From: an uncultured Gammaproteobacteria bacterium
GTDB taxonomy: Bacteria > Pseudomonadota > Gammaproteobacteria > GCF-002020875
Assembly (NCBI GenBank): GCA_963981015.1
Contig: CAXCCG010000002.1
Location: 8,291-72,290, forward strand
Direction: 5' to 3'
Length of the DNA stretch: 64,000 bases
In this document: positions 1-64,000 of the stretch, one piece after another
Layout of the letters: each line of letters opens with the position of its first letter
How positions within the stretch are numbered: position 1 is the stretch's first letter
Made by a program: the position numbers and the translations under genes
The notes under the pieces: generated by a model
The model's database searches: none
What the model was told of the DNA's origin: nothing
What the model saw: only the letters and a program-made list of their open reading frames with translations

Positions 1-151
1 TTCCAGAGTGACTTTTTTGCAGTTGAAGAACGTGGTCAACATAGGTGAGAAAAAAATCAAAATCCTCCCTTGATGCAGCCAACGGTAGCTCTAGCTGTGC
101 TGCCAGTGACTCAGCCTGCTGTTGCGAGGTATCTCCTGCGAGGACAGCCGA

Positions 152-292
152 GAGCCTGCCCGAGAATGGAGAGCCTACTGCGGAAAAGCTGGATTTGGCC
201 ATATTTCATCATCCTTTTCGTTAAACGATGATGAAATCTGTCTCAAATCAGCTTCCCTTCGCTACGACTTCTATTCTCGGACAGGCTCTTAA
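152..292. repeat. Composite palindromic repeat element, full copy. Two roughly 45-bp arms in inverted orientation flank a perfect 11-bp inner palindrome (atttcatcatc / gatgatgaaat). It abuts the TAG stop of the 294..1556 gene.
   Basis: The left arm gagcctgcccgagaatggagagcctactgcggaaaagctgg (152-192) is a near reverse-complement of the right arm ending ...cgctacgacttctattctcggacaggctcttaa (250-292). Related copies occur at 18744-18828, 24915-24945 and 45510-45557. Confidence 0.6.
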
Positions 293-293
293 A

Positions 294-1556
294 CTACCCA
301 GGCTTTTTGATCTCGTTGTGACTGCTGAACTGATAGTCCTTAAAGACATGCTCTGCAGCTGGCTGCTGATAACTACCATCCTCCGCCTGTTTGACGGTAT
401 CTTTCAGGCGATAGGTGTAATGACCGCAAGTCCACACCTTGTATTTACGCATATGAGTACAGAGGCAGATTTTCTCCTCTACAGAGATCTTTTTCTCATC
501 GGGGTGGGCGGCAACAGCCTCATTATAGGCCTCGATATAACTACATTTTCCTTTGCCGTCCAACACATAACCATACGACTCACAGTTGGGACGAATCCCG
601 GAATTGATTGCAGGGCTGCTCTTGAGCATACGCATCGGATATCCGGTTGGAGAGAGGGTATTGACCTCAATATCCTCCTCTTCTGCTGCAAAATAGGCCT
701 TTTTAGCGACCTCCGTCAGACCACACTCTTCAGTGATCGTGAAGCGGGTTGAGACCTGAATTGCCGATGAACCAGACTCCAGATACTCCACACCATCGGT
801 ACCGGTAAAGATACCACCGGCTGGAATCACCGGAATGGTGAGGTCACTCTCACGCAGGTAGGCGATCACCTCTTGAGTAATCGTTGCCAGATCATACTGG
901 GCCCAATCCAACCCAAAACCGAGATGTCCTCCCGCCAGAGGCCCCTCGACCACCACAAAGTCCGGCAGCCGATCCAGACGCGCTGCACGCTTGAGAAATA
1001 GTTTCAATGCACGCACCGAGGAGACGATAATACCGATCGGTGCCTCACGGAATCGAGGGTTCTCTTTAATTAGATCCAGCGACCCCAGATGGAGGCCTGC
1101 ACTCAGGGTGATACCATCAATCCCTGCATCTAGGGCCGCATTGAGGCGTACCTTGAGGGTCTCCTTTGGGTTATTCATGGTGAGCTTCTCCATACAATTG
1201 ATGAAGACCCCCCCATCACCACGCTTGGCTGACATCGCCTCATCAACATGGCGAGTCTGTGCTTCACGCAACTCGCCCAGATCAAACTGGGCAATCGACT
1301 TGTCCGGATTACCGACATTAGCCTTGAACTGCTTCAGTCGATCCCCCACATAGCGGGTCTTGAACTGCTTGTCGATCACGGTCGGCACCATTGCATCGGA
1401 GAGGTGTCCAATGCCGCCCTGTTCAGCAAATACCAGCGCCAGTTCACGCGTAGAGATGTCGACTCCCATACCCCCCAGCATCAGCGGGACATACTCCTTC
1501 CCTCCCAGAGACAGGCGATAGTCATCGATACGTTTGGAGAGCGTTGAGTCAGTCAT
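294..1556 (-). CDS. Nitronate monooxygenase (NMO / 2-nitropropane dioxygenase) family FMN-dependent oxidoreductase with a roughly 100-aa C-terminal Cys-containing extension
   Basis: 420-aa ORF. It has a TIM-barrel NMO-like core (GGMGVDIS, VVEGPLAGGHLG, IPAGGI motifs). The C-terminal tail carries C..C.C....C. Confidence 0.6.
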   Translation of the reverse strand: MTDSTLSKRIDDYRLSLGGKEYVPLMLGGMGVDISTRELALVFAEQGGIGHLSDAMVPTVIDKQFKTRYVGDRLKQFKANVGNPDKSIAQFDLGELREAQTRHVDEAMSAKRGDGGVFINCMEKLTMNNPKETLKVRLNAALDAGIDGITLSAGLHLGSLDLIKENPRFREAPIGIIVSSVRALKLFLKRAARLDRLPDFVVVEGPLAGGHLGFGLDWAQYDLATITQEVIAYLRESDLTIPVIPAGGIFTGTDGVEYLESGSSAIQVSTRFTITEECGLTEVAKKAYFAAEEEDIEVNTLSPTGYPMRMLKSSPAINSGIRPNCESYGYVLDGKGKCSYIEAYNEAVAAHPDEKKISVEEKICLCTHMRKYKVWTCGHYTYRLKDTVKQAEDGSYQQPAAEHVFKDYQFSSHNEIKKPG

Positions 1557-1602
1557 GATCGTTCGATCCGTTACGGATTATTTTAATAAAAGTTACAGTG
1601 AA

Positions 1603-2166
1603 TCATACCGCATTATTCTCTTCTTCGTTTCCAAAAAACGAACCCCAGATGAGGATCATCGCACCAATCGCAATCGCACTATCGGCGATATTAAAAGTGG
1701 GCCAGTGCCATCCCATGGCATGAAAATCCAGAAAGTCGATCACATAACCATACTGTACCCGGTCAATCAGGTTACCAACAGCCCCGCCAATAATCAGGGA
1801 GATGGCAACCGCCTCCCCTTGAGCGCTCTCCGGTAGTGAGCGCAGCCAACGCAGTAAAAAGACTGTAATCACCAGTGTCAGCACCACAAAAAACCAGCGC
1901 TGCCAACCATCCTGATCGGCCAAAAAACTGAAGGCGGCTCCATGATTTTGCATCAGGGTGAGATTCATAAACGGCAGCAATTCGACCCGCTGATAGAGTT
2001 CCAGCGAGTACTCTGCCAGAATTTTGGTAGCCTGGTCCAGGAACAGTACCAAGGCAGAGAGACGTAGCCATATCAACAGTGGGCTACCGCGATCTTCCTC
2101 CTCTTGAACAGAAGATTCTGGCTCACCATTATGCATAGTCGCGCTGTTCGCCATCGCCCGCCACAT
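1603..2166 (-). CDS. lspA: Lipoprotein signal peptidase II
   Basis: Conserved LspA motifs ([19 protein letters not shown]). Four TM segments. Lies downstream of and overlapping ileS as in the canonical ribF-ileS-lspA operon. The true start is probably a few codons inside the ORF (MANSATM). Confidence 0.85.
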
Positions 2167-4975
2167 TCTCTACACAACGACCACACAGCTCTGGATGGTC
2201 GCTATTACTACCCACATCCTCACGATGGTGCCAGCAGCGTACGCATTTCTCATACCCGGAGGCACTGACCTTCACTTTCAACGAATCCAGTTCACTACTC
2301 TCCGCATCCTCAGGTGCATCACCCATTGGATAAATTCGTGCATAGGAGGTGATCAATACAAAACGCAGTTCATCTTCCAGTTTAGATAACAACGCATAAA
2401 GTGTTTCATCACAATAGAGATCGACTTCAGCATCCAGGCCGGAGCCAATGGTTTTGCTGCTACGTAACGCCTCCAGTGGACGAGCCACCTCGGTACGCAC
2501 CGCCAGTATTTGCCCCCATGACTCGGCATCCAGGTGTCCATCCTCCATCCTGAACAGCCCCTTGTAGAAGGTCTCAAGAAAGACACTATCACTCCGTTCG
2601 CCCGGCAGGAAGCTCCAAATCTCATCAGCAGTAAAGCTGGTGATTGGGGCCAGCCAACGCACCATCGCCTCAACAATGTGATACATCGCCGTCTGGGTAG
2701 AGCGACGCGCCCGACTCTCGCTCTGGGTGGTGTATTGACGATCCTTGATGATATCGAGATAGAAACCACCCATCTCCACCGAACAGAAGTTGTGAATTTT
2801 CTGGAAGATCAGATGGAAGTTGTACTCCTCATAGGCTTCAATAATCTCCTGCTGCAGACGGACTGCATGGTCGACCGCCCAGCGGTCCAGCGACAACATC
2901 TGCTCTGGCTTCAATACATCCACTGCAGGGTCAAAACCATTGAGATTGGATAACAAGAAACGGGTGGTATTGCGGATTCGGCGATAGGCGTCAGCCATCC
3001 GGTGCAAAATCTCGTCAGAGACTGTCATCTCCCCCCGGTAATCGGTTGATGAGACCCAAAGACGGATAATATCAGCACCCAGCTGCTGAATCACCTTCTG
3101 CGGTGCAACCACATTACCAAGCGATTTGGACATCTTCTTACCATCTTTATCGACGGTAAAGCCGTGGGTCAGCACCTGCCGGTAGGGTGCCTCACCATAC
3201 ATTGCTACCGAGGTGAGCAGTGAAGACTGGAACCAGCCACGGTGCTGATCAGACCCCTCCAGATAGAGGTCGGCAGGGCGCGACAGTTGGTTATGACGAT
3301 CCAGTACTGCACGATGAGTGACACCCGAGTCAAACCAGACATCCAGCGTATCCGTCACCTTCTGGTACTGCTCCACCTCATCCCCCAGCAGCTCTGACGG
3401 TTCCATCTCAAACCAGCCATCGATTCCTTGCTGTTCAACACGTTGCGCTACCTCTTCGATCAAACGCACGGTATCAGGATGCGGATTACCACTCTCTTTA
3501 TCAATAAACAGTGCAATCGGCACACCCCAGGTACGCTGACGCGAGATACACCAGTCAGGGCGATTCTCTACCATTCCCTCAATTCTTGCCTGCCCCCAGT
3601 CTGGCATCCAGCGCACCCCCCGAATCGACCTCATTGCATCGCTTCTCAACGCAGCCTGATCCATACCAATAAACCACTGTGGTGTTGCGCGAAAGATGAT
3701 TGGGGTCTTGTGACGCCAGCAGTGTGGGTAACTGTGACGGATCTTCTCCATACAGAGCAGTGCACCCTGCTCATTTAATACCTCCAACACATGGTCATTG
3801 GCCTTAAAGACATGCTCCCCCGCGAAGATTTCAGTACTATCGATAAAACAGCCGTTAGGGCCAACTGGATTATGGACCGGTAAATCGTATTTCATGCCCA
3901 CCACGTAGTCTTCCTGGCCATGACCCGGAGCTGTATGGACTGCGCCGGTACCCGCTTCGAGGGTCACATGGTCACCGAGGATGACCGGTACTTGTCGATC
4001 ATAGAACGGGTGGTTGAGCTGTACCCCTTCCAGAGCCGCGCCACTACAACGCCCAAGAACTTGCGACTCACCAAGATCAGCGCGCTGTAACACCTCTTCA
4101 TATAGCGCTTCAGCCAGCAACAGACGCTCTCTTGCTGCACCGGAACCAATCTGCAGTAACAGATATTCAAAATCGGGATGGAGTGCCACCGCCTGGTTGG
4201 CCGGCAGAGTCCACGGAGTGGTGGTCCAGATCACCATGGAGAGCGGGCCATTTCCCTCAGCCTGCAGATTGCAACGCTGAAGGAATCCGCTTTCATCAAC
4301 CACCTTAAAGCGGACATCAATCGCCGGTGAGGTCTTGTCTTCATGCTCCACCTCCGCCTCTGCCAACGCAGAGCCGCAGTCCGTACACCAGTGGACCGGT
4401 TTCTCTCCCTTGTGTAGATGACCATTTTCAACAATCTTGCCCAGCGCGCGGATGATGTCCGCCTCAAACTGGAAATCCATGGTCAGATAGGGGTTCTCCC
4501 AGTCACCCAGCACACCGAGACGCTGAAAATCTCTCTTCTGCCCATCAACCTGACGTGCCGCATACTCTCGCGCCTTCTGACGGAAGGCCTTGGCATCCAG
4601 CTTACGCCCCGGTTTACCCCATTTTTTCTCCACATTGAGTTCAATCGGTAGACCGTGGCAATCCCAACCCGGTACATAGGGGGTATCAAACCCCATCTGT
4701 GCGCGTGATTTGAGGATCATATCCTTGAGAATTTTATTGACCGCATGACCGATATGAATATCGCCATTGGCGTAGGGAGGCCCATCATGGAGAATGAACT
4801 TTGGCTTATCAGCGCCCTGTTCCCGCATCTTGCGGTAGAGGTCGATCTTCCCCCAGTTCTTCAGGAAGTTGGGTTCACGATTGGCGAGGTTCGCCTTCAT
4901 CGGGAAGCCGGTCTTGGGGAGGTTAAGTGTCTCTTTGTAATTATTTGCCACTGCGTTGATCCGTAAAACTACCAA
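2129..4975 (-). CDS. ileS: Isoleucine--tRNA ligase
   Basis: 948 aa. HIGH-type signature ([12 protein letters not shown]), KMSKS, and a C-terminal zinc finger CxxC...CxxC. Confidence 0.97.
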
Positions 4976-5143
4976 TAGTTCATTCCACTTTGGGGGGAAT
5001 GGGCCTGAAAGGAGTCCATTTTACCAGTAATTTCACTTTATCAGGGGTTCCTTAGGCAGAGATCATCGATTGCAGGTCTGGAAACAAGGCGCTCAACCCA
5101 TCCAATTGGTTCGAGTGCTATAGCTACGCTCCAGTAGTGGTCA

Positions 5144-6082
5144 TCACATGGCATAACGGGCCGTAAAATAATCCCGAGCCTGTGTGGCATCGATCAGGAT
5201 CTGCTCCTTCAATAGCTCAAAGGAGTCAAACTTCTGCTCATTGCGAATCTTCTTGAGAAAATCAACCGAGACATGACTTCCATAGATATCCCTTTCAAAA
5301 TTGAGCAGATGAACCTCCAGTACGGTCCGGGTTCCATTTACAGTCGGACGCGTTCCGACATTGGCAACACCGGATACCGGCTCACCCTCAACCCCGAACA
5401 TTTCGACCGCAAACACCCCCTCAATCGGCGAGACCTTACGGTGAAGATGGATATTGGCGGTTGGAAAACCGATCTGTCGCCCCCGCTTGTGTCCATGGGC
5501 AACGCGCCCGCACATCCGATAGGGACGACCCAACAGAATCTCTGCATGGTCAAGATCTCCCTCTTTCAATGATTGGCGAATCAGCGTGCTACTGACCCGC
5601 TCCCCCGCCAGCTGAAAGGTGTGCATGTTGACCACCTGGAAACCGTGTTCTTGCCCCGCTTGCTGCAACATTTCAAAGCTACCTCGGCGCTTCTGCCCGA
5701 ACCGGAAATCATCCCCTACCACCAGGTAACGCACACCCAACCCATCAACCAAAACCTGCTGAATAAAATCTTCCGGCTCCATCGCAGCCAGCTTCTGACT
5801 GAAGTGGAGGGTAAAGACCCGATCAACAGCCAGACGTCGCAACGCCTTGATCTTCTCCCGGAAACGGGTGAGACGTCCAGGACAACGGTCTGGGATAAAA
5901 AACTCCTGCGGCTGTGGTTCGAAGGTGATGACCACTGCCGGCAACTTCATCTCTTCTGCCTTCTCAGCCAGCTCACCCAAGACATGTTGATGCCCCAGAT
6001 GGACCCCATCAAAATTGCCTATGGTAGCAACGCAGCCATGATGGTGCGCCTTGAGGTTGTGCAGTCCGCGAATCAGTTCCAT
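5144..6082 (-). CDS. ribF: Bifunctional riboflavin kinase / FMN adenylyltransferase
   Basis: 312 aa. N-terminus GNFDGVHLGHQ, riboflavin kinase C-terminus, sits upstream of ileS. Confidence 0.93.
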   Translation of the reverse strand: MELIRGLHNLKAHHHGCVATIGNFDGVHLGHQHVLGELAEKAEEMKLPAVVITFEPQPQEFFIPDRCPGRLTRFREKIKALRRLAVDRVFTLHFSQKLAAMEPEDFIQQVLVDGLGVRYLVVGDDFRFGQKRRGSFEMLQQAGQEHGFQVVNMHTFQLAGERVSSTLIRQSLKEGDLDHAEILLGRPYRMCGRVAHGHKRGRQIGFPTANIHLHRKVSPIEGVFAVEMFGVEGEPVSGVANVGTRPTVNGTRTVLEVHLLNFERDIYGSHVSVDFLKKIRNEQKFDSFELLKEQILIDATQARDYFTARYAM

Positions 6083-6086
6083 CGTA

Positions 6087-7652
6087 CTATTCTACCGTAT
6101 CGTATCGCAGTTGCGCAGACCGCATTCCGAATAGATAGAGCACAGTAAAATAGATCCCGGCAGCAGCTACAATGACCCCGCTCAACAGGGCAATTCGGTA
6201 CCAGAGCAGCTCATCCAACCACCCCTCAAACAGCCCGCCACTCCAGTAGAGAAAGAGGGACATCGCAGTCAACGCCAGCACCACCTGCAGCAGATGATGC
6301 CGCCAGCCCGCTAGCGGTCGATAGACTTGCCGCTGTTGCAAACCACGATAGAGCAGCCATGCATTGAGCAGAGAGGACCCTGCTGTGGCCAGCGCCAAAC
6401 CGGCATGGGGTGCACCATACTCTGCCTGCACCATCAACCCGACGAAGAGAATATTAAGCCCCATATTGGAGACCATTGCCACCAGCCCGTATTTGACCGG
6501 TGTACGGGTATCCTGACGTGAAAAATAGCCATTAATCAGCACCTTTACCAGAATAAACCCCACCAGACCAAGTGAATAGGCCATCAAGCTAACAGCCGCC
6601 ATATCAACATCGTAGGCCGTAAATTCGCCACGCTGAAACAGCAGAGCCAACATCGGTTCAGCCAGTAGAAAAAGCCCTGCACTGGCGGGGAGCGCAATCA
6701 GCACTACCAACCTTAATGCCCAATCCATGGTGCGGTTAAAGGCTTCATGGTTCTCTTCCGCAAAGTGCCCTGAAAGTTTGGGAAGGATCACTGTAGAGAG
6801 GGCGATACCGAAGACTCCCAATGGAAACTCCATTAAGCGGTCGGAGTAGTAGAGCCAGGACATACTGCCTGCGGTAATCAATGAGGCGATCACCAGATCC
6901 AACAGCAGATTGATCTGTGCCACTGAGGCACCGAACAGCGTAGGAATCATCAGTTTGATGATTTTGCGTACCCCGGAGTCGTGCCAGCGAAAACGGGGGC
7001 GTGGCAACATCCCCAATTTGAGTAGTGCTGGAATCTGGAATAGCAGCTGCACCACTCCACCGACCAATACCCCCCAGGCCAGTGCGGTCACCGGCACCTC
7101 CATCATTGGGGAGAGCCAGATTGCAGCAGCAATCATCGAGAGGTTGAGAAAGACCGGCGTCACCGCTGGAATGGCAAAACGGCTATAGGTGTTGAGGATA
7201 CCACCAGCAAAGGCGGTGAGTGAGATCAGCAGCAGATAGGGGAAGGTAATGCGTAACATGCCCGTTGCCAACTCGAAACGGTCACTCTCACCGACAAATC
7301 CAGGGGCAAACAGCATGATAAAGAGTGGTGCTGCGACCACGCCGATGACCGTCACCAGCAACAGTACCCCCCCCAATGTACCGGCCACTGCATCCGTCAA
7401 CTGTCGCACCTCCAGCTCTGATCCATTAGAGCGCCTCTCCGACAGTACCGGCACAAAAGCTTGCGAGAAGGCCCCCTCGGCAAACAGTCGACGCAGGAAA
7501 TTGGGGATTTTAAAGGCGACCACAAAGGCATCCATCACCCCTCCCGCCCCAAAATAGCGGGCAAAGACAATATCACGCACCAACCCAAGAACACGGGAGA
7601 GCATGGTCATCAGGCTGACAATCAAGGTAGACTTCAGTAGTTTAGTGGTCAA
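6087..7652 (-). CDS. murJ: Lipid II flippase MurJ (MviN)
   Basis: 521 aa polytopic membrane protein. N-terminus LSRVLGLVRDIVFARYFGAG is typical of MurJ. Divergent from rpsT as in Pseudomonas. Confidence 0.9.
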   Translation of the reverse strand: MTTKLLKSTLIVSLMTMLSRVLGLVRDIVFARYFGAGGVMDAFVVAFKIPNFLRRLFAEGAFSQAFVPVLSERRSNGSELEVRQLTDAVAGTLGGVLLLVTVIGVVAAPLFIMLFAPGFVGESDRFELATGMLRITFPYLLLISLTAFAGGILNTYSRFAIPAVTPVFLNLSMIAAAIWLSPMMEVPVTALAWGVLVGGVVQLLFQIPALLKLGMLPRPRFRWHDSGVRKIIKLMIPTLFGASVAQINLLLDLVIASLITAGSMSWLYYSDRLMEFPLGVFGIALSTVILPKLSGHFAEENHEAFNRTMDWALRLVVLIALPASAGLFLLAEPMLALLFQRGEFTAYDVDMAAVSLMAYSLGLVGFILVKVLINGYFSRQDTRTPVKYGLVAMVSNMGLNILFVGLMVQAEYGAPHAGLALATAGSSLLNAWLLYRGLQQRQVYRPLAGWRHHLLQVVLALTAMSLFLYWSGGLFEGWLDELLWYRIALLSGVIVAAAGIYFTVLYLFGMRSAQLRYDTVE

Positions 7653-7792
7653 AATAGAAGATTTTTCAGAAAGTTCATCATTATTCCCATGATAACAATT
7701 GACACCCCGTTAGAAAACGAAGAAAATACGCGGCTCGTTTTTAGATACTGTTATTCTATTTAAGTAAAACCAAATTTCCTCAGGAGAGACCC

Positions 7793-8053
7793 TTGGCAAA
7801 TTCACTACAAGCTCGCAAACGTGCACGTCAGGCTGACAAAAGACGTACTCACAATCAGGGCCGCCGTTCTATGATGCGCACCAGCCTCAAGAAGGCATTG
7901 GCTGCAATCGAATCCGGCAATCGTGAAGAGGCAGAGGCTCTCTACAAGAGCGCATCCTCAGCACTGGACATCGCAGCAAAAAATGGACTCATTCACCGCA
8001 ACAAAGCGGCTCGTCACAAGAGCCGGATGAATGCCCAGATCCGTGTAATGTAA
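7793..8053 (+). CDS. rpsT: 30S ribosomal protein S20
   Basis: 86 aa, basic, MANSLQARKRARQ... Uses a TTG start codon, as in E. coli rpsT, with a GGAGAG SD upstream. Confidence 0.93.
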   Translation: MANSLQARKRARQADKRRTHNQGRRSMMRTSLKKALAAIESGNREEAEALYKSASSALDIAAKNGLIHRNKAARHKSRMNAQIRVM

Positions 8054-8080
8054 ATATTACTTTGGAAAACTGAATAAGAG

Positions 8081-8113
8081 ATGGTCGACCCTTACGGGTC
8101 GGCCATTTTTTTA
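8081..8113 (+). terminator. Rho-independent terminator of rpsT
   Basis: GGTCGACCC-ttac-GGGTCGGCC gives a 9-bp stem with one G-U pair, followed by ATTTTTTT. Confidence 0.6.
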
Positions 8114-8337
8114 CCTGTTGATTTTAATAACGATTCAGAGGTTACGAAAAAGGTTAAAGAATTTGATAGCAGCTGTTCAGGTTGCCCCTGAAATTCACCC
8201 GCTCAAGGCAGAAAATGTGAGCTTATCCTTAGGTGACCGCGAGCATAGCTCGTAGTGTTACACGTGTAAATGACCATTTTTGAACGCCGAAATGGCGGAT
8301 TTCAGGGGTGAGCTGAATCGTTACTAATTTTAAACGG

Positions 8338-9672
8338 CTACTCGCCGGCAATACTCATCTGTTCAATCAAAATAGAGCCTACCTGTATATTGCCTCTGGG
8401 ATCGATATCTGCGCCTGATTCAACAATTGAACCAAACATCTCTTTCAGATTACCCGCAATGGTGATTTCATCGACCGGGTAGGCGATCTCTCCACCCTCT
8501 ACCCAGAAACCTGCAGCACCACGCGAGTAGTCACCGGTAATGGTGTTAACCCCTTGCCCCATCAATTCGGTAACCAACAACCCTGTCCCCATTTTCTTCA
8601 ATAGCCCCTCTTGATCCAGCGTCCCGTGGGTCATTCTCAAGTTACGCACACCTCCGCCATTACCGGTGGTCTGCATCTCCAGGCGGCGCGCAGAATAGCT
8701 GTCCAGCACATAACTGGACAGGACCCCATCGGTCACAAAATTTTGAGCACGTGTAGCCACCCCGTCACTATCAAAAGGGGCACTGGCTGAGGCCCGCTTC
8801 AACAATGGCTCTTCGTAGATGGAAATCTCTTGAGGAAAAATAGGTTTCCCTAAATGGTCGAGCAAAAAAGTGGCTTTACGGTAGAGGTTTCCACCTCGAA
8901 TCGCCCCAATCAAGTGCCCTAATAACCCCCCTGCAATGGTTGCATCAAACAGGACCGGCACCTGGCAGGTCATCCCTTTTCGACTATCGAGTCGATCCAC
9001 TGCCCGCTGTGCTGCACGCCGGCCAATCTCTGCCGCATCTCCCAACTGTTCCGGGTCACGCGCCGAGCTATACCAGTAATCTCGCTGCATCTCATCAGCC
9101 CCCTGGGTCTGGGCGATCACTGAACAGCTGATTCCGTGCCGAGTCGCATCGTACCCGGATAGAAAACCGTTGCTGTTCCCATAGAACCGAATTGAGTGGT
9201 GGCTACTGACAGAACCCCCTTCTGAATTGACAATCCGTGCATCATAATCCAGTGCCGCCTGTTCACAACGCTTGGCCAGCTCCACACTCTCCTCCACCCC
9301 TGTAGACCAAGACTGGCTCAGCTCCAGATCAGGAAACTCTGTTGCCAACTGCTCAGGATCTGCCAGCCCTGCATAAGGGTCTTCCTGGGTGTAACGTGCA
9401 ATATCACAGGCCGAACGCACCGTCTGTTGCACCGCTTGCGGTGAAAAGTCACTGGTACTCGCGGTCCCTTTGCGGTTTCCAAAATAGACCGTAACCCCCA
9501 TACCGCGATCTTTATGGTGTTCAATCGTCTCCACGTCACCCATGCGCACTGAGGTGGTATACCCCTGATCCACCTGACTACCCGCCTCAGCGGCTGTTGC
9601 ACCCTGGCGCTTTGCTTCATCCAGAATCTGTTGTGTGAGTGTTTCCAGTAACTTCTGCTCTTGATCGATCAT
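8338..9672 (-). CDS. pmbA: Metalloprotease PmbA (TldE)
   Basis: 444 aa, collinear similarity to E. coli PmbA ([44 protein letters not shown]). Overlaps tldD by 4 bp. Confidence 0.88.
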
Positions 9673-11111
9673 ACTTCTGTCCCCCCTACGGTTAATTCAC
9701 TCACTTTTAACGTAGGTTGACCAACCCCAACAGGGACACTTTGCCCCTCTTTACCACACACACCAATCCCCGAATCGAGCTTAAGATCATCTCCCACCAT
9801 ACAGATATTCGACATCACCTCCGGGCCATTGCCTATCAAGGTGACCCCCCGCAGCGGCTGTTTGATCTGCCCTTTCTCAATGAGATAGGCCTCATTGGCT
9901 GAAAAGACAAATTTACCTGAGGTGATATCAACCTGCCCTCCCCCGAAATTTACCGCAAAAATACCACGCTCAACAGAAGCAATCATCTCCTCACGGGTGT
10001 GCTCACCCGGCAACATATAGGTGTTGGTCATTCGAGGCATCGGTAAATGCGCGTAGGACTCTCTGCGACCATTACCCGTTGAGGCCCCACCCATCAATCT
10101 ACCATTCACTTTATCTTGCATGTAACCCTTCAAAATTCCATTTTCAATTAATGTAGTGCTCTGTGTAGGGGTCCCCTCATCGTCAATATTAAGCGATCCA
10201 CGTCGCCCCTCCATCGCGCCATTATCCACTACGGTACAGAGTGGGTTGGCAACCTGTTCACCGATGCGCCCAGAAAATGCCGAAGTTCCCTTACGGTTAA
10301 AGTCACCCTCTAACCCATGCCCCACAGCCTCATGCAGCAACACACCAGGCCAGCCATTTCCAAGCACTACTTCCATATTCCCTGCGGGAGCATCCTCTGC
10401 CTCCAGGTTCACCAGCGCCTGCCGAACGGCCTCTTTGGCTGCCGCCTCAGCACGCCCCGAAACAAACAGTAAAGAGAGGTCTGAGCGCCCCCCAAAGCCG
10501 TAGGAACCCGTTTCTCTACGCCCCCCCTGCTCTACGATCACAGAGACGTTGAGACGTACAAGCGGACGGACATCTGCCGCCAAGGTAGCATCACTACCCG
10601 CAACCAGTACCACATCATAGGCTGCCGTCAGACTCGCCATCACCTGTATCACCCTGGGGTCTGCTCCCCGTGCCCACTGATCCAGGTTTTGCAACAGCTC
10701 AACTTTCTTCTCTGCCGTCACTGATTGCAAAGGGTTCTCTGCGGGGTAAAGAGAGCCTCCAGAGTCCTTCGCAGCTGCTACCCTGACCTCTCCCGCCTGC
10801 CCGCTACTGGAGATAATGCGTGCCGAACTCGCAGCCTGCATCAATGATGCTGCACTCATCTCATCTGAATAGGCAAAACCGGTCTTTTCACCCTGTACCG
10901 CTCGCACCCCCACCCCAGAATCGATATCGTAACTTGCATCACGCACTACCCCATCTTCCAGCGACCAGTACTCATGGGTACTTTGCTGAAAATAGAGGTC
11001 AGCATAATCCATACCTCGCTCCATAATATGGTGCAACGTGTTCTGGATCTCTTGCTGTGAAATCCCTCCGGGTACGAGTAGCTGATTTGTTGCCAACTCC
11101 AAATGGTTCAT
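9669..11111 (-). CDS. tldD: Metalloprotease TldD
   Basis: 480 aa with the [11 protein letters not shown] zinc motif. Confidence 0.9.
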
Positions 11112-11251
11112 CCTGATCTTTAACTCCTAGTATTGAGTGCTCTTCTTAGATTGTGGGCAATGGTACTCTGCAGATCCTGTTCGCGCCTCAAACATCGCAC
11201 AAGAAACTGAAAATAGAGGGGTGCATAGTGGATCTTTGGAGTGCCAGAACG

Positions 11252-14200
11252 TCAAGGGTATTCTGGCTCAAATACAGGGGCACTCACTTTTCTAATCTCT
11301 TCGAGTTGTGGATCGTCCCACTGGCCTGTCAGAGTATATCGTGTCAAGGCAATCTCATCCTCACTAAACAGTTTCTGGTAGAGCAACACCACCGATCCCA
11401 CTACAGCACCTGCCGGCCCTGCCAACAGCGCCCCTGTTGCAGGTAGCGTTTCAGAGATTTTCGGGCTCACCGCAACAATCTGATCATAATCCTGTGCAAC
11501 AATCCCGGTTCGACCCTCCACTTTAATCTTGGCTGCCGGACCGTCCAGTACAAGATTACGTGTATGAGCGTTTCCATCCAACAGGCTAAAGGTGCCGTAA
11601 ATGGTATCAAACGGAAACCCCTGATCGGTCAGGTCTGAAAAATCGAGCGTTAGGCGGCGCACCAACGTATGGATTCCCAACAAGCCGAAAACTCTACCAA
11701 TCCCCTGATCAACATCCTTCAACTGCCCTTTCTCGACAGAGAGCTCCAGCTCCCCCTCCATTGTGCTCAAGGAGAACTCGGTCGGACGGTCAGGCCACTC
11801 TGCCTTCACATGTATCGAGCTCTTGCCCCGATCAATATCTCCCCCATAACCGAACAGTGAGAGGATTGACCCCAACTGATCCCCGTACAGGTTGATATTG
11901 AATTTGGAGATCGGTTTTCCCTCTCTCTGTAACCAACTCCCCTGTGCAGAGACATTCATCACATCCGACTTGAGCACCACATCATCAAAAAACAGGCCAC
12001 TCTTCGTAGAGTGTGCCTGCAGTGCCAGGGTACCAAAATCGATACCATTAATGACCGTTTTCTGACTCGACAGATCCATTGCAGGCATTTTTGACGGATC
12101 AAACTCAACACGCTGACTCTGCACCACTACAGCACTATCTTCCTCCATTCCGGAAACCTCTTCCCCCAGCTGCAGGTGACTCAGGTCAACCACCCACTTC
12201 TCTGCCGAATCATGCGGCACCAAGATACTTCCTTCAATCTGTTCACTACTGAGTTCCACATGGATCGATTGCTGCTCTCTACGCTCCACCTTCAACACAA
12301 GCTGATCCAGTTTTTGCCCAAACAGGCTCGCTCTATCTGCTGTCAATAATAGATGCCCGAAGCGAACACTATTCAACCCATGATTGACCGCCCCCTCCTG
12401 CCGCATCAATACCGACAGATCATACCAGGCCCCCAAATCAATCTCCTCCAGCGCCCCAATCAATTCCAGGCCATCACGCAGCTCACCCGCCGGCAAGGTC
12501 TGCTCTCGATCTCCGAAAAAAAGACGCCCTTTCCACGGTGCTGCTGCCTTGCCTTTGTAGAGGGTGGCATGTAGATGTTCCGGCATCGAGACCTGCATAC
12601 TTTCAACCTCTCCGGAACGTACTTTCATCGACAGCGTCGCAGGCCATCGAGCCTCAGCACTTTTATTAAAGGGTTCTGGTGTATTTAATTGAACGCCCTG
12701 CAACTCAGAATAGAGATGAATATCGATATCTTCCCTCTGAATTTTGAGGCGCCCACTCCACTCTGTTTTACTTTCTGATTGAAACAGCGGGGCCTTCATC
12801 TCTGCCAGACCGAACCAATGCTCTAAAGCAGCCCCCTGAAGCGCCCCCTCCAAACCAATCACCACCTCCGGTTGCTGTTCAGTTTCTGAGGTAAATGCGG
12901 TAATCAGGACAGGCCCACCCAACATGACCCCTTGAACACCCTCTATCATCACTCCATCATGGTTAAACTCAACATTCCCTTTCAGCTGATCAATCTGAAG
13001 ATCCAGTGCAGCAACATTCAGTTGATTATCATGCAACTCAACTCGTCCATCGACCTGCAGCGGACTCTCATCAACAGGGATCACAACATCCAACTCCAGC
13101 AGAGCATAGCCGGACATGGTCACCACAGAGTTCAGCTGTCTTGCCTGGGCGCTTAGGGGGGTATTTTCGAGTGTGCGAAGCAGTTTGGGACTCTCACTGA
13201 CCAACTGTCCATGCACCTCAAACGGCCCATCTACAATCTTGTCACTATGGATAGAGATATTGTGGATCGGATGGCCATCCAGCTTTCCCTCCTTCAATTT
13301 TGCGCGCATCGCTCCATTGTTAAAGTGAATTTCTGCCTGACTATGGGTCACCGTTGGCCACTCATCGGCATACTTCAGATAGAGATCCTGTACTTGTAAA
13401 TCTGCCTGAAACAGCCCTTCACCCTGCTCAAACGGGAACTGATTCAGCGCTCCTTTGAGCTTAATTTTTCCATCAATCAATTTACCGGAGAGTAGTGATT
13501 CATTTAGCCAGCCAACTAATTCCGGCCTCAACTGGCGTTCAGGTAATTGCTGAATGAGATCGGCAATACGCTGTACCTGAATATGGGCATTAACATCCAG
13601 AAAGGGGGACTGCCCCCCCCCTGGTAGCAGCAACTGCCCTCCTCCCTGCAAGCGCAGCGCACCAATCTCACCTTCAATACCACGAAAGGAGAGCAACAGT
13701 GCTCTTGAGCGTCTTCTCCAACTGACCAACCCTTGCTCTAGCGTCAACTGTTGAGGATCTGGATAATAGTGCTGAAGCGAGGCAAATATGGGCTGATTAG
13801 CCGGCATAAAGAACCCCTCCTGTTCATTGAGATGGAGTTTTCCATTGACCCCCGCCACACCCAGCCCCGCCGCCTGCTTCACCCCTTGCACAGAGATATT
13901 ACTCAACACCATTTTGGATTCAATCTGATTAAAGAGACTCTCTTTATTCGGGTAGGAGCGAAACTTCACATCATGCAAATCACCGGAAACCAGCGCCCCA
14001 CTCTCGCCGTGCATGACCGTAGCATAGAGTCCTGAGAGCGCGGGGGAAGGGACCAGACGGATACGGTCAACTGCCCCCAATATCAGCTCCTGACCCGTTT
14101 TGTCCTGCAGATATTTGACCAATGCCGAGGTTGGATGGCTCTGCTTATCCGACTCTCCACCCCATGCCAGTTTCTCCATTTGCAAGCGCCACGCAACCTC

Positions 14201-15127
14201 TCCCTCTCTCTTCCAGTGGAACTCCCCTACTTTCAAACCCGGTTCATCCTTGAACGCCTCGTCCCGCCGCAGAGAAGCCCGTCCCTTTTCCAACTTCCCG
14301 GAGAGCCACTCCCCCCAAAATTCAATATGGCCCGTCCCCTGGGCCAGACCTTTCATCTGGTTGGCTTCGCCACCAATCAGGGTAACCAAATGGGTCGAAG
14401 GGGCTTCAAGATACATCAGCCCATCCCAACCATTTTCACTCAGCAGATCACCAAACCACTCCAGCTTGAGTGTAACGGGTGAAGGGTTCTCTCCATCCAG
14501 CACCAAGGTTCCCGTTGCCTGATGGCGATAACCTGAGTTGATCCAATCGAAATGAATATCTGCTAATTTCCACTGTAATCCGCTTTCACTTCCCTCTCTC
14601 TGTTCTTGTAACAACTGCAGTGTTGCATTCTCAACAACCACACTTGGTTGCCTCAATAACCAGGAGAGGAGAACAGGCATATTACCCTCCTCTGCTGTAT
14701 TGATTTGTGCCATCGCAAGAATGGATTGAAATTGATGCTCGAATGCTATCGAAGGGTTACGCAGCAGAATGCCGGTAGATATCAGCTCTCCTGCACTGAG
14801 TGAGTGCAGCAGGTCAATCTTCAAGCTTCCACCAGCCAGCGTAACCTGAGCACTACCTCCCCCCTCTTTCTGCAGGCTGACACCAACCACTTCAATCTGT
14901 AAAAACCGACCATCCAGCTGTGCAGTGACCCCCTCAAACTCAATCGGCACACCCGTTTCTGCCTGCAGCCAATCTCTGATCTCTTGCTTATAAAAAGGCA
15001 GTGCCGGAAGAGAGAGGCGTAGCAGTATCACCAACACAGCCACAACCACTAACCCTGTTGAACACAGTATCCAGAACGTACCCCAAAGTGAACGTAAAAA
15101 TTGCTGGCTAGACGGGTACAACATCAA
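11252..15127 (-). CDS. yhdP: YhdP-family (AsmA-like) inner-membrane envelope protein
   Basis: 1291 aa with an N-terminal TM anchor. It sits between rng and tldD exactly as in E. coli (rng-yhdP-tldD). Confidence 0.8.
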   Translation of the reverse strand: MMLYPSSQQFLRSLWGTFWILCSTGLVVVAVLVILLRLSLPALPFYKQEIRDWLQAETGVPIEFEGVTAQLDGRFLQIEVVGVSLQKEGGGSAQVTLAGGSLKIDLLHSLSAGELISTGILLRNPSIAFEHQFQSILAMAQINTAEEGNMPVLLSWLLRQPSVVVENATLQLLQEQREGSESGLQWKLADIHFDWINSGYRHQATGTLVLDGENPSPVTLKLEWFGDLLSENGWDGLMYLEAPSTHLVTLIGGEANQMKGLAQGTGHIEFWGEWLSGKLEKGRASLRRDEAFKDEPGLKVGEFHWKREGEVAWRLQMEKLAWGGESDKQSHPTSALVKYLQDKTGQELILGAVDRIRLVPSPALSGLYATVMHGESGALVSGDLHDVKFRSYPNKESLFNQIESKMVLSNISVQGVKQAAGLGVAGVNGKLHLNEQEGFFMPANQPIFASLQHYYPDPQQLTLEQGLVSWRRRSRALLLSFRGIEGEIGALRLQGGGQLLLPGGGQSPFLDVNAHIQVQRIADLIQQLPERQLRPELVGWLNESLLSGKLIDGKIKLKGALNQFPFEQGEGLFQADLQVQDLYLKYADEWPTVTHSQAEIHFNNGAMRAKLKEGKLDGHPIHNISIHSDKIVDGPFEVHGQLVSESPKLLRTLENTPLSAQARQLNSVVTMSGYALLELDVVIPVDESPLQVDGRVELHDNQLNVAALDLQIDQLKGNVEFNHDGVMIEGVQGVMLGGPVLITAFTSETEQQPEVVIGLEGALQGAALEHWFGLAEMKAPLFQSESKTEWSGRLKIQREDIDIHLYSELQGVQLNTPEPFNKSAEARWPATLSMKVRSGEVESMQVSMPEHLHATLYKGKAAAPWKGRLFFGDREQTLPAGELRDGLELIGALEEIDLGAWYDLSVLMRQEGAVNHGLNSVRFGHLLLTADRASLFGQKLDQLVLKVERREQQSIHVELSSEQIEGSILVPHDSAEKWVVDLSHLQLGEEVSGMEEDSAVVVQSQRVEFDPSKMPAMDLSSQKTVINGIDFGTLALQAHSTKSGLFFDDVVLKSDVMNVSAQGSWLQREGKPISKFNINLYGDQLGSILSLFGYGGDIDRGKSSIHVKAEWPDRPTEFSLSTMEGELELSVEKGQLKDVDQGIGRVFGLLGIHTLVRRLTLDFSDLTDQGFPFDTIYGTFSLLDGNAHTRNLVLDGPAAKIKVEGRTGIVAQDYDQIVAVSPKISETLPATGALLAGPAGAVVGSVVLLYQKLFSEDEIALTRYTLTGQWDDPQLEEIRKVSAPVFEPEYP

Positions 15128-16580
15128 ATTGTTCTGTCGTGTAGAAGGTCTCTACCTGCAGCCGGACTGGTTTACCGATGAACTCTTCCAGCTCAGCAAG
15201 ACTGCTCGACTCCTCATCCAGTAATAGATCAGTAATCTCCTGCGCTGCCAGAACCAGAATTTCTCTGGCATCTTCAAACTGTCGAGATTCGCGAATAATT
15301 TCACGGAAGACCTCATAACAGACAGTCTCCGGGGTTTTCAGGTAACCACGCCCTTCACAGGTTGGACAGGTCTGACACAGTACATGCTCCAGGCTTTCAC
15401 GGGTTCTTTTACGGGTCATTTCCACCAACCCCAGCGAAGAGACTACGCTGATATGGGTCCGCGCATGATCTTGATCCAGACACTTCTGTAGCAAACGCAT
15501 TACCTGCTGACGGTGCTGCTCATCTTCCATATCAATCAAGTCAAGAATAATGATCCCGCCCAGGTTTCGCAGCCGTAACTGACGTGCAATCGCCTGCGTT
15601 GCCTCCAAATTGGTCTTGAAGATGGTCTCTTCCAGGTTATGGTGCCCCACAAAAGAGCCGGTATTGACATCAATGGTGGTCATCGCCTCGGTCTGGTCGA
15701 TAATCAGATAGCCCCCTGATTTCAGCGGCACCTTTCGCTGCAGTGCTTTCTGTATCTCATCCTCCACAGAATAGAGGTCAAAGATCGGGCACTCTCCCGG
15801 ATAATACTCCACCCGAGAGGCTAGCTCCGGATTGAAACGGGCGGCAAAATCACGACACTTCTCCCAGCTACGTTTCGAGTCAATTCTAAGCCGCTCCACA
15901 CTATCCTTGAGCTGATCTCGAATGATGCGCAGCTCCAGCGGTAGGTCACTGTGGACCAGTGAACGTGATTTAAGCTGTTTACCACTCTCCTGAATCGATG
16001 CCCAGATCTTATAGAGCAATTTTGCTTCATGCAGCAGATCCTCTTGCGGAATTCCCTCCCCGGCCGTGCGCACAATAAAACCACCATACCCCCCACCGGC
16101 AACTGCAGTCTGGATCATTGTCCTCAAACGTTCACGTTCCTCCTCCTCTTCAATACGCTGCGATACCCCCATACATTGCACCATCGGCATAAACACCAGA
16201 TAGCGCGAGGGGATTGAGACCTGCATAGTCAACCTCGCTCCTTTGGTTCCCAATGGATCTTTCACCACCTGTACCAACAGCTCTTGCCCATCAGAGACCA
16301 GGTCGGTGATCTGCAGAGTCTCCTGTTCACACTCAATCTCCTCTTTCACATGCTGCGGGATAATATCCGAAACATGGAGAAAAGCAGCCCGCTCTAGACC
16401 GATATCGACGAACGCAGCCTGCATTCCAGGTAACACACGACTCACCTTTCCGTTATAGATATTGCCCACAATACCAAGGTGATTATTTCGCTCGATATAG
16501 ATCTCCTGCAACACCCCATTCTCCACCAATGCAGAACGGGTCTCTCGCGGAGTCACGTTAATCAGAATCTCTGTACTCAA
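15108..16580 (-). CDS. rng: Ribonuclease G
   Basis: 490 aa. S1 domain N-terminus (NIYNGKVSRVLPGMQAAFVDIG), RNase E/G catalytic core. Synteny maf-rng-yhdP. Confidence 0.88.
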   Translation of the reverse strand: MSTEILINVTPRETRSALVENGVLQEIYIERNNHLGIVGNIYNGKVSRVLPGMQAAFVDIGLERAAFLHVSDIIPQHVKEEIECEQETLQITDLVSDGQELLVQVVKDPLGTKGARLTMQVSIPSRYLVFMPMVQCMGVSQRIEEEEERERLRTMIQTAVAGGGYGGFIVRTAGEGIPQEDLLHEAKLLYKIWASIQESGKQLKSRSLVHSDLPLELRIIRDQLKDSVERLRIDSKRSWEKCRDFAARFNPELASRVEYYPGECPIFDLYSVEDEIQKALQRKVPLKSGGYLIIDQTEAMTTIDVNTGSFVGHHNLEETIFKTNLEATQAIARQLRLRNLGGIIILDLIDMEDEQHRQQVMRLLQKCLDQDHARTHISVVSSLGLVEMTRKRTRESLEHVLCQTCPTCEGRGYLKTPETVCYEVFREIIRESRQFEDAREILVLAAQEITDLLLDEESSSLAELEEFIGKPVRLQVETFYTTEQFDVVPV

Positions 16581-17161
16581 AGTAGCTGCACTCCCGCATG
16601 CTGTAGTAGCTGTGACGTTTCATAGAGCGGCAACCCCATTACCCCAGAGTAACTGCCTTGAAGCTGCTGGACAAAGATAGCACCCTGTCCCTGAATTGCA
16701 TATCCACCCGCCTTGTCCTGTGGCTCCCCACTCGCCCAGTATGCACGCTGTTCTGACGTGGTAATTTCACGAAAGGTGACCTGACTGACACTTAATGCGG
16801 TCTGTAGCCCTGTATCAGAGATCAGCGCAATCGCACTCATCACCTCATGCATACCACCACTCAGCAACTCCAGCATTGCCATCCCCTCTGTCTCTGAAGC
16901 GGGCTTTTGTAATATATTCTGTTGATGGACCACAATGGTATCTGCCCCCAATACAGGATAACGGTTGAGCTGTTCCTGCTCTTTCCAAATAGTACTTGCC
17001 TTCTCTTCAGCCAGCCGTAATACAGCCTGTTGTGGCGACTCATCCGCAATTGTTTCATCAATATCAGCCACCGCTATGCGGTAGCGAACACCAATCTGAG
17101 TCAATAGCTCTGAACGCCTTGGAGAGGCTGAGGCGAGAATAATGTGTGGCTGCAAATCCAT
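16577..17161 (-). CDS. maf: Maf-like nucleoside triphosphate pyrophosphatase
   Basis: 194 aa, N-terminus ILASASPRRSELL. Confidence 0.85.
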   Translation of the reverse strand: MDLQPHIILASASPRRSELLTQIGVRYRIAVADIDETIADESPQQAVLRLAEEKASTIWKEQEQLNRYPVLGADTIVVHQQNILQKPASETEGMAMLELLSGGMHEVMSAIALISDTGLQTALSVSQVTFREITTSEQRAYWASGEPQDKAGGYAIQGQGAIFVQQLQGSYSGVMGLPLYETSQLLQHAGVQLL

Positions 17162-17209
17162 CGGCTGATTTTACCTCAATACCGCCTCCTGCTCGGATAC
17201 AATCTGGGG

Positions 17210-17683
17210 TTAATCGCTACGGTGGTAGGGGTGATGATTAACCACACTCCAAGCACGGTAAAGCTGCTCTGAGAGCACCACCCGAACCAGCGGATGGGGA
17301 AATGTGAGCGCCGATAGAGACCAGCGCTGGTCTGCCCGCTGCAGACACTTCGCTGAAAGCCCATCAGCCCCACCCACCAAGAGCGAGACACCACCACCGG
17401 TATGCATCCACCTCTCCAGTTGAGTCGCCAGTTTTTCTGTTGTCCAGGTTGCACCTTGTACATCCAGTGCAACCACTTGATCACCTTTGGGGATTGCCGC
17501 CAACATCCGTTTTCCCTCTTGTTCGACCCAGCGCTGTGGAGAGCCGCTACGCCCCCGTTTCTCAGCCTCAATCTCAACCAACGCCAAAGAACACTCGCGG
17601 GGCATTCTACGGGCATACTCGGCATACCCTTGCTCAACCCAAGCGGGCATCTTGCGTCCTACGGCAATTAAGGTGATTTTCAT
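17210..17683 (-). CDS. rlmH: 23S rRNA (pseudouridine1915-N3)-methyltransferase RlmH
   Basis: 157 aa, near-collinear with E. coli RlmH (SLSALTFPHPLVRVVL.EQLYRAWS...HPYHR). Confidence 0.92.
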   Translation of the reverse strand: MKITLIAVGRKMPAWVEQGYAEYARRMPRECSLALVEIEAEKRGRSGSPQRWVEQEGKRMLAAIPKGDQVVALDVQGATWTTEKLATQLERWMHTGGGVSLLVGGADGLSAKCLQRADQRWSLSALTFPHPLVRVVLSEQLYRAWSVVNHHPYHRSD

Positions 17684-17727
17684 TCAGGAGTTGCTGAAAA
17701 GTGCGCGAAAATTTGTGTAGCGGTACG

Positions 17728-18066
17728 CTACTCTTCGCGCTTGAAGTCCGTCCAGAATTTTTCCAGATTGTAGTAGTCACGGGTCTCCGGCAACATCACA
17801 TGAACCACCACCTCTCCCAGATCAACCAATACCCACTCTCCAGAATCTTCACCTTCTCGCCCCAAAGGCTGGTAATCCGCTCTCTTCGCCTCCATCGCAA
17901 CATTCTCGGCTAAAGATCGTACATGACGATTGGAGGTTCCACTGGCAATCACCAGTTTGCTGGTAACATCCGTCATCTCGGATACATCAACCACAGTAAT
18001 CTCATTTCCCTTCAACGCCTCGAGGGCATCGACCGCCAACTGTTCCAACTGATCTACACTTAACAT
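17728..18066 (-). CDS. rsfS: Ribosomal silencing factor RsfS
   Basis: 112 aa, DUF143/RsfS motifs. Synteny nadD-rsfS-rlmH. Confidence 0.9.
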   Translation of the reverse strand: MLSVDQLEQLAVDALEALKGNEITVVDVSEMTDVTSKLVIASGTSNRHVRSLAENVAMEAKRADYQPLGREGEDSGEWVLVDLGEVVVHVMLPETRDYYNLEKFWTDFKREE

Positions 18067-18075
18067 GTGTTTACT

Positions 18076-18726
18076 CTACTCTTCTAATGGGTATTGATTA
18101 ATAACAGATGCGCGAATTGTATCAGGCAATAGAAAGCGTGGGTCCTCACCTTGTGCAACCATTTCCCGAATCACCGTTGCAGAGATCTCCAACTGCGTCA
18201 CCGGCAGTAGCAAAATTCTCCCCCCTTGCTGCTGCGGTAGCTGGTAGAGATCCGTTACCTGATTACTTTCTCGTGCAGCCAACAACTCTGCAACACGCCC
18301 CTGTTGCGGCCTCTCAAAACCGGGACGGTGAGTGACTACAATATGGGCAAGACTCAGCAGTTCATCCCAGCGGTGCCAACTCTCAACCTGCAGAAAGGCA
18401 TCCATCCCCAAAATCAGACAGAGTGGGCGCTGTGAAAATGATGTAACCAGTGACTCTAGTGTCACCACCATCCAGGAGGGAGTGTCACGCTCCACCTCGC
18501 GCAGATCAACCACAAACTGCGGCACCTCTGCAGCCACCTGCTGCAGCCACTCTACACGCTGCTCCAAAGAGGCCAACGGTTGTGATCGATGTACTGGAAT
18601 CTTACTGGGGATCAGCCGCACATGATCCATCCCCAACTGTTCACACACCTCCAGTGCAGGACGCAGATGTCCGAAGTGGACCGGATCAAAGGTGCCGCCC
18701 AGAATTCCAATGGGTCGCATCGCCAC
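18076..18726 (-). CDS. nadD: Nicotinate-nucleotide adenylyltransferase
   Basis: 216 aa with the GGTFDPVHFGH motif. Confidence 0.9.
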   Translation of the reverse strand: MAMRPIGILGGTFDPVHFGHLRPALEVCEQLGMDHVRLIPSKIPVHRSQPLASLEQRVEWLQQVAAEVPQFVVDLREVERDTPSWMVVTLESLVTSFSQRPLCLILGMDAFLQVESWHRWDELLSLAHIVVTHRPGFERPQQGRVAELLAARESNQVTDLYQLPQQQGGRILLLPVTQLEISATVIREMVAQGEDPRFLLPDTIRASVINQYPLEE

Positions 18727-18743
18727 TCAGCACCCTATGGCAT

Positions 18744-18828
18744 GAGAATAGACGAAATAACCATTCGACAAAATTTGTCTCAAATCAGCTTTCCCTCGCT
18801 ACGACTTCTATTCCCGGACAAGCTCCTA
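18744..18828. repeat. Partial/degenerate copy of the palindromic repeat element (right-arm type). It supplies or abuts the proA TAG stop.
   Basis: tgtctcaaatcagctttccctcgctacgacttctattcccggacaagctcCTA is about 92% identical to the right arm of the copy at 245-292. Confidence 0.55.
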
Positions 18829-20079
18829 ACGGATATGACCATCTCCCAGTACGATGAATTTCTGCGAGGTGAGTCCCTCCAGCCCTACAGGACCACGTAC
18901 ATGAATCTTGTCGGTACTGATACCTATCTCCGCGCCCAGCCCATACTCAAAACCATCGGCAAAGCGGGTGGAGGCATTGACCATTACAGAGCTGGAGTCT
19001 ACTTCCGCCATAAAGCGTCGCGCACGTGCATAACTCTCGGTGACGATTGATTCTGTGTGACCTGAACTGTGCTGGTGGATATGGTCCATCGCAGCGTCGA
19101 TATCTGTCACCACACGAATGGAGAGTACCGGAGCCAGATACTCTTCATCCCAGTCTGCCTCGGTTGCTACAACCACGTCCGCAAGGATCTTTTGTGTCTG
19201 TTCACAGCCACGTAGCTCTACCCCCTCACTTTGGTACTGCGCTGCCAGTGGAGGCAGCACCTCTGCAGCAATACCCTCTGCTACCAACAGTGTCTCCATC
19301 GCATTGCAGACCCCGTAACGGTGGGTTTTTGCATTAAAGGCGATATCAATCGCCTTCTGCTGATTCGCCTGATCATCAATATAGACATGACAGATCCCGT
19401 TCAGGTGTTTAATCACCGGAATACGGGCACTCTCGGAAATACGTTCAATCAACCCCTTACCACCGCGCGGGATAATCACGTCAACATAGCGACTCATGGT
19501 AATCAACTCACCGACGGCTTCACGATCTGCCGTCTCCACCACCTGCACCGCATCAGAGGGAAGCCCCGCCTCTGTCAACCCCTGATGGATCAGTTTGGCA
19601 ATCGCCTGATTGGAGTTGAATGCCTCGGAACCACCACGAAGGATTGCCGCGTTACCCGATTTGAGACAGAGTGCTGCCGCATCTGCAGTCACATTGGGGC
19701 GCGATTCGTAGATGATACCGATGACCCCGAGAGGAACCCGCATTTTACCGACCTGAATACCGGAAGGACGATAGTTGAGACCAGAGATCTCACCCACAGG
19801 GTCCGGCAGCGTCGCAATCTGACGCAACCCTTCAGCCATGCCACTGACCCGCTCCTCATTTAACGCCAGACGATCTAGCAGTGCAGCATCGAGTCCATTT
19901 GCTTTACCGGCATCCAGATCTTTCTGGTTCTCTGCCAACAGCGCACTCATTGACTGCTCCAACAGAGCTGCGGTGATCTCCAGTGCACGATTTTTATCTG
20001 TAGTCTCTGCACGAGCCATTGCACGACTCGCACTGCGGGCCTGCTCACCCACCTGTTGCATATACTGTTTGATGTCCAT
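18826..20079 (-). CDS. proA: Gamma-glutamyl phosphate reductase
   Basis: 417 aa aldehyde dehydrogenase-fold ProA. Position between nadD and holA as in Pseudomonas. Confidence 0.93.
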
Positions 20080-20157
20080 CTTCTCTAAACCTACTCAGGG
20101 TAATTGTTCATTTGGCTCTGGTCAAAGCTGCGCCCAGACCCCACTTGTTACGATACT

Positions 20158-21204
20158 CTATAGCTTAGCATGGATAGGGAGTGAGGTTGGATTGGAGAGG
20201 TTAGAGGTCGCCTTCAGAACCAGATCTTCCAAACCACTCCAGGGGTCACCTTCCCCCATCCCTTTACCGGCACGATCTATTTCACCCGCTCGGCGTATCA
20301 ACTGGTAAATCTGTTGCTGTTTAAGTCGATTCAGGCCGGAGGTGAAGAGGGGCAACCTCCGCTTCCAGAGAGGCTGAGGGATATAGTCCAGCGGCTTGTG
20401 TGCTGCCAGACGTTGCAGGTTGCCTATAGCCGCCAGTTCACGCAGGTCTCTGACGATGGCCCAGAGTATAATCTGGATGGCGACGCCTTCCTCCTTCAGA
20501 CCATAAAGAATATGTAGTGCGCGCGCACGCTCACCACCAAGGATGGCATCCGCCAGTTGAAAGGGATCATAACGTGCGCTATCGGCTACAAGGTTCATCA
20601 CCATGGTCTCATCGACCTGATCTCCCTTGTTGGTGAGAAGAGAGAGTTTTTCAATCTCCTGTACCGCTGCCAGTAGATTGCCCTCGATCCGCTCTGCCAC
20701 CAGTGCCGCCGCACCGGGAGTAGCGTTAATACCAGCTACCCGCATCCGTTGCATAATCCAGTTGGGGATTTGACGCAACTCCATAGGCCAGATCTGTACC
20801 GTTACCCCAGCCTTTTCAATCGCTTTGAACCATTTGGCTCGCTGTGAGGCTCCATCCAGTTTTCCGCTACGGATAACCAATATCTTGTCATCCGGTGGAG
20901 AGTGACTCCACTCTGTGAGCATAGCCCCCCCCTCTTTGCCCGGTTTGCCGGTGGGGAGCCTGAGATCGATAATCTTCTTTTCTGCAAACAGAGAGAGTGC
21001 CGCCCCCTCTTGCTGCAGGTCCGACCAGTGGAACCCCGCGCCTACGGAGTAGAGAGCACGCTCTTCAAAGCCGGTCTGTCGTGCGGCCTGCAGTATTTGG
21101 TCGGCAGCCTCTTGCAGCAACAGTGGCTCATCACTACTGATCAGATAAATTGGAGCCAACGCCCGCTTGAGATGGTTCGCCAGTTGATCTGGACGAAGCT
21201 TCAT
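20158..21204 (-). CDS. holA: DNA polymerase III subunit delta
   Basis: 348 aa. Synteny leuS-lptE-holA. Confidence 0.85.
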   Translation of the reverse strand: MKLRPDQLANHLKRALAPIYLISSDEPLLLQEAADQILQAARQTGFEERALYSVGAGFHWSDLQQEGAALSLFAEKKIIDLRLPTGKPGKEGGAMLTEWSHSPPDDKILVIRSGKLDGASQRAKWFKAIEKAGVTVQIWPMELRQIPNWIMQRMRVAGINATPGAAALVAERIEGNLLAAVQEIEKLSLLTNKGDQVDETMVMNLVADSARYDPFQLADAILGGERARALHILYGLKEEGVAIQIILWAIVRDLRELAAIGNLQRLAAHKPLDYIPQPLWKRRLPLFTSGLNRLKQQQIYQLIRRAGEIDRAGKGMGEGDPWSGLEDLVLKATSNLSNPTSLPIHAKL

Positions 21205-21218
21205 GAGTCGAAGGCTCT

Positions 21219-21713
21219 CTATTTCTGACGCAAACTACGCATCAGGTCTCGTGTCACTTCACGCACCATTCGCTGACGCAGGTGCTTCTCTTCCTGACTC
21301 TTGCCCAGCAGTTGGTTGGCGCTATACTGATAATTTTCACGCTGCTTCAAGGTACCTTCACGCAATACGGTACCCTGCTTGTTACTCAGTTCCCAGTCCA
21401 ACTGATAGCTCAACTGATATTCGCTTACTTTTCCATCACTACCGACAGTTGCCACCTGACGAGAAAAGGACTCATTACTGAGCAACAGTATTGCTGAAGC
21501 CTCTTTCTCTGATCGTGCAGTATCTCCATTACTGTTACGAATGGCGTTTCCAACTGAATGGGTCAAGCCACTGGATACCCCCTGCCCCGCAATCCATGTA
21601 GAGGACATCTCATTCAGCAGTGAGACTTCACCACGCAGATGGAAGCCGCACCCTTGCAACAGCGTGAGGGCCAGAAGAAGAGGAGGCAATAAAACTGTTC
21701 TAATTGATTTCAT
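21219..21713 (-). CDS. lptE: LPS-assembly lipoprotein LptE
   Basis: Signal peptide plus lipobox LLQGC. Synteny after leuS. The start was trimmed to MKSIRTVLL. Confidence 0.75.
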   Translation of the reverse strand: MKSIRTVLLPPLLLALTLLQGCGFHLRGEVSLLNEMSSTWIAGQGVSSGLTHSVGNAIRNSNGDTARSEKEASAILLLSNESFSRQVATVGSDGKVSEYQLSYQLDWELSNKQGTVLREGTLKQRENYQYSANQLLGKSQEEKHLRQRMVREVTRDLMRSLRQK

Positions 21714-21788
21714 AAAGGTACCTGTCATGGTTTAGGTGCGCCCATTAAAATGCGCCTCTTTAAATACATTTTGCGTATGTTTTGACAT

Positions 21789-24254
<2,466 letters not shown>

Positions 24255-24393
24255 TTATCGCTCTATGAAATAAGGGGAACTCTGAACAGATGCCCTGACA
24301 AAGTTGTAAAAGGGGAAAGTTTACCGCAAGGCACCTACCGTTTCGAAGAAATAGTGATACGATTAGAATATAGATGATTTTTAGGAGTTCACC

Positions 24394-24894
24394 ATGTCCA
24401 ATGAAAAAGAGTCCACACTGATCCGCCTCTATCACACTCTTCGTGATCAGCTACAGGAGATCGCAGAGGAGGGGAGAGAGCAACTACCTTCACTTCAGGA
24501 ACTGATTGCAGAGACTCGAGAGAAGAGTGCCGAACTGAGTGAGCTGACCCGGGAAGAGGTGGATGAGGTGAGTCGCTACCTACACCGAGATCTGGAGGCT
24601 ACAGGGAACTATCTGGCAGAGACTGGTGAGGATCTGGGGCGCTGGTTTCACATGGAGGAGGCGCTGGTTGAAGATCGTCTGAAAGAACTATTTACTCAAC
24701 TGGCTGACCCAACACGAATCGCACTGGAACGGCTTGATGCGGACGCGCGTGCCTCACAGAATTATCTTAGCGGTGAGGTGATTGGTATGGGACAACTCAA
24801 ATGTAGTGCGTGTGAACACACCCTGCAGTTTAATCAGACCTCTATCATCCCCAGATGTCCTGAGTGTAACGGGACTCTTTTTAAGCTCTCCTGA
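24394..24894 (+). CDS. DUF1451-family zinc-ribbon protein
   Basis: 166 aa, an acidic helical protein with a C-terminal C-x2-C ... C-x2-C (KCSACEH...PRCPECNG). Preceded by an AGGAG SD. Confidence 0.55.
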   Translation: MSNEKESTLIRLYHTLRDQLQEIAEEGREQLPSLQELIAETREKSAELSELTREEVDEVSRYLHRDLEATGNYLAETGEDLGRWFHMEEALVEDRLKELFTQLADPTRIALERLDADARASQNYLSGEVIGMGQLKCSACEHTLQFNQTSIIPRCPECNGTLFKLS

Positions 24895-24914
24895 ACCGAG
24901 ACCAGGTTTCCAGA

Positions 24915-24945
24915 AAGCAGAAGTCGTAGTGAGGACAAGCTCCTA
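24915..24945. repeat. Short fragment of the palindromic repeat family that abuts the TAG stop of the histidine kinase gene
   Basis: gaagtcgtag...ggacaagctcCTA shares the core of the 18776-18828 copy. Confidence 0.4.
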
Positions 24946-25557
24946 TGGAATCCACAGCAGTAGCTGTGCGCCACCCAACTGCTCACTGGGCTGTAATTGA
25001 ATCGAGCCGGTTTGACCTCTTCTGCGATGTGCCTTGGCAATCTCCTCCCCGAGTCGAAGCCCGACTCCAACCCCTTTCATCTCACTGAGATCAACCTGCT
25101 TACTACCCAGCCCTTTTCCATTATCGTCGATAGAGAAGCAGATGCACCGGTCCTGCTCTTCGGCTCCAAGTACAATTCGGCTCGCCCCGGCATGAATCGC
25201 ATTGAGTATCCCGTGCGCCAACACACTGACGATGAGTGGTCTGTCATAAAACCCCATTGCTGCTGCAGAACAGTCTATTTCAAGCTCGATTCCCGATGCC
25301 TTTAACAGCACCTCTTCTCGACCTGCTGCCTCTTGCAGTGCATCAGACAACGGAAGGTCATAGCGATCAACCCGCAGCTCCTGCTGCTCCAGCCGAAAAA
25401 GGGTGAGCAGTGCAATCAGGTCATCATGGATCTGCCGGCTACTCTGCTGCATCTCCAGCTTCTTTTCATCTTGACTAGAGTCTATTTGCTGCATCAAGAC
25501 CCCTAACCGATTTTTCAGGTCATGCAGGTGATTCGCAACCAGTTCAGACCACTGCAT
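24943..25557 (-). CDS. Soluble (no TM, no sensor domain) histidine kinase
   Basis: 204 aa. H-box HDLKNRLGVL, then N/G1/G2 boxes of the HATPase_c type (DDNGKGLG, GVGVGLRL). Confidence 0.65.
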   Translation of the reverse strand: MQWSELVANHLHDLKNRLGVLMQQIDSSQDEKKLEMQQSSRQIHDDLIALLTLFRLEQQELRVDRYDLPLSDALQEAAGREEVLLKASGIELEIDCSAAAMGFYDRPLIVSVLAHGILNAIHAGASRIVLGAEEQDRCICFSIDDNGKGLGSKQVDLSEMKGVGVGLRLGEEIAKAHRRRGQTGSIQLQPSEQLGGAQLLLWIP

Positions 25558-25559
25558 AA

Positions 25560-27269
25560 TCAGCTTTTTGGCAATTTATGTACAAACTGCTCAAACAGGT
25601 CTTGTAGTTTTTCGTATCTCCGGTCCTGATTCTCTGGAGGAATCCTGCTCAGACAATCATCAACCATGCCAATTCGTTCCTCTGTTACCCCCTGCTTCAC
25701 AATCAACCCCATAATCGCCTGTGCTGCATTGAGGTTGACCACACGATTCCCTGGCAAGCGATCTGCTGCCTTATAGAGAATTTCAACCGCCTCCCCTAAA
25801 TTTCCATTTTTGTAGTAACCGACCCCTTCGCTATTCAGTTTCAACACCTCTTTACGCGCAGAGTTGATCTCATCCCGCTCCTCTCCCTCGATTCCAATCT
25901 GTTCAGCCAGATCAAAAATCTCCTCATGCACTTGGGTGTCATCATGGTTGGTCTGGATCACTTGACTCAGGATCTCCTTGACCATATTTTTATTACTTTC
26001 ACGCCGTTTTTCACTCTTCTGCTTGGCCACCTTGGCGCTCAACCCCTCCAACCCTTCTGAGCGAAAATCCAACCCCTGGCTATTTTCAGTAATTTGAGTG
26101 GCTAACTTCAGTGCTGTTTGGGTATCAATGGAACCCGTTCGCTTTTTGAAACTTTCACTGGCCCGCTGCAATGACTTATCTGCCTCACGGGTATTTCCCA
26201 TATGACCATAGGTTTGATTCTCCTGCAATGCCGTCTCAATTTGAGCACCTGGGTCACCGGCAAAATTTTGTCGAGCTTTCCCCAGATTTTTCAGTGCCTT
26301 ATTGGGTTCACCACACTCCAACAATACCGCAGAATATCCAGTGTAGTCGGAGACTTCACGAAACAGTGAGTAGGTTCCCAGGCGCACCGTCTTCTCATAC
26401 GCACTGGTTGCCACCTCCAGATCGTTATTGGATTCCGCAACGGTTGCCAACAGTTTTTGTCTACGCAGCACTTTAGGGGACTGCCCGACCGCATCTTCAA
26501 GAATTTTCTGTGCCTGAGCCCCTTCACCCATCTTCACCAGTGCTTTGGCCATCCAGTCACGTGCCACATTGTAGGCATCATTCGCCTCCAGTACCTGCTT
26601 AAAATAACTCACCGACTCTTCATACTGCCCCTGTTGAAAGAGCACCCTCCCTCGCCCCAGCAAAGCCCAGAGCAGTTCACGATCCTTCAGGACATCATCA
26701 TAGATTCCTAGCGCATGGTCAAAGTTTCTGGTTTTTTCCAGAATTTCCGCCTTGATTCGCAGCAACTCCATGGGGGTTTCGGTACGTTTTGCAATTAATT
26801 GATTCAGGCAACTGAGTGCACGCTTGGTACTCTTCATCTCCAAAGCACGATCCACCTGAACCAGCCCCTCTTTCTCTGCCGCGAGGCGAAACAGTCGATC
26901 TGCCAAAACGGTACGGGAAAAAGGCTTGGTCAGATAATCATCCGGTCGATTCTCAACTACACTTAACACCATGGTACGTGCCGTTTCAGCGGTGATCATG
27001 ATAAAAATCGTGGAGTACCCCAGGATTTGTCGTGTACGACTCTCTTCCAGAACCTGCTGCCCATCTTTACCCTCTCCAAGATGAAAATCACAGAGCACCA
27101 CATCATAACGCTTACTTTCCAATAACGTTAGCGCATCTTTACCATTGGATGCGGTATCAATCTGATGACCGGGCACCCCCCCTTCGCTGATCATCGCAAC
27201 CAGAGAGGTGCGATAGTTACCAAAGTCGTCGACAACCAGAAAGTGAAAATCTTTTAGAGAATAGTCCAT
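25560..27269 (-). CDS. Response regulator with an N-terminal REC domain fused to a roughly 430-aa TPR-repeat region
   Basis: REC signature residues (VVDDF, phospho-acceptor D in VVLCDFHLGEG, T in MITAE, K in LTKPF). The remainder is helical repeats. There is a 2-bp gap to the kinase gene. Confidence 0.7.
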   Translation of the reverse strand: MDYSLKDFHFLVVDDFGNYRTSLVAMISEGGVPGHQIDTASNGKDALTLLESKRYDVVLCDFHLGEGKDGQQVLEESRTRQILGYSTIFIMITAETARTMVLSVVENRPDDYLTKPFSRTVLADRLFRLAAEKEGLVQVDRALEMKSTKRALSCLNQLIAKRTETPMELLRIKAEILEKTRNFDHALGIYDDVLKDRELLWALLGRGRVLFQQGQYEESVSYFKQVLEANDAYNVARDWMAKALVKMGEGAQAQKILEDAVGQSPKVLRRQKLLATVAESNNDLEVATSAYEKTVRLGTYSLFREVSDYTGYSAVLLECGEPNKALKNLGKARQNFAGDPGAQIETALQENQTYGHMGNTREADKSLQRASESFKKRTGSIDTQTALKLATQITENSQGLDFRSEGLEGLSAKVAKQKSEKRRESNKNMVKEILSQVIQTNHDDTQVHEEIFDLAEQIGIEGEERDEINSARKEVLKLNSEGVGYYKNGNLGEAVEILYKAADRLPGNRVVNLNAAQAIMGLIVKQGVTEERIGMVDDCLSRIPPENQDRRYEKLQDLFEQFVHKLPKS

Positions 27270-27380
27270 TTCATACCCGTTACTTATGATCCCATCTCTC
27301 TATATTATCCCCCGGAGCCACACCTTATGTTAATTTAGAGGCTTGTCTAAGGTACCCCTGAACAAGTCATCTACGATATC

Positions 27381-28607
27381 TTATAAATTTTTAACAAACC
27401 AGCGTTTCATTCGTTCCCAGATACCGATTGATCCTCCATCCAGTAAGCCGCCATATTGCTGCCTGTTCTTCGCTGCATGAATCAGCAGCCCGACACCGGT
27501 TGCATGAACTGGAGTACGTACAATATCAATCATCCCCTCAATATTCTGTGGTGCCCCGAGACGGACCGGCTTATGGAAAATCTCCTCTGCCAGCTCAACC
27601 GCACCCTCCATCTTCGAGCTGCCACCGGTCAATACAATACCTGCATTGATCATATCCTCAAAGCCACTTCGGCGCAGTTCAGCCTGCACCAGGGTAAACA
27701 GCTCTTCATAACGGGGACCAACCACTTCTGCCAGCCCTTGTCGTGCCAATCTGCGTTCAGGGCGGTCCCCAATACTGGGAACAGCAACTTCTTCATTCGG
27801 GTCAACCAGTTCAGAAATCGCACAGGCATACTTCACCTTGATCTGTTCCGCATGGTGTGTCGGTGTACGCAGAAAGACTGCGATATCATTGGTTACCTGA
27901 TCACCCGCTACCGGAATCACCGCGGTATGGCGAATAGAACCTTCGGTAAAGACTGCAATATCGGTAGTCCCACCACCAATATCAATCATACAGACCCCCA
28001 GCTCTTTCTCATCTTCGCTCAGCACTGCATAGCTTGAGGCGAGTTGCTCCAGTACAACATCTTCTGCCTCCAGACCGCAAAGACGGATACATTTGACAAT
28101 ATTTTGCGCTGCACTGATTGAACCTGTGACAATATGGACCTTGGCCTCCAGACGGACCCCGGACATCCCCATCGGCTCATGGATCCCCTCCTGGTTATCA
28201 ATAATAAACTCCTGGGGGAGAGAGTGGATGATCTTCTGGTCTGCCGGTATAGCAATTGCTTTTGCCGCATCAATCACTCGATCTACATCGATGGCGGTCA
28301 CTTCCCGGGTACGGATCGCAATGATGCCGTGTGAATTCATGCCATGAATATGGCTGCCAGCGATACCCGCAGAGACCGATCCGATCTCACACTCCGCCAT
28401 TATCTCAGCCTCTTCTACTGCACGCTGAATCGACTTTACTGTCGATTCAATATTGACCACAACCCCCTTCTTCAGCCCTTTTGAAGGATGTGTTCCAATA
28501 CCCAGTATTTCCAGCTCGCCAGAGGGCTGCATAGCCCCAACAATGGCTGCAATTTTCGTAGTCCCGATATCAAGACCAACAATCAATTCATGCTCTTTTT
28601 TTCGCAT
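27381..28607 (-). CDS. ftsA: Cell division protein FtsA
   Basis: 408 aa, collinear with E. coli FtsA (LVVGLDIGT.K.AA.VG, GVCMIDIGGGTTDIAV, GIVLTGG). Confidence 0.93.
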   Translation of the reverse strand: MRKKEHELIVGLDIGTTKIAAIVGAMQPSGELEILGIGTHPSKGLKKGVVVNIESTVKSIQRAVEEAEIMAECEIGSVSAGIAGSHIHGMNSHGIIAIRTREVTAIDVDRVIDAAKAIAIPADQKIIHSLPQEFIIDNQEGIHEPMGMSGVRLEAKVHIVTGSISAAQNIVKCIRLCGLEAEDVVLEQLASSYAVLSEDEKELGVCMIDIGGGTTDIAVFTEGSIRHTAVIPVAGDQVTNDIAVFLRTPTHHAEQIKVKYACAISELVDPNEEVAVPSIGDRPERRLARQGLAEVVGPRYEELFTLVQAELRRSGFEDMINAGIVLTGGSSKMEGAVELAEEIFHKPVRLGAPQNIEGMIDIVRTPVHATGVGLLIHAAKNRQQYGGLLDGGSIGIWERMKRWFVKNL

Positions 28608-28612
28608 TGTAG

Positions 28613-29428
28613 CTACCCGTTACTCTGACCCTGCTGGTTGAGCTCTAAAACCATTCCCCGTTCATATCGAAGATCCACTTTTCTCACACCCCGGCTAAAC
28701 TTTGCCATTATAACCGGTGATTGCGCTGCCCACCTCGTTAATCGCTGCTCCATCCATCTCCTCCCCAGCTTTAATTCCAGCTCCCCGGCAAACAACAGAG
28801 TAATTGCTCCCCGTTGATCAACCTTCATCTCAATAATCTTGCCCTTCTCTTGCGGACTGTGCTGCCCCAGAATACTGGAGAAACGGGTAAGCTGCCGATA
28901 AATGGCCTCAGTATCCTCCAGCATCGAGTCGATACGGGGTAACTCTGCCTGGCCAAGCCCTACACCGGCAGACTCAAAAAACTCTCCACTCAGGTTCAGG
29001 TAGCCATCATCTCCCCATCGTGCAGCTGCGCGTTGCTCCTCTACCCAGACTTCGACTTGATCTGGCCACACCTTTCTCACCCGTGCCCGATAAACCCAGG
29101 ACTCCTCCTCAACCGCAATACGCAGCCTCTCCGGATCCAGAGCCAGCATTCCATCCTTACCATGCGCATCCACCAATTCACTGATTCTGGTGGGCTGAAT
29201 ATAGGTTGTTTTGCCTACCAGAATCACCTTTTTAACCATCACCGGATCTGGTGCGATGTGGGCTGTTTCAACCCAGTGCATTTGATCTTTCAGTGCAAAA
29301 ACAAGTATAGCCACTCCCAGCAAAACGGCAATGACCGCTACCCGTTTGACCAGGTACTTCTGCCGCATTTGTGCCTCACTCCTGGAGCGGTTGCGCCTCT
29401 CTTTACGTTTTCTGGGTGGCAATGGCAT
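28613..29428 (-). CDS. ftsQ: Cell division protein FtsQ
   Basis: 271 aa, N-terminal TM segment, POTRA/FtsQ C-terminus. Confidence 0.85.
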   Translation of the reverse strand: MPLPPRKRKERRNRSRSEAQMRQKYLVKRVAVIAVLLGVAILVFALKDQMHWVETAHIAPDPVMVKKVILVGKTTYIQPTRISELVDAHGKDGMLALDPERLRIAVEEESWVYRARVRKVWPDQVEVWVEEQRAAARWGDDGYLNLSGEFFESAGVGLGQAELPRIDSMLEDTEAIYRQLTRFSSILGQHSPQEKGKIIEMKVDQRGAITLLFAGELELKLGRRWMEQRLTRWAAQSPVIMAKFSRGVRKVDLRYERGMVLELNQQGQSNG

Positions 29429-29433
29429 GGTCT

Positions 29434-30369
29434 TCAGCTCAGCCGGATGATCTCAAGTAACAGTTCAGGAAAACCGAACCCTGCTGCCTTGGCGGCCATT
29501 GGCACTAAACTATGGTCTGTCATACCCGGTACCGTATTGACCTCCAGCAGCCAAGGTATACCTGCTTGATCCACCATCAGATCAACACGTCCCCAACCCC
29601 TGCAACCCAGGACCGTAAAGGCCTCCAGCGCAAGCTGCTGCAGGGCTGACTCTTCGACCTTACCCAATCCACAGGGACAGAGATATTCGGTACTCTCTGC
29701 CTGGTACTTGGCCTCAAAGTCATAAAAACCGTGCGGAGTTTTCAGTTGTATCGCCGGCAGTGCCCGCTCGCCAAGGATAGCCACCGTATACTCAGCACCC
29801 TCAATCCACTGTTCTGCAATTACCTCACCAGCATAACTTTTTGCCACATCCCATGCTTGCTGAAAGGTCTGCAGTGACTCTACTTTTACCATGCCAATAC
29901 TGGATCCTTCACAGACTGGCTTCACCATCAATGGTAGCCCCATCGCTTTAACAATCTCTTGCAGATCAGCGCCTTCACTCAACACCCGAAAATCTGGAGT
30001 TGGTAATTCAACCCCCTTCCAGAGCTGCTTTGTGCGTAACTTGTCCATTGCCAATGCAGATGCCATCACACCAGAGCCGGTATAGGGAAGCTTGAGTGTC
30101 TCCAATACACCCTGAATAACACCATCTTCTCCACCCCGCCCATGCAGCACCACAAAGGCGCGGTCAAACTCTAATAATGTTGAGATTTCACGCTCCGCCG
30201 GATCAAATGGAGCCGCATCACAACCTGCAGAGAGCAACCCCTGAAGCACCGCCTTTCCGCTATTGAGTGAGACCTCTCTCTCTGAGGCACTGCCCCCCAT
30301 CAATACAGCAATCTTTCCCAACGATTCAGGAGATTGTAGCTGATTCGAAAATTCATTCACGACAAACAC
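29434..30369 (-). CDS. ddl: D-alanine--D-alanine ligase
   Basis: 311 aa ATP-grasp fold, N-terminus KIAVLMGGSASEREVSL. Confidence 0.92.
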   Translation of the reverse strand: MFVVNEFSNQLQSPESLGKIAVLMGGSASEREVSLNSGKAVLQGLLSAGCDAAPFDPAEREISTLLEFDRAFVVLHGRGGEDGVIQGVLETLKLPYTGSGVMASALAMDKLRTKQLWKGVELPTPDFRVLSEGADLQEIVKAMGLPLMVKPVCEGSSIGMVKVESLQTFQQAWDVAKSYAGEVIAEQWIEGAEYTVAILGERALPAIQLKTPHGFYDFEAKYQAESTEYLCPCGLGKVEESALQQLALEAFTVLGCRGWGRVDLMVDQAGIPWLLEVNTVPGMTDHSLVPMAAKAAGFGFPELLLEIIRLS

Positions 30370-31256
30370 CTCTCGACTTGACCTACAATTCTAACCTCTC
30401 GCTGCAGACTTACCCCAAATTTCTGCTCAACCTCTTGTGCTACATGGTCCATCAGTGCCTCGATCTCCGTGGCTGTAGCCTCTCCCTGATGGATAATAAA
30501 ATTGGCATGCTGCTCTGAGACTCGTGCCCCCCCCAGGGTAAACCCTTTAAGTCCTGCGGCCTCGATCAAACGCCCGGCATGGTCCCCCTGTGGGTTTTTG
30601 AACACTGAACCACAACTATAGTATGACATTGGCTGGGTTGCGTTACGCTGTTTCAGCTGCTGCTGCATCTTTTCATGCGTCTCCTCACGGTCCAGGTTGG
30701 ACCTTTGAAAGATTGCTGAGAGAAACCAAAAGGGTGCCGTGTCATCAATACGAATAAGCGCTCGGTAGTTGGCCTGGAAACGGTCTGCCATCAATGTCTC
30801 CACTACACCACCACGATCCACCACTTCAACAGACTCTACCCGACTCCAGATCTCTTGACCAAAGGCTCCCGCATTCATCGCCAGTGCGCCACCCACAGAG
30901 CCCGGTATTCCTGCCAGAAAATCGAGGCCACGCCACTGTTCACTCCGAGCCACACGTGCCAGACGAGAAAGCGGGGCACCCGCCTCTGCATAGAGTCGAT
31001 CATTGTCACGCCATTCCAGCCGCTCCAGCGTATTTGCAAGCAGAATAACGGTACCCCGAAACCCTCCATCCCGTACCAGCAGATTACTTCCCTTACCCAC
31101 CCACAGCAGTGGCTCAGCTCCGGGAAGCTGCTGAAGGATCTCAACCAACTGTTGCCGGGTCTCCGGGATATAGAGTCGGTCTGCCACCCCTCCAACCCGC
31201 CAACTGGTATAAGGAGCCAGCGCTACATTCTCTAATCGTTGCGCCGTTGAATTCAC
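30357..31256 (-). CDS. murB: UDP-N-acetylenolpyruvoylglucosamine reductase
   Basis: 299 aa with an FAD-binding MurB domain. Confidence 0.9.
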
Positions 31257-32704
31257 TTCGATGGCCAGGTTTCAGAGATCTGTTGCGCTGCGGTGCCAAT
31301 ACTACCGGCCCCAGAGAGTAGCAGCAGATCGCCCTCCCCCACTTGATAGGGCAGCAGCTGCACAAGCTCATCAACACCCTTCACCAGCAGAGGATCTACC
31401 TCTCCACGGCTACGAATTGTTCTGGCCAGACTACGGCTGTCAGCTCCCGCAATCGGCTCCTCTCCAGCCGGATAAACCTCTAATAGCAACAGTTGGTCGG
31501 CGCTCGAGAGTACCTCCACAAAATCGTCATAGAGATCGCGGGTACGGCTATAGCGGTGTAGTTGAAAAGCAACCACCAGCCGACGTCCCGGCCACCCCTC
31601 TCTCAAAGCAGCCAACGTTGCAGCAACCTCTCTGGGATGGTGTCCATAGTCATCCACAACCTCGACTCCCCCTTTCGGGAACTGATACCAACCATAACGT
31701 TGAAAGCGCCGTGCAATCCCCTGAAAGCTGGCGAGTGCGGTCACCATTTTCTGGTCCTCAACCCCCAGATGGCTGGCAACCGCTATGGCTGCCAACGCAT
31801 TGAGAATATTGTGCCGCCCTGGCAGCTTCAGTGTCACCGGAAGTGGCGCTCGATCCGGCCGACGCAGCAGAAACTGACTCTCACCCTCATGCAACTCAAT
31901 CTGGTCTGCACCAAAATCAACTTCACTGGAGAATCCATAGCGCAGAACGGGACGGGAGAGCCTTTCGGTAATTCCACTGACTCCAGGGTCATCGACACAG
32001 AGTACCGCACAACCATAAAAGGGGAGGTGGTGGATAAACTCAACAAAAGTGTCTTCCAGTCGGGACCAATCCCCTCCATAGGTGGACATATGATCCTCAT
32101 CAATATTAGTCACCACCGCAACCATTGGCTGCAGATGAAGAAAGGAGGCATCACTCTCATCAGCCTCGGCAACCAGGTAACGCCCCCTACCCAACTGAGC
32201 GCCTCCGCTACGGGTCCCTCCCTCTTCACTACCACGGTTAATCTTGCCACCAATGACATAGGTGGGATCGAGACCAGCCTCTTCCAGTATGGTTGCCACC
32301 AGACTGGTGGTTGTGGTCTTGCCATGGGTACCTGCTACCGCAATGCCATAGCGAAAACGCATCAACTCAGCCAACATCTCTGCACGTGGAATGACTGGAA
32401 GCCCCTGCTGCCGCGCAGCAACAACCTCTGGATTCTCTTCACCAATTGCGCTGGAGATGACCACAACATCCACCCCCTCGATCTGCGCTGCACGATGCCC
32501 AATACAAATTTCAGCCCCTTCGCTACGCAACTCCTGAACCACCACCGATTCAGACTGGTCTGAACCACTGATCTCAAACCCCAGATTGAGGAGTAACTTG
32601 GCAATTCCATTCATCCCCGCTCCACCAATACCGATAAAGTGGATACGTTGTATGGTGTGCATCGCTTCAGCAATACCCTGTTGTTGTGAATCAATTATCA
32701 TCAA
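31253..32704 (-). CDS. murC: UDP-N-acetylmuramate--L-alanine ligase
   Basis: 483 aa with [15 protein letters not shown]. Confidence 0.93.
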
Positions 32705-32707
32705 TGG

Positions 32708-33814
32708 CTACTCTCTACAAAGCATTTTACAGATCTCTTTTACTTGGCGGGTGGCCTCTGGCTCTGCTGCAGCTTTGGCCGCTCGCCCCATCTGCTCTAT
32801 TCTATCGGGTTGTTCGATAAACTGGTTTACCCGCTGAATCAATTGATCACTGCTCAGCTCACGCTGTTGAACCATCTCAGCGGCCCCCTGCTGTTGCAAA
32901 AATGCACCATTGGCTGTCTGGTGATCATCAACAGCAAACGGGAACGGGATCAAAATTGAGGGGCGCCCTACCATGGCCAGCTCTGACACTGTCATCGCAC
33001 CAGATCGACAAAGCACCAGATCAGCCCAACGATAGACCTCATCTATCTGTTGTAAATAGGGAACTACACGCACCCCCTGTGACGCATCCACCGCTACACC
33101 TTGCTGCTGGTACCCCTCCAGCGTCGCTTGCAGATTACGCGCACCACTCTGATGAACAATCTCCAGCTTTCCCGCTGTAACCAACTCTTTCGCAACAATC
33201 GGCATCAGCTCATTGAGTCGCTGTGCCCCCAAACTCCCACCCAACACCAGTAATCTTAAAGGCTGGTGGGGTTGTGCTGGCTCTATCTCAAACAGCTCTT
33301 GTCGCACTGGATTGCCTACGGTACGGGCTGCCACAGTGGCTGGAAAAGTTGATGGGAAGGCCTCCAATGCCGCCGTAGCCAGTCGTGACAACCAACGGTT
33401 GGTTAATCCGGCAATGGCATTCTGCTCATGAATCACCAGTGGTTTTCGCATGAGCCATGACGCTACCCCTCCCGGCCCCGCCACAAAGCCTCCCATCCCC
33501 AACACAACATCCGGCTGCTGACGTGAAATTATTCGATAGGCCAACCAGATCGCCTTGAGCAGTCGCAATGGTGCAACGACCAACGCCTTAACCCCTTTAC
33601 CACGTATTCCCTGAACCGGAACTGTCTCTAGTTTAAACCCTGCTTGCGGCACCAGCGTTGACTCCATCCCTTCCGGTGTCCCGAGCCAGACAACCTCGCC
33701 CCCCTCATCTTGCCACATCCGGGCTACTGCCATAGCAGGATAGATATGCCCTCCGGTACCCCCGGCCATTACCATCAGCTTTTTCACAACCCTGCCTCTG
33801 CCGGATTGGAGCAT
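32708..33814 (-). CDS. murG: Undecaprenyl-PP-MurNAc-pentapeptide GlcNAc transferase
   Basis: LMVMAGGTGGHIYPAMAVA. The ORF extends to 33835, so the start codon is uncertain. Confidence 0.9.
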   Translation of the reverse strand: MLQSGRGRVVKKLMVMAGGTGGHIYPAMAVARMWQDEGGEVVWLGTPEGMESTLVPQAGFKLETVPVQGIRGKGVKALVVAPLRLLKAIWLAYRIISRQQPDVVLGMGGFVAGPGGVASWLMRKPLVIHEQNAIAGLTNRWLSRLATAALEAFPSTFPATVAARTVGNPVRQELFEIEPAQPHQPLRLLVLGGSLGAQRLNELMPIVAKELVTAGKLEIVHQSGARNLQATLEGYQQQGVAVDASQGVRVVPYLQQIDEVYRWADLVLCRSGAMTVSELAMVGRPSILIPFPFAVDDHQTANGAFLQQQGAAEMVQQRELSSDQLIQRVNQFIEQPDRIEQMGRAAKAAAEPEATRQVKEICKMLCRE

Positions 33815-33854
33815 AGGCTTGCCGATAAAAGCCATAGACAGCTTATTCTATCTC

Positions 33855-35069
33855 TCATCGGTTGCCCCTTCTTTTGCGCTCTACGATGGGTCCCACTTCA
33901 AATTCAATCCGCATCAGTAACGCAATGGCAATCATCATCACAATCAAACTGCTGCCTCCATAACTGACCAGTGGCAGTGTCAGCCCTTTGGTCGGAGCCA
34001 AATTGACATTCACCAATAGATTGATCAGCGCCTGTAATCCAATCCAGATCCCGATTCCGTACGCCAGATAGGAGGCGAAAGGTTGATGCCCTTCACTGGC
34101 CCTTGCTGCAATTTGGAAGGCTTTCCACACCACCAGAGAGAACAGTAGTACCACCGAGAGCGTACCAAACAGTCCGAGTTCCTCGGCAATCACCGCCAGA
34201 ATAAAATCAGTATGCGCTTCCGGAAGATAGAACAATTTCTGCAGCCCCTCTCCCAACCCTAGCCCCTGCCATCCACCCCGACCATAGGCAATCAGCGCCT
34301 GTGTTATCTGATAATTCTTCCCCTTGGGGTCGACCAAAAAGGGGTCATCACCCAGAAACGAGGCCATACGCGCCATACGAAATGGTTCCATCATGATGGC
34401 AATAGAGACGAATAGAACGCCCAACAGGATAAACAGTGCAAACTGAGATGGTTTCACCCCTCCCAGCCACATCATTCCAATCACCACGGTCATCATTACA
34501 AAGGCGGCACCCAGATCAGGCTCCACAAGAATCAGTACACTCACTCCGGCAAGCAGTGCAATGGGTCTGAGGACTGCCGCTAAGTCAGTTGAGACCTTAT
34601 CGCGATGACGCACCAGATAACTGGCCAGATAGAGATAAGCTGCCAGTTTGGTAAATTCAGAGGGCTGAAGACGGAACGGTCCAATCGGAATCCAGCGTGA
34701 AGCACCATTGACCTTAACCCCGACCAATAATACCAATACCAGCAGCACGGCACTGCCCAGCAGTAGCGCCGGTGACATCTTCTCCCACAGGTGTAACGGG
34801 ATCTGCAACACTATCAGCCCCAGCAGAAAACCCAGGGTCGCAAAGATGAGTTGTCGGGTCAGATAGTGAAACGGGTCGTGATACAACCTCTCTGCAATCG
34901 GCATGGATGCCGAGGCAACCATCACCAGTCCAAACAGTAGCAGCGTCATCACCACAGGAAGTAACGCTGATTGATAGACAGAGCGGCTGATACTGCGCCC
35001 ACCGGCTGTCTGCCGCTTTTTAGCCTCGCCACTCTTTGCCCATACAAACCACTCTTGTAGAAACTTCAT
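33855..35069 (-). CDS. ftsW: Peptidoglycan glycosyltransferase FtsW (SEDS)
   Basis: 404 aa polytopic protein of the SEDS family. Position between murD and murG. Confidence 0.88.
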   Translation of the reverse strand: MKFLQEWFVWAKSGEAKKRQTAGGRSISRSVYQSALLPVVMTLLLFGLVMVASASMPIAERLYHDPFHYLTRQLIFATLGFLLGLIVLQIPLHLWEKMSPALLLGSAVLLVLVLLVGVKVNGASRWIPIGPFRLQPSEFTKLAAYLYLASYLVRHRDKVSTDLAAVLRPIALLAGVSVLILVEPDLGAAFVMMTVVIGMMWLGGVKPSQFALFILLGVLFVSIAIMMEPFRMARMASFLGDDPFLVDPKGKNYQITQALIAYGRGGWQGLGLGEGLQKLFYLPEAHTDFILAVIAEELGLFGTLSVVLLFSLVVWKAFQIAARASEGHQPFASYLAYGIGIWIGLQALINLLVNVNLAPTKGLTLPLVSYGGSSLIVMMIAIALLMRIEFEVGPIVERKRRGNR

Positions 35070-36469
35070 CTCACCACCTTTTGTAGCCGTTTCTGTACTG
35101 CCTGCTTATAGGCATCGCCTCGCGCCTCAAAGCCGGAGAATTGATCAAAACTGGCGCATGCCGGGGAGAGCAATATGGTATCACCCGGTTCGGCAATCCT
35201 GTTTGCTGTAACCACAGCCTCTTCCATCGTTGCTACATGATAGACCGGGGTGACTCCCCCCAGTGCTGACTCAATCAATTTGGCATCTTCACCCATCAAA
35301 ATAACACTACGTACATAATCTTTAACAAGCACTTTCAGGGGGGAGAAATCGGCCTCTTTTCCCTGACCACCGGCAATCAATACCAGCTTGTTTAAATGGT
35401 CTGGACGGCCAAGTCCTTTGATTGCTGCTTCGGTGGCCCCCACATTGGTTCCCTTGGAGTCATTGATCCACCGCACACCCCGGCTCTCTGCCACCCACTC
35501 CGTTCTGTGAGGCAACCCTGAAAATTGTTGTAGCGCCGCCACCATTGCAGCAAGAGGTACCCCGGCAGCCTCTGCCAGGGTCATTGCAGCGACAACATTG
35601 GTTACATTATGTGTCCCAAAAATCTGTAGCTCTGAGACAGCAATTAAGGGCTGCTCTCCCTGACAGATCCACACTGCACCAGACAGATCTTTACAGAGCC
35701 CAAACCACCCAGGTTTAACTGGTGTAGTGGAGTAATAAGGGGACAACTGTTGTGGCTGTGGTGTAATTGCCAAGGACTCCATTAGTGCGACAACAGCCTC
35801 ATCCTCTGCTGGATAGACCCAATGCACTGCGCGCAGATAAACTTGCCCTTTCACTTGCGCATAGTGTTGCAGGCTACGATAGCGGTCCAGATGGTCGGCC
35901 GAGATATTGAGTACCACTGCCGCTACTGGCTCCAGCGTCTGAATCGACTCCAGTTGAAAGCTGGAGAGTTCAAGCACATAGAGGTCGGGCTCTTCATGCT
36001 TTAGCAATTCCAGTGCAGGGGTTCCCAGATTCCCCCCGACACGGACCTTCAACCCCGCTGAGTTCGCCATCTCTCCAACCAGTGTGGTTACGGTACTCTT
36101 GCCATTGGAGCCGGTAATTGCAACTACTGGCGCCTTCGCCTGCCGCGCAAACAGCTCCACATCACCAACCACTTCAACACCCGCCTCAAGCGCCTGCTGC
36201 AACAGTGGATGATCGATAGAGATTCCCGGACTCAATACAATTTGTGCTACCGAGCAGAGCAGTGTCTGCTCTAAAGGACCCAGAACAATTTCCAGTTGGG
36301 GGAACTCACGCCGGATCTGCTCCAACCCCGGCGGGTGAGCACGCGTATCGGCAACAACACAAGGAATATTGTGTTCTGAAAAATAGCGCACAACCGACTG
36401 ACCACTCTTACCCAGCCCCAACACCAGTCTCTGTGGTCTGTTATTGCCAATAGCCGACACTGTACTCAC
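35066..36469 (-). CDS. murD: UDP-N-acetylmuramoylalanine--D-glutamate ligase
   Basis: 467 aa with GLGKSGQS. Confidence 0.92.
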   Translation of the reverse strand: MSTVSAIGNNRPQRLVLGLGKSGQSVVRYFSEHNIPCVVADTRAHPPGLEQIRREFPQLEIVLGPLEQTLLCSVAQIVLSPGISIDHPLLQQALEAGVEVVGDVELFARQAKAPVVAITGSNGKSTVTTLVGEMANSAGLKVRVGGNLGTPALELLKHEEPDLYVLELSSFQLESIQTLEPVAAVVLNISADHLDRYRSLQHYAQVKGQVYLRAVHWVYPAEDEAVVALMESLAITPQPQQLSPYYSTTPVKPGWFGLCKDLSGAVWICQGEQPLIAVSELQIFGTHNVTNVVAAMTLAEAAGVPLAAMVAALQQFSGLPHRTEWVAESRGVRWINDSKGTNVGATEAAIKGLGRPDHLNKLVLIAGGQGKEADFSPLKVLVKDYVRSVILMGEDAKLIESALGGVTPVYHVATMEEAVVTANRIAEPGDTILLSPACASFDQFSGFEARGDAYKQAVQKRLQKVVR

Positions 36470-36541
36470 TACCGGGAGCCTCTAAAAATAGTAATTTTTC
36501 TGTGGCAGCAATCGCTGAAAAAGTGCATTTTCAGAGGTGCT

Positions 36542-37624
36542 CTACCGTATTTTCAGGGTTGCCAACCCTACCAGCACCAGAATAAAGGTAATAATCCAGA
36601 AGCGGACAATGACCCTTGGCTCAGGCCACCCTTTCAGCTCAAAGTGGTGGTGTATCGGGGCCATACGAAAAACCCGTTTACCCGTCAGTTTAAACGACAG
36701 TACCTGAATCATCACCGAGACGGTTTCCAGTACAAAGATCCCCCCCATGATGACCAACACCAACTCTTGACGTACCAGTACCGCAACAATCCCCAGAGCA
36801 GCCCCGAGAGCCAATGCGCCAACATCCCCCATAAAGACCATTGCCGGATAGGCATTAAACCAGAGAAAACCAAGTCCTGCACCGACCAGTGCACCACAGA
36901 ATACCGCCAACTCTCCGGCCTCCGGTAGAGAGGGAATTGCCAGGTAGCGGGCAAACTCCACATGGCCACTGAGATAAGCAAAGACCCCTAGCGCCCCTCC
37001 TACCAATACCGTTGGCATGATCGCAAGACCATCCAGTCCATCGGTCAGGTTCACCGCATTACTTGAACCCACCACCACCAGGAATGCCAACGGCAGATAG
37101 AGTATCCCCAGATCAATCGTTACCTCTTTAAAGAAGGGAACCAACAGTGCCGTCTCTGCCGGTAGGGTCGCAGAGTAATAGATCCAACTCACTGCAACTG
37201 CTGCAACCAGAGATTGTCCCAGAAACTTGGCCTTTGCAGAGAGTCCTTTGGGATTCTGGTGGACCACTTTTCGGTAATCGTCAATCCAGCCCACCATTCC
37301 AAACCCCAAGGTGACCAGCAACACAATCCAGAGGTAGTGGTTACTCAAATCTCCCCACAACAGTGTAGCAATAGCCACTGCAACCAGTATCAGCGCTCCA
37401 CCCATGGTTGGCGTTCCCGCCTTCTTCAGATGAGTCTCCGGACCGTCATCTCGTATCGCCTGCCCCACTTTATACTGAGTCAACTTGCGGATCATCATCG
37501 GTCCAATCATAAAGGAGACGATGAGTGCTGTCAGCGCACCCAATATCGCCCGTAACGTCAAATAACGAAACACCGAAAAATGGGGTGAAATTTCCACTAG
37601 GTAATCACTGAGATAGAGCATCAT
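36542..37624 (-). CDS. mraY: Phospho-N-acetylmuramoyl-pentapeptide transferase
   Basis: N-terminus [26 protein letters not shown] matches the MraY N-terminus. Start trimmed from the ORF (37711). Confidence 0.92.
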
Positions 37625-37652
37625 GATGTTTCTGATTCCTGATAATTTATGG

Positions 37653-39041
37653 CTATTGATTCTGTACGGACGCCGTAGTGTCACCCTGATCCAACAGATG
37701 GTTGACCACACGTTCCATTCTCATAAAGCGTGAACCCTTGACCAGAATGGTGGTATCGCGACCTAACTCAAGGTCCAACTGTTCCAGAAGAGCTTCAAGA
37801 GTTACATGAGCCACCCCTCCTCCAAATCCTGCAACAAAGTCACCACCAAACTCCCCAAAGGCAAAAAGCTTGTCGATCCCAACCTTTTGGGCAAGCTGTC
37901 CTACCTCTTGATGCAGGGATGCTGCTGCCTCTCCTAACTCCCCCATATCCCCCAAGACCAATACCCGTTTTCCCGGAAAGTCAGAGAGCAGGCGAACCCC
38001 GCTTTTCATTGAGTCCGGATTGGCATTGTAACTATCATCAATCACCGTGCTGCCCAACCGGGCAGCCATCTGTTGCAATCGACCTGCAACCGGTTGCAGC
38101 GACTCCAACCCCTGTTTGACTTGTATCAACGAAGCCCCCACCTCGAGCGCAAGTGCCGCTGCTGCCACTGCATTGGTACGATTGTGTTCACCCAATAGTT
38201 TTAGCTGTACGGAGACCTCATCTCCCTGATAAGACAACAGCAACGGAGCTTTAGCTGTATCTGCAGAAAGTAACTCTGAGTTAGCGACTCTAGTGGTTGC
38301 ATAGCGCGCTATACGTTTTCCCTCTGCCAACTTCATCCAAAGTGAAGCCTGAGGGAGATTCTGGTTGATCACTGCAGTGCCGTTACCCCTCAACCCTGTA
38401 TAGATCTCTCCCTTTGCCTGTGCGATTCGCTCCATTGAACCAAATCCACCCAGATGGGCTGCCCCTATATTATTGACCAGGGCATGGGTCGGCTGGGCCA
38501 GTTTACACAGGTATTCAATATCCCCAACTGCACTGGCCCCCATCTCAACCACGGCCCACCGATCTTGAGGGGTCAACCGCAACAGTGTCAATGGAACCCC
38601 AATCTCATTATTGAAATTACCCTGGGTCACAGTCCCTTGCCCCGCCAAATGCAGTATAGATGCCACCATCTCTTTTACAGTGGTCTTTCCATTGCTTCCG
38701 GTGATTGCAACCACCGGTATCTCAAACTGTGCCCGCCACCCAGCCGCCAACTGCCCCAGTGCCTGTAACGTATCTCCAACCACAATCTGGGGGATGTCGA
38801 ACGGTTTTTGTTGTTGAACAATCGCCCCAACCGCTCCTGCAGCATGTACCTGTTGCAGAAACTGTTCACCCTCAAAGTTGGGACCTCTCAAAGCGACAAA
38901 CAGCGCACCAGATGAAATGGAACGGCTGTCTGTACTGACCGCTGAAAAGCTGGCATCTTCTCCGATGAGCCGCCCCCCCAACAGTGTTGCAACGGCAGAG
39001 AGACAACTCAGTGGGCGTTGATCAGCCACGGCTATCACCAT
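37653..39041 (-). CDS. murF: UDP-MurNAc-tripeptide--D-alanyl-D-alanine ligase
   Basis: 462 aa Mur ligase (GSNGKTT). Confidence 0.9.
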
Positions 39042-40530
39042 CCATTACCAATGATCGTGCAATCATGCGATCACTCAAGGCAATCTTCTCTTCCCCGATC
39101 CATTGAAACTGCTCATGCCCCTTACCTGCAATCAGGATCACATCCTCTGCTGCCGCCTGCTGGTAACAGTGATGAATCGCGGCTTCGCGATCTTCAATCA
39201 CAGTGACCTCTTTGGGCTCTTTAACCCCTTTAAGGATCTGTTGAAGGATCTGGGCGGCCAACTCCCGACGAGGGTTGTCATTGGTGAGCACCACCTGATC
39301 TGCCAGCTGCTCTGCCACACGTCCCATCGCAGCCCGCTTTCCTTGATCACGCTCCCCTCCACAACCAAACAGAACCCATAACCTGCTACTCGGCTCCACA
39401 TTCTGCAAGTGCTCTCTGACAGCGCTCAGGGCAGACTCCAAGGCCCCTGCAGTATGGGCATAATCAACCATCAATAGTGGCTTGCACCCTGAACTATCAC
39501 GAAATGTTTCCATTCGCCCATCCACCGCCTGAACCTGTCCCAACAGATGACAAATATGATTCAGCGAATAACCCCAACTGAGCAGCGTTGCAACCACTGC
39601 CAGCAGGTTACTACCATTAAAACGTCCGTAAAGTGGTGAGTGAATCTCTCCCTGCTCTTCCCGAAAGCGGATATTGAGCACCAGCCCTTCCCTGTTCTGT
39701 TCAACCACCTCGCCCATCAACTCTGCCCGCTCATCACCACTCAGACTATAACCCAACACCTCTATTCCGCTGCGTGGGTCAACATAGAGTTCTGTACCCA
39801 GCGTGTCATCTAGGTTGACCACTATTGACTGTAGTTCCGGGCGGTAAAAAAGCTTTTTTTTAGTTGCACGGTAGTGTTCAAGTGAACCATGGTAATCAAG
39901 GTGATCTCGCCCAATCTGGGTCAAGATTGCGGTATCAATCGAAACTGCGGAGAGACGCTGCTGTTCAATACCATGTGAAGATGCCTCCAATGCAACACTT
40001 TTCCCCGATTGCTTGACCACTTCAGCAAGCAGTTTATGCAGCTCAATTACAGGAGGTGTGGTATGGCTGAGTTCTGTATCAAACTCTACTCCACCAACCA
40101 TTCTGTTACCGAGTGTTCCGAACAGTGCCGCCCCCCCTTCGAGCCTCTCCATTGCAGCTGAAAGAAAGTGGGCCACTGAACTTTTTCCATCGGTTCCGGT
40201 AACTGCCGCCACCCGCAGTTGACGCGAGGGATCTCCATAGAAGCGACTTGCAATTTCACCTAGCTGTCTCTTCAACGAAGAGAGCTGGATTGCACAATCA
40301 CTTTGCAAGCTCCCCTGTTCCCACAGTACCGCAATCGCACCTTGATCAATGGCTTGTTGTGCATAGTCCACCCCATTCACAGTTCCACCGTCGAGTGCCA
40401 CAAAAAGGGTACCCGCCTTTACGGTTCGACTGTCTGTGGTTATTCCCTCGACTGTCTGTCTATCGAGCGGTTGCGGGACCGTTACAATTCCCTCCAGCAG
40501 GGCACCCAATGTCCACTTTCTATTACCCAT
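39022..40530 (-). CDS. murE: UDP-MurNAc-L-Ala-D-Glu--2,6-diaminopimelate ligase
   Basis: 502 aa Mur ligase (GTDGKSS). Confidence 0.9.
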   Translation of the reverse strand: MGNRKWTLGALLEGIVTVPQPLDRQTVEGITTDSRTVKAGTLFVALDGGTVNGVDYAQQAIDQGAIAVLWEQGSLQSDCAIQLSSLKRQLGEIASRFYGDPSRQLRVAAVTGTDGKSSVAHFLSAAMERLEGGAALFGTLGNRMVGGVEFDTELSHTTPPVIELHKLLAEVVKQSGKSVALEASSHGIEQQRLSAVSIDTAILTQIGRDHLDYHGSLEHYRATKKKLFYRPELQSIVVNLDDTLGTELYVDPRSGIEVLGYSLSGDERAELMGEVVEQNREGLVLNIRFREEQGEIHSPLYGRFNGSNLLAVVATLLSWGYSLNHICHLLGQVQAVDGRMETFRDSSGCKPLLMVDYAHTAGALESALSAVREHLQNVEPSSRLWVLFGCGGERDQGKRAAMGRVAEQLADQVVLTNDNPRRELAAQILQQILKGVKEPKEVTVIEDREAAIHHCYQQAAAEDVILIAGKGHEQFQWIGEEKIALSDRMIARSLVMDGDSRG

Positions 40531-42256
40531 GAGAGGCGCTCTTGAGGTCGTCTGTCACTTCAGGGGGGATCCCCAGTACACGCAGAGCCCCACCCATCAC
40601 CTCCGAGAATACCGGTGCCGCAACTGCACCGCCGGTGTAATACTTCCCCTTTGGACCATCCACCACCACCACCACTACGACTCTAGGATCTTCCACTGGT
40701 GCCATCCCTGCAAACAGGGCTGTGTGCCCAAAAGGCTTACCATCTGCATCGGCATATCGTCCACCAACCAGCTTGTCGACGGTTCCTGTTTTTCCTGCAA
40801 CACGATACTCTTTCACCCGCGCACGGCGGGCCGTTCCCCCCTCCTGTGTCACCTTCTCCATCATCAAGCGTACATCTTTTGCGGTCTTCGCCGAGAACAC
40901 CCGACGTGATTCCTGGTCTCTCTCCGCCTCTTCACTCTGTAAAAAGGTGATCGGACGAATCATGCCATCTTCTGCAATCGCTGTGTAGGCTCTTGCCAAT
41001 TGTAGTGGCGTCATACTCATGCCATAACCATAGGAGAGCGTAGCCTGTTCAACTTTACGCCAGCGGGCATAATCTCTCAAAACGCCGGTACCCTCACCTG
41101 GAAAGGTACTACCAGTCTCCTCTCCGATACCCGCCAGATCGAGTACTCGCCAAAACTGTTGCGGTTTCATCATCAGGGCAACCATTGCAGAACCGACATT
41201 GCTTGATTTCTGCAGCAGCCTGGCCATGTTTACCTCTTTATAGTTGTGATTTCTGAACTCCCGAATGGTCTTACGCCCCACTCGCAGCGTTCCAGGAGAG
41301 GTATCAATTGTTGTGCTGGTAGTCACAATACCGTTTTCCATTGCTGCTGCCACAGTGAAGGGTTTCATGGTGGAGCCCGGCTCCAGCAGATCTGTGACTG
41401 CACGGTTGCGTAACGCTCCCCCTTTACGCTGTGCAAGATCATTCGGGTTAAAGGAGGGAAGACTGACCATTGCCAATATCTCACTACGATCCGAGTCCAG
41501 CACCACTACGGTGCCCGATTCCGCATCAAACTCCTTCAGTGCCCTGTTCAAGGATCGATAGGCAAGAAACTGCAGGCGTCGGTCGAGTGTCAAATGGAGA
41601 CGTTTTCCCTCCTCTCCACGCTCAATCAAACTCAGCGTCTCAATTGATTTACCAACCGCATCACGCACCACACGTACCTGTTCCGGTTTTCCATCAAGCC
41701 AACTATCGTAGGCCAGCTCTACCCCCTCTTGTCCCACATCCTGCTGATTGGTAAATCCGATCATTGAGGCCATTGCCTCCCCTTCCGGATAGAAGCGGCG
41801 ACTGCCACGACGAAACTCAACACCCTTAATTTTTAATGCTGCGATCTTCTGTTTGGTCTCGGGTTCTACCTGTTTTTTAAGCGGTATATAGCGTTTATCC
41901 TCATACCGCTCCAATTTTTTTTTCAACCAGCGGTCCGTCTTACCCAGCAATTTAGCGAGAGCTGCGCGCTTCTCTACAGAGTCCGGGAATTTTTGCGGAT
42001 TACACCCAACAGTCACCATCGGTGTACTCAGTGCCAAAACCTCACCCGTACGATCAACAATCTCTCCGCGCCGTGCCGGAATCAACATCTTGCCAATATG
42101 CTGTTTGACCCTGTACGGCAATTTTGCACTGATCTCTTCGGGAAAAAGGTGCAGCATCATCGCTCGCCAGACCACAGCAGCTGCACCTGCTGCAAGCAGA
42201 GCAATCACAACCCGCTTACGCCACGGAGTATCCCCAGTAACGGCTTGGCGCTGCAT
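40523..42256 (-). CDS. ftsI: Peptidoglycan D,D-transpeptidase FtsI (PBP3)
   Basis: 577 aa with STMK, SSN and KTG motifs. Confidence 0.92.
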   Translation of the reverse strand: MQRQAVTGDTPWRKRVVIALLAAGAAAVVWRAMMLHLFPEEISAKLPYRVKQHIGKMLIPARRGEIVDRTGEVLALSTPMVTVGCNPQKFPDSVEKRAALAKLLGKTDRWLKKKLERYEDKRYIPLKKQVEPETKQKIAALKIKGVEFRRGSRRFYPEGEAMASMIGFTNQQDVGQEGVELAYDSWLDGKPEQVRVVRDAVGKSIETLSLIERGEEGKRLHLTLDRRLQFLAYRSLNRALKEFDAESGTVVVLDSDRSEILAMVSLPSFNPNDLAQRKGGALRNRAVTDLLEPGSTMKPFTVAAAMENGIVTTSTTIDTSPGTLRVGRKTIREFRNHNYKEVNMARLLQKSSNVGSAMVALMMKPQQFWRVLDLAGIGEETGSTFPGEGTGVLRDYARWRKVEQATLSYGYGMSMTPLQLARAYTAIAEDGMIRPITFLQSEEAERDQESRRVFSAKTAKDVRLMMEKVTQEGGTARRARVKEYRVAGKTGTVDKLVGGRYADADGKPFGHTALFAGMAPVEDPRVVVVVVVDGPKGKYYTGGAVAAPVFSEVMGGALRVLGIPPEVTDDLKSASHG

Positions 42257-42546
42257 CAGTGAAGCACAACTCTCTGGGCTGCTTGCGGATAGTTCATTTT
42301 TAATTTAGCACGTGCATGGTCCTCTATTCGGGCCAGATTCCCCCAAGATGCCTCTTCCAGACGCAGTCGCCCCTGCTCTTCCAAACTCTGCTCATACTGT
42401 TTCTTGAGTCCCTGTAACGTAATGTAGAGCTGGACCTCTCGATGTTTAATGTAGATCACTCCAACAGCACTGCCTACGGTAAAAAGAATCAATAGCATTA
42501 TTAAGACCCCCTGCATCAAAGGACTATTTTCATACCAGACACTCAT
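42256..42546 (-). CDS. ftsL: Cell division protein FtsL
   Basis: 96 aa bitopic protein with a coiled-coil segment, between rsmH and ftsI. Confidence 0.75.
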   Translation of the reverse strand: MSVWYENSPLMQGVLIMLLILFTVGSAVGVIYIKHREVQLYITLQGLKKQYEQSLEEQGRLRLEEASWGNLARIEDHARAKLKMNYPQAAQRVVLH

Positions 42547-43520
42547 GGCTGGAACCGTTTATCGATATTGCTGGTAGTTCGCTCAGCCACTCTTAATACT
42601 GCGCTTCTTGAGCGCGGATTCAGATCGATCTCCTCTGCCGTGGCGCGCTGTCGCTTGCCGACTGTTTGCAACACCCCCTGTTGCGGTTGTCCGCGAATAG
42701 GAATTTCGGGTGGCAGCTCCTGTTGCCCACCACTATTGCGACGAAAAAACTGTTTGACCATACGATCTTCAAGAGAATGAAAACTGATCACCACGACTCT
42801 TCCTCCCGCGGATAACAGAGAAAGGCTCTGCTCCAGAGCCTGTTTCAGCTCTTGTAACTCCTGATTGATATGTATTCTGATTGCCTGAAAGGTTCGGGTG
42901 GCCGGATGCTTTTTATGGTAACCGGGGATTACCCGTTGCACCAATTCTGCGAGCTGTGAAGTAGTAACCAAAGGGATCTCATCACGTGAGTGGATAATTG
43001 CACGCGCTATCTTTCTGGATTGACGCTCATCACCGTACTCCCATAAAACACGGGCAATCTCATCCTGCTCCGCACAGCGCAGCCACTCCGCCGCGGTTAA
43101 TGGCTGAGACTGGTCCATTCTCATATCAAGTGGCCCTTGGCGCATGAAACTGAAGCCACGATCCGCATGGTCCAACTGAGGGGAAGAGACCCCCAAATCC
43201 AGGAGATAACCATCCAGCTTTCGAGTCAGCCCCATTTCTGTCAGCACCTCAGGCAACTTTGAAAAGGGGTTATGGGTGATCACCACACGTGGATCTGCTG
43301 CATATAGCCGTTGAGCCTCAGTGATTGCATCCTGATCACGGTCCATCAAGAGTAATTTGCCTTGTGGCGAGAGCTGTTTAATGATTTCTGCCGTATGCCC
43401 CCCCCGCCCAAAGGTGCCATCAACATAAAAACCATCTTCTTTTATTTTAAGACCCGTTACCGCTTCACCAAGCATCACCGAGAAGTGAGCCGATAACGGG
43501 TCCGAATCAGAAGTAGACAT
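42543..43520 (-). CDS. rsmH: 16S rRNA (cytosine1402-N4)-methyltransferase RsmH (MraW)
   Basis: 325 aa with HIPVMLGE-like N-terminus, GRGGHT and DLG.SS motifs. Confidence 0.92.
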   Translation of the reverse strand: MSTSDSDPLSAHFSVMLGEAVTGLKIKEDGFYVDGTFGRGGHTAEIIKQLSPQGKLLLMDRDQDAITEAQRLYAADPRVVITHNPFSKLPEVLTEMGLTRKLDGYLLDLGVSSPQLDHADRGFSFMRQGPLDMRMDQSQPLTAAEWLRCAEQDEIARVLWEYGDERQSRKIARAIIHSRDEIPLVTTSQLAELVQRVIPGYHKKHPATRTFQAIRIHINQELQELKQALEQSLSLLSAGGRVVVISFHSLEDRMVKQFFRRNSGGQQELPPEIPIRGQPQQGVLQTVGKRQRATAEEIDLNPRSRSAVLRVAERTTSNIDKRFQP

Positions 43521-43944
43521 CCTGCAACTGCGTCAGGTCATCTTCACTCAGCTCTTCAGGTTGTGAAACATCAACCCAAGCTGCATCATCCCATAGCTCC
43601 AACTTAAACCCCACACCGGCTAGTACGGCCACTTTATCCAGTTTTGCATGATCACGAAGCTCCTGGCTCAACAAAATTCTTCCATTGCTATCCATTTCAC
43701 ACTCTTGTGAGCGTCCGATCACGACACGGCGCAGTTTGGATTGTTGACTACCCGGCAATAAACCAATTTTTGTCTCCACATCTTCCCACTCCGGCAAGGG
43801 ATAGAGATCCAGGCAGGGGGAACGAAAATTGGGGGCAACCACAACCTTTCCATCAGAGGCACCCAACAACTGAGAGCGATAGTGGGTCGGAATTGAAACC
43901 CGTCCCTTACCATCCATTTTGACTGATTTGTTTCCTCGAAACAT
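43507..43944 (-). CDS. mraZ: Transcriptional regulator MraZ
   Basis: 145 aa, N-terminus MFRGNKSVKMDGKGRVSIPT. Confidence 0.9.
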   Translation of the reverse strand: MFRGNKSVKMDGKGRVSIPTHYRSQLLGASDGKVVVAPNFRSPCLDLYPLPEWEDVETKIGLLPGSQQSKLRRVVIGRSQECEMDSNGRILLSQELRDHAKLDKVAVLAGVGFKLELWDDAAWVDVSQPEELSEDDLTQLQDVYF

Positions 43945-43965
43945 GGGTCAGCCCATAACCCGCAG

Positions 43966-45204
43966 TTAGTTAGCCTGACTTCGTAAAAAGGCGGGGATAT
44001 CGAGAAACTCCTCATCCAGCCCAGAGGCTGATGCACTGTTTACACCCGCCGCCCCATGCATTTGAGTCTCTTGTCTCTGAAAGGTAGGACGGTCCAGATC
44101 ACCACTCACTCTAGGTTGCTGAGGCATGTAGTCATCTGTACGTGGCATCTCCACTTCGACCAAAACAGGTTTTGGTCGTGGGTTTGCTTGCTCTGCAGCA
44201 ATGCTGTTCAACCCCGTTGCCACAACCGTAACACGGATCTCATCATTCATTGAAGCATCAAAACCTGCTCCAATCACAATGGTTGCGTCTTCAGAAGCGT
44301 ACTGACGTACCGCTGTTCCCACCTCATTAAACTGCCCCATGGTCAAGTCATAGCCGGAGGTGACATTGACCAGAATGCCGCGTGCACCGCGCAGGTCAAT
44401 ATCCTCCAGTAGCGGGCTGTGGAGCGCGATATCAGCAGCAATTGACGCACGATTCTCACCTGTGGCTGAGCCGGTACCCATCATTGCCATTCCCATCTCA
44501 GACATTACCGTTTTTACATCAGCAAAATCCACATTGATCATTCCCTCTCGGGTAATCAACTCAGCGATTCCCTGCACAGCACCTCGCAATACACCATCTG
44601 CCTCGCGGAACGCATCCATCACGGTCATGTCTGCACCAAAAACCGTCATTAATTTTTCATTTGGAATGGTAATAATAGAATCGACATGTTGACTCAACTC
44701 ATCAATTCCATCCAAAGCAACACTCATACGCTTTGGGCCTTCCATGGAAAATGGCTTGGTCACGACCGCTACTGTCAAGATCCCCATCTCTTTAGCAACT
44801 TCCGCAACGACCGGGGCCGCCCCGGTTCCTGTGCCACCACCCATTCCGGCTGTAATAAAGAGCATCTCTGTGCCTTCTATCGCCTCACGAATACGTTCCC
44901 GATCCTCTAGTGCAGAGTCTCGTCCAACGGTCGGCTTTGCACCGGCTCCACGACCACGTGTAGTCTGAACACCAATCTGTATTGCCGTGCTGGCAGAGGA
45001 TTTACCCAATGCCTGTGCATCGGTATTTGCACAGATGAAATCAACTCCCTCAATTTCAGAAGCAACCATATGTTCCAAGGCGTTACCACCTGCTCCCCCC
45101 ACTCCGATAACACGAATAATTGCGTTATCAGCATATGAATCGACTATTTCTTCAAACATATCTCTCCCTCGGCTTACTGGATTATTATAACCACTAGTCT
45201 CCAA
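43966..45204 (-). CDS. ftsZ: Cell division GTPase FtsZ, in a non-canonical position immediately upstream of mraZ
   Basis: 412 aa with GGGTGTG (GMGGGTGTGAAPVVAEVAKEMGILTVAVVTKPF), NTDAQAL and NVDFADV motifs, collinear with E. coli FtsZ. Its stop codon lies 21 nt upstream of the mraZ start. Confidence 0.96.
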   Translation of the reverse strand: METSGYNNPVSRGRDMFEEIVDSYADNAIIRVIGVGGAGGNALEHMVASEIEGVDFICANTDAQALGKSSASTAIQIGVQTTRGRGAGAKPTVGRDSALEDRERIREAIEGTEMLFITAGMGGGTGTGAAPVVAEVAKEMGILTVAVVTKPFSMEGPKRMSVALDGIDELSQHVDSIITIPNEKLMTVFGADMTVMDAFREADGVLRGAVQGIAELITREGMINVDFADVKTVMSEMGMAMMGTGSATGENRASIAADIALHSPLLEDIDLRGARGILVNVTSGYDLTMGQFNEVGTAVRQYASEDATIVIGAGFDASMNDEIRVTVVATGLNSIAAEQANPRPKPVLVEVEMPRTDDYMPQQPRVSGDLDRPTFQRQETQMHGAAGVNSASASGLDEEFLDIPAFLRSQAN

Positions 45205-45509
45205 AAAAACCCACTATACGCCACTTTTTCCCAATATCAACAAAATTTGAATTTTTTCCCCACACGACTCAAAACCTTCCGAAACCCCCAATTCACCTAT
45301 AACATTTTATAAATAATTTAAATATCATTGAGTTATAAGGTTTTATAGGGGTAATGACTGAACAATAATTTTCTCTGAATGATCGCCATAACCGGCCTAA
45401 CAGGACGGAGTATAGAAACATCAACTTAGCATTCAAAAATCGGGGGGGATGATGCTCAACAGCACCCTAAAATAGTATCCGGGAGCGGCCCGAACCTCAT
45501 TGACTGCTA

Positions 45510-45557
45510 GAGCTTGTCCGAGAATAGAGAATCTACTGCGGAAATCTGGGATGGTCA
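45510..45557. repeat. Half copy (left-arm type) of the palindromic repeat element, just downstream of the rnpB 3' end
   Basis: gagcttgtccgagaatagagaatctactgcggaaatctgggatggtc is about 80% identical to 152-198. Confidence 0.5.
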
Positions 45558-45610
45558 AAACAAGGTTGTCGGAGTACAAATACTCAAACATATTGTATGG
45601 AGAATTAAAA

Positions 45611-45962
45611 GAGGAAGCTGGTCGATAAGCCGGGTTCTGTCATGGACAACCATTCATCTGGGATGCGTGTCACCACACACCTCAAGCGACCTACCCGAGG
45701 ACAGAGCGAGCCACTCCATTGTCCCCCTATTTGGTCTTGCTCCGAGCGGGGTTTACCATGCCACAAGCAGTTACCTGCTGCGCGGTGTGCTCTTACCACA
45801 CCATTTCAACCTTACCGGCACGACAAGTCGTACGTAGGCGGTATATTTTCTGCTGCACTTTCCATAGGCTTTCACCTTCCAGGCGTTACCTGGCGCTCTG
45901 CTCTGCGGAGCCCGGACTTTCCTCTGTATTGCGAACAACACAGCGATTGCCTGACCAGCTTC
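45611..45962 (-). ncRNA. rnpB: RNase P RNA (bacterial type A)
   Basis: The reverse complement contains the 5' GAAGCUGGUCAGG...GAGGAAAGUCCGGGCUCC...GCCAGGUAACGCCUGG and the 3' AGAUGAAUGGUUGUCCAUGACAGAACCCGGCUUAUCGACCAGCUUCCUC, matching E. coli M1 RNA P4 and 3'-end regions. Confidence 0.85.
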
Positions 45963-45979
45963 CAGCGCAGGAGAATAAC

Positions 45980-46825
45980 CTACTCCAGCAACGACTGATA
46001 GAGCTTATTTTTCTTCACCCCTGTAATTTTTGAGGCAAGCTCTGCCGCTTTTCGTGGAGGTAACTCTTCGGCCAGCAGCTTCACAATACGTAGCGCCTCA
46101 ACGCCATCCACAACAGCCTCGCACACCCCTTCAACTATCAACACAAACTCTCCACGCAACCGATTGGGGTCTTCCCGGATCCAAACCAGCAGAGATGCCA
46201 GGGGTGCCGTATAGACCGACTCATGCATTTTGGTCAGCTCTCTGGCTACTGCAACACGACGCTCTCCACCAAAACAGCGCTCCATAGTCTGTAGAGCAGA
46301 CAGCACCCTTCGTGGTGACTCAAAAAAGATCATGGTGCGGGTCTCTTCTGCCAACGACTGCAGACGCTCTGTTCTCGCCCCCTCTTTACTGGGCAGAAAA
46401 CCTTCAAAACTAAAGCGGTGTACAGGCAAGCCTGACAAGGTCAGAGCCACCAGGGGTGCACTCGGACCGGGGATTGTCGTTACGGGTAAGCCCACTTCTC
46501 TCACCGCTGAGACAAGTCGAAAACCGGGATCATTGATCAGTGGTGTCCCCGCATCACTGATTTGAGCAATAGACTGACCTGAGCGAATCCGTTCCAGCAA
46601 AGACTCAATCCGGCTTAACTCATTATGCTCATGCATCGACAGCATTGGGGTTTCAATACCAAAGTGACGCATCAAGATCGCGCTATGACGGGTATCCTCT
46701 GCAACAATCAGATCAACTTGTGCCAGCGTACGCTGTGCTCTTGGTGAGAAATCATCAAGATTGCCAATCGGGGTTGCAACAATATAGAGTGTACCGGTCA
46801 CAACAATATCTACCTTTCCATCCAT
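45980..46825 (-). CDS. rsmI: 16S rRNA (cytidine1402-2'-O)-methyltransferase RsmI
   Basis: 281 aa tetrapyrrole-methylase fold (LYIVATPIGNLDD, AEDTR). Confidence 0.9.
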   Translation of the reverse strand: MDGKVDIVVTGTLYIVATPIGNLDDFSPRAQRTLAQVDLIVAEDTRHSAILMRHFGIETPMLSMHEHNELSRIESLLERIRSGQSIAQISDAGTPLINDPGFRLVSAVREVGLPVTTIPGPSAPLVALTLSGLPVHRFSFEGFLPSKEGARTERLQSLAEETRTMIFFESPRRVLSALQTMERCFGGERRVAVARELTKMHESVYTAPLASLLVWIREDPNRLRGEFVLIVEGVCEAVVDGVEALRIVKLLAEELPPRKAAELASKITGVKKNKLYQSLLE

Positions 46826-46837
46826 GAGTGTCCACTA

Positions 46838-47221
46838 TTGAAACAGAAAACGGTCAACCCCTCCACTATTGGGCAACATGCAGAGCAGGCTGCACTCCAG
46901 TTCCTTACTGAACAGGGACTCTCTCTAATCACCCGTAACTACCTCTTTAAAGGGGGAGAGATTGACCTGATCATGCATCACAACCAGCAACTCATTTTTA
47001 TCGAGGTGCGATTCCGTAGTCACGCCAGTTTTGGTAGTGGCGCAGAGAGTGTCACCCGAGCCAAACAACAGAAAATTTCAAAAACTGCCCTCCATTTTCT
47101 GCAAAAGCAGCCTCAATATGCAGAGCATGAGATCCGCTTCGACGTTCTCTCGCTTTCGATGGAGCATGGTCAATATAAATATCACTGGATCGAAGAGGCA
47201 TTCTGGCCTGGAGACGGTTAA
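46838..47221 (+). CDS. yraN: YraN-family (UPF0102) endonuclease-like protein
   Basis: 127 aa with GGEIDLIM...FIEVR.R. Confidence 0.85.
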   Translation: MKQKTVNPSTIGQHAEQAALQFLTEQGLSLITRNYLFKGGEIDLIMHHNQQLIFIEVRFRSHASFGSGAESVTRAKQQKISKTALHFLQKQPQYAEHEIRFDVLSLSMEHGQYKYHWIEEAFWPGDG

Positions 47222-47264
47222 ACTATACTTCAGCTTTTCGGAACATTCATAAAGTGGAATAACT

Positions 47265-47840
47265 ATGCTACAGCAACAACTCGTTTTCATTGCACTGATC
47301 ACCCTTTTGACACAGCTTTCAGGCTGTTCAACCACCGCCACAACCAATACGGGCAGGGTGGGTGCAGCAGCCACCGACCAACGCTCTGTTGGTACGGTAA
47401 TGGATGATGAAATTATTGAGATCAATGCCTCCAACGCGCTCTACCAGGACAAAACGCTGAACGAGCAGACTCATGTCAACTTCACCAGTTATAATTTTAT
47501 TGTATTAATTACTGGCGAAACGCCCAGCAAGGCACTCAAGAGCCGCATTGAGCAGATCGTCAAATCGATTCCAAAGGTGCGCCGCGTCCACAATATGCTC
47601 AATATCGCCGCACCCAGCTCAATGCTAAGCAGGACCAGTGATGCAACCCTGACACTTCGCATCAAAACAGCCATGGTTGGAGAGGGTGATCTGGCTCACC
47701 GCGTCAAGGTTGTCACAGAAAATGGAACGACCTACTTAATGGGTCTTACCAGCCGCCAGCAAGGCGCTAAAGCCGTCTCTATCACACAGCAAATCAGTGG
47801 TGTACAGAAGATCGTCAAACTTTTTGAATATGTTGATTAA
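47265..47840 (+). CDS. dolP: Division/outer-membrane stress lipoprotein DolP (YraP), dual BON domain
   Basis: 191 aa. Lipobox LSGCS and two BON-like segments. Synteny with yraN. Confidence 0.8.
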   Translation: MLQQQLVFIALITLLTQLSGCSTTATTNTGRVGAAATDQRSVGTVMDDEIIEINASNALYQDKTLNEQTHVNFTSYNFIVLITGETPSKALKSRIEQIVKSIPKVRRVHNMLNIAAPSSMLSRTSDATLTLRIKTAMVGEGDLAHRVKVVTENGTTYLMGLTSRQQGAKAVSITQQISGVQKIVKLFEYVD

Positions 47841-47993
47841 GGAACCTCTGAGCAACCAGCACTCGAACCAGAAACTCTCATCACGACAACCTCCAAAATA
47901 AAACAGTACGTTATATGACAGATCCCCACCCACGCGGGAGTGACGAGGTTAAAATGAGAATTACAGCACTCGAACAACATACCTTGCATCACT

Positions 47994-49373
47994 ATGCTCT
48001 CAGATGAACTTCAGAAGGCTTTTTTAAAGCTACTTGGCAGAGACTGTTTTCTCACCAGCAACGCTGATCGACTCACTTACAGCTATGACAACAGCCGTCT
48101 CTCGCAATTACCGGATGCAGTTCTCCTCCCAACCAGCGAAGAGCAGATCAGAGAGATCGCTACGCTCTGTTATCAACACAAGCTCCCTTTAACCACTCGC
48201 GGCAGAGGGAGTGGAACCGCAGGTGCCGCCGTTCCACTCCAACAGGGTATCGTGCTCTCCACAGAGAAGATGAATTCAATCAAGCGGATTGAACCTGAGA
48301 ATCGCTTAATCGTGGTAGAACCCGGAGTCACCAACCAGCAGGTCCAACAGGAGGCTGCGCGTTATGGATTTTTCTGGCCCCCAGACCCCGGCAGCAGTCC
48401 GTTCTGCAGTGTTGGCGGCAATATCGCCTGCGGTTCAGCTGGGCCACATGCTGTTAAGTATGGAACCGTACGAGAAAATGTCCTTGGATTACGTGTAGTC
48501 ACCGGCAAGGGTAAGATTATCCGCACCGGTACAGAGACCACTAAATGGGCTGTGGGGTATGATCTAACCCGACTGTTGATCGGCTCAGAGGGGACTCTGG
48601 CCATTACCACTGAGGCGACCTTAAAACTGATTCCCATACCACAGTCCAGAGTGATGATGCGCGCCCTCTACCAGGATATCCAGAGTGCTGCAGATGCCGT
48701 TTCTACCATCATGGGACAACCTGAAACTCCTGCGGCTTTAGAGTTTATGGATAGCGTCTGCTTGCAGCTTATTCGACATCAATTAAGCGCCGAACTTCCA
48801 GACGGTACCGGTGCAATGCTGCTGATTGAGGCCGATGGCTCCCCAAAAAGTGTGAATGAGACCTCCAGTGCGATCCAAAAAGCTGCTGAAAATAGTGGAT
48901 TAATCAACTTTCACATTGCGCAAACAGATCATGAGGCCCAACAACTGTGGCAAGCACGAAAAATACTATCCCCCCGACTACGCGAGATTGCACCCAAGAA
49001 AATTAATGAGGATGTTGTCGTTCCTGTCTCCAGAATTCCAGAACTGGTCTCAACGATTCAACAGCTTGCAGAACATCACCAGATCCGTATTGCCAACTTT
49101 GGTCATGCTGGCAATGGCAACCTTCACACCAATATACTGGTTGATCCGGACAATCTTGATGAGATGGCACGTGCAGAACTGTGCTTGAAGTCACTCTTCG
49201 AGGCTGTTCTGTCACTTAAAGGGTCCATCTCCGGGGAGCATGGAGTCGGCATTGTCAAACAACCTTATGTTGCTCAAGAGATTGGGTTAACCGAGCGCCA
49301 ACTAATGAGTGATATCAAACAGCTTTTTGACCCTCATTCGATTCTCAACCCCGGAAAGGGGCCACAAATTTAG
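47994..49373 (+). CDS. FAD-linked oxidase (GlcD / D-lactate dehydrogenase family)
   Basis: 459 aa, FAD-binding PCMH domain (RGRGSGTAGAAVP) and FAD-oxidase C-terminus (HAGNGNLH, SGEHGVG). Confidence 0.8.
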   Translation: MLSDELQKAFLKLLGRDCFLTSNADRLTYSYDNSRLSQLPDAVLLPTSEEQIREIATLCYQHKLPLTTRGRGSGTAGAAVPLQQGIVLSTEKMNSIKRIEPENRLIVVEPGVTNQQVQQEAARYGFFWPPDPGSSPFCSVGGNIACGSAGPHAVKYGTVRENVLGLRVVTGKGKIIRTGTETTKWAVGYDLTRLLIGSEGTLAITTEATLKLIPIPQSRVMMRALYQDIQSAADAVSTIMGQPETPAALEFMDSVCLQLIRHQLSAELPDGTGAMLLIEADGSPKSVNETSSAIQKAAENSGLINFHIAQTDHEAQQLWQARKILSPRLREIAPKKINEDVVVPVSRIPELVSTIQQLAEHHQIRIANFGHAGNGNLHTNILVDPDNLDEMARAELCLKSLFEAVLSLKGSISGEHGVGIVKQPYVAQEIGLTERQLMSDIKQLFDPHSILNPGKGPQI

Positions 49374-49402
49374 TGCTCTGGCAACAAGCCAGGATAGATA
49401 GC

Positions 49403-49921
49403 CTATGACTTAACCAACGTTAATGCAGGCTTCCCATCTTTCTTTACTGACTTCTTTTCAGCAGCCCCCTTGCCTGAATTATCTGAGGCTTGAGTCGTTT
49501 TCTCCGGCTTGTTACTGACTGCTGCAACAGGATGCTCTTCACGCACTGAGTCTGAATTCAGCGCGGTGGATGCCTGTTGCACATCCTCCTCTGGGAAGAC
49601 CATTCCCTGACCATTTTCACGAGCATAGAGTGCATTCACTGCACTGGGGGGGAAAGAGACTGACTCAGAGACTCCGGAAAATCGTGCACTGAAGCTAATC
49701 CAGTCATTCTCAATAGAGAGTGATGAGACCGCATCATAACCACAGTTCAGTACAATCTTGCCATCATTGATATGCGCAACTGGAACCGTCACCATAGGTA
49801 GCTCTGCATCCACAACAATATAGGGTGTTAAACCATTATCTGTGATCCAGGCATGTATTGCGCGAATCATATAGGGTCTGCTAGAACTCATCTGCAACGC
49901 ATCCACCGGCAAATCACTCAT
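49403..49921 (-). CDS. sspB: ClpXP adaptor / stringent starvation protein B
   Basis: 172 aa, N-terminus RPYMIRAIHAWITDNGLTPYIVVD. Confidence 0.88.
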   Translation of the reverse strand: MSDLPVDALQMSSSRPYMIRAIHAWITDNGLTPYIVVDAELPMVTVPVAHINDGKIVLNCGYDAVSSLSIENDWISFSARFSGVSESVSFPPSAVNALYARENGQGMVFPEEDVQQASTALNSDSVREEHPVAAVSNKPEKTTQASDNSGKGAAEKKSVKKDGKPALTLVKS

Positions 49922-50537
49922 CCAGCTCTCGCTCCTCTTCTGTCAAGCTATCCATAAATGAGTCACGATCAAACAACCGCTCCGCATAATCGGTGACCGC
50001 TTTTGCAGACAGTGGCAGAGTAATTTTAAGTGACTTCAGTCTCCATAAAATGGGGGCCAAGCTACAATCTACCAGCGAAAAATCATCACTCATAAAAAAT
50101 TGGGATTGTGCAAACAGCGGTGCCAGCATGGTAATGCTCTCCGTCAATGAGCTGCGTGCCTGAGCTGCTACCTTATCTCCCCCCTGCTCAATCTCTTCTA
50201 TTCGCTTTGACCAATCAAGATCAATACGTTCAATCATCTGACGCGCCTGGGCACGTGCTACAGGGTCTACCGGCATCAGTGGAGGGTGCGGAAAACGCTC
50301 ATCCAGATACTCCATGATTACCTTAGAACCAAATAGTGTTAAGTCTCTGTCTGCAATCGTGGGCAGTAGCTGATAAGGGCTCAGCTTCAAAAACTCTTCT
50401 TGGGGATCAGAAATATCCACACTTTCAACCTCATGGACAATTCCCTTCTCTGCCATCACAATTCTGACTCTATGACTCAAGTGATCCTGTGGTCCTGAAA
50501 ACAGAACCATAACAGAGCGCCTATTCGCAATAGTCAT
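49914..50537 (-). CDS. sspA: Stringent starvation protein A
   Basis: 207 aa GST-like with SVMVLFSGP..HLSHRVRIV. Confidence 0.92.
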   Translation of the reverse strand: MTIANRRSVMVLFSGPQDHLSHRVRIVMAEKGIVHEVESVDISDPQEEFLKLSPYQLLPTIADRDLTLFGSKVIMEYLDERFPHPPLMPVDPVARAQARQMIERIDLDWSKRIEEIEQGGDKVAAQARSSLTESITMLAPLFAQSQFFMSDDFSLVDCSLAPILWRLKSLKITLPLSAKAVTDYAERLFDRDSFMDSLTEEERELDE

Positions 50538-50615
50538 ACTTTTCCTTGTTCGCTTAAATGTAAGAAAACCCTGAACCCAAAAGGGTTCAGGGCTTATTTG
50601 AACTGCTGTATAAAA

Positions 50616-51329
50616 CTAGTGAACGTCTTTCCAATACTCTTTCTTCAGACGGTAGGCCGGAATCAGCAAAATCAACAGAAAACCAAGCACATACCAGCCT
50701 AAGGTCATACGATAAGCCTTAACAGGCTCACCCACATAGGCGAGGAAGTTCACCAAGTCGCCAACCGCCTTATCATATTCAGCTGCGGTCATTGAACCGG
50801 AACCATCCACAGTCAACGTACCATCTTCCTGCAATGTCTGTTTACCTTGTAGCCCCTGCAAAACATGAGGCATACCTACATCCTTGAAGACGACATTATT
50901 AACACCCATTGGACGGGATGGGTCAACATAGAAACCTCGCAGGTAGGTATAGAGCCAATCATCTCCACGCGCACGAGAGATCACACTCAGATCAGGAGGC
51001 GTTGTTCCAAACCATTTTGCCGCTTGCTCTGCCGGCATTGCGATCTCCATGGTGTCATGGATTTTGGCTCCGGTAAAGACCAGATTATCCAACACCTCTT
51101 GATCACTCATACCCAGATCATCCGCCATTCTCTTATAGCGCATAAACCTGGCTGAGTGACAGCTCAGACAGTAATTCATGAATAATTTGGCACCATTCTT
51201 CAGTGACTCATTATCCGATAGATCTACCGGAGCTGTGTCCAGGTGTACGCCACCCCCACCGCCCCCCATCACAAAGGAGGGGAAAAGCAGCAGCAGTAGT
51301 ACGCCGGTTTTTTTCATCATCTTTTTCAT
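50616..51329 (-). CDS. petC: Ubiquinol-cytochrome c reductase cytochrome c1 subunit
   Basis: 237 aa. Signal peptide, CLSCH heme motif, C-terminal TM anchor. Confidence 0.85.
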   Translation of the reverse strand: MKKMMKKTGVLLLLLFPSFVMGGGGGGVHLDTAPVDLSDNESLKNGAKLFMNYCLSCHSARFMRYKRMADDLGMSDQEVLDNLVFTGAKIHDTMEIAMPAEQAAKWFGTTPPDLSVISRARGDDWLYTYLRGFYVDPSRPMGVNNVVFKDVGMPHVLQGLQGKQTLQEDGTLTVDGSGSMTAAEYDKAVGDLVNFLAYVGEPVKAYRMTLGWYVLGFLLILLIPAYRLKKEYWKDVH

Positions 51330-51348
51330 CGATTTTTTCTCCTTGTCC

Positions 51349-52596
51349 TTAATGCTCTGGCAGACGCTCAGGGACCGGCTTGGTCTTGTCCATCTTCGAG
51401 TAGAAAGGCATCAACAGGAAGAAGGCAAAATAGATAACCGAGAAGATCCGTGCAAACATGGTAGCAACTGGTGTAGCCGGCTGTGTACCTAACCAGGAGA
51501 GCGCTACGAATGCGACCACAAAGATCGCCAGGGCCAACTTGGATATCATTCCCTTGTACTTGATTGACTTTACCGAACTCCGATCCAACCAAGGCAGGAT
51601 GAAAAGCATGATAATCGCACCAAACATTGCCACTACACCAAGGAACTTATCGGGGACGGCGCGCAAGATTGCGTAGAAGGCTGTAAAGTACCAGAGCGGA
51701 ACAATATGCTCGGGGGTCTTTAATGGGTCAGCAGGGACAAAGTTGTCCTTCTCCAGGAACCACCCCCCCATCTCCGGCACAAAGAACATCACTGCAGAGA
51801 AGATCATCAGGAAGACAATCACACCGACAATATCTTTCACAGAGTAGTAAGGGTGAAACGGAATACCATCCGCAGGGGCAGTCTCGCTCCAGCGATTTCC
51901 TTTCGGTCCCTCTTTAATCTCAATTCCTTCAGGGTTGTTAGAGCCAACTGCATGCAGTGCAACAATATGTAAGAAGACCAGCATCACCAGTACCAGGGGT
52001 ACCGCAATGACATGGAAGGCGAAGAAGCGGTTGAGAGTCGCATCCGCGATCACGAAGTCACCACGAATCCATAATGCAATCTCTTCACCTACGTAAGGTA
52101 CTGCACCAAACAGGGAGATAATAACCTGCGCACCCCAGTAGGACATCTGCCCCCATGGCAGCAGATAGCCCATAAAGGCTTCCGCCATCAGCGCTAGATA
52201 GAGCACCATACCAAATACCCAGATCAACTCACGCGGTTTACGGTAGGAGCCATACATCAGTCCACGGAACATGTGGAGATAGATCACCACAAAAAAGGCA
52301 GAGGCGCCGGTTGAATGCATATAGCGAATCAACCACCCCCACTCCACATCACGCATAATGTACTCTACCGAGGCAAAGGCGAGTTCTGCATCGGGCTTGT
52401 AGTTCATGGTGAGGAAAATTCCGGTCACAATCTGAATCACTAACACCAACATCGCCAGTGAGCCAAAGAAGTACCAGAAATTGAAGTTCTTCGGCGCGTA
52501 GTATTGCGCCAGATGCTCATTCCATACTTTTAGCAGTGGAAAGCGCTGGTCAAACCAGCCTACCACGCCTGTAGCTTCAGTCTCTCTCAGTCCCAT
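51349..52596 (-). CDS. petB: Cytochrome b of the bc1 complex
   Basis: 415 aa polytopic cytochrome b/b6. Confidence 0.93.
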   Translation of the reverse strand: MGLRETEATGVVGWFDQRFPLLKVWNEHLAQYYAPKNFNFWYFFGSLAMLVLVIQIVTGIFLTMNYKPDAELAFASVEYIMRDVEWGWLIRYMHSTGASAFFVVIYLHMFRGLMYGSYRKPRELIWVFGMVLYLALMAEAFMGYLLPWGQMSYWGAQVIISLFGAVPYVGEEIALWIRGDFVIADATLNRFFAFHVIAVPLVLVMLVFLHIVALHAVGSNNPEGIEIKEGPKGNRWSETAPADGIPFHPYYSVKDIVGVIVFLMIFSAVMFFVPEMGGWFLEKDNFVPADPLKTPEHIVPLWYFTAFYAILRAVPDKFLGVVAMFGAIIMLFILPWLDRSSVKSIKYKGMISKLALAIFVVAFVALSWLGTQPATPVATMFARIFSVIYFAFFLLMPFYSKMDKTKPVPERLPEH

Positions 52597-53189
52597 TATG
52601 CTGCTCCTTGATCGACGCCAATCAGGATACGGGTATCACTGACGTAGTTGTGTGGAGGAATGACCAGGTTGGTAGGTGCAGGTACACCTTGATAAACGCG
52701 ACCCGCCAAATCGAAGCGAGAGCCGTGACAGGGGCAGAAGAACCCCCCCTTCCAGTCGGGGCCGAGATCGGCAGGTGCCATCTCAGGACGGAATGTTGGA
52801 GAACAACCCAGGTGGGTACAGATCCCAACCGTTACCAGATACTCTGGCTTGATCGCACGTGCTGCATTCTGGCAGTACGCCGGCTGGTCCGACTCTGCGG
52901 AGGCTGGATCACTTAAGATACCGTCCAGTGCCTTCAGGTCATTCAGCGTCTCTTCAGTGCGGCGAACAATCCAGACTGGCTTGCCACGCCACTCCACCGT
53001 CAGCATCTGCCCCGGTTCCATCTTGCTGATATCGGCCTCAACAGGGGCGCCTGCAGCCTGTGCTCTTGCACTAGGACTCATAGACTTCACAAATGGTACC
53101 GCTACAAAAGCAGCACCTACTGCGCCCACTGCAGAGGTTGCTGCCGTCAAAAAACGACGCTTACCCAGATCTACAGTCTCTGTACTCAT
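52596..53189 (-). CDS. petA: Ubiquinol-cytochrome c reductase Rieske iron-sulfur subunit
   Basis: Tat motif KRRFLT, and Rieske boxes CTHLGC and CPCHGS. Start trimmed to MSTETVD. Confidence 0.9.
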   Translation of the reverse strand: MSTETVDLGKRRFLTAATSAVGAVGAAFVAVPFVKSMSPSARAQAAGAPVEADISKMEPGQMLTVEWRGKPVWIVRRTEETLNDLKALDGILSDPASAESDQPAYCQNAARAIKPEYLVTVGICTHLGCSPTFRPEMAPADLGPDWKGGFFCPCHGSRFDLAGRVYQGVPAPTNLVIPPHNYVSDTRILIGVDQGAA

Positions 53190-53333
53190 ACAGTCTCTCC
53201 AAAAATTGATGATGGACCCATTCAGCGTCCCCATTTAACCGCTAAACACATACACACCAAACCCAAAATTAGTGGCGGGAGATATTACCATAAACTGTTT
53301 GGGTGATTACACCCTTTTTAGGAGCGGGCTTAT

Positions 53334-55118
53334 TTAGCAACTACTCATATGACGCTGCAGCCAATATTCCGTAAGTGTCAACTGCCATAACTTGCTTCCC
53401 TGAATACGGGTAAAACTATTCTCAGCAGTTGGGTTGGCCAGCAATTTATCAATATAACTACGCTGATAAAGCCCCCGTTCACGACACGCCTGAGAACATA
53501 GAATATCTTGCATAAATTCCAGAAATTCACCACGTACATATTTAAGTGCAGGCATCGGAAAATACCCTTTGGGCCGATCAATCACCGAGTCAGGCAACAG
53601 TCCGCGAGAGATCAACTTGAGTGGCCCCTTCCCCTGATGTTTCAGTTTCAATGCCGGAGGAATCTGGGCCGCTAACTCCACCAGCTGGTGATCCAGGAAT
53701 GGTACCCTCGCCTCTAACCCCCAAGCCATGGTCATGTTATCAACCCGCTTGACCGGATCATCAACCACCAGTGTAGTGGTATCTGCCCGCAACACTTGGT
53801 CCAGATACTCATCTGCCCCAGCTCTCTCCAGCAACTCCTGCATCAGTACAGCAGTATGATCTTCACCCTGATATGGCTCTGCAAGCAGCTCCATCATCTC
53901 CGGGTGGTCTCGGTCAAAATAAAATTGACGAAAACGGTCCACCGGAGAACCTGTAGCACCCTCCATCAGCGGATACCAAAAGTAGCCTGCGAACACCTCA
54001 TCTGCACCCTGACCACTCAATACTACACTCACCTCTTGCGAAACCTGCTCCGCTAACAGATAGAAACCAATCGCATCCTGACCAAACATCGGCTCTGACA
54101 TCGCATCCACCGCCTCAGTCAATCTTGGCAATGCCTGATCATTTGGGATTATAATTTTCTGATGCCGGGTCTGGAATCGCTCCACAACCGCGTCAGAGTA
54201 CTCAAATTCACTTCCACGCTCCTCTGGCGAATCCTCAAAGCCAATCGAGAAGGTACGAATATCTCTGTGGCCCGCCTCAGCCAACATCCCCACCAACAGA
54301 CTGGAGTCGAGTCCACCCGAGAGCAAGACACCAACAGGCACATCGGAAGCGGCACGCCGCCGCTCAACCGCCTGCATCAGTGATTCACGAACCGCCTCAG
54401 CCCACTCCCATTCACTCTTTGCCTCTACAGGGCGCTGTGCTGTTAATGACCAATAACGATGCTGCTCTGTTAAGCCATCCGCATGGATGGTTTTCCAGTG
54501 GGCAGGCTCCATTTTATGAACTTCACGAAACAGTGTACGCGGTGCCGGTACCACAGCATGTAGAGAAAAATGGTGGTGCAGTGCCAGCGGATCAAATTGA
54601 GTATCCACTCCTCCCGCAGCCAGTAATGCAGGAAGCGTGGAGGCAAACAGGAGTCGTTTACCATCTTGAGTCCAGTAAAGTGGTTTGATACCCATCCGGT
54701 CACGCACCAGATGTAGCTGCTTAGCACGTTGGTCCCAAAGTGCAAAGGCAAACATTCCTGCAAAACGTTCTACACACGCCTGCCCCCAAGCATGAAAGGA
54801 TTTCAGGATAACTTCCGTATCACCCGTGGAGGTAAAGTGGTACCCAAGCCCTTTCAACTCCTCTCTGAGTTCACGAAAATTGTAGATCGTGCCATTAAAA
54901 ACGATAGTGAACGCCAGCTCAGAATCAACCATCGGTTGATGTCCTCGCTCTGAGAGGTCGAGGATTGAGAGGCGGCGATGCCCAAACTGTAACGGCCCCT
55001 GCTGCCACACCCCTTCATCATCGGGCCCTCTGGGTCGCAATGGCTGCAACATTTTCCGGATGGTCACCGAATCCGGTGCCATACCATCCAATCTTAATTC
55101 TCCACAAATTCCACACAT
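53334..55118 (-). CDS. Asparagine synthase (glutamine-hydrolysing) family amidotransferase, long form (about 595 aa)
   Basis: The N-terminal nucleophile requires Cys2, so the start was reset to MCGICGE. There is a Gn-AT-II domain plus an AsnB synthetase domain (SGGLDSS). Confidence 0.85.
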   Translation of the reverse strand: MCGICGELRLDGMAPDSVTIRKMLQPLRPRGPDDEGVWQQGPLQFGHRRLSILDLSERGHQPMVDSELAFTIVFNGTIYNFRELREELKGLGYHFTSTGDTEVILKSFHAWGQACVERFAGMFAFALWDQRAKQLHLVRDRMGIKPLYWTQDGKRLLFASTLPALLAAGGVDTQFDPLALHHHFSLHAVVPAPRTLFREVHKMEPAHWKTIHADGLTEQHRYWSLTAQRPVEAKSEWEWAEAVRESLMQAVERRRAASDVPVGVLLSGGLDSSLLVGMLAEAGHRDIRTFSIGFEDSPEERGSEFEYSDAVVERFQTRHQKIIIPNDQALPRLTEAVDAMSEPMFGQDAIGFYLLAEQVSQEVSVVLSGQGADEVFAGYFWYPLMEGATGSPVDRFRQFYFDRDHPEMMELLAEPYQGEDHTAVLMQELLERAGADEYLDQVLRADTTTLVVDDPVKRVDNMTMAWGLEARVPFLDHQLVELAAQIPPALKLKHQGKGPLKLISRGLLPDSVIDRPKGYFPMPALKYVRGEFLEFMQDILCSQACRERGLYQRSYIDKLLANPTAENSFTRIQGSKLWQLTLTEYWLQRHMSSC

Positions 55119-55144
55119 GCGATGAATTGACGGTAATCTGTGCG

Positions 55145-56035
55145 CTAGTACCGCACCAAACTCTCTACTTTGAGCCACTCATCGTAGATTTTTTTCAATC
55201 TGAGCGCCTCTTTCTTGTCGCTCGCACTGTAGTCACGGAGGAGATAGTAGGTCTTTGAACCCTGCTGAACCGTCACGATCTGAAGCTTGAAGCTGGACTC
55301 CCCTAAATCTTTAACGATAGCATCAGCTCTTTTTTTGTTGGTAAATGCACCTACCTGAACATGGTTGTGACCCAGCTTTGACTCTCTCTTTTTAGCAGCT
55401 ACCGGAGCAACCGGAGTGACCGCCTGTTTTTGAGGCTTCACATCGGCAACGGCTCTCTCTGTAATTTTAGCTACAGGCAACTCTGACTTAGAGATCGATT
55501 GTTCCATCAGAATCCGCTCTTTTTCTGACTCAACGGTTTCCATACTACCACTCACCTTCTCATCCACATGTACTGTTTCAACCATCTTCTGTTGAGGCGG
55601 TTCCGATTGTGGCACTACAGATTTTTCGGTCATGGATGCAACCGATGAACCCTGTTTAACGGACTCTATTGGCTCAACGGAATCAATCACACTCTCAACA
55701 GGGCTGGACTCCACAATCTCTTCCTGAGCAATCGTAACAGCCTCCTTTTTAAGGACAGCAACCTCATCGACCGGCTGACTCATACTCTCTGGATTCAGTT
55801 GCTTAGACTTCGCTTCACGCTGTTCACGTGTCTCCTGCAAAAGATTTTCAAGCTCTTGATACTCCTGGAGAAAAGGATCTAAGCCCTGCTCCTCGTTCTT
55901 TACTACAGAGTCCGCTGCGAGGGGATCCTTTAATGGATCTGGTCCAGAGACATCTTCAGAAAAATAGAGTGATCCACCGATAACAGCGGATAAGGCAACT
56001 GCAAAGGCAATAAACAGGGGGGCATGTTGTGTCAT
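55145..56035 (-). CDS. SPOR-domain (septal peptidoglycan-binding) bitopic protein
   Basis: 296 aa. N-terminal TM segment, an acidic/Pro-Glu-rich linker, and a C-terminal SPOR-like fold (HVQVGAFTNKKRADAIVKDL...YYLLRDYSASDKKEA). Confidence 0.75.
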   Translation of the reverse strand: MTQHAPLFIAFAVALSAVIGGSLYFSEDVSGPDPLKDPLAADSVVKNEEQGLDPFLQEYQELENLLQETREQREAKSKQLNPESMSQPVDEVAVLKKEAVTIAQEEIVESSPVESVIDSVEPIESVKQGSSVASMTEKSVVPQSEPPQQKMVETVHVDEKVSGSMETVESEKERILMEQSISKSELPVAKITERAVADVKPQKQAVTPVAPVAAKKRESKLGHNHVQVGAFTNKKRADAIVKDLGESSFKLQIVTVQQGSKTYYLLRDYSASDKKEALRLKKIYDEWLKVESLVRY

Positions 56036-56214
56036 AACGCTTGATTTCTATCCATGGTTACAAGTCATTAAGTATTATATAAAAGCACCTATAACGAATG
56101 CTTTGCTATCTGAACAACGCTGAGTCGCGCTAAGCAGAAAGGTCAGAGGCTGCTTTCTTCAACTTTCAAAGCGTATATACTACTGAACTCGAACCCGTTT
56201 GGTTACTAAAAAAT

Positions 56215-58302
56215 ATGTCTGATCCGCTTCTTCCTCCTCTTTTGCAGCTCTGCAAATTACACGGCTTCCCTCTAGCTGCGGAATCCTTGCTGGCAGGCAT
56301 TCCTCTGAAGCGTGGCTTACTGAATCCAGCACTGACCGTTCGAGCGCTACAGCGATCCGGTATCAACGGCAATATTGACAATCTTCCGCTAAAGAAGCTA
56401 TCAACCACACAGCTGCCGGCACTACTCTTTCTAAAGGAGAAGAAGGCTGTAGTGCTCAGCAAAATTGATGGAAAAACTGCCTATATCCTCGATAATGCGG
56501 GTCAAGAGGAGTCCATTGAACTCAAAAAACTCAAGCAACAGTACAATGGTCAAACACTGATCATTAATGGTGCACTGCCTCCAGCTGAAGGGGGGCAGGG
56601 AAAGCTCTGGTTCTGGAAAACCATCCTCAAGGGGTGGCCCATCTACAGCGAAAGTATATTTGCCTCTTTTATGGTCAATCTGTTTACCCTGGCCAGCCCT
56701 CTTTTCGTGATGAACGTCTATGACCGAGTGGTTCCCAACAATGCAATGGAGACCTTATGGGTGTTGGCAATTGGCGCGCTACTGGTTGCAGGATTTGATT
56801 TTCTGCTGCGTACGCTACGTGCCTACTTTATTGATGTGGCTGGAAAACGTGCTGATTTAGCTCTATCAGCCACCATCTTCGAACAACTCTTGGGTACCCG
56901 AATGGAGGCACGTGACCCGGCCTCCGGTGCCATCGCAAACCATATGCGTGAATTTGAGGGGCTTCGTGATTTCTTCACCTCTGCCTCACTCACAACTCTG
57001 ATTGACTTGCCATTTCTTGTCATCTTTCTTGCTGTCATCTGGATGATTGGCGGCCCCATTGTCTTTATTCCAATGACAGCCATTCCTATTGTGCTCATCT
57101 CTGCCCTGCTGCTGCAGATCCCGCTCCATCGCGCAGTGAGTGAAACCTTTAAAGAGGCTACACAAAAACACGCCATTCTGGTCGAGGCGATCTCTGCCGC
57201 CGAAACGATCAAAAGTGAAAATGCCGAGGGGGTCATGCAGCAGAAATGGGAAGGCTATGTCGAGAAGCTTGCCAAGTCGGGGATGAAAAGCAAGCTCTGG
57301 TCGACCCTAGCAATCAATCTGACAACCTTCACCCACCAAGCTGCAACCATCGCCATTGTGGTATTTGGTGTTCACCAGATTTCAGCAGGTGAGATGAGTA
57401 TTGGTGCCTTGATTGCCTGTACCATTCTCGCCGGTCGTGCACTGGCCCCTTTGGCAGGAATCGCCGCGCTACTGATTCGTTATCGACAATCCATGGTTGC
57501 TCTACGCGCACTTCATGGGGTAATGCAAAAACCGATCGAGCGCCCGGTCACGACCCATTTTCTACACCGTCCTCCACTACAAGGGGCTATCGAGCTACGG
57601 AAAGTCAGCTTTCAATATCCTAATCAGGAAGATCATGCTCTGCATGATCTCAATGCCACCATCCAACCGGGTGAACGGGTTGCCATTATTGGTCGTATTG
57701 GGTCGGGGAAAAGTACATTACAAAAATTGCTGCTCGGCCTCTACCAGCCACAGTCAGGCAGCCTGCTGATCGACCATACCCACTTAAATCAACTGGATCC
57801 TGCACAACTACGGCGCTCAATCGGTTATGTTTCACAAGAGATTGTCCTGTTCCGGGGCACACTTCGAGATAACATCAAACTTGGCAACCCACAGGCGAGT
57901 GATGAGGAGTTATTGGATGCCTCTCAACTGGCCGGTGTAGATACCTTTGTTCGGCAACACCCCAAAGGCTATGATCTGGAGGTTGGGGAACGGGGAGAGG
58001 GGCTCTCTGGCGGTCAACGGCAAGCGGTCGCGATGGCGCGTGCACTACTCCAAAAACCACCGATCATCCTGCTCGATGAACCCACCAGCTCGATGGATAA
58101 CAGTGCTGAACAGCAGTGGAAGGAGCGTTTCACCCCATTTCTGAAGGGGAGAACCCTGATATTGGTCACCCACCGCAGCTCTCTGCTCTCTCTGGCGGAC
58201 CGACTCATTATTCTGGATCAGGGTAAAATTGTCGGAGATGGCCCGAGAGACCGGGTTCTAGAGGCGTTAAACCAGGGTAAAGTCCTGCAAAACACAACAT
58301 AA
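56215..58302 (+). CDS. Type I secretion system permease/ATPase (ABC exporter with an N-terminal C39-like domain)
   Basis: 695 aa. A roughly 130-aa N-terminal C39-like domain, a 6-TM ABC transmembrane domain, and a C-terminal NBD (GRIGSGKST, LSGGQRQ, ILLDEPTS). Confidence 0.85.
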   Translation: MSDPLLPPLLQLCKLHGFPLAAESLLAGIPLKRGLLNPALTVRALQRSGINGNIDNLPLKKLSTTQLPALLFLKEKKAVVLSKIDGKTAYILDNAGQEESIELKKLKQQYNGQTLIINGALPPAEGGQGKLWFWKTILKGWPIYSESIFASFMVNLFTLASPLFVMNVYDRVVPNNAMETLWVLAIGALLVAGFDFLLRTLRAYFIDVAGKRADLALSATIFEQLLGTRMEARDPASGAIANHMREFEGLRDFFTSASLTTLIDLPFLVIFLAVIWMIGGPIVFIPMTAIPIVLISALLLQIPLHRAVSETFKEATQKHAILVEAISAAETIKSENAEGVMQQKWEGYVEKLAKSGMKSKLWSTLAINLTTFTHQAATIAIVVFGVHQISAGEMSIGALIACTILAGRALAPLAGIAALLIRYRQSMVALRALHGVMQKPIERPVTTHFLHRPPLQGAIELRKVSFQYPNQEDHALHDLNATIQPGERVAIIGRIGSGKSTLQKLLLGLYQPQSGSLLIDHTHLNQLDPAQLRRSIGYVSQEIVLFRGTLRDNIKLGNPQASDEELLDASQLAGVDTFVRQHPKGYDLEVGERGEGLSGGQRQAVAMARALLQKPPIILLDEPTSSMDNSAEQQWKERFTPFLKGRTLILVTHRSSLLSLADRLIILDQGKIVGDGPRDRVLEALNQGKVLQNTT

Positions 58303-58334
58303 TACTCAGCTAAACAACCCTCTTGAAACTGCCT

Positions 58335-60359
58335 CTAATTACTACGGATAATCCAGTTTCCCGTCTTACTGGAGTTGAGGTTCAGCTTATCCAGTTTGCG
58401 GTTAAAGCGCCTGAGCTGTTTTCCCAGCTCACCCTTTCTCTGACTTAACAGCTGACTCCGGTTCTTCAACTTCTGGTTATAACTGGAACCGTTATGGCTG
58501 GAGCGGTTCATTCTGCTCGCCAATAACAACCTGCGCTGCTCATGACGATTCAATTGCCCGCCACGCTCTTTCGGTTTCTGCCTTGGGGCCATCTGCGTAT
58601 TACCTTGTGACAATACCAGAGTAGGTTTAACCGGGGGCGGAGCGAGCATTGCCACTTCTGTCTGCACCACTCGACTGTCTACCACAACCGGTTTCCGGCC
58701 TCTTGCCTCATCCACTGCATTCAACACTACCCAGCCTGCATCTTTCATCTGGTCATAAGCCACATTCCAACTTGATGTTTTCTGAGTCATTGCCAAGTCT
58801 GGTGATGTAGTGGAAACTGAAGCCTCTGAGGCTGTAGCCACCGTCTCTGTCACCACAGTGCCGAACTCCGGTCCAGCCCCCCCACCATCAGTGACTATAG
58901 CGGTTTCAACAGAACTGCCGATCCCCATAATCGTGTCTGCAACCTTACCCGGTGCAGCCAGTACCCGGTCAATAAAGACCAGATCTCCAGCATCCTCTTC
59001 CGTCTCAAAACTATTCAGTATCTCTTCGGGAATATCCAAATAATTGAGCAGTACGCCAAGATGAGCAATCACCCGATAGACTCCAAGCCTTACACTGGTG
59101 TCATCTTGCAATACTGCCAACTTGGCCTGCAGTAGCGCATCATCTGCCGCCATAATCGTCATTACATCGGCTTCACCCAGCTTGAACTGCTCTTGAACCG
59201 ATTGTGCGTTTTCATGTGCGATTTGATACTGCTTTTTGCTCGTCATCAATAACTCTCGAGTAACTTCCAACCCATTCCAGTAGAGTTTTAACTGCTCTTC
59301 CATGCTGTGGCGTGCAATATTCAACTGCTCCTGACTATCAACCACGCTCTTCGCCATCTCTCTTCTGCGAGATTGATCTGCCCCCCCCCGAAACAGGTTA
59401 TATTTCATTTTCAGCAGAGCCGTATAATAGTCCTCTTGCCCCTCATTACCTCCATTATTGAGGTCACGCCCCCCTTTGAGTTCAAAATCAAGAGTTGGTA
59501 ACAAACCGGCACGGGTACCCTCAAAATCCGCCTTGATTGCATTCAGGTTCGCTCTCGCACTCTTCAAAATCGGATTATTTACCAATAACACTTCTATCGC
59601 TTGTGTATATTCAGCGGGCACCCCCCAGTCGGGGACGTCCATTGCCTTGTTCAATACTTCAGATGGCGCCAAGCCAACCACCTTGGTGTATCGTGCCAAC
59701 GCATCTCTATACTCACCTCTGGCAGAAATGAGTGCTGATTGTGCAGCCAGCAACGGAGTTTCTGCTGCAACCAGCTCTGATTTTCCAGCCCCCCCAGCCT
59801 CTACTTTCTCCTGAATCTGCATAAACAGCTTGTTATGCTGATTGACGTTCTCTACAGTCCATCGGATCACCCGTTGAAGGCGATAAATTTCATACCAGGA
59901 CTCAATCGTCTGCAATGCCACAGAGATGCGGATTTCATCCAGCTGAACGGTAGAAACCTCTAACATTTGGCCGCTACGATCTACCGCAGCTGCTGCCGCT
60001 CCTCCATCAAAAAGTGGCTGTGTTAAGGTGACTGTTGTACTTTTTTTCATCATCTTTGTAGAATCAGAGGTCGGTTTATCTCTGTATTCACGGCCTGAAT
60101 CCAGACTCACATCTAGCGTTGGAAGCCATCCTGCGACCGCTTGCCCCAGCTGTTCATCTGCAATACCCACACCATGGTAGGCTGACTTAATTTCCGGATT
60201 ATTTTGCAACGCCAAATGAATCGCTTGTGACAATGAGTGAGCATAGCTTGCCATCGGAGTTGAAAGTACCGCAACCAGAGCGGTCACTACAACCCTCTTT
60301 GCTACGTGCCGACGAGCACCTATTAATTTTACATTTCTATCATTCATCTTACTCACCAC
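58335..60359 (-). CDS. TolC-family outer-membrane efflux protein (T1SS OMF type) with a roughly 235-aa non-TolC C-terminal extension ending in a basic tail
   Basis: 674 aa. Signal peptide, a TolC-like two-repeat region to about residue 440, then a Thr/Ser/Val-rich segment and a Lys/Arg-rich C-terminus. Confidence 0.75.
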   Translation of the reverse strand: MVSKMNDRNVKLIGARRHVAKRVVVTALVAVLSTPMASYAHSLSQAIHLALQNNPEIKSAYHGVGIADEQLGQAVAGWLPTLDVSLDSGREYRDKPTSDSTKMMKKSTTVTLTQPLFDGGAAAAAVDRSGQMLEVSTVQLDEIRISVALQTIESWYEIYRLQRVIRWTVENVNQHNKLFMQIQEKVEAGGAGKSELVAAETPLLAAQSALISARGEYRDALARYTKVVGLAPSEVLNKAMDVPDWGVPAEYTQAIEVLLVNNPILKSARANLNAIKADFEGTRAGLLPTLDFELKGGRDLNNGGNEGQEDYYTALLKMKYNLFRGGADQSRRREMAKSVVDSQEQLNIARHSMEEQLKLYWNGLEVTRELLMTSKKQYQIAHENAQSVQEQFKLGEADVMTIMAADDALLQAKLAVLQDDTSVRLGVYRVIAHLGVLLNYLDIPEEILNSFETEEDAGDLVFIDRVLAAPGKVADTIMGIGSSVETAIVTDGGGAGPEFGTVVTETVATASEASVSTTSPDLAMTQKTSSWNVAYDQMKDAGWVVLNAVDEARGRKPVVVDSRVVQTEVAMLAPPPVKPTLVLSQGNTQMAPRQKPKERGGQLNRHEQRRLLLASRMNRSSHNGSSYNQKLKNRSQLLSQRKGELGKQLRRFNRKLDKLNLNSSKTGNWIIRSN

Positions 60360-60361
60360 CC

Positions 60362-60715
60362 TTAATTTGGTGAAATTACCGGTTTTCTGCGAAGAAAATA
60401 GTGCCCGTTACCATCTACACCAGATTCAGATTGATGTCTTTTTTTTGCCACAATCAATGCAGGTTTCACTATTTTTTTGGGACTCTTTTCCCCCTGCCTG
60501 CTTTTTTTATGAGCTGTGATGGGGTCACTATTGCGCCTGACCTTTCCCTCTAATAATTCACTGACCGGAATCTTTCGTGCAGGATAGGCTGCAGTAGAGT
60601 TTGATCGGGCCATCGATTGCTCCACAACACCTCTTGACTCTCTATTTTTCAACTCCTGCTCATCCAAACGAGAGTAGAGGTTCAGTGCAAAGCCCGCTAT
60701 TGATAACAGATCCAT
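60362..60715 (-). CDS. Hypothetical small basic protein
   Basis: 117 aa, no TM segment, Lys/Arg-rich. Translationally coupled position (2-bp gap) upstream of the TolC-like gene. Confidence 0.35.
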   Translation of the reverse strand: MDLLSIAGFALNLYSRLDEQELKNRESRGVVEQSMARSNSTAAYPARKIPVSELLEGKVRRNSDPITAHKKSRQGEKSPKKIVKPALIVAKKRHQSESGVDGNGHYFLRRKPVISPN

Positions 60716-60753
60716 ATCATCTCCCTATCGACTCATTATTCACTCAACCGAAG

Positions 60754-62002
60754 CTACCAACTGAGGCTCACACCACCGTTGACCAATGGCGTCCCTGCTG
60801 CACTATTCCAACTGGTTCCAAGACTGAACTGCGTAGTATCTGTCAAACTACCCTTCATCCCGACCGCCACACCTGTTTCTCCTTCATAGTAGCTAGTACC
60901 CATACCAATCGAAAAGTGACGATTCGGGGCTGGAGGTGGAAGTGCTGCCAATGCTGCCACTGAAGCAACCCCTCCATAGGCGATATCGAGCTGACTGCGG
61001 TTAACCCGCATCCATTGGATCTACACCATCTGCAACCCCCATTACACGGCTGGGAGCACCTGTTATAGGGTGGGCAAAACTGGCCCCCTTTTCGTCCAGA
61101 GTAATATAGGTACTGTTTACACCTCCAGAGAGTATTGTTTGATCATTTTGTACCACCAAGCCATGTGCAATACCGGTTGTTGGGTTATTAACTGTCAGAT
61201 TGATCGCCCCATTGGTTGCACCTGACAGGCTCAAGCCGTCAACAATTAACCCCCCTGTAATAGAAGTACCGGTACTATCGACCACCAGGGATTTCATACC
61301 ACTTTGGAGCGTAACTGCATTACCGTTGACTACAGTAGCTCCTGTGGTGTTCCCTACATTTACTGCACCCGTACCGGTACCTAAATTTGTTGTAGCGGCC
61401 GTAGTTGCATTGATGTTAGTTACCCCAATGATATTGGTTGTACTGCCGACATTATCATTACCAATATTGGTTGCCCTTGCCACACTATTATCAGTATTGA
61501 TATTGGTTGTGGTGCCTACAATATCGGTAGTCACACCTTGTACTAATGTATTGGTATCTCCAACAGTAATCTGACTGGTGCTACTGGTCACCAAACTAAT
61601 ATCTCCTGCAGTCACATTACCAATACTGACTGCTCCAGTGCCATTCACAAAATCGGTCACTGAATTGATTGAGGTCGCTCCATTCTGTCCCACTGAAAAA
61701 AGATTACTATTACTATTATTGTTGATCAAAAAGCTATCCGTTTTGGCTGTCATCGCTGTGGTATCCAGAATTACATTATTGGTACTCCTGGCCGCATCAT
61801 CTGCATAAAGACCCACTTCTGATCCACCACCTGTTCCAACATAGGTCGTCACCAAACCTGCACTTGAATCAGTCAGTGCCCAGCCACTGGCAATATTGTC
61901 ACCTTCTCCAACCAGTACCATAGGTGCTGCACTCAGCTGCATCGCAACCAGCATTCCGATCAGTACTATGTTTTTCTGCAGTGTCTCAATTTTCACGTTC
62001 AT
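60754..62002 (-). pseudogene. Trimeric autotransporter adhesin (YadA-like). A +1 frameshift separates the passenger (61001..62002) from the C-terminal beta-barrel anchor (60754..61011).
   Basis: The passenger has a signal peptide and Thr/Asn/Gly-rich head repeats, ending ...GVADGVDPMDAG*. The next frame encodes a YadA-anchor ending ...GVSLSW. Deleting one C from the CCC run at 61005-61007 restores a continuous ...DPMDAVNRSQL neck. Confidence 0.65.
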
Positions 62003-62034
62003 AATCCAAACCCCATAAAGGTGGCTATTGTTGA

Positions 62035-62760
62035 TTAACGACCACGAATACAACCGCCATTCTCAAAGCAGATCTGACTCCTCTGTTTCCTCTTTTTGAT
62101 CTGTTTTTTCTTGGCCTGCTGGATCTGGTTATCCACATTGACGCCTTGTCTTGCAAGCGCCCACTCCTGCGGGTTGTAGTTTCCAAAAATAGCTGTCGCA
62201 ATCTCTTTAGGAATATTGGTTTGTGCCGTAGAGACCACCATTCCGCTACCAATATCAATCATTCTCGCATTCACAATCACACCGCTTTGATGGTTGGTAT
62301 AGGTACCCGATAACACCAAATTAATATTGTGATGACTCCGCAACTCTTTCACTTCACGACTACGGATAAAATCTCCCAACTCACTGATCTGGATGGCAGG
62401 CATCGATTTAAAATCGGTTACCTTGAATCCCCGAATCTGCATTTCGTGAATCATGTTGTCCGCCAGCAACTCACCAAGCTTATTGGTATGTTTCAGGTTC
62501 TCCAAATTGACGAATGAGGTAATCGCAACCGGGTTGTTACTGACGTTATAGGTATCCCGGTTGAGGGATATTTGCTCTGCCAAATACTGTGTATATTCAT
62601 TAATCTGCCCCGGATTCACCTCAGGTTGCACGACCTGATATTTCAGGCTTTTCGACTGAAACATCGGTACACCGGATATACCACTACACCCCGTGAGCAG
62701 CACCGCCATCAGAGGCAACACTACGATATTCTGGATTCTCTTCTTCATTTTCTGATCCAC
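62035..62760 (-). CDS. Lipoprotein with a TolB-N/LpoB/CsgG-like C-terminal region (paralog 1)
   Basis: 241 aa. Lipobox LLTGC, paralogous to 62769..63437 (about 40% identity over about 110 aa), basic C-terminal tail. Confidence 0.5.
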   Translation of the reverse strand: MDQKMKKRIQNIVVLPLMAVLLTGCSGISGVPMFQSKSLKYQVVQPEVNPGQINEYTQYLAEQISLNRDTYNVSNNPVAITSFVNLENLKHTNKLGELLADNMIHEMQIRGFKVTDFKSMPAIQISELGDFIRSREVKELRSHHNINLVLSGTYTNHQSGVIVNARMIDIGSGMVVSTAQTNIPKEIATAIFGNYNPQEWALARQGVNVDNQIQQAKKKQIKKRKQRSQICFENGGCIRGR

Positions 62761-62768
62761 CTTTTCCT

Positions 62769-63437
62769 TTAACGTATCTTCATGACCCGTTGATCTGGCA
62801 TCGGCACATTGTGTCGAATCACCTTGACCACAGGCCGACTGATCTCCATATCTGACATCAGTCCAAAGTATTCATCGGTTGTAATAAAGGCCTGTGCAGT
62901 CGAGACCACAACGCTTGTCTCCCAATCCGTAAGACGCATGGTGATCGTCATACCATCACTATGTTCTGAGAGGGTTCCTGCCAACATGTAGGTAATATCA
63001 AAATCATTGCGCAATTCGGTGACATCATTACTGGTCACAAAGTCACCCTCATCCGTCACCTGCAACATCTTCATCAGATGGAAATCAATGGTGTCGTATC
63101 CACGTGTCTGTAATTCATGGACCAGGCCACTGCTCAATGAGCGCCCGATTCGGTTGGTCTCTTTAGGGTTATCGAGGTCAACGATAGAGGCTACCACCAC
63201 ACTATTACCATCCATTCTGAGTTTGTGGTGGTTATCCTTTAGCTGATTGGCCAAGCTATTGGTGATCTGTTTCATCCGCTTTGAATAGGCGGGCATCTCT
63301 GCCTCTGTGGTGATCGTATGCTGCGGTGACACCACATCTCCGTTAAACCCCAGGCTACTCCAGAATGTTGCCGCACTCACCTCAGTCACGAAACAGAGAC
63401 CTGCAATCAATACTGTTTTTAACTGTAAATTTTTCAT
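62769..63437 (-). CDS. Secreted (periplasmic) protein, paralog 2 of the same family
   Basis: 222 aa, cleavable signal peptide (VSA|AT), conserved VVVASIVDLDNP...MLAGTLSEHSDGMTITMRL block. Confidence 0.5.
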   Translation of the reverse strand: MKNLQLKTVLIAGLCFVTEVSAATFWSSLGFNGDVVSPQHTITTEAEMPAYSKRMKQITNSLANQLKDNHHKLRMDGNSVVVASIVDLDNPKETNRIGRSLSSGLVHELQTRGYDTIDFHLMKMLQVTDEGDFVTSNDVTELRNDFDITYMLAGTLSEHSDGMTITMRLTDWETSVVVSTAQAFITTDEYFGLMSDMEISRPVVKVIRHNVPMPDQRVMKIR

Positions 63438-63826
63438 TGTTGCCCCTTTACGACCTGCACACCTTCAACAGTTGGTTGTGATTTGCACTGACTTCCGACC
63501 CCTTCAGCACGTACAGAGACCGGATAGTCACCACAGCTACCTCCACTACACCCTGGTTGATACGGCATCTTCTTAATCTGCTTGATACATTCAGCGACCT
63601 CTAAATCCACATATTCAATCAAGGGTTCCGCCTGACACGTCGGGCAGTAGTAGTCACTACTCTGCATGGCACTCTGCCCTGCCCTATCCTGTGAATACGA
63701 TGCTGCTTGAAGCATAGGTAAGGTTCTACTTAACGAACCACAACCCGCACTGAGCAGTGCAATAAGCACTACGGAGATCGCTGTTTTTATACCTGTTCGC
63801 TTTTGACCGTCCATTCTCTTGACCAT
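63434..63826 (-). CDS. Cys-rich small lipoprotein
   Basis: 130 aa, lipobox LSAGC. There are 8 further Cys including CPTC, and CSGGSC. It overlaps the downstream gene by 4 bp (operon head). Confidence 0.45.
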   Translation of the reverse strand: MVKRMDGQKRTGIKTAISVVLIALLSAGCGSLSRTLPMLQAASYSQDRAGQSAMQSSDYYCPTCQAEPLIEYVDLEVAECIKQIKKMPYQPGCSGGSCGDYPVSVRAEGVGSQCKSQPTVEGVQVVKGQQ

Positions 63827-64000
63827 CTTTAGTTATTCCTGAGCGTCTGTTTTCTGACATTCTTATTCCACACAATTACTTAGCTACAATTATTGTGCCA
63901 ATAATAAATAAGATATTGTTTGTTATTAAATTTACAGGAATAGCGGTGTAAATTCACACCGCTTTAGCAGGAGACCGGTTACTCGGTGTAAGCCAGCATC

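Follow-up and report, generated by a model that had tools for sequence, protein, structure and literature searches.

A CTAG-flanked palindromic repeat family of about 160 bp with ends like those of IS1182-family insertion sequences

The Correia elements of Neisseria and the ERIC sequences of Enterobacteria are intergenic imperfect palindromes of 100-160 bp, much like the element described here. They are co-transcribed with flanking genes, can form long hairpins and can alter the expression of their neighbours, and processing by RNase III or RNase E has been shown for them. Both are unrelated in sequence to the present family; Correia duplicates TA and, to our knowledge, a transposase has been established for neither. 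Within the IS1182 family, ISPse1 showed direct repeats of 4 bp when it was trapped (PMC3281130), MITEs of 160 bp in Methanosarcina, likewise with a direct repeat of 4 bp, have been attributed to the family member ISMac2 (PMC3852290), and palindromes serve as targets of some IS1182 members (PMC5678879).

Here we analyse a repeat family that is present four times in the window, by which we mean the whole 64-kb stretch of DNA under study, and that recurs in many other genomes. Neither the searchable literature (full text by terminus sequence; MITE in Endozoicomonas) nor Rfam yielded a name or description of this 160-nt family, which is apparently undescribed and unnamed, yet is an ordinary kind of element. 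We consider it likely to be a non-autonomous MITE of about 160 bp, of IS1182 type and targeting CTAG. The element is non-coding and forms an imperfect palindrome over its whole length, and its outer 19-20 bp (GAGCYTGTCCGAGAATAGA) would serve as the terminal inverted repeats (TIRs). An IS1182-family DDE transposase encoded elsewhere would bind these ends and move the element into CTAG (less often TTAG, CTAA or TTAA), leaving the site on both sides. The copies that survive would be those at C-TAG stops, where the stop of the upstream gene is preserved, or at the few intergenic CTAGs, and side effects would include the splitting of the gene pairs NMO/rsmJ and proA/nadD and the use of an internal ATG as the rsmJ-like start.

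Copies in the window and their gene context

All four repeat sites that the earlier note had reported from the bare sequence are present at the positions that it gave (Table 1). The window contains four matches to the 19-nt terminus GAGCYTGYCCGRGAATRGA where 0.18 are expected by chance, and none of 100 shuffles reached four. The right arm of copy A aligns to copy B (18771-18829) over 59 nt at 90% identity (BLAST E = 5.6e-18), and its left arm to copy D (45509-45544) over 36 nt at 86% identity (E = 1.4e-6). Remnant C is not significant by BLAST alone (E = 0.37); the 13-mer TAGGAGCTTGTCC is found exactly both at the end of copy B (18816-18828) and in remnant C (24933-24945), where 0.13 such coincidences are expected.

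Table 1. Positions of the repeat copies and associated features in the window
Feature	Position	Strand	Remark
Copy A	152..288	-	nearly complete, 137 nt between GAGCC and GGCTC ends
Copy A, left TIR	152..170	+	GAGCCTGCCCGAGAATGGA, exact pattern match
Copy A, right TIR	270..288	-	GAGCCTGTCCGAGAATAGA (minus-strand reading), exact pattern match
Copy A, flank	289..292	.	TTAA, YTAR variant of the usual CTAG
Copy A, central palindrome	203..237	.	perfect, 11 bp with 13-nt loop; tip of long hairpin
ATG inside copy A	200..202	-	rsmJ-like start according to gene callers
TAG stop of NMO-like gene (294..1556, Pfam NMO)	294..296	-	5 nt beyond copy A core
Copy B	18744..18825	-	decayed, internal deletions; occupies the 105-nt proA/nadD spacer
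Copy B, TIRs	18807-18825; 18744-18752		first intact; second reduced to GAGAATAGA
Copy B, flank	18826..18829	-	TTAG; last three bases are the TAG stop of proA
Remnant C	24919..24942	-	first 10 nt of TIR (GAGCTTGTCC) joined to 14 nt of inner arm
Copy D	45510..45557	+	single arm: intact TIR 45510-45528 plus about 30 nt
Copy D, CTAG	45507-45510		overlaps first element base

Copy A had been described as a complete copy spanning 152-292. The repeat is there, whereas its core ends at 288 (GGCTC), followed by TTAA, one further base and then the CTA of the stop codon. In the alignment to the family, copy A lacks about 22 nt of the central core; its better orientation is the minus strand (nhmmer profile score of 96.5 bits, against 37.5 on the plus strand), and its arms (151-217 and 223-289) are 72% complementary. 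The palindrome reported at its centre is indeed perfect (atttcatcatc at 203-213 and gatgatgaaat at 227-237). The flanks of copy A count against the CTAG model: the bases at 148-151 are CCGA, which no longer match the TTAA on the other side, and the stop codon lies outside the flank. Damaged or missing ends, internal deletions and these mismatched flanks mark the four window copies as old and immobile.

About 94% of the window is coding. Since 47 of its approximately 54 genes are on the minus strand, the placement beside minus-strand genes, to which attention had been drawn, is uninformative. Copy A lies between the NMO-like gene and an rsmJ-like methyltransferase gene (PF04445) that runs off the start of the window, copy B between proA (18826..20079) and nadD, remnant C between two convergent genes, where it adjoins the TAG stop (24943-24945) of a HATPase_c-domain gene, and copy D between the ftsZ start and the rnpB 3' end. 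The view that the copies sit exactly at TAG stops thus holds for B and C, both of which abut the stop, and fails for A, which is five bases (TTAAA) away, and for D, which is not at a stop.

At both of the gene junctions compared with relatives, empty sites were found. In two relatives with a 91% identical NMO (L127 and L132) the NMO stop leads straight into the rsmJ coding sequence, and in three others (L210-L212, with ProA 90% and 87% identical) the stop of proA and the start of nadD are adjacent or overlapping (TAATG, TAGATG; around position 2757), as compared to a spacer of 105 nt (18720-18829), containing copy B, in the window. A further relative (L129) has a different NMO/rsmJ spacer, its rsmJ beginning with MSVSIAITSHDSSQQ. 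Judged from these alignments, in which protein identities of 87-91% leave the exact duplication unreadable, copies A and B are insertions, each lying between two genes that follow each other closely in the relatives. They separate gene pairs that in those relatives are translationally coupled.

Two observations concern the same junctions. A relative with an 89% identical NMO (L128) carries a degenerate TIR (TAG-CCACCTGTCCGGGAATAGC) right after the NMO stop, at about 3757-3800; set against the empty sites of the 91% identical relatives, this means that the junction is a hot spot that was hit more than once independently, or else that the element has been lost. The window proA lacks the terminal Gln codon, and encodes 417 residues compared with 418 in relatives.

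Copy A also appears to reach into the coding sequence of its neighbour. Gene callers place the rsmJ-like start at its internal ATG in six contigs of the same population; an AGGA lies 9 nt upstream of this ATG and an in-frame TGA two codons upstream. The element accounts for the first 17 codons (MAKSSFSAVGSPFSGRL), and the PF04445 domain begins at residue 36 of the 271-residue protein. The next in-frame ATG, GTG or TTG is a TTG some 40 codons further on, and a protein initiated from it would lack conserved residues. From this we infer that in this lineage rsmJ probably owes its start codon and the 17 residues at its N-terminus to the element. Both the AGGA and the ATG are located at the hairpin tip, and initiation could be limited as a result. 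The earlier note had dismissed the open reading frames across the copies as artefacts of the repeat; this is right for the plus-strand frames 228..752 and 18589..19050, which are antisense artefacts and illustrate how the element creates spurious ORFs in annotation, and it does not apply to the minus-strand frame that opens at 202..200.

Elsewhere in the window (61429-61525), three copies of a 28-nt unit (TGATATTGGTTGT...ATTATC) are spaced 33-36 nt apart; they lie in a large gene and probably encode a peptide motif that is repeated there.

Family distribution, CTAG flanks and termini

A terminus-pattern scan covering one genome per species recovered at least 119 loci. The matches listed, in which mismatches were allowed, contain at least 83 complete short copies, mostly 160-162 nt long, and at least 70 solo or truncated termini, many of them at contig ends, which argues that the element breaks MAG assemblies. 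The family consensus is CTAG-GAGCYTGTCCGAGAATAGA...TCTATTCTCGGACARGCTC-CTAG, with this TIR at both ends of the 83 complete copies and its first 19 pairs nearly invariant. The hosts include Sedimenticola, Thiohalomonas, Thiohalocapsa, Endozoicomonas, Ca. Sororendozoicomonas, Thiotrichaceae, Methylococcales, Arenicellales and lucinid symbionts, as well as Methylophaga, Kangiella, Alcanivoracaceae, Desulfocapsa and Mariprofundaceae MAGs, and the copies in unrelated genomes number in the hundreds. Genuine copies are also found on contigs binned to non-proteobacterial MAGs, namely of Polaribacter, Eudoraea and Fermentibacteria (L007, L056, L057), reflecting either horizontal spread or binning errors.

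The interiors vary. Subfamilies combine the common TIR with different interiors (e.g. the copy at 3074-3214 of L101, and the Desulfocapsa copies), miniature versions are only 40-60 nt long (L107, L108, L039), and some copies stand back to back or in tandem with a single CTAG in common (in L022, 1653-1814 with 1817-1978 and 6279-6440 with 6443-6604; also in L044, L050, L072 and L079). Such arrays can build up because each insertion recreates CTAG at its own ends and, taken together, the varied interiors, the miniature versions and the back-to-back copies fit a transposase that recognises the ends only. A pair of TIRs 1045 bp apart in L101 was considered as a possible insertion sequence and rejected: one TIR is a solo terminus, the other belongs to a 141-nt copy in its own right, and the ORF that separates the two is unrelated.

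These properties bear out the description of the repeat as MITE-like: it is bounded by terminal inverted repeats and by flanks of four constant bases, occurs in numerous copies across many genomes, is polymorphic for presence or absence at a given site, is mostly 160-162 nt long and has no transposase ORF inside or adjoining the copies. The alternative label, REP-like, finds no support: at 160 nt the element is far longer than a REP unit (palindromes of 20-40 nt), its ends match a DDE-type IS family and its flanks are CTAG.

The flanks are largely constant. The four bases outside GAGC are C in 86%, T in 80%, A in 91% and G in 94% of cases, while positions -5 to -8 are random, and a full CTAG is present at 98 of 139 termini. 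Non-canonical flanks take the forms TTAG...CTAG (L066, L073), ATAG...CTAG (L067) and CTAG...CTAA (L108). Since CTAG is itself palindromic, a 4-bp duplication (CTAG) and a 2-bp duplication (TA within C-TA-G) cannot be told apart in the sequences; the TTAG...CTAG and CTAG...CTAA flanks would fit the 2-bp duplication at least as well as the 4-bp one. The commonest departure from CTAG is CCAG, at 15 of 139 termini (L007-L125), and 22 of the 28 non-T bases at -3 are C, changing CTAGG to CCAGG. This is the direction of change expected from very-short-patch (Vsr/Dcm-type) mismatch repair.

The same target accounts for the proximity to stop codons. CTAG is depleted five-fold in the window (35 sites, e.g. 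at 15108, 50616 and 55145, against 173 ± 13 expected from dinucleotide-preserving shuffles); 29 of the 35 are intragenic, three are stop codons and three are intergenic. As CTAG holds TAG on both strands, insertion at a C-TAG stop leaves the stop of the upstream gene intact, whether CTAG is duplicated or only TA, in which case the G of the element itself follows. With CTAG so depleted and about 94% of the DNA coding, insertions survive either at such stops or at one of the few CTAGs between genes, which is why some copies lie exactly at TAG stops. An ORF of at least 100 codons ends at 19 of the 178 TAG-bearing termini in the loci retrieved (14 of the 83 complete copies) and at 36 of 1154 control CTAG strands from these loci, an approximately 3.4-fold enrichment at element termini. 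The proposal that the element targets gene 3' ends is therefore replaced by a simpler one, with only 19 of 178 termini closing a long ORF: stop-codon placement is a by-product of the CTAG target, which often results when the choice of target is combined with purifying selection but is no rule of the element. A simple CTAG-target rule thus explains the odd regularity of copies placed 'exactly at TAG stops'.

In a search of plasmids with the terminus, the 18-mer CCTAGGAGCCTGTCCGAG matched elements of about 1.47 kb at both of their ends; these lie on plasmids of Xanthobacter, Methylobacterium and Mesorhizobium. Two of these (L207 and L208) have the ends CTAG-GAGCCTGTCCGAGTAA...TTACTCGGACAGGCTC-CTAG and encode a 444-residue protein that scores 378 bits against the NCBIfam model NF033551 (IS1182 family transposase; cut-off 270) and carries the Pfam domains DUF772, DDE_Tnp_1 and DDE_Tnp_1_6. 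ISKpn6, an IS1182-family element found next to blaKPC, likewise ends in CTAG-GAGCCTGCGCGGCAGA...CGCAGACTC-CTAG (right end also given as GCGCAGACTC). The 160-bp element therefore has IS1182-family ends and CTAG flanks like those of members that encode NF033551 transposases. Both kinds of element meet on the conjugative plasmid pMPC6-328K of Pseudomonas sp. MPC6 (L206), where a complete, unannotated MITE (4003-4166) has its flanking CTAG in common with a truncated element of IS1182 type (4167-4500), whose end reads CAGCCTGTCGAAC... and in which the C-terminus of the transposase is still recognisable on the opposite strand.

Among 48 ORFs of at least 180 residues inspected in or beside solo termini, ten of which were read, none was transposase-like; one was Fic/DOC-like by eye. 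A tblastn search of all fetched loci with an IS1182 transposase returned only the plasmid loci and the C-terminal fragment in L206, no partner with the full 20-bp ends was found in the approximately 700 kb of MITE-bearing loci, and a scan of viral contigs with the 19-nt terminus gave no match. A protein search with the alphaproteobacterial transposase produced, among the 120 matches listed, only alphaproteobacterial relatives of at least 75% identity. The insertion sequences whose ends match come from Alphaproteobacteria and agree with the MITE only in the outer 14-18 nt, which counts against the IS1182 assignment.

The element might instead have been mobilised by another transposase that targets CTAG or TA, either of the IS630/Tc1-mariner type, which duplicates TA, or of the IS5 group, which targets YTAR with a 4-bp duplication, as in the pair MITEPsy1/ISPsy2. 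The constant CTAG flank is compatible with both. The non-canonical flanks keep the inner G/C and vary in the outer base, just as a TA duplication with GGAGC...GCTCC ends predicts, and for MITEPsy1, trapping has demonstrated insertion into CTAG or YTAA sites and the duplication of 4 nt (PMC3189936). Against this stand the termini. The sole autonomous elements found with such ends encode IS1182-family transposases, the ends of MITEPsy1 and its IS5 relatives (GGAAGGTCTGAAAAAGCC) are unlike the present ones, and the terminus searches brought up no IS630 or IS5-group element with the present ends. We therefore regard mobilisation by one of these groups as unlikely, and retain an IS1182-type transposase as the probable agent. 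On that assignment, a widespread bacterial MITE family would join the few that have been linked to IS1182-type elements.

Hairpin conservation and possible roles at the RNA level

The fold predicted for the element was borne out: the minus strand of copy A folds with -73.2 kcal/mol, z = -9.3 relative to 200 shuffles. In an alignment of 21 diverse copies, 33 of 60 pairs show compensatory changes, compared with 16.3 ± 2.3 after shuffling (none of 500 shuffles reached 33) and 7-15 in slid controls; in the internal helix the proportion is 26 of 34. The palindrome is clearly maintained across the family. The covariation between the arms means that the hairpin or palindrome itself is maintained, something that a MITE model in which only the ends matter does not require. 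In a DNA palindrome, arm covariation does not separate RNA from DNA constraint, and the constraint could be a requirement of the transposase, which would fit the structure sensitivity of IS1272.

The two strands are not equivalent. In all 39 copies compared, one strand folds about 18 kcal/mol better than the other. In simulated decaying palindromes the strand difference has a standard deviation of about 10 kcal/mol and an asymmetry of this size arises in 9-18% of cases, and on these simulations a founder effect would fit the observed asymmetry. G-U exceeds A-C by 227:25 cells when the structure predicted from one strand is used; with pairs predicted from both strands the ratio drops to 72:47 cells, or 17:12 pairs, which is not significant, so that the excess is for the most part an artefact of the one-strand prediction. 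The G-U positions 28/137 and 35/130 are nearly fixed in the family alignment. Non-palindromic blocks (CGTAGCGAGGG; TTTGAGGCGAATAG...TATTTAACGAAAAT; CCGCAGTAGG; columns 25-32, 65-100 and 133-139, respectively) are kept in nearly all copies, and the helices between them covary.

A stable, covarying hairpin after genes might point to a structured RNA selected by the host, that is, an mRNA stabiliser, processing site or terminator, the transposon-like ends being incidental. Besides the stability of the hairpin and the compensatory pairs of the internal helix, the conserved non-palindromic blocks and the better folding of one and the same strand in every copy speak for it. The placement of the copies speaks against it. 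Their orientation relative to flanking genes is random (9:11 for co-directional copies, and 16:16 for copies at most 60 nt downstream of a gene), and copies in divergent promoter regions are about as numerous as those between convergent genes (9 versus 7). Nor do close relatives have the element at either of the two occupied sites that were compared. Rfam 15 gave no match for window positions 100-340, and for the copy in L041 only chance matches to miRNA hairpins far below threshold. The two RNA-like signals also weaken on inspection, as the G-U excess fades to 17 versus 12 and the strand asymmetry is of a kind that a founder effect produces. The suggestion that the element doubles as an intrinsic terminator was not upheld: the stem is not followed by a T-run, a gene apparently begins within copy A, and the orientation of the copies shows no preference. 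The family consensus ends in GGACAGGCTCCTAG, likewise without a T-run, and no terminator-like site is present on either strand of window positions 1-600. Overall, a host-selected RNA is in our view still less probable than mobilisation by a transposase of another group.

Lineages that propagate may have been selected to keep a long hairpin in one particular strand, its wobble pairs fixed and its internal loops conserved, making a single-stranded form part of the spread; this is a speculative proposal, to which we give only a small chance. If true, that form would be either an RNA molecule or DNA folded into a hairpin or cruciform, on which a structure-sensing transposase of IS1182 type would act, and it could explain the unusual reach of the family across Gammaproteobacteria, Desulfobulbales-type and Zetaproteobacteria MAGs. 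Finally, that the similarities within the window arose by chance or by local duplication, as the E value of 0.37 for remnant C taken alone would allow, can be dismissed with near certainty given four termini where 0.18 are expected, the E value of 5.6e-18 for copy B and the hundreds of copies in unrelated genomes.

Comparison with known systems

The closest counterparts of the element are IS1182-family insertion sequences such as those of Xanthobacter autotrophicus pXAUT01 and Methylobacterium sp. DM1 pLVM1, which are identical to it in the outer 14-18 nt and have CTAG on both sides. ISKpn6 also has CTAG-GAGCCTG ends and is identical to it in the outer 8 nt, again with CTAG on both sides. However, these insertion sequences are 1.4-1.5 kb long and encode a transposase of about 440 residues, whereas the present element is 160 bp long and non-coding, and further inward than the outer 14-18 nt the sequences are unrelated. 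As ISKpn6-like members of the IS1182 family flank resistance genes, stating the CTAG target and the end motif is of practical use.

The MITEs of Methanosarcina acetivorans that are attributed to ISMac2 (160 bp, IR 26, DR 4; PMC3852290) agree, by their published description, with the present family in presumed parent family, size class and 4-bp flanking repeat; their host is an archaeon, whereas the hosts of the present family are bacteria of many orders. IS1272 (PMC5678879) belongs to the same transposase family as presumed here and also prefers palindromic targets. It differs in that it replaces stem-loops of variable sequence without duplication, while the target of the present element is a fixed CTAG that is kept on both sides. 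Lastly, MITEPsy1 of Pseudomonas syringae (PMC3189936) is unlike the present element in length (100 nt), in its ends (GGAAGGTCTGAAAAAGCC) and in its attribution to ISPsy2 of the IS5 family, and yet resembles it in inserting at CTAG or YTAA with a 4-nt duplication and in lying at gene 3' ends, where it alters alleles.

Follow-up and report, generated by a model that had tools for sequence, protein, structure and literature searches.

The minus-strand genes leuS–lptE–holA–proA–nadD–rsfS–rlmH–maf–rng–yhdP–tldD–pmbA of the window (the whole 64,000-nucleotide stretch of DNA analysed here) probably represent an intact, conserved housekeeping block. The direct adjacency of rlmH and maf within it is the usual order in the 'non-crown' orders of Gammaproteobacteria, rod-shaped cultured relatives included. 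Overall, the region combines ordinary synteny with one small lineage-specific deletion, that of lpoA at a separate locus. We give a probability of about 0.8 to the joint reading that the block is an ordinary conserved one, that the elongasome genes lie elsewhere in the genome and that lpoA was deleted separately.

The DNA comes from a marine, uncultured sulfur-oxidising bacterium that is related to Candidatus Thiopontia (BS-GSO2 clade) and belongs to the 'non-crown' orders. Bacteria of the BS-GSO2/Thiopontia group are abundant uncultured sulfur oxidisers of oxygen-deficient seawater. By LeuS (70–71% identity), Thioalkalivibrio sulfidiphilus and Thiohalobacter sp. IOR34 are its closest relatives in culture. 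In a search of the contigs of GTDB species-representative genomes the best matches to the window Maf were only 50–57% identical, so that the representative of this species lacks the region or does not match it; the exact protein is present on 175 contigs. The genus includes at least one member with a genome of 1.58 Mb, and the lineage with the lpoA deletion includes small genomes. The GC content of the window is 51%; an origin from Neisseria, suspected from this value and the absent mre genes, was rejected for want of the DNA uptake sequence. The papers and supplements searched gave no information on mreB or morphology for Thiopontia, BS-GSO2 or GCF-002020875. Genes for FlgO, FlgM and flagellin are located at the right end of the window and just beyond it; they support a motile, non-coccoid cell weakly at best.

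The gene order proposed by the first-pass annotation holds when the genes are assigned with NCBIfam models (Table 1), as does its gap of 48 bp, the rlmH stop codon ending at 17210 and the maf ATG lying at 17161. At its other end maf overlaps the start of rng by 4 bp, and no promoter-like or terminator-like site is predicted in the 48-bp spacer. The short spacer is compatible with one transcription unit and, taken with the lack of a predicted terminator and the 4-bp overlap, suggests co-transcription of rlmH, maf and rng. Use of an internal start would give an RlmH product of 146 amino acids. In tblastn searches with E. coli queries MreB, MreC, MreD, MrdA, MrdB, RlpA, DacA, LpoA and DiaA were absent from the window and 10 kb of each flank, a total of about 84 kb, or some 3–5% of a genome of perhaps 1.6–3 Mb. 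The sole matches in this sequence were, as expected, to the paralogues FtsA, FtsI and FtsW. The ftsI gene scores 294.6 bits against the mrdA model TIGR03423, under the 455-bit cutoff.

Table 1. Genes and spacer referred to in the text, in window coordinates, with the model or evidence behind each assignment.
Feature	Position	Strand	Basis
pmbA	8338-9672	-	NF008006 / NF008268 (cited for the tldD and pmbA pair)
tldD	9669-11111	-	NF008006 / NF008268 (cited for the tldD and pmbA pair)
yhdP	11252-15127	-	TIGR02099, E=9e-168
rng (RNase G)	15108-16580	-	NF008689, E=1.9e-214
maf (Maf-family nucleotide pyrophosphatase)	16577-17161	-	TIGR00172, E=2.5e-50
rlmH-maf spacer, 48 bp	17162-17209	-	sequence read
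rlmH (23S rRNA pseudouridine-1915 N3-methyltransferase)	17210-17683	-	NF000986, E=3.5e-68, full length
rsfS	17728-18066	-	TIGR00090
nadD	18076-18726	-	NF000839
proA	18826-20079	-	NCBIfam
holA	20158-21204	-	NCBIfam
lptE	21219-21728	-	NCBIfam
leuS	21789-24239	-	NCBIfam
ftsW, not rodA (the window's sole SEDS-family gene)	33855-35069	-	TIGR02614, 413.8 bits, vs rodA TIGR02210, 266.5 bits
ftsI, not mrdA (the window's sole class B PBP gene)	40523-42256	-	FtsI/PenA-type models top-scoring
rsmI	45980-46825	-	NF011570, E=3e-95
yraN	46838-47221	+	NF009150 / NF008247 (cited for the yraN and dolP pair)
dolP	47265-47840	+	NF009150 / NF008247 (cited for the yraN and dolP pair)

The reference orders against which the junction had originally been judged are correct for E. 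coli. In E. coli K-12 and in Pseudomonas the genes run nadD-rsfS-rlmH-mrdA-mrdB-rlpA and mreB-mreC-mreD-yhdE(maf)-rng-yhdP-tldD, the flanking housekeeping genes having the same order and orientation as in the window. E. coli has them as two loci apart from each other, each with elongasome genes in place of the window's 48-bp spacer; it differs further in having cobC between nadD and rsfS and in lacking proA there. As a wider expectation, however, these orders are valid only for the Enterobacterales, Pseudomonadales and Oceanospirillales, and no relative examined outside these three orders has mre or mrd genes at the rlmH|maf site.

The closest cultured relatives carry the arrangement of the window. 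The order DUF1451|leuS-lptE-holA-proA-nadD-rsfS-rlmH-maf-rng-yhdP occurs exactly in both Thioalkalivibrio sulfidiphilus and Thiohalobacter sp. IOR34, with gene order and orientation identical to those of the window and maf directly after rlmH. They differ from it in a somewhat longer rlmH-maf spacer (about 120 and 330 bp by called genes) and in the region 5' of leuS, where the window has the end of the dcw cluster (ftsA and a response regulator with TPR repeats) and the two relatives have other genes. Species-representative genomes yielded 80 loci of Maf relatives; in 18 of them the order is nadD-rsfS-rlmH-maf-rng or rlmH-maf-rng and mreBCD is absent within 10 kb. These 18 are spread over at least eight further groups of Gammaproteobacteria, among them Spiribacter, Steroidobacteraceae, Methylococcaceae, Thiotrichaceae, an Escarpia endosymbiont and several MAGs, and their rlmH-maf spacers range from −8 to 94 bp except for a single one of 357 bp. 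The upstream order of proA, holA, lptE and leuS recurs in four loci (L097, L098, L019 and L004), and in two members of the Thiopontia family (L099 and L100) the block is identical except that maf is missing. The mreBCD-maf arrangement accounts for 60 of the 80 loci and is found in Pseudomonas, Stutzerimonas, Oceanospirillaceae, Pontibacterium and one or two MAGs.

The nadD-rsfS-rlmH-maf-rng arrangement is thus ordinary synteny. The earlier claim that two conserved blocks had been fused, leaving the rod-shape genes missing from their expected site, does not survive the finding of the same order in the closest cultured relatives. Nor can the junction be taken as a sign of a non-rod cell, since known rods share it; the cells of Spiribacter, for example, are curved rods. 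Because rlmH-maf is standard in relatives that include such rods, two of the three loci reported as missing (mrdAB and mreBCD) are uninformative on cell shape. In 'non-crown' lineages the elongasome genes were not at the rlmH or maf sites, and the junction required no fusion, deletion or relocation in this lineage.

Where such bacteria have an elongasome, its genes would as a rule be gathered in one mreB-mreC-mreD-mrdA-mrdB(-rlpA) operon at another site. This is the layout to be expected where maf and rlmH adjoin, and by extension in the source organism, which most probably keeps mreBCD-mrdAB outside the window. The placing of the Rod system elsewhere in rlmH-maf bacteria draws on the cell shape known for Spiribacter and on general background. 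A metagenome search with an MreB alignment gave at least 600 matches, those listed being an arbitrary sample; in 80 mreB loci among the matches listed mreB-mreC-(mreD)-mrdA-mrdB(-rlpA) was the commonest layout (33 loci), and mreBCD-maf-rng occurred in 14. No mreB locus in this arbitrary sample, among the matches listed, fitted the tetranucleotide profile of the window; the best correlation was r=0.66, as against 0.85–0.95 for same-genome controls. Between gammaproteobacterial orders MreB is 78–88% identical.

The third locus differs from its counterparts in other lineages. LpoA is reportedly an outer-membrane lipoprotein activator of PBP1a, and the initial observation that its gene is absent beside rsmI was correct: it is found neither in the window nor in an otherwise identically ordered locus from a family relative (L091), and is present in all four informative outgroups (L092, L093, L182 and E. 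coli). In the window rsmI is divergent from yraN-dolP, the starts of rsmI and yraN lie 12 bp apart, and the locus has neither lpoA nor diaA. An LppC gene (PF04348) occupies the position between yraN and rsmI on a 492-kb gammaproteobacterial MAG contig and in Methylophaga pinxianii, Tahibacter amnicola and E. coli. Compared with the canonical locus, in which rsmI is divergent from lpoA-yraN-(diaA)-dolP, the window shares the order of rsmI, yraN, dolP and the downstream glcD-like gene, but precisely lpoA is missing; diaA is missing too, as it is from the outgroup loci L092, L093 and L182. In the Thiopontia family lpoA has been cleanly deleted from the glcD-dolP-yraN-lpoA block opposite rsmI, a real but small and lineage-specific change that is separate from the rlmH|maf junction. 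In the same family ftsZ is found upstream of mraZ, not after ftsA, and maf has been lost in two members. Together with the lpoA deletion, these features make an unusual mode of growth possible.

The most far-reaching alternative is a real loss of the Rod system, in which mreBCD, mrdAB and lpoA would be absent genome-wide and an FtsZ-directed, divisome-only wall, like that of Neisseria or Moraxella, would give coccoid or ovoid cells. It is consistent with the absence of all these genes from the ~84 kb, with the deletion of lpoA from its conserved site and the move of ftsZ to the front of the dcw cluster, both in the Thiopontia family, with the small genome of at least one genus member and with the loss of other dispensable genes, such as maf, in relatives. 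We nevertheless consider it unlikely: the junction that formed its main argument is shared with rod-shaped relatives, the sequence covered is a small fraction of the genome, flagellar genes are present, and LpoA, an activator of a class A PBP, does not belong to the core of the Rod complex. Loss of MreB is, moreover, rare among free-living Gammaproteobacteria. The bolder version, that the Thiopontia/BS-GSO2 family lacks the whole Rod system as well as LpoA and grows by its divisome only, the move of ftsZ being part of a rewired division programme, is rather improbable; if true, it would describe a free-living, flagellated gammaproteobacterium without MreB.

Two further explanations concern the origin of the junction itself. 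The flanking genes on both sides are as in E. coli, so the lineage could have descended from an ancestor with E. coli-like rlmH-mrdAB and mreBCD-maf loci, the blocks having been fused by recent deletions or translocations. This is very improbable, as the junction and more than 10 kb of flanking genes on each side are shared by the nearest cultured relatives and by many other families, which indicates that it long predates the lineage; the 48 bp also leaves no room for pseudogene remnants. The metagenomic assembly of the source raises the suspicion of a chimeric contig joined at the rlmH|maf boundary. We regard such an artefact as exceedingly improbable because the identical arrangement occurs on contigs from independent pipelines and different samples (ENA ERZ27237643, JGI 3300000216 from Saanich Inlet and NCBI GCA_018657305.1, contig JABHXJ010000158.1) and at 21 further similar places, giving 24 contigs in all, as well as in the isolate genomes of Thioalkalivibrio and Thiohalobacter.

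An ordinary conserved block, with the elongasome encoded elsewhere and lpoA deleted separately, remains the preferred reading, and it carries a caution. Expectations of synteny drawn from E. coli and Pseudomonas are not transferable to the deeper gammaproteobacterial orders, and the relatives of the organism itself are the standard by which a gene missing from its expected neighbourhood is to be judged. What is left as real signal, the lpoA deletion and the position of ftsZ upstream of mraZ in an ecologically important family of uncultured sulfur oxidisers, is modest, and the case would gain interest only if the organism lacked the Rod system as well. Transitions from rod to coccus by loss of the elongasome are said to have taken place in Neisseria meningitidis and Moraxella catarrhalis, Proteobacteria without mreBCD, pbp2 and rodA, and this is the scenario that the first-pass annotation had in effect proposed. 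In those cases close rod-shaped relatives keep the genes at the homologous sites, whereas the close relatives of the window organism also have no elongasome genes there, and the rlmH|maf junction is therefore not a deletion scar.

Nearly all genes of the window, named by NCBIfam scans of its large ORFs, lie on the minus strand, and the GC skew is below zero in every 2-kb window across 1-64000. The stretch as a whole appears to belong to a single replichore, on which its genes are co-oriented with replication. The rlmH stop is separated from the maf start by 48 bp, while maf and rng overlap by 4 bp. The first-pass annotation had described this gene order and spacer as a junction from which both elongasome loci (mrdAB and mreBCD) are missing, and had quoted the E. 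coli orders for reference; order and spacer are correct as written, and the reference orders agree with NC_000913.3. Searches by tblastn with E. coli MreB, MreC, MreD, MrdA, MrdB, RlpA, DacA, LpoA and DiaA (from NC_000913.3) over the window and the adjoining 10 kb of this organism on either side revealed no mreBCD, mrdAB, rlpA, dacA, lpoA or diaA, so that the absence of mrd and mre genes at the junction stands; the only matches are the expected weak paralogue ones to ftsA, ftsI and ftsW. The 48-bp spacer has no predicted terminator-like or promoter-like site. An assembly artefact can be rejected because the same arrangement recurs on independently assembled ENA, JGI and NCBI contigs.

Features of the window around the rlmH-maf and rsmI-yraN sites
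Feature	Coordinates	Strand	Basis or remark
dolP	47265-47840	+	divergent from rsmI
yraN	46838-47221	+	divergent from rsmI
rsmI	45980-46825	-	NCBIfam scan
rnpB, RNase P RNA gene	45610-45962	-	RF00010, 328 bits, full length
ftsZ	43966-45204	-	NCBIfam scan
dcw cluster, high to low coordinates		-	mraZ, rsmH, ftsL-position ORF, ftsI, murE, murF, mraY, murD, ftsW, murG, murC, murB, ddl, ftsQ, ftsA
Short ORF at ftsL position, putative	42256-42543	-	PF04999 FtsL at same position in family relative L091
ftsA	27381-28607	-	NCBIfam scan
Response regulator with TPR repeats, then histidine-kinase-like gene		-	after ftsA, before leuS
leuS	21789-24239	-	then lptE, holA, proA
nadD	18076-18726	-	NCBIfam scan
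rsfS	17728-18066	-	NCBIfam scan
rlmH	17210-17683	-	NCBIfam scan
maf	16577-17161	-	NCBIfam scan
rng	15108-16580	-	then yhdP, tldD, pmbA, murJ, ribF, ileS, lspA

Contigs of marine oxygen-deficient waters, 175 in all, encode the identical Maf protein; they include Saanich Inlet (JGI 3300000216) and the NCBI MAG GCA_018657305.1. The window's LeuS shares 82% identity with the Candidatus Thiopontia autotrophica protein and 79-89% with a group of MAG proteins labelled 'Gammaproteobacteria/Thiotrichales bacterium'; among cultured organisms, Thiohalobacter, Thioalkalivibrio sulfidiphilus and Methylophaga come nearest (70-71%). Ca. Thiopontia, the BS-GSO2 clade, comprises uncultured sulfur oxidisers of dysoxic or euxinic waters that encode rDsr and the Calvin cycle, and is placed in the GTDB order and family GCF-002020875 (PMC8359478; anchialine-cave study). 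Within Thiopontia, MAG sizes are 1.58 Mb for the type and 2.4-3 Mb for other members. The literature on the Thiopontia, BS-GSO2 or GCF-002020875 lineage yielded no morphology or mreB information. The window also encodes an N-acetylglutaminylglutamine amidotransferase for osmolyte synthesis (53334-55178), a weak SPOR-domain protein (55145-56035) and a type I secretion ABC transporter with a TolC-family outer-membrane protein (56215-60359). Two FlgO-family genes lie at its right end (62035-63826), with FlgM and a flagellin C-terminal-domain gene just past it (8794-9459 of fetched locus L088); the organism is probably flagellated.

Eighty loci around Maf relatives were fetched from species-representative genomes and their neighbours placed by tblastn. 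The order mreB-mreC-mreD-maf-rng is found in 60 of them (Pseudomonas, Stutzerimonas, Oceanospirillaceae, Pontibacterium and one or two MAGs), rlmH immediately precedes maf in 18, and two were uninformative. The 18 belong to Spiribacter, five Steroidobacteraceae, Methylococcaceae, Thiotrichaceae, the Escarpia spicata endosymbiont and several gammaproteobacterial MAGs; 15 have the full nadD-rsfS-rlmH-maf-rng order, several carry the entire leuS-lptE-holA-(proA)-nadD-rsfS-rlmH-maf-rng-yhdP-tldD-pmbA block of the window, and none has a tblastn-detectable mre gene within 10 kb. Since 16 of these 18 have rlmH-maf spacers of -8 to 94 bp (17 were measured, the other being 357 bp), the 48 bp of the window are typical. 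[quoted passage not shown] A junction common to non-coccoid bacteria is unusable as a sign of elongasome loss. It is real but ordinary: gammaproteobacteria of this part of the class have it as their standard gene order, and only by analogy with E. coli and Pseudomonas do the elongasome genes count as 'missing' from these sites.

A scan of metagenome contigs with an MreB alignment indicates where these genes may reside instead. Among the matches listed, 80 mreB loci forming an arbitrary sample, 33 have mreB-mreC-(mreD)-mrdA-mrdB, often with rlpA next in line, and mreBCD-maf-rng accounts for a further 14; a single five-gene mreBCD-mrdAB operon is thus the common alternative layout. A genome with such an operon elsewhere would lack mrdAB behind rlmH and mreBCD ahead of maf. 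The window's organism is not represented among the 80 listed loci by tetranucleotide correlation (best 0.66; same-genome controls reach 0.85-0.95 and Ca. T. autotrophica 0.88), although so arbitrary a sample is uninformative on absence. MreBs of different gammaproteobacterial orders are 78-88% identical to one another. To our knowledge, MreB loss is rare in free-living Gammaproteobacteria. Because of this rarity, the synteny common to rod-shaped relatives and the flagellar genes beside the window, the genome most probably carries an mreBCD-mrdAB operon elsewhere. True loss of the Rod system in the family is improbable. LpoA is an activator of PBP1a, a class A enzyme, and does not belong to the core of the Rod complex, so its loss is weak evidence on cell shape.

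The first-pass annotation had also noted that lpoA is absent next to rsmI, and the contexts of RsmI homologues bear this out. The family-level relative L091 (RsmI 68% identical) has petABC-sspAB-glcD-dolP-yraN <-> rsmI-ftsZ-mraZ-rsmH-ftsL-ftsI, ordered as in the window and likewise without LppC (LpoA) between yraN and rsmI. A more distant gammaproteobacterial MAG (L092) has yraN-LppC <-> rsmI-...-mraZ, Methylophaga pinxianii dolP-yraN-LppC <-> rsmI, and Tahibacter amnicola glcD-dolP-yraN-LppC <-> rsmI. As lpoA occupies the site in 4/4 informative outgroups (a fifth context, without yraN, was left out of the count) and is missing from both family members, its absence reflects either a clean deletion specific to the family or, with lower probability, a relocation. 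The rsmI and yraN starts are 12 bp apart, and neither lpoA nor diaA lies between rsmI and dolP, in contrast to E. coli (rsmI <-> lpoA-yraN-diaA-dolP). Since diaA is also absent from outgroup contexts, its absence here means nothing.

On the other side of rsmI, rnpB occupies most of the gap to ftsZ, which heads the dcw cluster upstream of mraZ (rsmI-rnpB-ftsZ-mraZ-rsmH). The rsmI-ftsZ-mraZ order recurs in L091; the outgroup L092 differs, a binding protein being encoded between rsmI and mraZ. The genes after ftsA (25560-27269) are the response regulator and the histidine-kinase-like gene, not ftsZ. The end of the dcw cluster adjoins the DUF1451|leuS block in the window species only (24394-28607, compared with loci L097-L100 of four relatives), a pattern suggesting that a rearrangement at species or genus level joined the two. 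In Ca. T. autotrophica and Thiohalobacter, miaB-phoH-ybeY-corC-lnt lies upstream of leuS; in the other relatives the genes there are unrelated.

In two family members, Ca. T. autotrophica and a related 'Thiotrichales bacterium', the block is otherwise the same, with rlmH followed directly by rng at spacers of 117 and 49 bp, respectively, from called gene coordinates (L099 16234-18294; L100 16356-18363); the site is again free of mre and mrd genes. Both have lost maf, which the window species keeps; this loss shows some erosion of the locus within the family. What genuinely remains of the finding is the lpoA deletion specific to this family, together with the relocated ftsZ and the maf loss in sister species. 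The junction itself is shared exactly with the two cultured organisms nearest to this one, Thioalkalivibrio sulfidiphilus and Thiohalobacter sp. IOR34, both of which have DUF1451 | leuS-lptE-holA-proA-nadD-rsfS-rlmH-maf-rng-yhdP.

Follow-up and report, generated by a model that had tools for sequence, protein, structure and literature searches.

The two genes immediately downstream of ftsA in the window (the whole stretch of 64,000 nucleotides analysed here) most likely encode a cognate and self-contained cytoplasmic phospho-switch, composed of a widespread VieB-like response regulator of the REC-TPR type and a core-only HisKA-type histidine kinase, whose position next to ftsA would be accidental. 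A probability of about 0.7 is given to this reading. Location within the dcw cluster usually says a great deal about function; here, according to the comparative data, it appears to be a by-product of rearrangement. The pair represents a large, tightly co-inherited module without any studied member, and a literature search found no published work on it. It might provide a compact model both of the input to sensor-less kinases and of the working of VieB-type regulators.

Domain architecture of the two proteins

The response regulator gene (25560..27269, minus strand) encodes a 569 amino-acid protein, identified from its ORF, Pfam matches, an AlphaFold2 (AF2) model, and homologs. From the N- to the C-terminal end, the model (pLDDT 91.9, pTM 0.85) exhibits a REC domain (residues 1-132; 26874..27269, minus strand) followed by 22 helices that form an all-alpha TPR-type superhelix (residues 136-563; 25581..26864, minus strand). 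The latter is assigned from the AF2 secondary structure and from Foldseek, which returned TPR superhelices (OGT, consensus-TPR) as the only structural matches of the model. The REC domain is recognised by Pfam (Response_reg, 1.3e-15, residues 11-126), and CheY proteins are its closest solved structures (E=1e-24). Many TPR families also match the protein, in which no DNA-binding or enzymatic domain was found by Pfam.

Residues D14, D15, D61, T93, and K115 of the REC domain are conserved in the homologs, which identifies it as a receiver with D61 as the phospho-acceptor. A family motif, C-D-x-x-L-G-x-G-K-D-G-Q-Q-V-L-E-E, comes right after D61, and the TPR signature residues W201, G205, A260, and P265 are invariant in the family alignment. 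Among the C-terminal repeats, N479 and N514 are near-invariant and N508 is an Asn in 55 of 64 pairs; in OGT-type TPRs, Asn residues line the peptide-binding groove. More than 580 homologs of the REC-TPR protein were found, and the window copy retains all of the family-invariant residues, which argues that its function is the same as elsewhere. The combination of REC and TPR with no other domain supports an output by protein interaction, probably not by transcription or catalysis, as the sequence-only reading had proposed. CpdR, RssB, and DivK are examples in which receiver phosphorylation controls binding to a protein partner, not to DNA. By analogy, the concept of phospho-gated protein binding may be common to them and to the REC-TPR protein, but these proteins lack a TPR domain and homology is claimed for the REC domain only.

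The kinase gene (24943..25557, minus strand) encodes 204 amino acids and is identified by its ORF, a HATPase_c match, and a family alignment. Its AF2 model starts with two DHp helices (residues 3-27 and 32-57) and continues with an alpha/beta CA (ATP-binding) domain. The DHp hairpin (residues 3-57; 25387..25551, minus strand), delineated by AF2 helices and conservation, carries the phospho-acceptor H12 in an H-D-L-K-N motif. The CA domain (residues 67-204; 24946..25359, minus strand), assigned from the alignment, the AF2 model, Foldseek, and conservation among pairs, carries the N, G1, and G2 boxes. As the DHp helix begins at residue 3, the N-terminal end cannot accommodate a sensor or a transmembrane segment. 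Within the H box (H12-D-L-K-N-R-L), H12 and D/E13 are shared by all 64 pairs and N16 by 63 of them; homologs with as little as 27% identity still retain N119 (N box), D145-x-G147 (G1), and G164-x-G166 (G2). An H-box His on a DHp hairpin and a Bergerat-fold CA domain with N, G1, and G2 boxes place the protein in the HisKA type.

Foldseek aligns the kinase model with HK853, CpxA, DivL, CusS, and AdeS over the full cytoplasmic core, with E values of about 1e-10 for HK853, CpxA, and CusS. The mini-kinase shares with HisKA-class cores (HK853, CpxA, EnvZ-type) the H box, the acidic residue at +1, the Asn at +4, and the N/G1/G2 boxes, whereas it starts at the DHp helix without any transmembrane, HAMP, PAS, or other input domain and has a short ATP lid and no clear F box. 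The H-D-x-x-N motif suggests that it may work as both a kinase and a phosphatase.

The HATPase_c match scores 26.3 bits, 0.1 bit short of the Pfam gathering cut-off (26.4), and Pfam gives no HisKA match. Both facts would suit a decaying remnant or a pseudokinase pair devoid of phospho-signalling. This reading deserves next to no credence and was rejected on residue conservation: H12, N119, D145, G147, and G166 of the kinase, together with D61 and K115 of the receiver, are essentially invariant in 64 pairs, down to ~27% identity, and both models are confident. The conserved boxes, the DHp/CA model, and the matches to kinase cores make the kinase call secure despite the sub-threshold Pfam score. 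The initial domain calls, REC with ~430 amino acids of TPR on the one hand and a core-only kinase on the other, hold in the light of Pfam, conservation, and the AF2 models.

In the proposed switch, the mini-kinase would dimerise via its DHp hairpin and autophosphorylate at H12. Its kinase activity, together with phosphatase activity, would set the phosphorylation of D61 in the receiver, and this in turn may alter binding by the TPR superhelix of ~430 residues. Since the mini-kinase has no sensor domain, the input must come from outside it; protein contacts, other kinases, or the expression level could provide this input, the likeliest contact being the TPR protein.

A two-gene module in variable contexts

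The stop codon of the REC-TPR gene and the ATG of the kinase are separated by 2 bases in the window, and a DUF1451 zinc-ribbon gene (24394..24894, plus strand; Pfam 2e-40) is convergent on the kinase. ORFs, coordinates, spacing, and convergence are all as first noted. Full-length homologs number in the hundreds for each gene, which establishes both as real genes and not chance ORFs. For the kinase, about 380 representative clusters were obtained at E<=1e-10; the 150 best-scoring clusters are nearly all 200-280 amino acids long and match end to end. The kinase of the window is found on 175 contigs, which places its organism in Saanich Inlet and OMZ datasets.

The module was sampled in 84 loci from metagenomes and genomes; it is found in Gammaproteobacteria, Nitrospirota, and Desulfobacterota, with Thiocystis violacea or Endothiovibrio relatives as examples of cultivable carriers. 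REC-TPR and mini-kinase genes adjoin each other in the same orientation in 63 of the 84 loci, the regulator coming first in 53 cases and the kinase in 10. When at least 650 bp of downstream sequence is present (73 loci), the kinase directly follows the regulator in 56, with gaps ranging from -38 to +48 bp. The pairwise identities of the two proteins correlate (r=0.825, 64 pairs), a value that no Mantel permutation equalled (0/999). Adjacency and correlated divergence point to a cognate pair. The two genes are tightly linked and probably share a transcript, an early suggestion now backed by the linkage across loci in addition to the 2-bp spacing.

No other conserved neighbour of the pair was found among the 84 loci, and nearly every lineage has it in a different genomic setting. 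Such variability would be compatible with the chance insertion of a cassette, mobile or obtained by horizontal transfer, or of an anti-phage defence system; TPR-bearing two-component defence systems do exist, Detocs being one of them. However, the GC and GC3 of the pair are host-like, no flanking repeats, integrase, or transposase were found at its site, and it harbors no effector domains. PADLOC defence models yield only partial REC and TPR matches (E=9e-4 and 9e-3) and none for the kinase. A mobile-element or defence origin was rejected on GC/GC3, repeats, and PADLOC, and is barely credible.

Likeness to VieB and input to the kinase

VieB, from the VieSAB three-component system of Vibrio cholerae, possesses a REC domain with the conserved Asp, a TPR region, and a C-terminal half without recognised domain; it binds and inhibits the kinase VieS, the conserved Asp serving to modulate this activity (PMC4352251). 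A 'VieB-like' class of REC-TPR response regulators has been named (PMC2222644). Judging by domain architecture, the REC-TPR protein would resemble VieB in the succession of REC and TPR and in the lack of a DNA-binding or enzymatic output. In contrast to vieSAB as described, a dedicated core-only kinase of 204 amino acids is encoded in the same operon, and this is a family-wide feature here.

The biochemistry of VieB (PMC4352251) suggests an alternative role for the TPR part, as an input or anti-kinase element: the REC-TPR protein would bind and tune its own kinase or a hybrid kinase, with D61 switching the inhibition. This alternative is considered less likely; if it held, the pair would serve another pathway as a feedback device or a phosphate sink. 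A sensor-less mini-kinase does need a protein partner for its input, and in loci L003-L005 the pair is flanked by a VieS-like SBP_bac_3 hybrid kinase on one side and a REC-GGDEF-EAL protein on the other, in a c-di-GMP signalling island. Yet this neighbourhood, in which the REC-TPR homolog is 60% identical, is found in one lineage only, and at most loci no further kinase lies in the vicinity. Neither a VieS-type hybrid kinase nor a VieA-type EAL regulator is present in the window, and the likeness to VieB is one of architecture. A PLSDB protein search yielded only orphan REC-TPR genes in Aeromonas, Photobacterium, and Vibrio, on mislabelled chromosomes and with ~28% identity over the N-terminal half; no mini-kinase or vieSA genes were found beside them.

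The slot after ftsA and the position of ftsZ

In the window, the order from mraZ to ftsA is that of the canonical gammaproteobacterial dcw cluster (mraZ ... ftsQ-ftsA-ftsZ-lpxC), and ftsA (27381..28607, minus strand; TIGR01174, 2.9e-150) closes the run of dcw genes ahead of the pair. In contrast to the canonical cluster, an unrelated signalling pair follows ftsA, ftsZ is found at the 5' end before mraZ, and lpxC is not adjacent in the sub-lineage. The sequence-only reading was right that ftsZ is missing after ftsA: the gene (43966..45159, minus strand; Tubulin and FtsZ_C domains) is located 17 kb away, between rnpB and mraZ, where it opens the dcw cluster.

The position of the pair had led to the proposal of a regulatory adaptor of divisome assembly. 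As a lineage-specific co-option, this would mean that the pair is included in the dcw transcript by read-through from ftsA and that its phospho-gated TPR binds a divisome component. The pair lies on the ftsA strand, and the 111-bp gap between ftsA and the REC-TPR gene (27270..27380, minus strand) contains no terminator-like site in a scan, and its fold has a z of +1.1 and no stable hairpin. The gap is 49 bp in a sister species, and the arrangement is retained in these two species even though they have diverged (80% identity for REC-TPR, 67% for the kinase). The conserved C-terminal Asn residues N479, N514, and N508 of the TPR also fit with a binding function. Given the short gaps and the lack of a terminator-like site, nothing argues against read-through from ftsA. 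A private promoter was considered as a case against it, on the basis of one promoter-like match in the 111-bp gap (TTAACA-18-GATAAT, 27333-27304). It was rejected: the match falls within what shuffling predicts (4 found, 3.6 expected) and has no counterpart in the sister species.

The comparative data nevertheless make the co-option unlikely. Linkage to the dcw cluster is seen in none of the other loci, as no FtsA, FtsZ, FtsQ, Ddl, MraZ, or RsmH homolog was found within 10 kb of the module (0/84 loci). With the exception of one sister species, all homologs examined sit in division-unrelated contexts, which is essentially the pattern that had been set beforehand as speaking against a division role. 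The window copy is unaltered at the positions that are invariant in the family. The module is found in addition where the canonical order is kept, as illustrated by the Ca. Thiodiazotropha homologs: related Sedimenticola MAGs have ftsA-ftsZ.

No co-occurrence of the pair with the relocation of ftsZ emerged from a survey of the clade, which covered 10 species-level Methylophaga-related marine MAGs with sequence after ftsA (FtsA 84-93% identical). In all ten, ftsZ is missing after ftsA, and none carries the pair at this site. Unrelated genes fill the slot: the order is ftsA-lpxC-secA in four MAGs, DUF1451 follows in four (one of them with a 197 amino-acid ORF in between), and a SIMPL gene and a convergent NtrC-type response regulator with a PAS kinase are found in one MAG each. 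By comparison, ftsZ follows ftsA at ~39 loci in which FtsA is at most 73% identical. The pair occupies the ftsA slot in the window and in one sister species only, and empty ftsA|DUF1451 junctions are observed in L010, L014, and L019. In one clade member, assembly CAYQFH01, the junction is empty on contig L019, and the pair lies on a contig other than that of ftsA (L149), adjoining mazG and HIT-dsbA-tatD-holB-tmk.

A more specific scenario, in which the dcw cluster lost ftsZ at its 3' end and so let the switch into the ftsA transcript, the TPR groove now binding a divisome peptide such as the C-terminal tail of FtsZ or FtsA, has a very slim chance of being correct; if true, Z-ring assembly would be under phospho-control and the protein would be the first REC-TPR divisome adaptor. 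Under the preferred reading of a self-contained switch placed next to ftsA by accident, the move of ftsZ to the dcw head would have left the 3' end of ftsA as a rearrangement-prone junction, into which the pair may have been translocated in the ancestor of the two species.

The relocation of ftsZ is an observation in its own right. Clade-wide, the gene has moved to a position between a MraZ-box promoter and mraZ; ftsZ also stands ahead of mraZ in L146 and L147 (the MAG of L146 has ftsA-lpxC and no pair), and the outgroup has the canonical order. No report of ftsZ upstream of mraZ was found in a literature search, and with its place at the dcw front the clade departs in an unusual way from a gene order that ranks among the most conserved of bacteria. 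MraZ boxes have the consensus GTG(G/T) with 6-nt spacers (PMC12957436). Upstream of the relocated ftsZ, a promoter-like site, TTGATA-16-TATAGT, overlaps a MraZ-box-like array, GTGG-n6-GTGG-n6-TTGG-n6-GTGG, with a 10-bp periodicity (45184..45240, minus strand). From its sequence, this promoter-like region would put ftsZ under direct MraZ control. The core of the array and promoter is invariant in three species.

Gene layout and domain architecture of the pair

The window holds a near-complete dcw cluster on the (-) strand, comprising mraZ, rsmH, ftsI, murE, murF, mraY, murD, ftsW, murG, murC, murB, ddl, ftsQ and ftsA, but ftsZ is absent directly 3' of ftsA (27381-28607, (-); TIGR01174, 2.9e-150). 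After a 111-bp gap, ftsA is followed by an ORF encoding a 569-aa REC-TPR protein (25560-27269, (-)) and by a 204-aa kinase ORF (24943-25557, (-)), the start of which lies 2 bases past the REC-TPR stop codon. A DUF1451 zinc-ribbon gene (24394-24894, (+); Pfam, 2e-40) is convergent on this pair, and beyond it are found leuS, lptE, holA, proA and nadD. The window ORFs bear out the coordinates and gene descriptions of the sequence-only reading, and its domain-level interpretation, a receiver plus TPR protein with a core kinase, is right according to Pfam, motifs and models. To note, at a distance from the pair, a repetitive protein of 350 aa, rich in Thr, Asn and Gly, precedes two paralogous ORFs of ~230 aa that resemble lipoproteins (61001-63437, (-)); adjacent to these are an ABC exporter (56215-58302) and a TolC-like protein whose C-terminal tail is long and basic (58335-60359), and the ensemble may be a secretion locus.

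The 569-aa protein contains a CheY-like receiver (Pfam, 1.3e-15), for which the closest solved structures are those of CheY (1e-24) and whose acidic pocket is complete (D14, D15, D61, T93, K115). Its AlphaFold2 model, a confident one (pLDDT 91.9, pTM 0.85), exhibits the receiver at residues 1-132, followed by 22 helices (136-563). Foldseek matches of the model are TPR superhelices only, such as the OGT TPR domain and designed consensus TPRs, and neither Pfam nor AlphaFold2/Foldseek revealed a DNA-binding or catalytic domain. The loop and helix after the phospho-acceptor Asp (residues 60-77, within the receiver encoded at 26874-27269, (-)) are unusually conserved: their motif, C-D-x-x-L-G-x-G-K-D-G-Q-Q-V-L-E-E, differs from the usual form D-x-x-M-P-x-M-D-G, and G65, G70, Q71, Q72, L74, E75 and E76 are invariant in 38 diverse homologs. 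The segment may form the kinase-recognition surface.

In the model of the 204-aa protein, helices 3-27 and 32-57 form a DHp hairpin right at the start of the chain, and an alpha/beta ATP-binding domain comes after it; the model aligns with the cytoplasmic cores of HK853, CpxA, CusS, AdeS and DivL over their full extent. The kinase boxes are all identifiable: H box (H12-D-L-K-N), N box (N119), G1 (D145-x-G147) and G2 (G164-x-G166). The Pfam HATPase_c score is formally sub-threshold (26.3, cut-off 26.4), but the motif and fold evidence makes the kinase assignment secure. In HisKA kinases, the H-[DE]-x-x-N motif is associated with combined kinase and phosphatase activity. A profile search retrieved about 380 representative clusters at E<=1e-10; nearly all of the best-scoring 150 are 200-280 aa long and matched end to end, so the core-only state is a family trait.

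A widespread, self-contained module

The REC-TPR/mini-kinase pair is a widespread, self-contained module. More than 580 significant REC-TPR homologs were identified among the scored candidates, with about 14 clusters at 55-80% identity. Full-length homologs of ~540 aa at ~35% identity run into the hundreds and come from Chromatiales, Ca. Thiodiazotropha, Endothiovibrio, Nitrospirota and Smithellaceae. Within a sample of 84 REC-TPR loci drawn from metagenomes and genomes, 73 have room for a kinase gene 3' of REC-TPR, and in 56 of these it follows directly (gaps of -38 to +48 bp); in about ten further loci it lies directly 5'.

Full-length adjacent pairs numbered 63 (53 with the kinase downstream, 10 upstream). 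With the window pair added (64 pairs), H12, N119, G147 and K115 show no variation, N16, D145 and G166 are each present in at least 62, and D61 is found in all 63 REC-TPR sequences having a residue there. The pairwise-identity matrices of kinase and REC-TPR correlate with r=0.825, a value reached by 0/999 Mantel permutations, and with r=0.62 for distant pairs alone. Pairing and correlated divergence of this kind mark kinase and regulator as cognate partners that are inherited together.

Clustering of all neighbouring ORFs in the 84 loci uncovered no further conserved partner, and defence-system models gave no match for the pair. The most frequent neighbour after the mini-kinase, a VWA-domain protein of 600-770 aa, occurs in 8/84 loci (L070, L073, L094, L099, L102, L112, L120, L127), while in four loci, among them L102, the REC-TPR gene is immediately preceded by one for a 232-aa protein without Pfam hits; these neighbours may represent a sub-family operon extension. 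In some loci (L131, 9225-14323; L132, 6260-10866), the mini-kinase precedes two REC-TPR paralogs in tandem, with a 219-aa ORF between them, which suggests local duplication of the regulator.

The ftsA junction and the relocated ftsZ

Species-representative genomes were scanned with the window FtsA, and window proteins were then mapped onto the loci. Where FtsA identity is <=73% and the locus has room downstream (about 39 loci, including Sedimenticola, Chromatiales, Aquisalimonas and Mailhella), ftsZ always follows ftsA. Twelve MAGs, labelled at NCBI as uncultured Piscirickettsiaceae, Thiotrichales or Methylophaga, have FtsA 81-97% identical to that of the window, and ftsZ is missing 3' of ftsA in 10/10 of those with sequence there. 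The junction is a rearrangement hot-spot within this clade (L009-L019, L059; about 11225-13000). ftsA is followed by lpxC-secA-argJ in four MAGs (L011, L012, L016, L059), by DUF1451 directly, then leuS where the locus reaches, in three (L010, L014, L019), and in one MAG each by a 197-aa unknown ORF and then DUF1451-leuS (L013), a SIMPL gene (L009), or a convergent NtrC-type regulator and PAS kinase (L015). The pair occupies this rearrangement-prone position only in the window and one sister species (L001, L002, L064; identities of 95% for FtsA, 80% for REC-TPR and 67% for the kinase).

Assembly CAYQFH01 combines an empty ftsA-DUF1451 junction (contig 31, L019) with its own pair on contig 5 (L149; 59% and 57% identity), flanked by mazG and HIT-dsbA-tatD-holB-tmk; its left flank, sulP-yajQ-ykuD-nagZ-PRTase, is common to L003. 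A plausible order of events is that ftsZ departed in the clade ancestor, that in one sub-lineage ftsA was brought next to DUF1451-leuS by a second break, and that the pair would then have entered the ftsA-DUF1451 junction in the common ancestor of the two species that carry it there. The host-like GC and GC3 of the pair, and the lack of detectable flanking repeats at the window pair, fit intragenomic translocation.

ftsZ itself lies at 43966-45159 (-), between rnpB (45610-45962, (-); RF00010, 328 bits) and mraZ (43507-43944, (-)), ending 21 bp before the mraZ start. The order rsmI-ftsZ-mraZ-rsmH-ftsL-ftsI recurs in two other clade members (L146, L147; 5001-6700), one being a MAG with lpxC 3' of ftsA, while the closest named outgroup, Methylophaga frappieri, whose FtsZ is 62% identical, keeps the canonical ftsA-ftsZ-lpxC order. 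The relocation holds throughout this clade of marine Methylophaga-related MAGs; no description of the arrangement was found in the literature searched. Upstream of the relocated gene (45184-45240, (-)), a promoter-like TTGATA-16-TATAGT overlaps a GTGG-n6-GTGG-n6-TTGG-n6-GTGG array of 10-bp periodicity, with a core invariant in three species. This array conforms to the MraZ operators described in the literature, in which GTG(G/T) boxes are spaced by 6 nt (PMC12957436); ftsZ thus seems to have entered between mraZ and the Pmra promoter, which carries the MraZ operator.

Genomic contexts and a proposed mechanism

The sequence-only reading saw in the pair a phospho-regulated TPR adaptor of divisome assembly. 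One point still favours this idea: the ftsA-pair gap contains no terminator-like site or stable hairpin (window scan and fold), and its single promoter-like match, TTAACA-18-GATAAT, is at chance expectation and is not kept in the sister species, where the gap is 49 bp, so that read-through from ftsA is plausible. Being co-transcribed would not by itself prove a common function, and the comparative evidence does not support the link: no homologs of FtsA, FtsZ, FtsQ, Ddl, MraZ, RsmH, LeuS or DUF1451 are encoded in any of the 84 loci, and, one sister species apart, homologs occur only outside division contexts. Lineage-specific co-option into division control is very improbable.

The contexts seen include curli and SCO1 genes, lipid and DnaJ genes, TonB/ExbBD genes and a c-di-GMP signalling island (L003-L005, 7461-14640), in which the pair of a 60%-identical homolog is flanked by a REC-GGDEF-EAL protein and a VieS-like hybrid kinase with SBP_bac_3. 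This island also encodes an MCP, a GGDEF protein and a REC-HD-GYP protein, and in L005 a phage-type integrase gene is located just upstream.

The pair is a previously uncharacterised two-component system, its regulator being of the VieB-like, protein-binding type. It associates an intact HisKA-type core with an intact, co-inherited receiver, the TPR superhelix being the only other element. The kinase dimer would autophosphorylate on H12 and govern D61 phosphorylation, and the receiver state would gate partner binding by the TPR domain. As the kinase is devoid of a sensor, its input probably comes through protein contact, cross-phosphorylation or expression, the TPR protein being the obvious contact candidate. 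A VieB-type anti-kinase or feedback role is, by analogy, a serious variant of this model, because VieB of Vibrio cholerae binds its kinase, VieS, and the kinase inhibition that it exerts is weakened by D62E at the conserved Asp (PMC4352251) and 'VieB-like' is an established architecture class of response regulators (PMC2222644). From Aeromonas, Photobacterium and Vibrio, the searches yielded only orphan REC-TPR genes, at ~28% identity over the N-terminal half.

Follow-up and report, generated by a model that had tools for sequence, protein, structure and literature searches.

ftsZ at the head of the dcw cluster, downstream of a putative MraZ operator, in Candidatus Thiopontia and related Gammaproteobacteria

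The canonical dcw cluster of Escherichia coli and Pseudomonas consists of 16 genes on one strand, taken here to begin with the promoter Pmra and its MraZ boxes and to continue as mraZ...ddl-ftsQ-ftsA-ftsZ-lpxC, with murB optional. Repression by MraZ is mediated by GTGG repeats with a 10-bp period in Pmra (bioRxiv 10.1101/2022.02.09.479790; PMC12957436), the role that is also ascribed to the Pmra repeats where Eraso 2014 is cited in PMC8475190. In Mollicutes, a reduced division operon, mraZ-mraW-(ftsA-like)-ftsZ, is under an MraZ-box promoter (PMC8475190; PMC12957436). Other dcw clusters have been dispersed or truncated, leaving an ftsQ-ftsZ doublet in Cyanobacteria and no ftsZ in Chlamydiae and Planctomycetes (PMC8871954), and that of Rhodobacter sphaeroides has a long leader, UpsM, at its 5' end (PMC5089854; PMC8266604).

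A 64-kb stretch of DNA from an uncultured gammaproteobacterium (hereafter the window) contains a dcw cluster that violates the canonical order, in which mraZ is first and ftsQ-ftsA-ftsZ are last. The minus strand reads rsmI, rnpB, ftsZ, mraZ, rsmH, ftsL, ftsI, murE, murF, mraY, murD, ftsW, murG, murC, murB, ddl, ftsQ, ftsA, followed by a REC-TPR gene and a short gene for a kinase-like protein; the 16 dcw genes (mraZ through ftsA, plus ftsZ) are contiguous and co-oriented within 27381-45159. The gene order and strand given in a preliminary description of this DNA are borne out by the list of open reading frames and by NCBIfam or Pfam identities. Fifteen of the 16 genes keep their canonical relative order, but ftsZ (43966-45159) lies ahead of mraZ (43507-43944), and ftsA (27381..28607, minus strand; NCBIfam TIGR01174, 500.5 bits) is the last gene of the cluster. 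The 13 genes from rsmH to ftsQ (28613..43520, minus strand) were identified by NCBIfam (RsmH, FtsI, MurE, MurF, MraY, MurD, FtsW, MurG, MurC, MurB, Ddl, and FtsQ) or, on identical contigs, by Pfam (FtsL). Upstream, the cluster has the neighbours known from Pseudomonas-type genomes: rsmI (45980..46825, minus strand; NCBIfam TIGR00096, 268.9 bits), encoding the 16S rRNA C1402 2'-O-methyltransferase, which is conserved in this position in all relatives, and rnpB (45610..45962, minus strand; Rfam RF00010, 328.4 bits, full length), encoding the class A RNase P RNA, which blastn places between rsmI and ftsZ in all loci of the clade described below.

The architecture of direct GTGG(G) repeats with a 10-bp period beside a sigma-70 promoter is shared with the canonical dcw cluster, from which this locus differs in that ftsZ is first rather than last, being inserted between the operator and mraZ, and in that mraZ has lost the promoter-proximal position. 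The Mollicutes operon is similar in that ftsZ belongs to a unit (a short one in Mollicutes) starting at an MraZ-controlled promoter, and therefore the FtsZ level would be tied to MraZ here as well; however, the Mollicutes have lost the intervening genes and still have mraZ first and ftsZ last, whereas the present cluster is complete, with ftsZ ahead of mraZ. Lineages with dispersed or truncated clusters likewise have ftsZ away from its place after ftsA, but by break-up or gene loss, whereas here ftsZ is inside an intact cluster, at the opposite end, with the cluster's own promoter. The UpsM leader of R. sphaeroides resembles the present case in that regulatory change is concentrated in the interval from the main promoter to the first gene, but the element inserted there is a non-coding leader or sRNA, as opposed to a coding gene, ftsZ, here. 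A literature search found no prior report of a dcw arrangement with ftsZ first, in agreement with the earlier remark that it is not known to have been described for a gammaproteobacterium; it represents a rare natural rewiring of a gene cluster that is among the most order-conserved in bacteria.

The first gene of the cluster encodes a 397-aa FtsZ (43966..45159, minus strand) that matches the equivalog model over its full length, above the curated cutoff (NCBIfam TIGR00065, 407.6 bits versus 295.2), with the GGGTGTG nucleotide-binding signature (GMGGGTGTGAAP) and the C-terminal anchor-binding peptide DIPAFLR (C-terminus ...EFLDIPAFLRSQAN), upholding its description as a bona fide ftsZ. The span 43966..45204 assigned to it previously is that of a maximal open reading frame from a TTG codon; the conserved start codon, an ATG at 45159, aligns with that of every relative and is closely preceded by the Shine-Dalgarno sequence GAGGGAG (45164..45170, minus strand). 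The predicted anti-Shine-Dalgarno pairing of this site (-8.5 kcal/mol) is the strongest among the 16 genes of the cluster, the energies of some distal genes being approximate because they were computed from maximal-ORF starts. It ranges from -7.7 to -8.5 kcal/mol in all ten lineages that have this arrangement, and canonical gammaproteobacterial ftsZ genes have Shine-Dalgarno sequences of the same kind.

Since the DNA comes from a metagenome-assembled genome, the junctions of ftsZ with rnpB and mraZ might in principle be products of a binning or assembly chimera. The index lists this exact FtsZ sequence in 352 collection blocks. Twenty-four contigs were read, among them a 73-kb MEGAHIT contig from ENA and contig JABHXJ010000158.1 of NCBI assembly GCA_018657305.1; although they stem from different assemblers and archives, every one has the rsmI-ftsZ-mraZ-rsmH neighbourhood with identical junctions. 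Neither junction shows a step in composition, conservation extends to the regulatory block upstream of ftsZ, and the order rsmI-rnpB-ftsZ-mraZ-rsmH is repeated in at least nine further lineages with FtsZ proteins 74-83% identical to that of the window. A chimeric assembly, now of almost vanishing probability, is effectively refuted, and the placement of ftsZ that the preliminary description proposed to check for misassembly is genuine. Nor is the arrangement peculiar to the genome of the window, as comparison of synteny with relatives confirms.

The ten FtsZ lineages with the order rsmI-rnpB-ftsZ-mraZ (74-100% identity) form one clade, which includes Candidatus Thiopontia. Its members are marine gammaproteobacteria, uncultured and sulfur-oxidising, of the BS-GSO2 clade (GTDB family GCF-002020875). 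A sister lineage, L086, with 73% FtsZ identity, has the canonical murB-ddl-ftsQ-ftsA-ftsZ, and ftsA is followed by ftsZ in 79/79 other GTDB gammaproteobacterial loci (those that include the upstream flank). In a neighbour-joining tree of FtsZ, a distance tree without support values, the lineages with ftsZ at the head are monophyletic, with the canonically positioned FtsZ of L086 as their immediate sister and Methylophaga next. The head position of ftsZ is thus a shared derived trait of the whole clade. A single 64.7-kb JGI contig of a Thiopontia relative (L127, whose FtsZ shares 95% identity with the Ca. Thiopontia autotrophica protein) reads rsmI-ftsZ-mraZ-...-ftsQ-ftsA-lpxC-secA; because this contig holds the whole cluster, with ftsZ first and ending in ftsA-lpxC-secA, it indicates that only ftsZ moved. 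In a second lineage, both ends of the cluster are present on a single contig, in which ftsA is not followed by ftsZ, and the spacing of NCBI accessions agrees with the order (FtsA MBC8519900 to FtsZ MBC8519915, 15 steps; FtsZ HIJ21996 to MurD HIJ22004, 8 steps).

Paralogues of ftsZ occur in some bacteria, and the view of this genome is limited to 64 kb of an incomplete one, the source genomes being metagenome-assembled, so that the ftsZ at the head could be an extra or horizontally acquired copy, with the true ftsA-ftsZ(-lpxC) locus elsewhere. This is very improbable: the sole ftsA that is seen belongs to this cluster and has no ftsZ behind it, the Thiopontia contig with ftsZ at the head has lpxC directly after ftsA, and searches for homologues yield a single series of FtsZ and a single series of FtsA proteins in the clade. 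The protein has the full set of FtsZ features, and its nearest neighbour in the tree is the canonical FtsZ of the sister lineage, followed by that of Methylophaga, as expected of a vertically inherited orthologue. Within the window, tblastn of FtsZ matches only 43969-45159, so the earlier claim of a sole copy at the opposite end of the cluster stands, and finds no ftsZ remnant behind ftsA. On these sequence comparisons, the ftsZ at the head of the cluster is evidently the vertical orthologue of the canonical ftsZ that follows ftsA.

Upstream of ftsZ, the best promoter-like site within 43400-46000 is a putative Pmra-like sigma-70 promoter, TTGATA-N16-TATAGT (45213..45240, minus strand), with 10 of 12 consensus positions matched: the predicted -35 hexamer TTGATA is at 45240-45235 and the -10 hexamer TATAGT at 45218-45213, with a 16-nt spacer. 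The TTGA of the former and the entire latter are kept in 10/10 lineages. A terminator-like hairpin predicted by the consensus scan (45477..45495, minus strand) lies 3' of rnpB and 5' of this promoter. Five direct (G/T)TGG boxes with a 10-bp period, found by pattern search and conservation, constitute a putative MraZ operator (45190..45234, minus strand): TTGGG (45234-45230), GTGGC (45224-45220), GTGGG (45214-45210), TTGGA (45204-45200), and GTGGT (45194-45190). They overlap the spacer of the promoter, its -10 hexamer, and the start region, 31-75 nt 5' of the ftsZ ATG. The site is the sole occurrence in the window of both the four-box and the three-box pattern, for which 0.01 and 0.08 chance matches are expected, respectively. 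With both strands scanned, a strict three-box array is present 52-92 nt upstream of the ftsZ ATG in nine of the ten clade loci, and nowhere else in each; in the tenth (L098), the copy at this position is degenerate. The block of promoter and boxes is almost invariant across the lineages of the clade, and its flanks are variable. In outgroups with the canonical order, an equivalent array is found upstream of mraZ, 38-145 nt from the mraZ ATG (a range that includes E. coli), whereas in the window the array is separated from mraZ by the 1194-nt ftsZ gene. Thus, ftsZ lies in the rnpB-mraZ interval as first described, but rather than occupying the place of Pmra and its operator it is inserted downstream of them.

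Two boxes of the five have an initial T in place of G, and binding by MraZ is putative, leaving some room for the repeats to be bound by another factor or to act as an element of an RNA leader. Such a reading is improbable, given that the 10-bp period and the GTGG/TGGG core are those of the E. coli boxes and of published MraZ repeats, that the array is unique in each locus and has its equivalent upstream of mraZ in the canonical-order outgroups, and that mraZ is intact with both DXXXR motifs. The architecture of the clade boxes matches that of the E. coli Pmra leader as read from its sequence, GTGGG-N5-GTGGG-N5-GTGGG. MraZ itself (145 aa; 43507..43944, minus strand; NCBIfam TIGR00242, 122 bits) has the DXXXR motifs D11-R15 and D85-R89 conserved in the clade alignment; the L088 row is N-terminally truncated, so that coverage by all rows is restricted to the second motif. 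The definition of DXXXR as the DNA-binding motif, present twice in MraZ, follows bioRxiv 10.1101/2022.02.09.479790.

The gap of 21 nt claimed between the ftsZ stop codon and the mraZ ATG was confirmed (43945..43965, minus strand). In this spacer, the consensus scan found no promoter-like or terminator-like site and there is no operator match. Nine of the ten lineages have a spacer of 16-43 nt and the tenth, L090, one of 145 nt; its sequence is not conserved. E. coli dcw genes are known to have promoters within upstream coding regions, and the long spacer of L090 would be compatible with a promoter there; conceivably, therefore, mraZ and the downstream genes are served by a promoter of their own, and perhaps an operator, inside the 3' part of ftsZ, with ftsZ as a separate transcription unit. 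The preliminary description had anticipated MraZ boxes and promoters in the 3' end of ftsZ (43966-44200), an expectation that failed: there is no array, coding-strand promoter-like site, or conserved non-coding block. The (G/T)TGG array is found only upstream of ftsZ, in the window and in all clade loci; the consensus scan detected no coding-strand sigma-70-like site within 43945-45200 and no terminator-like site after ftsZ; the spacer is short in most lineages; and the 3' region of ftsZ is a variable linker with indels, with no conserved DNA block in its last 270 nt by clade comparison. An internal mraZ promoter is accordingly unlikely, although weak, non-consensus, or non-sigma-70 promoters may sit inside ftsZ, and the spacer of L090 could hold one. 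Transcription of mraZ by reading through ftsZ, one of the two routes originally suggested, is supported by the confinement of the boxes to the region upstream of ftsZ and by the spacer without signals of its own.

The preferred reading, to which a probability of roughly three in four is assigned, is that an ftsZ cassette was relocated between Pmra with its MraZ operator and mraZ, giving an MraZ-repressed operon with ftsZ first. The move would date to the ancestor that Candidatus Thiopontia shares with its relatives: a ~1.2-kb cassette, comprising ftsZ and its own strong ribosome-binding site, would have been removed from between ftsA and lpxC and would have landed between the main dcw promoter and mraZ. 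A single Pmra transcript may then begin with ftsZ and cross the 21-nt spacer into mraZ, rsmH, ftsL, ftsI, and on to ftsA, with the second cistron presumably yielding MraZ at low efficiency; the predicted pairing of the mraZ Shine-Dalgarno sequence is weak (-3.8 kcal/mol). MraZ bound to the five boxes overlapping the -35/-10/+1 region would thereby repress the transcript for itself and for FtsZ, placing FtsZ synthesis under direct negative feedback. We infer from the sequence that ftsZ is the first and best-translated gene of the operon. Its synthesis would gain from the promoter-proximal position and would be independent of promoters embedded in ddl, ftsQ, and ftsA, which, as stated previously of promoters of the ftsQAZ type, cannot serve an ftsZ that is upstream of them between rnpB and mraZ. 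In Mycoplasma gallisepticum, overexpression of MraZ is associated with increased FtsZ (PMC8475190), and therefore the sign of regulation could differ; yet the boxes here overlap the core promoter.

At the other end of the cluster, the former site of ftsZ is a 111-nt stretch that separates ftsA from the gene behind it (27270..27380, minus strand), without an ftsZ remnant but with a promoter-like site, TTAACA-18-GATAAT, at 27333-27304. The genes that follow were described as a two-component pair, which is roughly correct but atypical, for they encode a REC+TPR protein (25560-27269, minus strand) and a 204-aa kinase-like protein with only a HATPase_c domain (24943-25557, minus strand), both assigned with Pfam and NCBIfam. 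The reported absence of lpxC holds for the 64-kb window, where tblastn with five LpxC proteins from canonical loci found no LpxC, but it is not part of the movement of ftsZ, as the Thiopontia relative L127 has lpxC-secA, the 3' flank of the gammaproteobacterial type, directly after ftsA. This canonical flank, retained in Thiopontia and missing from the window, was lost from the 3' side of the cluster in a separate event, later than the relocation of ftsZ. The lineage of the window would have undergone a second, independent rearrangement that put the REC-TPR/kinase-like pair in place of lpxC-secA. The genes after ftsA differ among the other relatives, and the pair is a lineage-specific filling where lpxC-secA lie in Thiopontia.

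Few bacterial gene clusters are as conserved in order as dcw, in which ftsZ after ftsA is close to a rule (PMC8871954). All large minus-strand ORFs were listed across 27381-46825 of the window and then identified. FtsZ is encoded by a maximal ORF at 43966-45204 (minus strand; NCBIfam TIGR00065, 407.6 bits versus a cutoff of 295), of which the true start is the ATG at 45159, preceded by GAGGGAG and aligned in all relatives, giving a protein of 397 amino acids. Its stop codon is 21 nt from the start of mraZ (43507-43944), which is followed by rsmH (42543-43520), ftsL (identified with Pfam support from identical contigs), ten intervening genes that encode FtsI, MurE, MurF, MraY, MurD, FtsW, MurG, MurC, MurB and Ddl, and finally ftsQ (28613-29428) and ftsA (27381-28607), all on the minus strand and, apart from ftsL, identified by NCBIfam. 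Upstream of ftsZ are a full-length RNase P RNA (45610-45962, minus strand, Rfam) and rsmI (45980-46825, minus strand, NCBIfam). Beyond ftsA there is a spacer of 111 nt, then two genes, one for a REC+TPR protein and one for a kinase-like protein of 204 aa with HATPase_c as its only domain. In tblastn, LpxC sequences of five canonical loci had no match in the window, and FtsZ matched only its own gene, so that the window holds no second ftsZ. The gene order of the preliminary description, with ftsZ ahead of mraZ and no lpxC, was therefore correct by NCBIfam, Pfam and Rfam identities and by tblastn. The cluster has an MraZ-type operator, yet it departs from the defining order in which mraZ is first and ftsA-ftsZ last.

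A chimeric assembly, against which the preliminary description advised a check, is ruled out. In the assembly collection 352 blocks contain this exact FtsZ of 397 aa, and the neighbourhood of rsmI, ftsZ, mraZ, rsmH, ftsL, ftsI and murE was identical in all 24 contigs read with this protein, among them a 73-kb ENA contig and contig JABHXJ010000158.1 of NCBI assembly GCA_018657305.1; the arrangement is also shared by ten lineages, and base composition is smooth across both junctions. The order also fits a further assembly, whose FtsZ (HIJ21996) and MurD (HIJ22004) are separated by eight accession steps.

Homologues of this FtsZ form a tight group of 73-87% identity; the next ones (Methylophaga and others) are clearly set apart, at 65% or less. 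Members of the tight group with a readable context have the order rsmI-rnpB-ftsZ-mraZ-rsmH, including P0021 (an FtsZ labelled 'Thiotrichales bacterium' and found in 256 blocks), P0016, P0015, P0011, P0006 and P0003, and so do six JGI metagenome contigs retrieved with an MraZ alignment. The sole exception is P0018 (73% identity), of a sister lineage in which murB-ddl-ftsQ-ftsA-ftsZ is followed by convergent genes. A neighbour-joining tree of FtsZ unites the lineages with ftsZ at the head of the cluster, ten in number, as a monophyletic group, with the canonical P0018 as immediate sister and Methylophaga next. Among 80 other species representatives, ftsA-ftsZ occurs in all 79 gammaproteobacterial loci with an upstream flank, and in outgroups with 40% MraZ identity mraZ is directly after rnpB. 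Because P0018 and the 79 loci are canonical, the head-ftsZ lineages monophyletic and the outgroups rnpB-mraZ, the head position, as read from gene order and phylogeny, is derived, arose once and concerns the vertical orthologue. A duplicate or xenologous ftsZ is unlikely, given the single copy in the window, the adjacency of ftsA and lpxC in a relative (L127, below) and the vertical position of FtsZ in the tree. The rearrangement is a clean synapomorphy, usable as a marker of the clade. As to sampling, a metagenome scan with a single MraZ protein returned no relatives and its repetition with the clade alignment returned 28 loci, while a GTDB scan with FtsZ gave relatives of 63% identity or less among the 600 candidates listed, the clade itself being reached via the protein collection.

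The carriers are tied by cluster names to Candidatus Thiopontia autotrophica, which NCBI places in Gammaproteobacteria incertae sedis. Thiopontia corresponds to the BS-GSO2 clade, sulfur oxidisers that abound at euxinic interfaces (PMC8359478), and belongs to the uncultured GTDB order and family GCF-002020875 of hypoxic saline waters (bioRxiv 10.1101/2023.04.03.535450). The FtsZ of the window is 79% identical to that of Thiopontia, on which basis the window probably represents another genus of the same family; the remainder of the window is ordinary housekeeping DNA.

A locus centred on murD, from a lineage whose FtsA precedes lpxC, bears on how much of the cluster was moved. This 64.7-kb JGI contig (L127), whose FtsZ shares 95% identity with that of Candidatus Thiopontia autotrophica, carries the complete cluster, its neighbours recurring in 24 contigs, in the order rsmI, ftsZ, mraZ, rsmH, ftsL, ftsI, murE, murF, mraY, murD, ftsW, murG, murC, murB, ddl, ftsQ, ftsA, lpxC, secA. 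FtsA and FtsZ accessions of the Thiopontia autotrophica MAG differ by exactly 15 steps, the number expected from this order. Judged by its gene order, L127 keeps the canonical gammaproteobacterial layout except that one gene has gone from the gap between ftsA and lpxC to the front of mraZ. An ftsZ scar 3' of ftsA in the window was looked for by tblastn and not found; candidate routes of the move are cut-and-paste, or tandem duplication of the segment from mraZ to ftsZ followed by two deletions. The 3' flanks of ftsA diverge among lineages: in one, with cluster head and tail on the same contig, there are convergent sigma-54 regulator genes; in another, DUF1451-leuS-lptE-holA; and in the window, the REC-TPR pair followed by DUF1451, leuS, lptE and holA. 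Since L127 retains ftsA-lpxC-secA and these flanks differ, the absence of lpxC from the window is an event separate from, and later than, the move of ftsZ. In the sister lineage (L086), the ftsA-ftsZ spacer (L086:7683-8000) is unusually long (318 nt) and A-rich, and ftsZ is followed by convergent genes and valS, not lpxC, so that instability at the cluster's 3' end already existed before or around the time of the move. The signalling pair after ftsA in the window (24943-27269, minus strand) is atypical and is lacking at the same position in relatives: the REC+TPR protein (569 aa) has an N-terminal receiver domain and TPR repeats but no DNA-binding output, and the HATPase_c-only protein has weak similarity to histidine kinases with no sensor or membrane part.

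The preliminary description supposed that ftsZ had displaced the region of Pmra, the main dcw promoter, and the MraZ operator; instead, promoter and boxes are found directly upstream of ftsZ. The best sigma-70-like site in 43400-46000 by consensus scan is TTGATA-N16-TATAGT just upstream of ftsZ, interleaved with five direct (G/T)TGG boxes of exact 10-bp period, a putative MraZ operator (45234-45190, minus strand: TTGGG aaaaa GTGGC gtata GTGGG ttttt TTGGA gacta GTGGT). The chance expectation in the window is 0.01 for the four-box pattern and 0.08 for the three-box pattern, and both occur here only. A block of about 55 nt is nearly invariant in the ten lineages, with both flanks not alignable. 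Nine of ten clade loci (12-64 kb), scanned on both strands, have the strict three-box array at this site only, 52-92 nt before the ftsZ ATG, and in the locus L098 the site is occupied by a degenerate copy; outgroups have their only array 75-145 nt before mraZ, and no array was found in the ftsA-ftsZ region of the sister lineage. The Pmra leader of E. coli (from NC_000913.3) has GTGGG aaatt GTGGG gcaaa GTGGG, 38 nt before mraZ. Repeats bound by MraZ have GTGG cores at the same spacing and are required for repression by MraZ (bioRxiv 10.1101/2022.02.09.479790; PMC12957436; PMC8475190, citing Eraso 2014). Both DXXXR DNA-binding motifs are kept in MraZ of the clade. Right after the fifth box there is a perfect TATAAT in the window (45185-45190, minus strand) and GATAAT in the locus L095, not conserved in other lineages, which may be a lineage-specific second -10 element.

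The preliminary description also proposed a search for boxes and promoters in the 3' end of ftsZ, where none were found: the sole array is upstream of the gene, the consensus scan detected no coding-strand promoter-like site in 43945-45200, and the 3'-terminal 270 nt of ftsZ encode a variable linker with indels and hold no conserved DNA block. The ftsZ-mraZ spacer is 16-43 unconserved nt (145 nt in one lineage), and the same type of scan detected no terminator-like site after ftsZ. On the simplest reading, Pmra would transcribe ftsZ first and continue into mraZ and the later genes, a weak internal promoter driving mraZ keeping some probability as an alternative. With readthrough from Pmra, MraZ bound to the boxes, which extend over spacer, -10 hexamer and start region, would repress the transcript for FtsZ as well as for itself.

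Predicted Shine-Dalgarno (SD) pairing of ftsZ, the strongest of any cluster gene, ranges from -7.7 to -8.5 kcal/mol across the ten lineages, and that of mraZ is weak (-0.5 to -5.9), so translation of ftsZ may be favoured over that of other cluster genes. Fusion of the Pmra leader to ftsZ exactly at a shared ATGTT start was considered, but the GAGGGAG before the relocated ftsZ resembles the leaders of canonical ftsZ genes, suggesting as more likely that ftsZ moved with its own ribosome-binding site. In clusters of the E. coli type, promoters inside ddl, ftsQ and ftsA buffer ftsZ from Pmra; in the clade such buffering is impossible, and the FtsZ:FtsA ratio would be set by operon position and SD strength.

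The predicted regulatory logic is a different one, with FtsZ under direct feedback by MraZ. Tentatively, with a probability of roughly one in three, FtsZ abundance would be a direct output of the MraZ loop and MraZ the primary controller of Z-ring supply, and hence of division timing or cell size, the clade being a natural experiment on the frozen dcw order in which ftsA-ftsZ linkage and internal ftsZ promoters are dispensable once ftsZ is promoter-proximal. Deletion of mraZ in E. coli gives no phenotype. As a natural experiment the clade is useful for the role of MraZ as well as for dcw order, and its arrangement is a design that could be transferred to E. coli or Pseudomonas as a test of the purpose of the canonical order. 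It is a concrete, evolutionarily stable counter-example to proposals linking dcw order with assembly order, stoichiometry or cell shape: abundant sulfur oxidisers of oxygen-deficient seas (PMC8359478) keep the cluster and shift its most important and most abundant product from the last position to the first.

Functionally, the arrangement comes closest to the reduced operon of Mollicutes, mraZ-mraW-ftsA*-ftsZ, in which ftsZ also depends on an MraZ-box promoter; that operon arises by gene loss with mraZ remaining first, whereas in the clade ftsZ is ahead of mraZ. Lineages with dispersed clusters lose linkage altogether (PMC8871954), whereas the clade keeps the whole cluster. No description of ftsZ upstream of mraZ was found in the full-text literature searched, the main survey (Megrian et al. 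2022) lying outside this scope; public annotations of MAGs already contain the order implicitly. As a genomic fact it is firmly established, and to a specialist it would be a moderate surprise.

Other changes to the cluster are also tolerated in the clade, since in the locus of P0015 (L090:12774-17158) murE and murF form one fused ORF of 942 aa, and a 188-aa ORF and a DUF4160/DUF2442 pair are inserted between murF and mraY. In the sister lineage (L086) there is also a DUF2442/DUF4160 pair close to the cluster, and an additional ORF of 207 aa separates murC from murB. Two loci with the identical FtsZ P0021, L083 and L085 (L085:3603-5492), differ upstream: L085 has an LppC/LpoA-like gene between a YraN-like gene and rsmI, and its RsmI is 47% identical to that of the window, compared with 67% for L083. 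The shared FtsZ with differing upstream regions and RsmI suggests recombination or strain mosaicism around rsmI. On a distant metagenome contig (L120:5450-8608), mraZ-rsmH is followed about 1.2 kb downstream of rsmH by an FtsZ-like match (31% identity), in a much-shortened cluster reminiscent of Mollicutes.

Elsewhere in the window, a homologue of N-acetylglutaminylglutamine amidotransferase (TIGR03104, 936 bits) adjoins the cytochrome bc1 operon and is located beside a gene for a protein of 296 aa that carries a SPOR (septal peptidoglycan-binding) domain at its C-terminus (53334-56035, minus strand). The segment 56215-63826 encodes a type I secretion ABC transporter of LssB type (56215-58302, plus strand), and a 674-aa TolC-family protein (58335-60359, minus strand), followed by two tandem FlgO-domain proteins (62035-63437, minus strand) and several small ORFs with no family match.

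Follow-up and report, generated by a model that had tools for sequence, protein, structure and literature searches.

An orphan C-terminal extension on the TolC-family channel of a putative Lap/Lss-type secretion system with scattered genes

The closest described counterpart of the locus analysed here is the LapBCE-LapA system of Pseudomonas fluorescens (KEGG 'adhesin transport system'), which combines an ABC exporter with a C39-like domain, a LapC-type adaptor (membrane-fusion protein) and a LapE-type TolC channel with a giant repetitive adhesin as cargo. A second is the LssB-LssD-TolC/RtxA system of Legionella pneumophila. There the genes for the ABC exporter and the adaptor sit side by side and the channel is encoded at a separate site; the adaptor gene went unnoticed for a long time (PMC6959600). 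The chains of structurally solved outer-membrane factors, E. coli TolC among them (1ek9, 7ng9 and OprM), are 402–493 residues long.

We analysed a 64-kb stretch of DNA from an uncultured gammaproteobacterium (hereafter the window) in which an ABC exporter gene converges on a gene for a TolC-family channel with a C-terminal extension (TolC-ext). The parts found resemble LapBCE-LapA, but here the genes spread across about 19 kb and are interspersed with flagellin, flgM and FlgO-like genes, the channel bears a 235-aa tail, no LapG/LapD genes lie nearby and the adhesin's retention module falls below threshold. As in Legionella, the ABC exporter belongs to the LssB family model TIGR03375, whereas here it is the ABC and channel genes that are adjacent and the adaptor gene that lies elsewhere. 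The predicted fold of aa 40–440 of TolC-ext matches the solved factors, which lack the family's tail of 230–320 aa with a putative basic coiled coil.

The convergent exporter and channel genes

The exporter genes in the window and their SPOR neighbour are as follows:

55145..56035, minus strand: SPOR-domain protein (SPOR at 26.9 bits), divergent neighbour of the ABC gene
56215..58302, plus strand: LssB/LapB-type type I secretion system (T1SS) ABC permease/ATPase, 695 aa, with a degenerate N-terminal C39-like domain
58303..58334, no strand: spacer of 32 nt between the convergent stop codons
58335..60359, minus strand: TolC-ext, a TolC/LapE-type outer-membrane channel of 674 aa that carries the C-terminal extension; the stop codon is counted in the coordinates
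59043..60359, minus strand: channel body of TolC-ext, aa 1–439 (signal peptide and canonical TolC fold)
58776..59042, minus strand: acidic Thr/Val/Ser/Glu-rich linker, aa 440–528 (low AF2 confidence)
58707..58769, minus strand: conserved motif W-x2-AY-x2-MKDAGWVV-x-NA-x-DE, aa 531–551 (alignment of 13 sequences)
58365..58559, minus strand: strongly basic amphipathic helix with a heptad/leucine-zipper pattern, aa 601–665 (AF2 and alignment)

As an earlier note on this DNA had described, both convergent ORFs encode T1SS parts, with the SPOR protein on one side and a small basic protein on the other; the gap, which it gave as 33 bp, is 32 nt. The ABC exporter scored 920 bits against the LssB-type T1SS permease/ATPase model (cut-off 693) and matched ABC_membrane and ABC_tran, with Peptidase_C39 at its N-terminus at 20 bits, below cut-off. 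It is 76–88% identical across six related lineages and converges on the TolC-ext gene in every one. No convincing terminator was found in the spacer, and in relatives the two 3' ends overlap, by 11 nt in L004 and 29 nt in L007. This synteny is weak evidence of partnership because these genomes are closely related and conserve unrelated neighbours (SPOR, amidotransferase, bc1 and sspAB) just as well. Among fetched loci of other taxa, however, 38 of 77 have a TolC homologue with a full-length LssB-like ABC gene in the fetched flank, indicating that the pairing of these families is not random.

The SPOR protein consists of an N-terminal TM helix, a short conserved helix, a Pro/Glu/Lys-rich linker and the SPOR domain, and is conserved in L004, L007 and L008. 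It showed no similarity to adaptors (hhalign probability 4%) and is unlikely to belong to the exporter. A scan of ten further ORFs in the window, the three largest among them, identified housekeeping genes throughout.

TolC-ext starts at a GTG at 60359, or at an ATG at 60347 as called on contig L001, and its signal peptide ends ...MASYA|HSLSQ. Two OEP repeats are present, and aa 40–438 match TIGR01844 (228.6 bits, cut-off 225). The AF2 model of the channel body, with pLDDT mostly 70–90, has four strands and long helices per protomer, and its best Foldseek matches were TolC, ST50 and OprM (E 5e-21, ~420 aligned columns, TM(target) 0.65–0.70). About 13 homologues of 615–755 aa align over 81–96% of the query at 42–60% identity, so that the channel evolves much faster than the ABC exporter; JGI names them 'adhesin transport system outer membrane protein', and homologues of all three exporter parts are named lapB, lapC and lapE. 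The closest paralogue lies in a canonical RTX/adaptor/ABC locus.

The C-terminal extension of TolC-ext

The earlier note had proposed that an unusual extension of roughly 235 aa follows the channel body, and this was borne out. All 235 residues lie inside one uninterrupted ORF in the window, in the near-identical independent contig L001 and in the about 13 homologues, with no frameshift that would make the extension a separate gene. A profile search of 1.84e9 representative proteins returned four matches, all of them family members or fragments. By this measure the extension is an orphan module, confined to one small clade of uncultured marine bacteria.

Structure prediction gave a low-confidence linker followed by a basic helix, with no beta structure. 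The linker, with pLDDT below 50 over aa 442–531, is probably disordered, and the sequence preceding the motif carries a net charge of -14, against -5 to -23 in the family as a whole. Within the motif, G542, W543, V545 and N547 are invariant in the 13 sequences, and the paralogue P0014 ends with the same MKDAGWVVxNA-type motif. AF2 placed a helix at aa 605–673, with a mean pLDDT of 62–88 in 10-residue blocks over aa 601–660. Its conserved hydrophobic positions (613/617/620/627/631/638/645/652/656) suggest that the helices of the three protomers would probably form a coiled coil in the trimer. After the motif the net charge is +20 (pI 12.0), and it is +11 to +27 in every family member. The basic helix spans 65 residues here and about 140 in long-subfamily relatives (aa 534–675 in the model of P0004).

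Across the family the extension varies from 189 to 324 aa and is only 20–40% identical, yet the motif, the heptad positions and the acidic-then-basic charge pattern are all conserved, the last in 11 of 11 aligned members, and every member retains the tail. The earlier note's suggestion of a periplasmic or peptidoglycan-interacting module is plausible. Searches of the extension revealed no SPOR or OmpA-like fold and no other fold known to bind peptidoglycan or lipid. Taken together, the extension is real, constrained and orphan, and unusual for a TolC protein.

The adaptor gene and the candidate cargo

The earlier note had seen no adaptor or substrate gene beside the ABC/channel pair, and that observation stands. 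Using tblastn with eight adaptor sequences from other loci, we found no LapC/HlyD-type adaptor in the 64-kb window, nor near the TolC-ext or ABC gene of relatives L001–L008 within the fetched sequence (up to 10 kb per side). The reading of a T1SS without a membrane-fusion protein is not supported. A comparison of contig L001 with the window over 15,665 positions gave 6 differences, and two scaffolds, L093 and L094, overlap this contig at 99.9–100% nucleotide identity. These scaffolds carry a LapC-type adaptor (P0173; 437 aa; HH_AprE and Beta-barrel_AprE domains) that shares 70% identity with its counterpart in a canonical paralogous locus. Its gene lies at window-equivalent position 73816–75129, 13.5 kb upstream of the TolC start. 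The note had considered, as what would speak against its observation, an adaptor gene immediately outside the window and co-oriented with the ABC gene; the gene found comes close to this, but lies about 9.8 kb beyond the window end and is co-oriented with TolC-ext instead.

The gene order in the window's population begins with a CHASE2 cyclase and the adaptor, followed by a 293-aa uncharacterised protein, a GAF-GAF-PAS nucleotide cyclase and a TPR protein, so that the adaptor gene has a nucleotide-cyclase gene within about 1 kb on each side. Then come a giant acidic cadherin/Big_9 adhesin, flagellin, flgM and a sigma-54-type promoter, and then a lipoprotein, two FlgO genes, a YadA-anchor gene, a 117-aa protein, TolC-ext and the convergent ABC gene. 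The exporter genes are thus not one operon, and since the window ends inside flgM, the adaptor and cargo genes were cut off from it. A distant relative shows the same layout on one contig (CAYFOR010000009.1), with the adaptor at 29529–30875, the adhesin at 17173–22866, flagellin, FlgM and FliS, TolC-ext at 12167–14392 and the ABC gene at 10114–12195. No ABC gene adjoins the adaptor gene, no adaptor gene adjoins the ABC gene, and the two lie on either side of the adhesin gene; in other taxa, the adaptor gene abuts the ABC gene in 35 of 38. The numbers of clusters are similar (about 12 for the adaptor, about 15 for the ABC exporter and about 13 for TolC-ext), and the clade's adaptors are 64–71% identical to those of paralogous locus A, which are in turn 43–48% identical to lapC-type adaptors of other taxa. 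From co-location and family membership, we infer that adaptor, ABC exporter and channel are partners.

The adhesin, which is likely the cargo, has 1897 aa in L007, with a pI of 4.05, a net charge of -260 and Big_9, cadherin and VCBS domains. Its orthologue in the window's population is 70% identical over the N-terminal 280 aa. The match to the LapA retention module is weak (19.5 bits, cut-off 50), no T1SS signal was found above threshold, and no LapG or LapD genes were seen in the fetched island.

Upstream of TolC-ext, the window contains the rest of a six-gene operon:

60362..60715, minus strand: 117-aa basic protein; its stop lies 2 nt before the TolC-ext GTG start
60754..62002, minus strand: short trimeric-autotransporter-like gene (passenger 61001..62002, YadA anchor 60754..61011)
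62035..62760, minus strand: FlgO-family lipoprotein (lipobox LLTGC; PF17680 FlgO, E 1e-40)
62769..63437, minus strand: second FlgO-family protein, with signal peptide (PF17680 FlgO, E 1e-32)
63434..63826, minus strand: 130-aa lipoprotein rich in Cys; its gene opens the operon and TolC-ext closes it
63885..63900, minus strand: sigma-54-type promoter-like site TGGCACAATAATTGTA, which precedes the first start codon of the operon by 59 nt

Gaps or overlaps within this operon are at most 38 nt, and its order is conserved in L002, L003 and L005. Profile searches gave no family match for the 117-aa or the 130-aa protein. L002 and L005 have homologues of the former (127 and 148 aa) at the equivalent place, and the subclade with a TolC-ext of 718–755 aa lacks it. 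The autotransporter-like gene (YadA_anchor at 38 bits) is split by a +1 G frameshift at GATGCGGGTTAACC, also present in L001, and is a single ORF of 428–440 aa in L002 and L005. The promoter-like site is the one match to TGGCAC-N5-TTGYW in the window, a pattern with at least one match in 22 of 100 shuffles; L003 and L005 have equivalent sites in the corresponding position, and in L007 such sites precede flagellin and flgM.

Possible roles of the extension

The presence of P0173 in the same population points to a complete Lap/Lss-like T1SS with scattered genes. We favour, as on balance probable, such a system in which the channel tail is an accessory periplasmic tether and not an adaptor.

The basic tail might instead bind the cargo, either the acidic adhesin or its periplasmic N-terminal plug, as a built-in retention or chaperone device that replaces or supplements LapG/LapD-type control. 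LapA-type adhesins are known to remain in LapE by means of an N-terminal retention module (bioRxiv 10.1101/198937); the adhesin's N-terminus is conserved between lineages, LapG/LapD genes are absent from the fetched island, and the charges of adhesin and tail are opposite. This support is purely electrostatic, however, the tail's own acidic linker could neutralise it, and the retention-module match is below threshold. We regard cargo binding as possible, though unlikely.

A further alternative is that adjacency to the ABC gene is inherited synteny and that TolC-ext serves the FlgO/YadA-anchor/flagellar module or acts as the cell's general TolC; the tail would then connect it to an outer-membrane structure associated with the flagellum. 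In every lineage, FlgO-like, YadA-anchor or flagellar genes are co-transcribed with TolC-ext, so its function could be tied to them instead: it ends the sigma-54-type operon here and directly follows flgM or fliS in other lineages. The equal synteny of unrelated neighbours and the faster divergence of the channel fit this explanation. Against it, half of the clade lacks the FlgO module but every member has the ABC gene, about half of the fetched loci from other taxa pair the same two families, and the closest paralogue sits in a canonical RTX/adaptor/ABC locus. We therefore consider it quite unlikely.

That the extension is a neutral, drifting, disordered read-through tail, grown into the spacer toward the ABC gene, appears improbable. 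It would account for the low AF2 confidence over most of the extension, its variable length and low identity, the 3' overlaps with the ABC gene and the lack of homologues elsewhere, but not for the invariant motif residues, heptad positions and charge architecture, nor for the fact that no member has lost the tail.

Finally, the idea of a fused adaptor, raised in the earlier note, is very improbable: although no lineage has an adaptor gene within 10 kb, the helix could bridge roughly 10–20 nm of periplasm to the ABC exporter if straight, and the only hhalign alignment, a faint one, falls on the adaptor's alpha-hairpin region, its probability is 5%, the extension has no TM anchor, lipoyl domain or beta-barrel domain, sister-group channels with long C-terminal extensions sit in operons that have an adaptor, a LapC-type adaptor lacking its own ABC gene occurs in the same island in both the window's population and the distant relative, and, going by the established HlyD and MacA structures, three tails cannot make the sealed hexameric tube of known adaptors.

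Related loci offer precedents for the tether that we favour. Fusions of OEP to SPOR (L086–L088, from MAGs of the window organism's relatives, where they lie in paralogous T1SS loci) or to OmpA (P0024, P0028 and P0029) likewise place a C-terminal periplasmic add-on on a TolC-family body and appear to have a similar anchoring role, although the tail here has no SPOR, OmpA or recognisable fold and is not homologous to them. Braun's lipoprotein Lpp is a trimeric periplasmic coiled-coil spacer whose C-terminal Lys attaches covalently to the wall. Like Lpp, the tail would place three ~60-residue helices with heptad periodicity beneath the outer membrane; unlike Lpp, it has no lipid anchor, does not end in Lys (the last residue of the tails is N, R, Q, Y, P, D or G) and connects to the channel through some 160 residues predicted at low confidence (aa 442–602).

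By analogy, the exporter presumably works like LapBCE: an ABC dimer and an adaptor hexamer would dock onto the trimeric channel, and the adhesin would be threaded out C-terminus first. The tail may then act as a flexible tether whose basic rod binds an anionic partner in the envelope; this could be peptidoglycan, the surface of the inner membrane or, possibly, the highly acidic adhesin. Such a tether would fix the position of the channel together with that of the adhesin lodged inside.

The exporter-channel pair and its 'missing' adaptor

The earlier note had described a type I secretion system (T1SS) ABC exporter gene convergent with a TolC-family channel gene, with a SPOR protein gene on one side and a gene for a small basic protein on the other. 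The analysis confirmed both the pair and its flanks.

56215..58302, plus strand: LssB/LapB-type ABC permease/ATPase, 695 aa, with ABC_membrane and ABC_tran domains and a match to TIGR03375
58335..60359, minus strand: TolC-family channel (hereafter TolC-ext), 674 aa, with two OEP domains and a match to TIGR01844
60362..60715, minus strand: basic protein, 117 aa

The exporter scored 920 bits on TIGR03375 (cut-off 693), and its C39-like N-terminus scored below threshold (20.2 bits), as expected of a non-catalytic C39-like domain. The TIGR01844 match of TolC-ext (aa 40–438) was marginal, at 228.6 bits against a cut-off of 225.15. AlphaFold2 (AF2), run with 13 family sequences, gave a confident TolC protomer for aa ~40–440, for which the best Foldseek matches were TolC of E. 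coli and Klebsiella, ST50, and OprM (E ~5e-21, ~420 aligned columns). The two genes are separated by a spacer of 32 nt and converge in every lineage examined, in one of them with an MCP gene between. In two relatives their 3' ends overlap, by 11 nt in L004 (2535–2545) and by 29 nt in L007 (12204–12232), indicating that the C-terminal tail of TolC-ext grew up to and into its opposite-strand neighbor. Exporter identity between lineages of the clade is 76–88%; the synteny alone is weak evidence because the genomes are close and unrelated neighbors are equally conserved. In other taxa, a full-length LssB-like ABC gene was present in the flank of TolC homologues at 38 of 77 fetched loci.

Comparison of the window with an independent contig, L001, over 15,665 positions showed six differences. 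Five of them cluster within 28 nt of the channel body (59322..59349) and alter four residues (MAKSVVDSQEQLNIA to MANSVVYRQEQFNIA); the cluster may reflect microdiversity, recombination over a short patch, or an artefact of assembly.

Searches by tblastn with eight LapC/HlyD-type adaptor sequences from other loci detected no adaptor gene in the 64-kb window, nor within the fetched 10 kb in relatives of the clade. Ten ORFs scanned elsewhere in the window, the three largest included, were housekeeping genes, among them YhdP, IleRS, LeuRS, MurJ, TldD/PmbA, RNase G, FtsZ, and MraW, along with a response-regulator/TPR protein. At loci of other taxa, a LapC-type adaptor gene lies less than 500 nt from the LssB-like ABC gene in 35 of 38 cases.

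Around ABC paralogues (65–67% identity) in related MAGs, one of which also holds the relative's locus L008, lies another T1SS locus, this one canonical (locus A; L086–L088). Its adaptor gene (434–437 aa) is transcribed divergently from its ABC gene, and it also encodes an RTX protein and a channel of the sister group. That channel is 45% identical to the TolC-ext body and carries a long, acidic C-terminal extension. Locus A occurs in only ~4 ABC clusters, compared with ~15 for the window-type locus. Supply of the adaptor in trans by locus A was superseded once a dedicated adaptor group was found in the island.

With the locus-A adaptor as query, the matches fell into layers: locus-A adaptors at 73–100% identity, ~12 clusters at 64–71%, and a background at 54% or below. 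One adaptor of the middle layer, P0174, is encoded on the same 48.8-kb contig as L007 (regions L089/L091), upstream of both a giant adhesin gene (by 6.7 kb) and TolC-ext (by 15 kb). Another, P0173 (437 aa), lies on scaffolds of ~98 kb (L092–L094). The ends of L093 and L094 overlap L001 at 99.9–100% nucleotide identity and L001 is near-identical to the window, so these scaffolds come from the window's own population. In window coordinates the P0173 gene maps to ~73816–75129 on the minus strand, which places it 9.8 kb outside the window and 13.5 kb upstream of where TolC-ext starts, with the adhesin orthologue, flagellin, and flgM in between. No ABC gene adjoins it; an orphan adaptor gene and an orphan exporter gene thus lie on either side of the same adhesin gene. 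The absence of an adaptor gene beside the pair, as the earlier note had it, therefore holds for the window and for 10-kb flanks but not for the system, and is an effect of the window edge and of gene order.

The orphan adaptor gene sits between CHASE2- and GAF-GAF-PAS-nucleotide cyclase genes (L089 6503–14737; L092–L094 6642–14620), each within ~1 kb of it, with a 293-aa gene between the adaptor and the GAF-GAF-PAS cyclase and, nearby, large TPR proteins and a gene resembling the magnetotaxis protein MtxA. This arrangement of cyclases and adaptor is conserved between distant lineages, and cyclic-nucleotide control may here replace LapD/LapG.

The SPOR protein (55145..56035, minus strand) has a TM helix, a conserved QEYQELERLLEETRAQR helix, and a Pro/Glu/Lys-rich linker. 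Its gene is always divergent from the ABC gene (window, L004, L007, and L008), the place that the adaptor gene takes in locus A; locus A has a SPOR domain too, there as part of a channel fusion. A degenerate adaptor was ruled out (hhalign probability 4%), and a functional link to the exporter is possible but unsupported.

Probable cargo, operon, and flagellar surroundings

The giant adhesin of L007 (1897 aa, pI 4.05) carries Big_9, cadherin, and VCBS domains and is probably the cargo of the exporter. Its match to a LapA-like retention module reached 19.5 bits against a cut-off of 50, the T1SS C-terminal target-domain model gave no match to it, and neither LapG nor LapD was found in the fetched flanks. 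On the scaffolds of the window's population the adhesin and flagellin genes are broken by 100-N scaffold gaps, which rules out pseudogenization as the source of the breaks.

TolC-ext is the last gene of a six-gene minus-strand unit with gaps or overlaps of at most 38 nt, in the order 130-aa Cys-rich lipoprotein, two FlgO-family genes, a short YadA-anchor gene of trimeric-autotransporter-like type, the 117-aa protein, and TolC-ext. It is preceded by flgM and, farther upstream, flagellin; a promoter-like site lies ahead of its first gene.

63885–63900, minus strand: sigma-54-type promoter-like site TGGCACAATAATTGTA, ahead of the lipoprotein/FlgO/YadA/TolC-ext operon

This is the window's single match to the sigma-54 promoter core, TGGCAC-N5-TTGYW; of 100 shuffles, 22 contained at least one. 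Equivalent sites lie at the same place in the relatives L003 and L005, and in L007 both flagellin and flgM have near-consensus sigma-54 sites ahead of them. Searches for sigma-28 promoters before the operon or before TolC-ext returned only matches with three mismatches. The sigma-54-like sites suggest expression of the channel with the flagellar program. Between the flgM stop, which it directly follows, and the sigma-54-like site lies an inverted repeat (GCGGTGT-N7-ACACCGC; 63941..63964, minus strand). This repeat probably serves as the terminator of flgM, in which case the six downstream genes would be a separate transcription unit. Downstream of the sigma-54-like site, a 5'-UTR motif (63844–63858, minus strand) reads GTCAGAAAACAGACG in the window and L003 and GTCAATTAACAGACG in L005.

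The two FlgO-family genes and the Cys-rich lipoprotein gene (62035..63826, minus strand), between flgM and the YadA-anchor gene, occur only in the subclade of the window and the TolC-ext homologues P0002 and P0003. A single additional G in GATGCGGGTTAACC, near 61006–61012, breaks the YadA-anchor gene (60754..62002, minus strand), and L001, assembled independently, has this G too. In relatives the gene is one ORF of 428–440 aa, so the window copy is a real pseudogene or a frameshift site.

The simplest account of these genes is that they make up a complete T1SS of the Lap/Lss type whose order is unusually scattered, with the adaptor and cargo genes cut off by the window. Exporter, channel, and adaptor, the three components that define a T1SS, are all present if the adaptor beyond the window edge is included. 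The system is predicted to work as LapBCE-LapA of Pseudomonas fluorescens and LssBD-TolC-RtxA of Legionella do. It differs from both in its gene order, in its setting among flagellar-type genes with sigma-54-like promoters, in having no LapG/LapD nearby, and in the tail on its channel. With exporter and channel genes adjoining and adaptor and cargo genes 13–17 kb away, adjacency-based pipelines would call such a system incomplete, and a T1SS that seems to be adaptor-less in a window or short contig can be merely scattered.

The C-terminal tail of the channel

The C-terminal 235 aa of TolC-ext (aa 440–674), to which the earlier note had drawn attention as an unusual extension, proved to be real. 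The window, L001, and ~13 full-length homologues all have channel and tail in a single ORF, ruling out a frameshift product or a separate gene. These homologues (615–755 aa, 42–60% identity), from a search of 5.8 billion proteins, align over 81–96% of the query, tail included, and the next matches are ordinary TolC relatives of 430–480 aa at 30% identity or below. A family member was found in only 3 of 185,579 species-representative genomes, all three uncultured marine MAGs labeled Gammaproteobacteria or Piscirickettsiaceae. A HMMER search of 1.84 billion representative proteins with a profile restricted to the tail matched four, namely two family representatives and two short fragments, and detected no tail homologue outside the family. 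Searches of the tail against PDB sequences, and against Pfam at E <= 1, gave only chance coiled-coil-like matches, and we found no description of tailed LapE proteins in the searchable literature. The tail is a genuine orphan module, confined to one small clade.

Within the family, tail identity is only 20–40%, yet the architecture is conserved. An acidic first segment rich in Thr, Val, Ser, and Glu (net charge -14 here, -5 to -23 in the family) is followed by the motif W-x2-AY-x2-MKDAGWVV-x-NA, in which G542, W543, V545, and N547 are invariant, and then by a strongly basic third segment (+20 and pI 12.0 here, +11 to +27 in the family). AF2 assigned pLDDT below 50 to aa 442–602, save for a short weak helix at the motif, and modeled aa 605–673 as a single helix (10-residue block means of 62–88 over aa 601–660). 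Conserved hydrophobic residues at 613, 617, 620, 627, 631, 638, 645, 652, and 656 of this helix follow a heptad, leucine-zipper-like spacing. In the long subfamily of 718–755 aa the helix extends to ~140 residues (aa 534–675 of its member P0004, pLDDT block means 61–84).

Readings of the tail

A fused adaptor, one of the possibilities raised in the earlier note, was not borne out: the tail lacks Pfam adaptor domains and profile similarity to HlyD/LapC adaptors (hhalign probability 5.3% against a nine-sequence alignment), its AF2 models contain only low-confidence coil and helices with no lipoyl, beta-barrel, or other beta domain and no hydrophobic membrane anchor, a dedicated adaptor exists, and long-tailed sister channels coexist with adaptors.

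Locus A of the related MAGs also encodes a TolC-family protein with a recognizable C-terminal domain.

L086 12379–14241, L087 12201–14048, L088 13304–15208: OEP-SPOR fusion lipoprotein, 615–634 aa, TolC-family with C-terminal SPOR domain

In two of the three loci (L086 and L087) the fusion is followed by a 239–243-aa 'mini-HlyD', and L088 encodes an LPP20 (FlgP-like) lipoprotein. OEP-OmpA fusions were present elsewhere in the hit list. The searchable literature yielded no description of OEP-SPOR or TolC-SPOR fusions. Eleven family tails contained no SPOR or OmpA_C domain at E <= 1, and the tail had no similarity to the OEP-SPOR fusion.

Three observations favor a putative role for the tail as a periplasmic tether: the conservation of its charge architecture and heptad spacing, the three copies of the helix expected in a TolC trimer, and the fusion of wall-binding SPOR or OmpA domains to the same end of channels in related MAGs and other organisms. 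An Lpp-like tether combines a heptad helix that trimerizes with a C-terminal Lys covalently linked to the wall; the tails have the conserved heptad helix and lack the C-terminal Lys. At the end of the putative periplasmic tether, a basic coiled-coil rod measuring ~10 nm here and ~20 nm in the long subfamily would bind an anionic partner, whether peptidoglycan, the inner-membrane surface, or the acidic adhesin.

One alternative to a tether is that the tail binds the cargo. Another links it to the flagellar/FlgO module that precedes it in the operon. That module is absent from the 718–755-aa subclade, where TolC-ext directly follows flgM or fliS, which marks the module as an insertion rather than an obligate partner; homologues of its FlgO, YadA-anchor, and small proteins were likewise not found near the TolC homologues of other taxa. 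A neutral tail is the third alternative, to be weighed against the conserved architecture.

Taking the tether reading further, we consider it conceivable, though rather unlikely, that the tail represents an undescribed class of built-in T1SS-channel module: a periplasm-spanning rod that would serve to anchor or gate the channel, or to retain the giant acidic adhesin without LapG/LapD, with sigma-54 flagellar expression coupling adhesin display to the flagellated pole.

The biologically new element is the tail. Because the lineage is uncultured, its impact is limited for now. The usual picture of a TolC-family protein is a bare channel positioned by its partners; the TolC-ext clade and the OEP-SPOR and OEP-OmpA fusions show that channels can bear periplasmic add-ons of their own. 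Should the coiled coil tether the channel to the wall or membrane, or hold the adhesin, giant adhesins would be kept on the surface in a way both simple and new, and the tail would offer a small handle on channel positioning.
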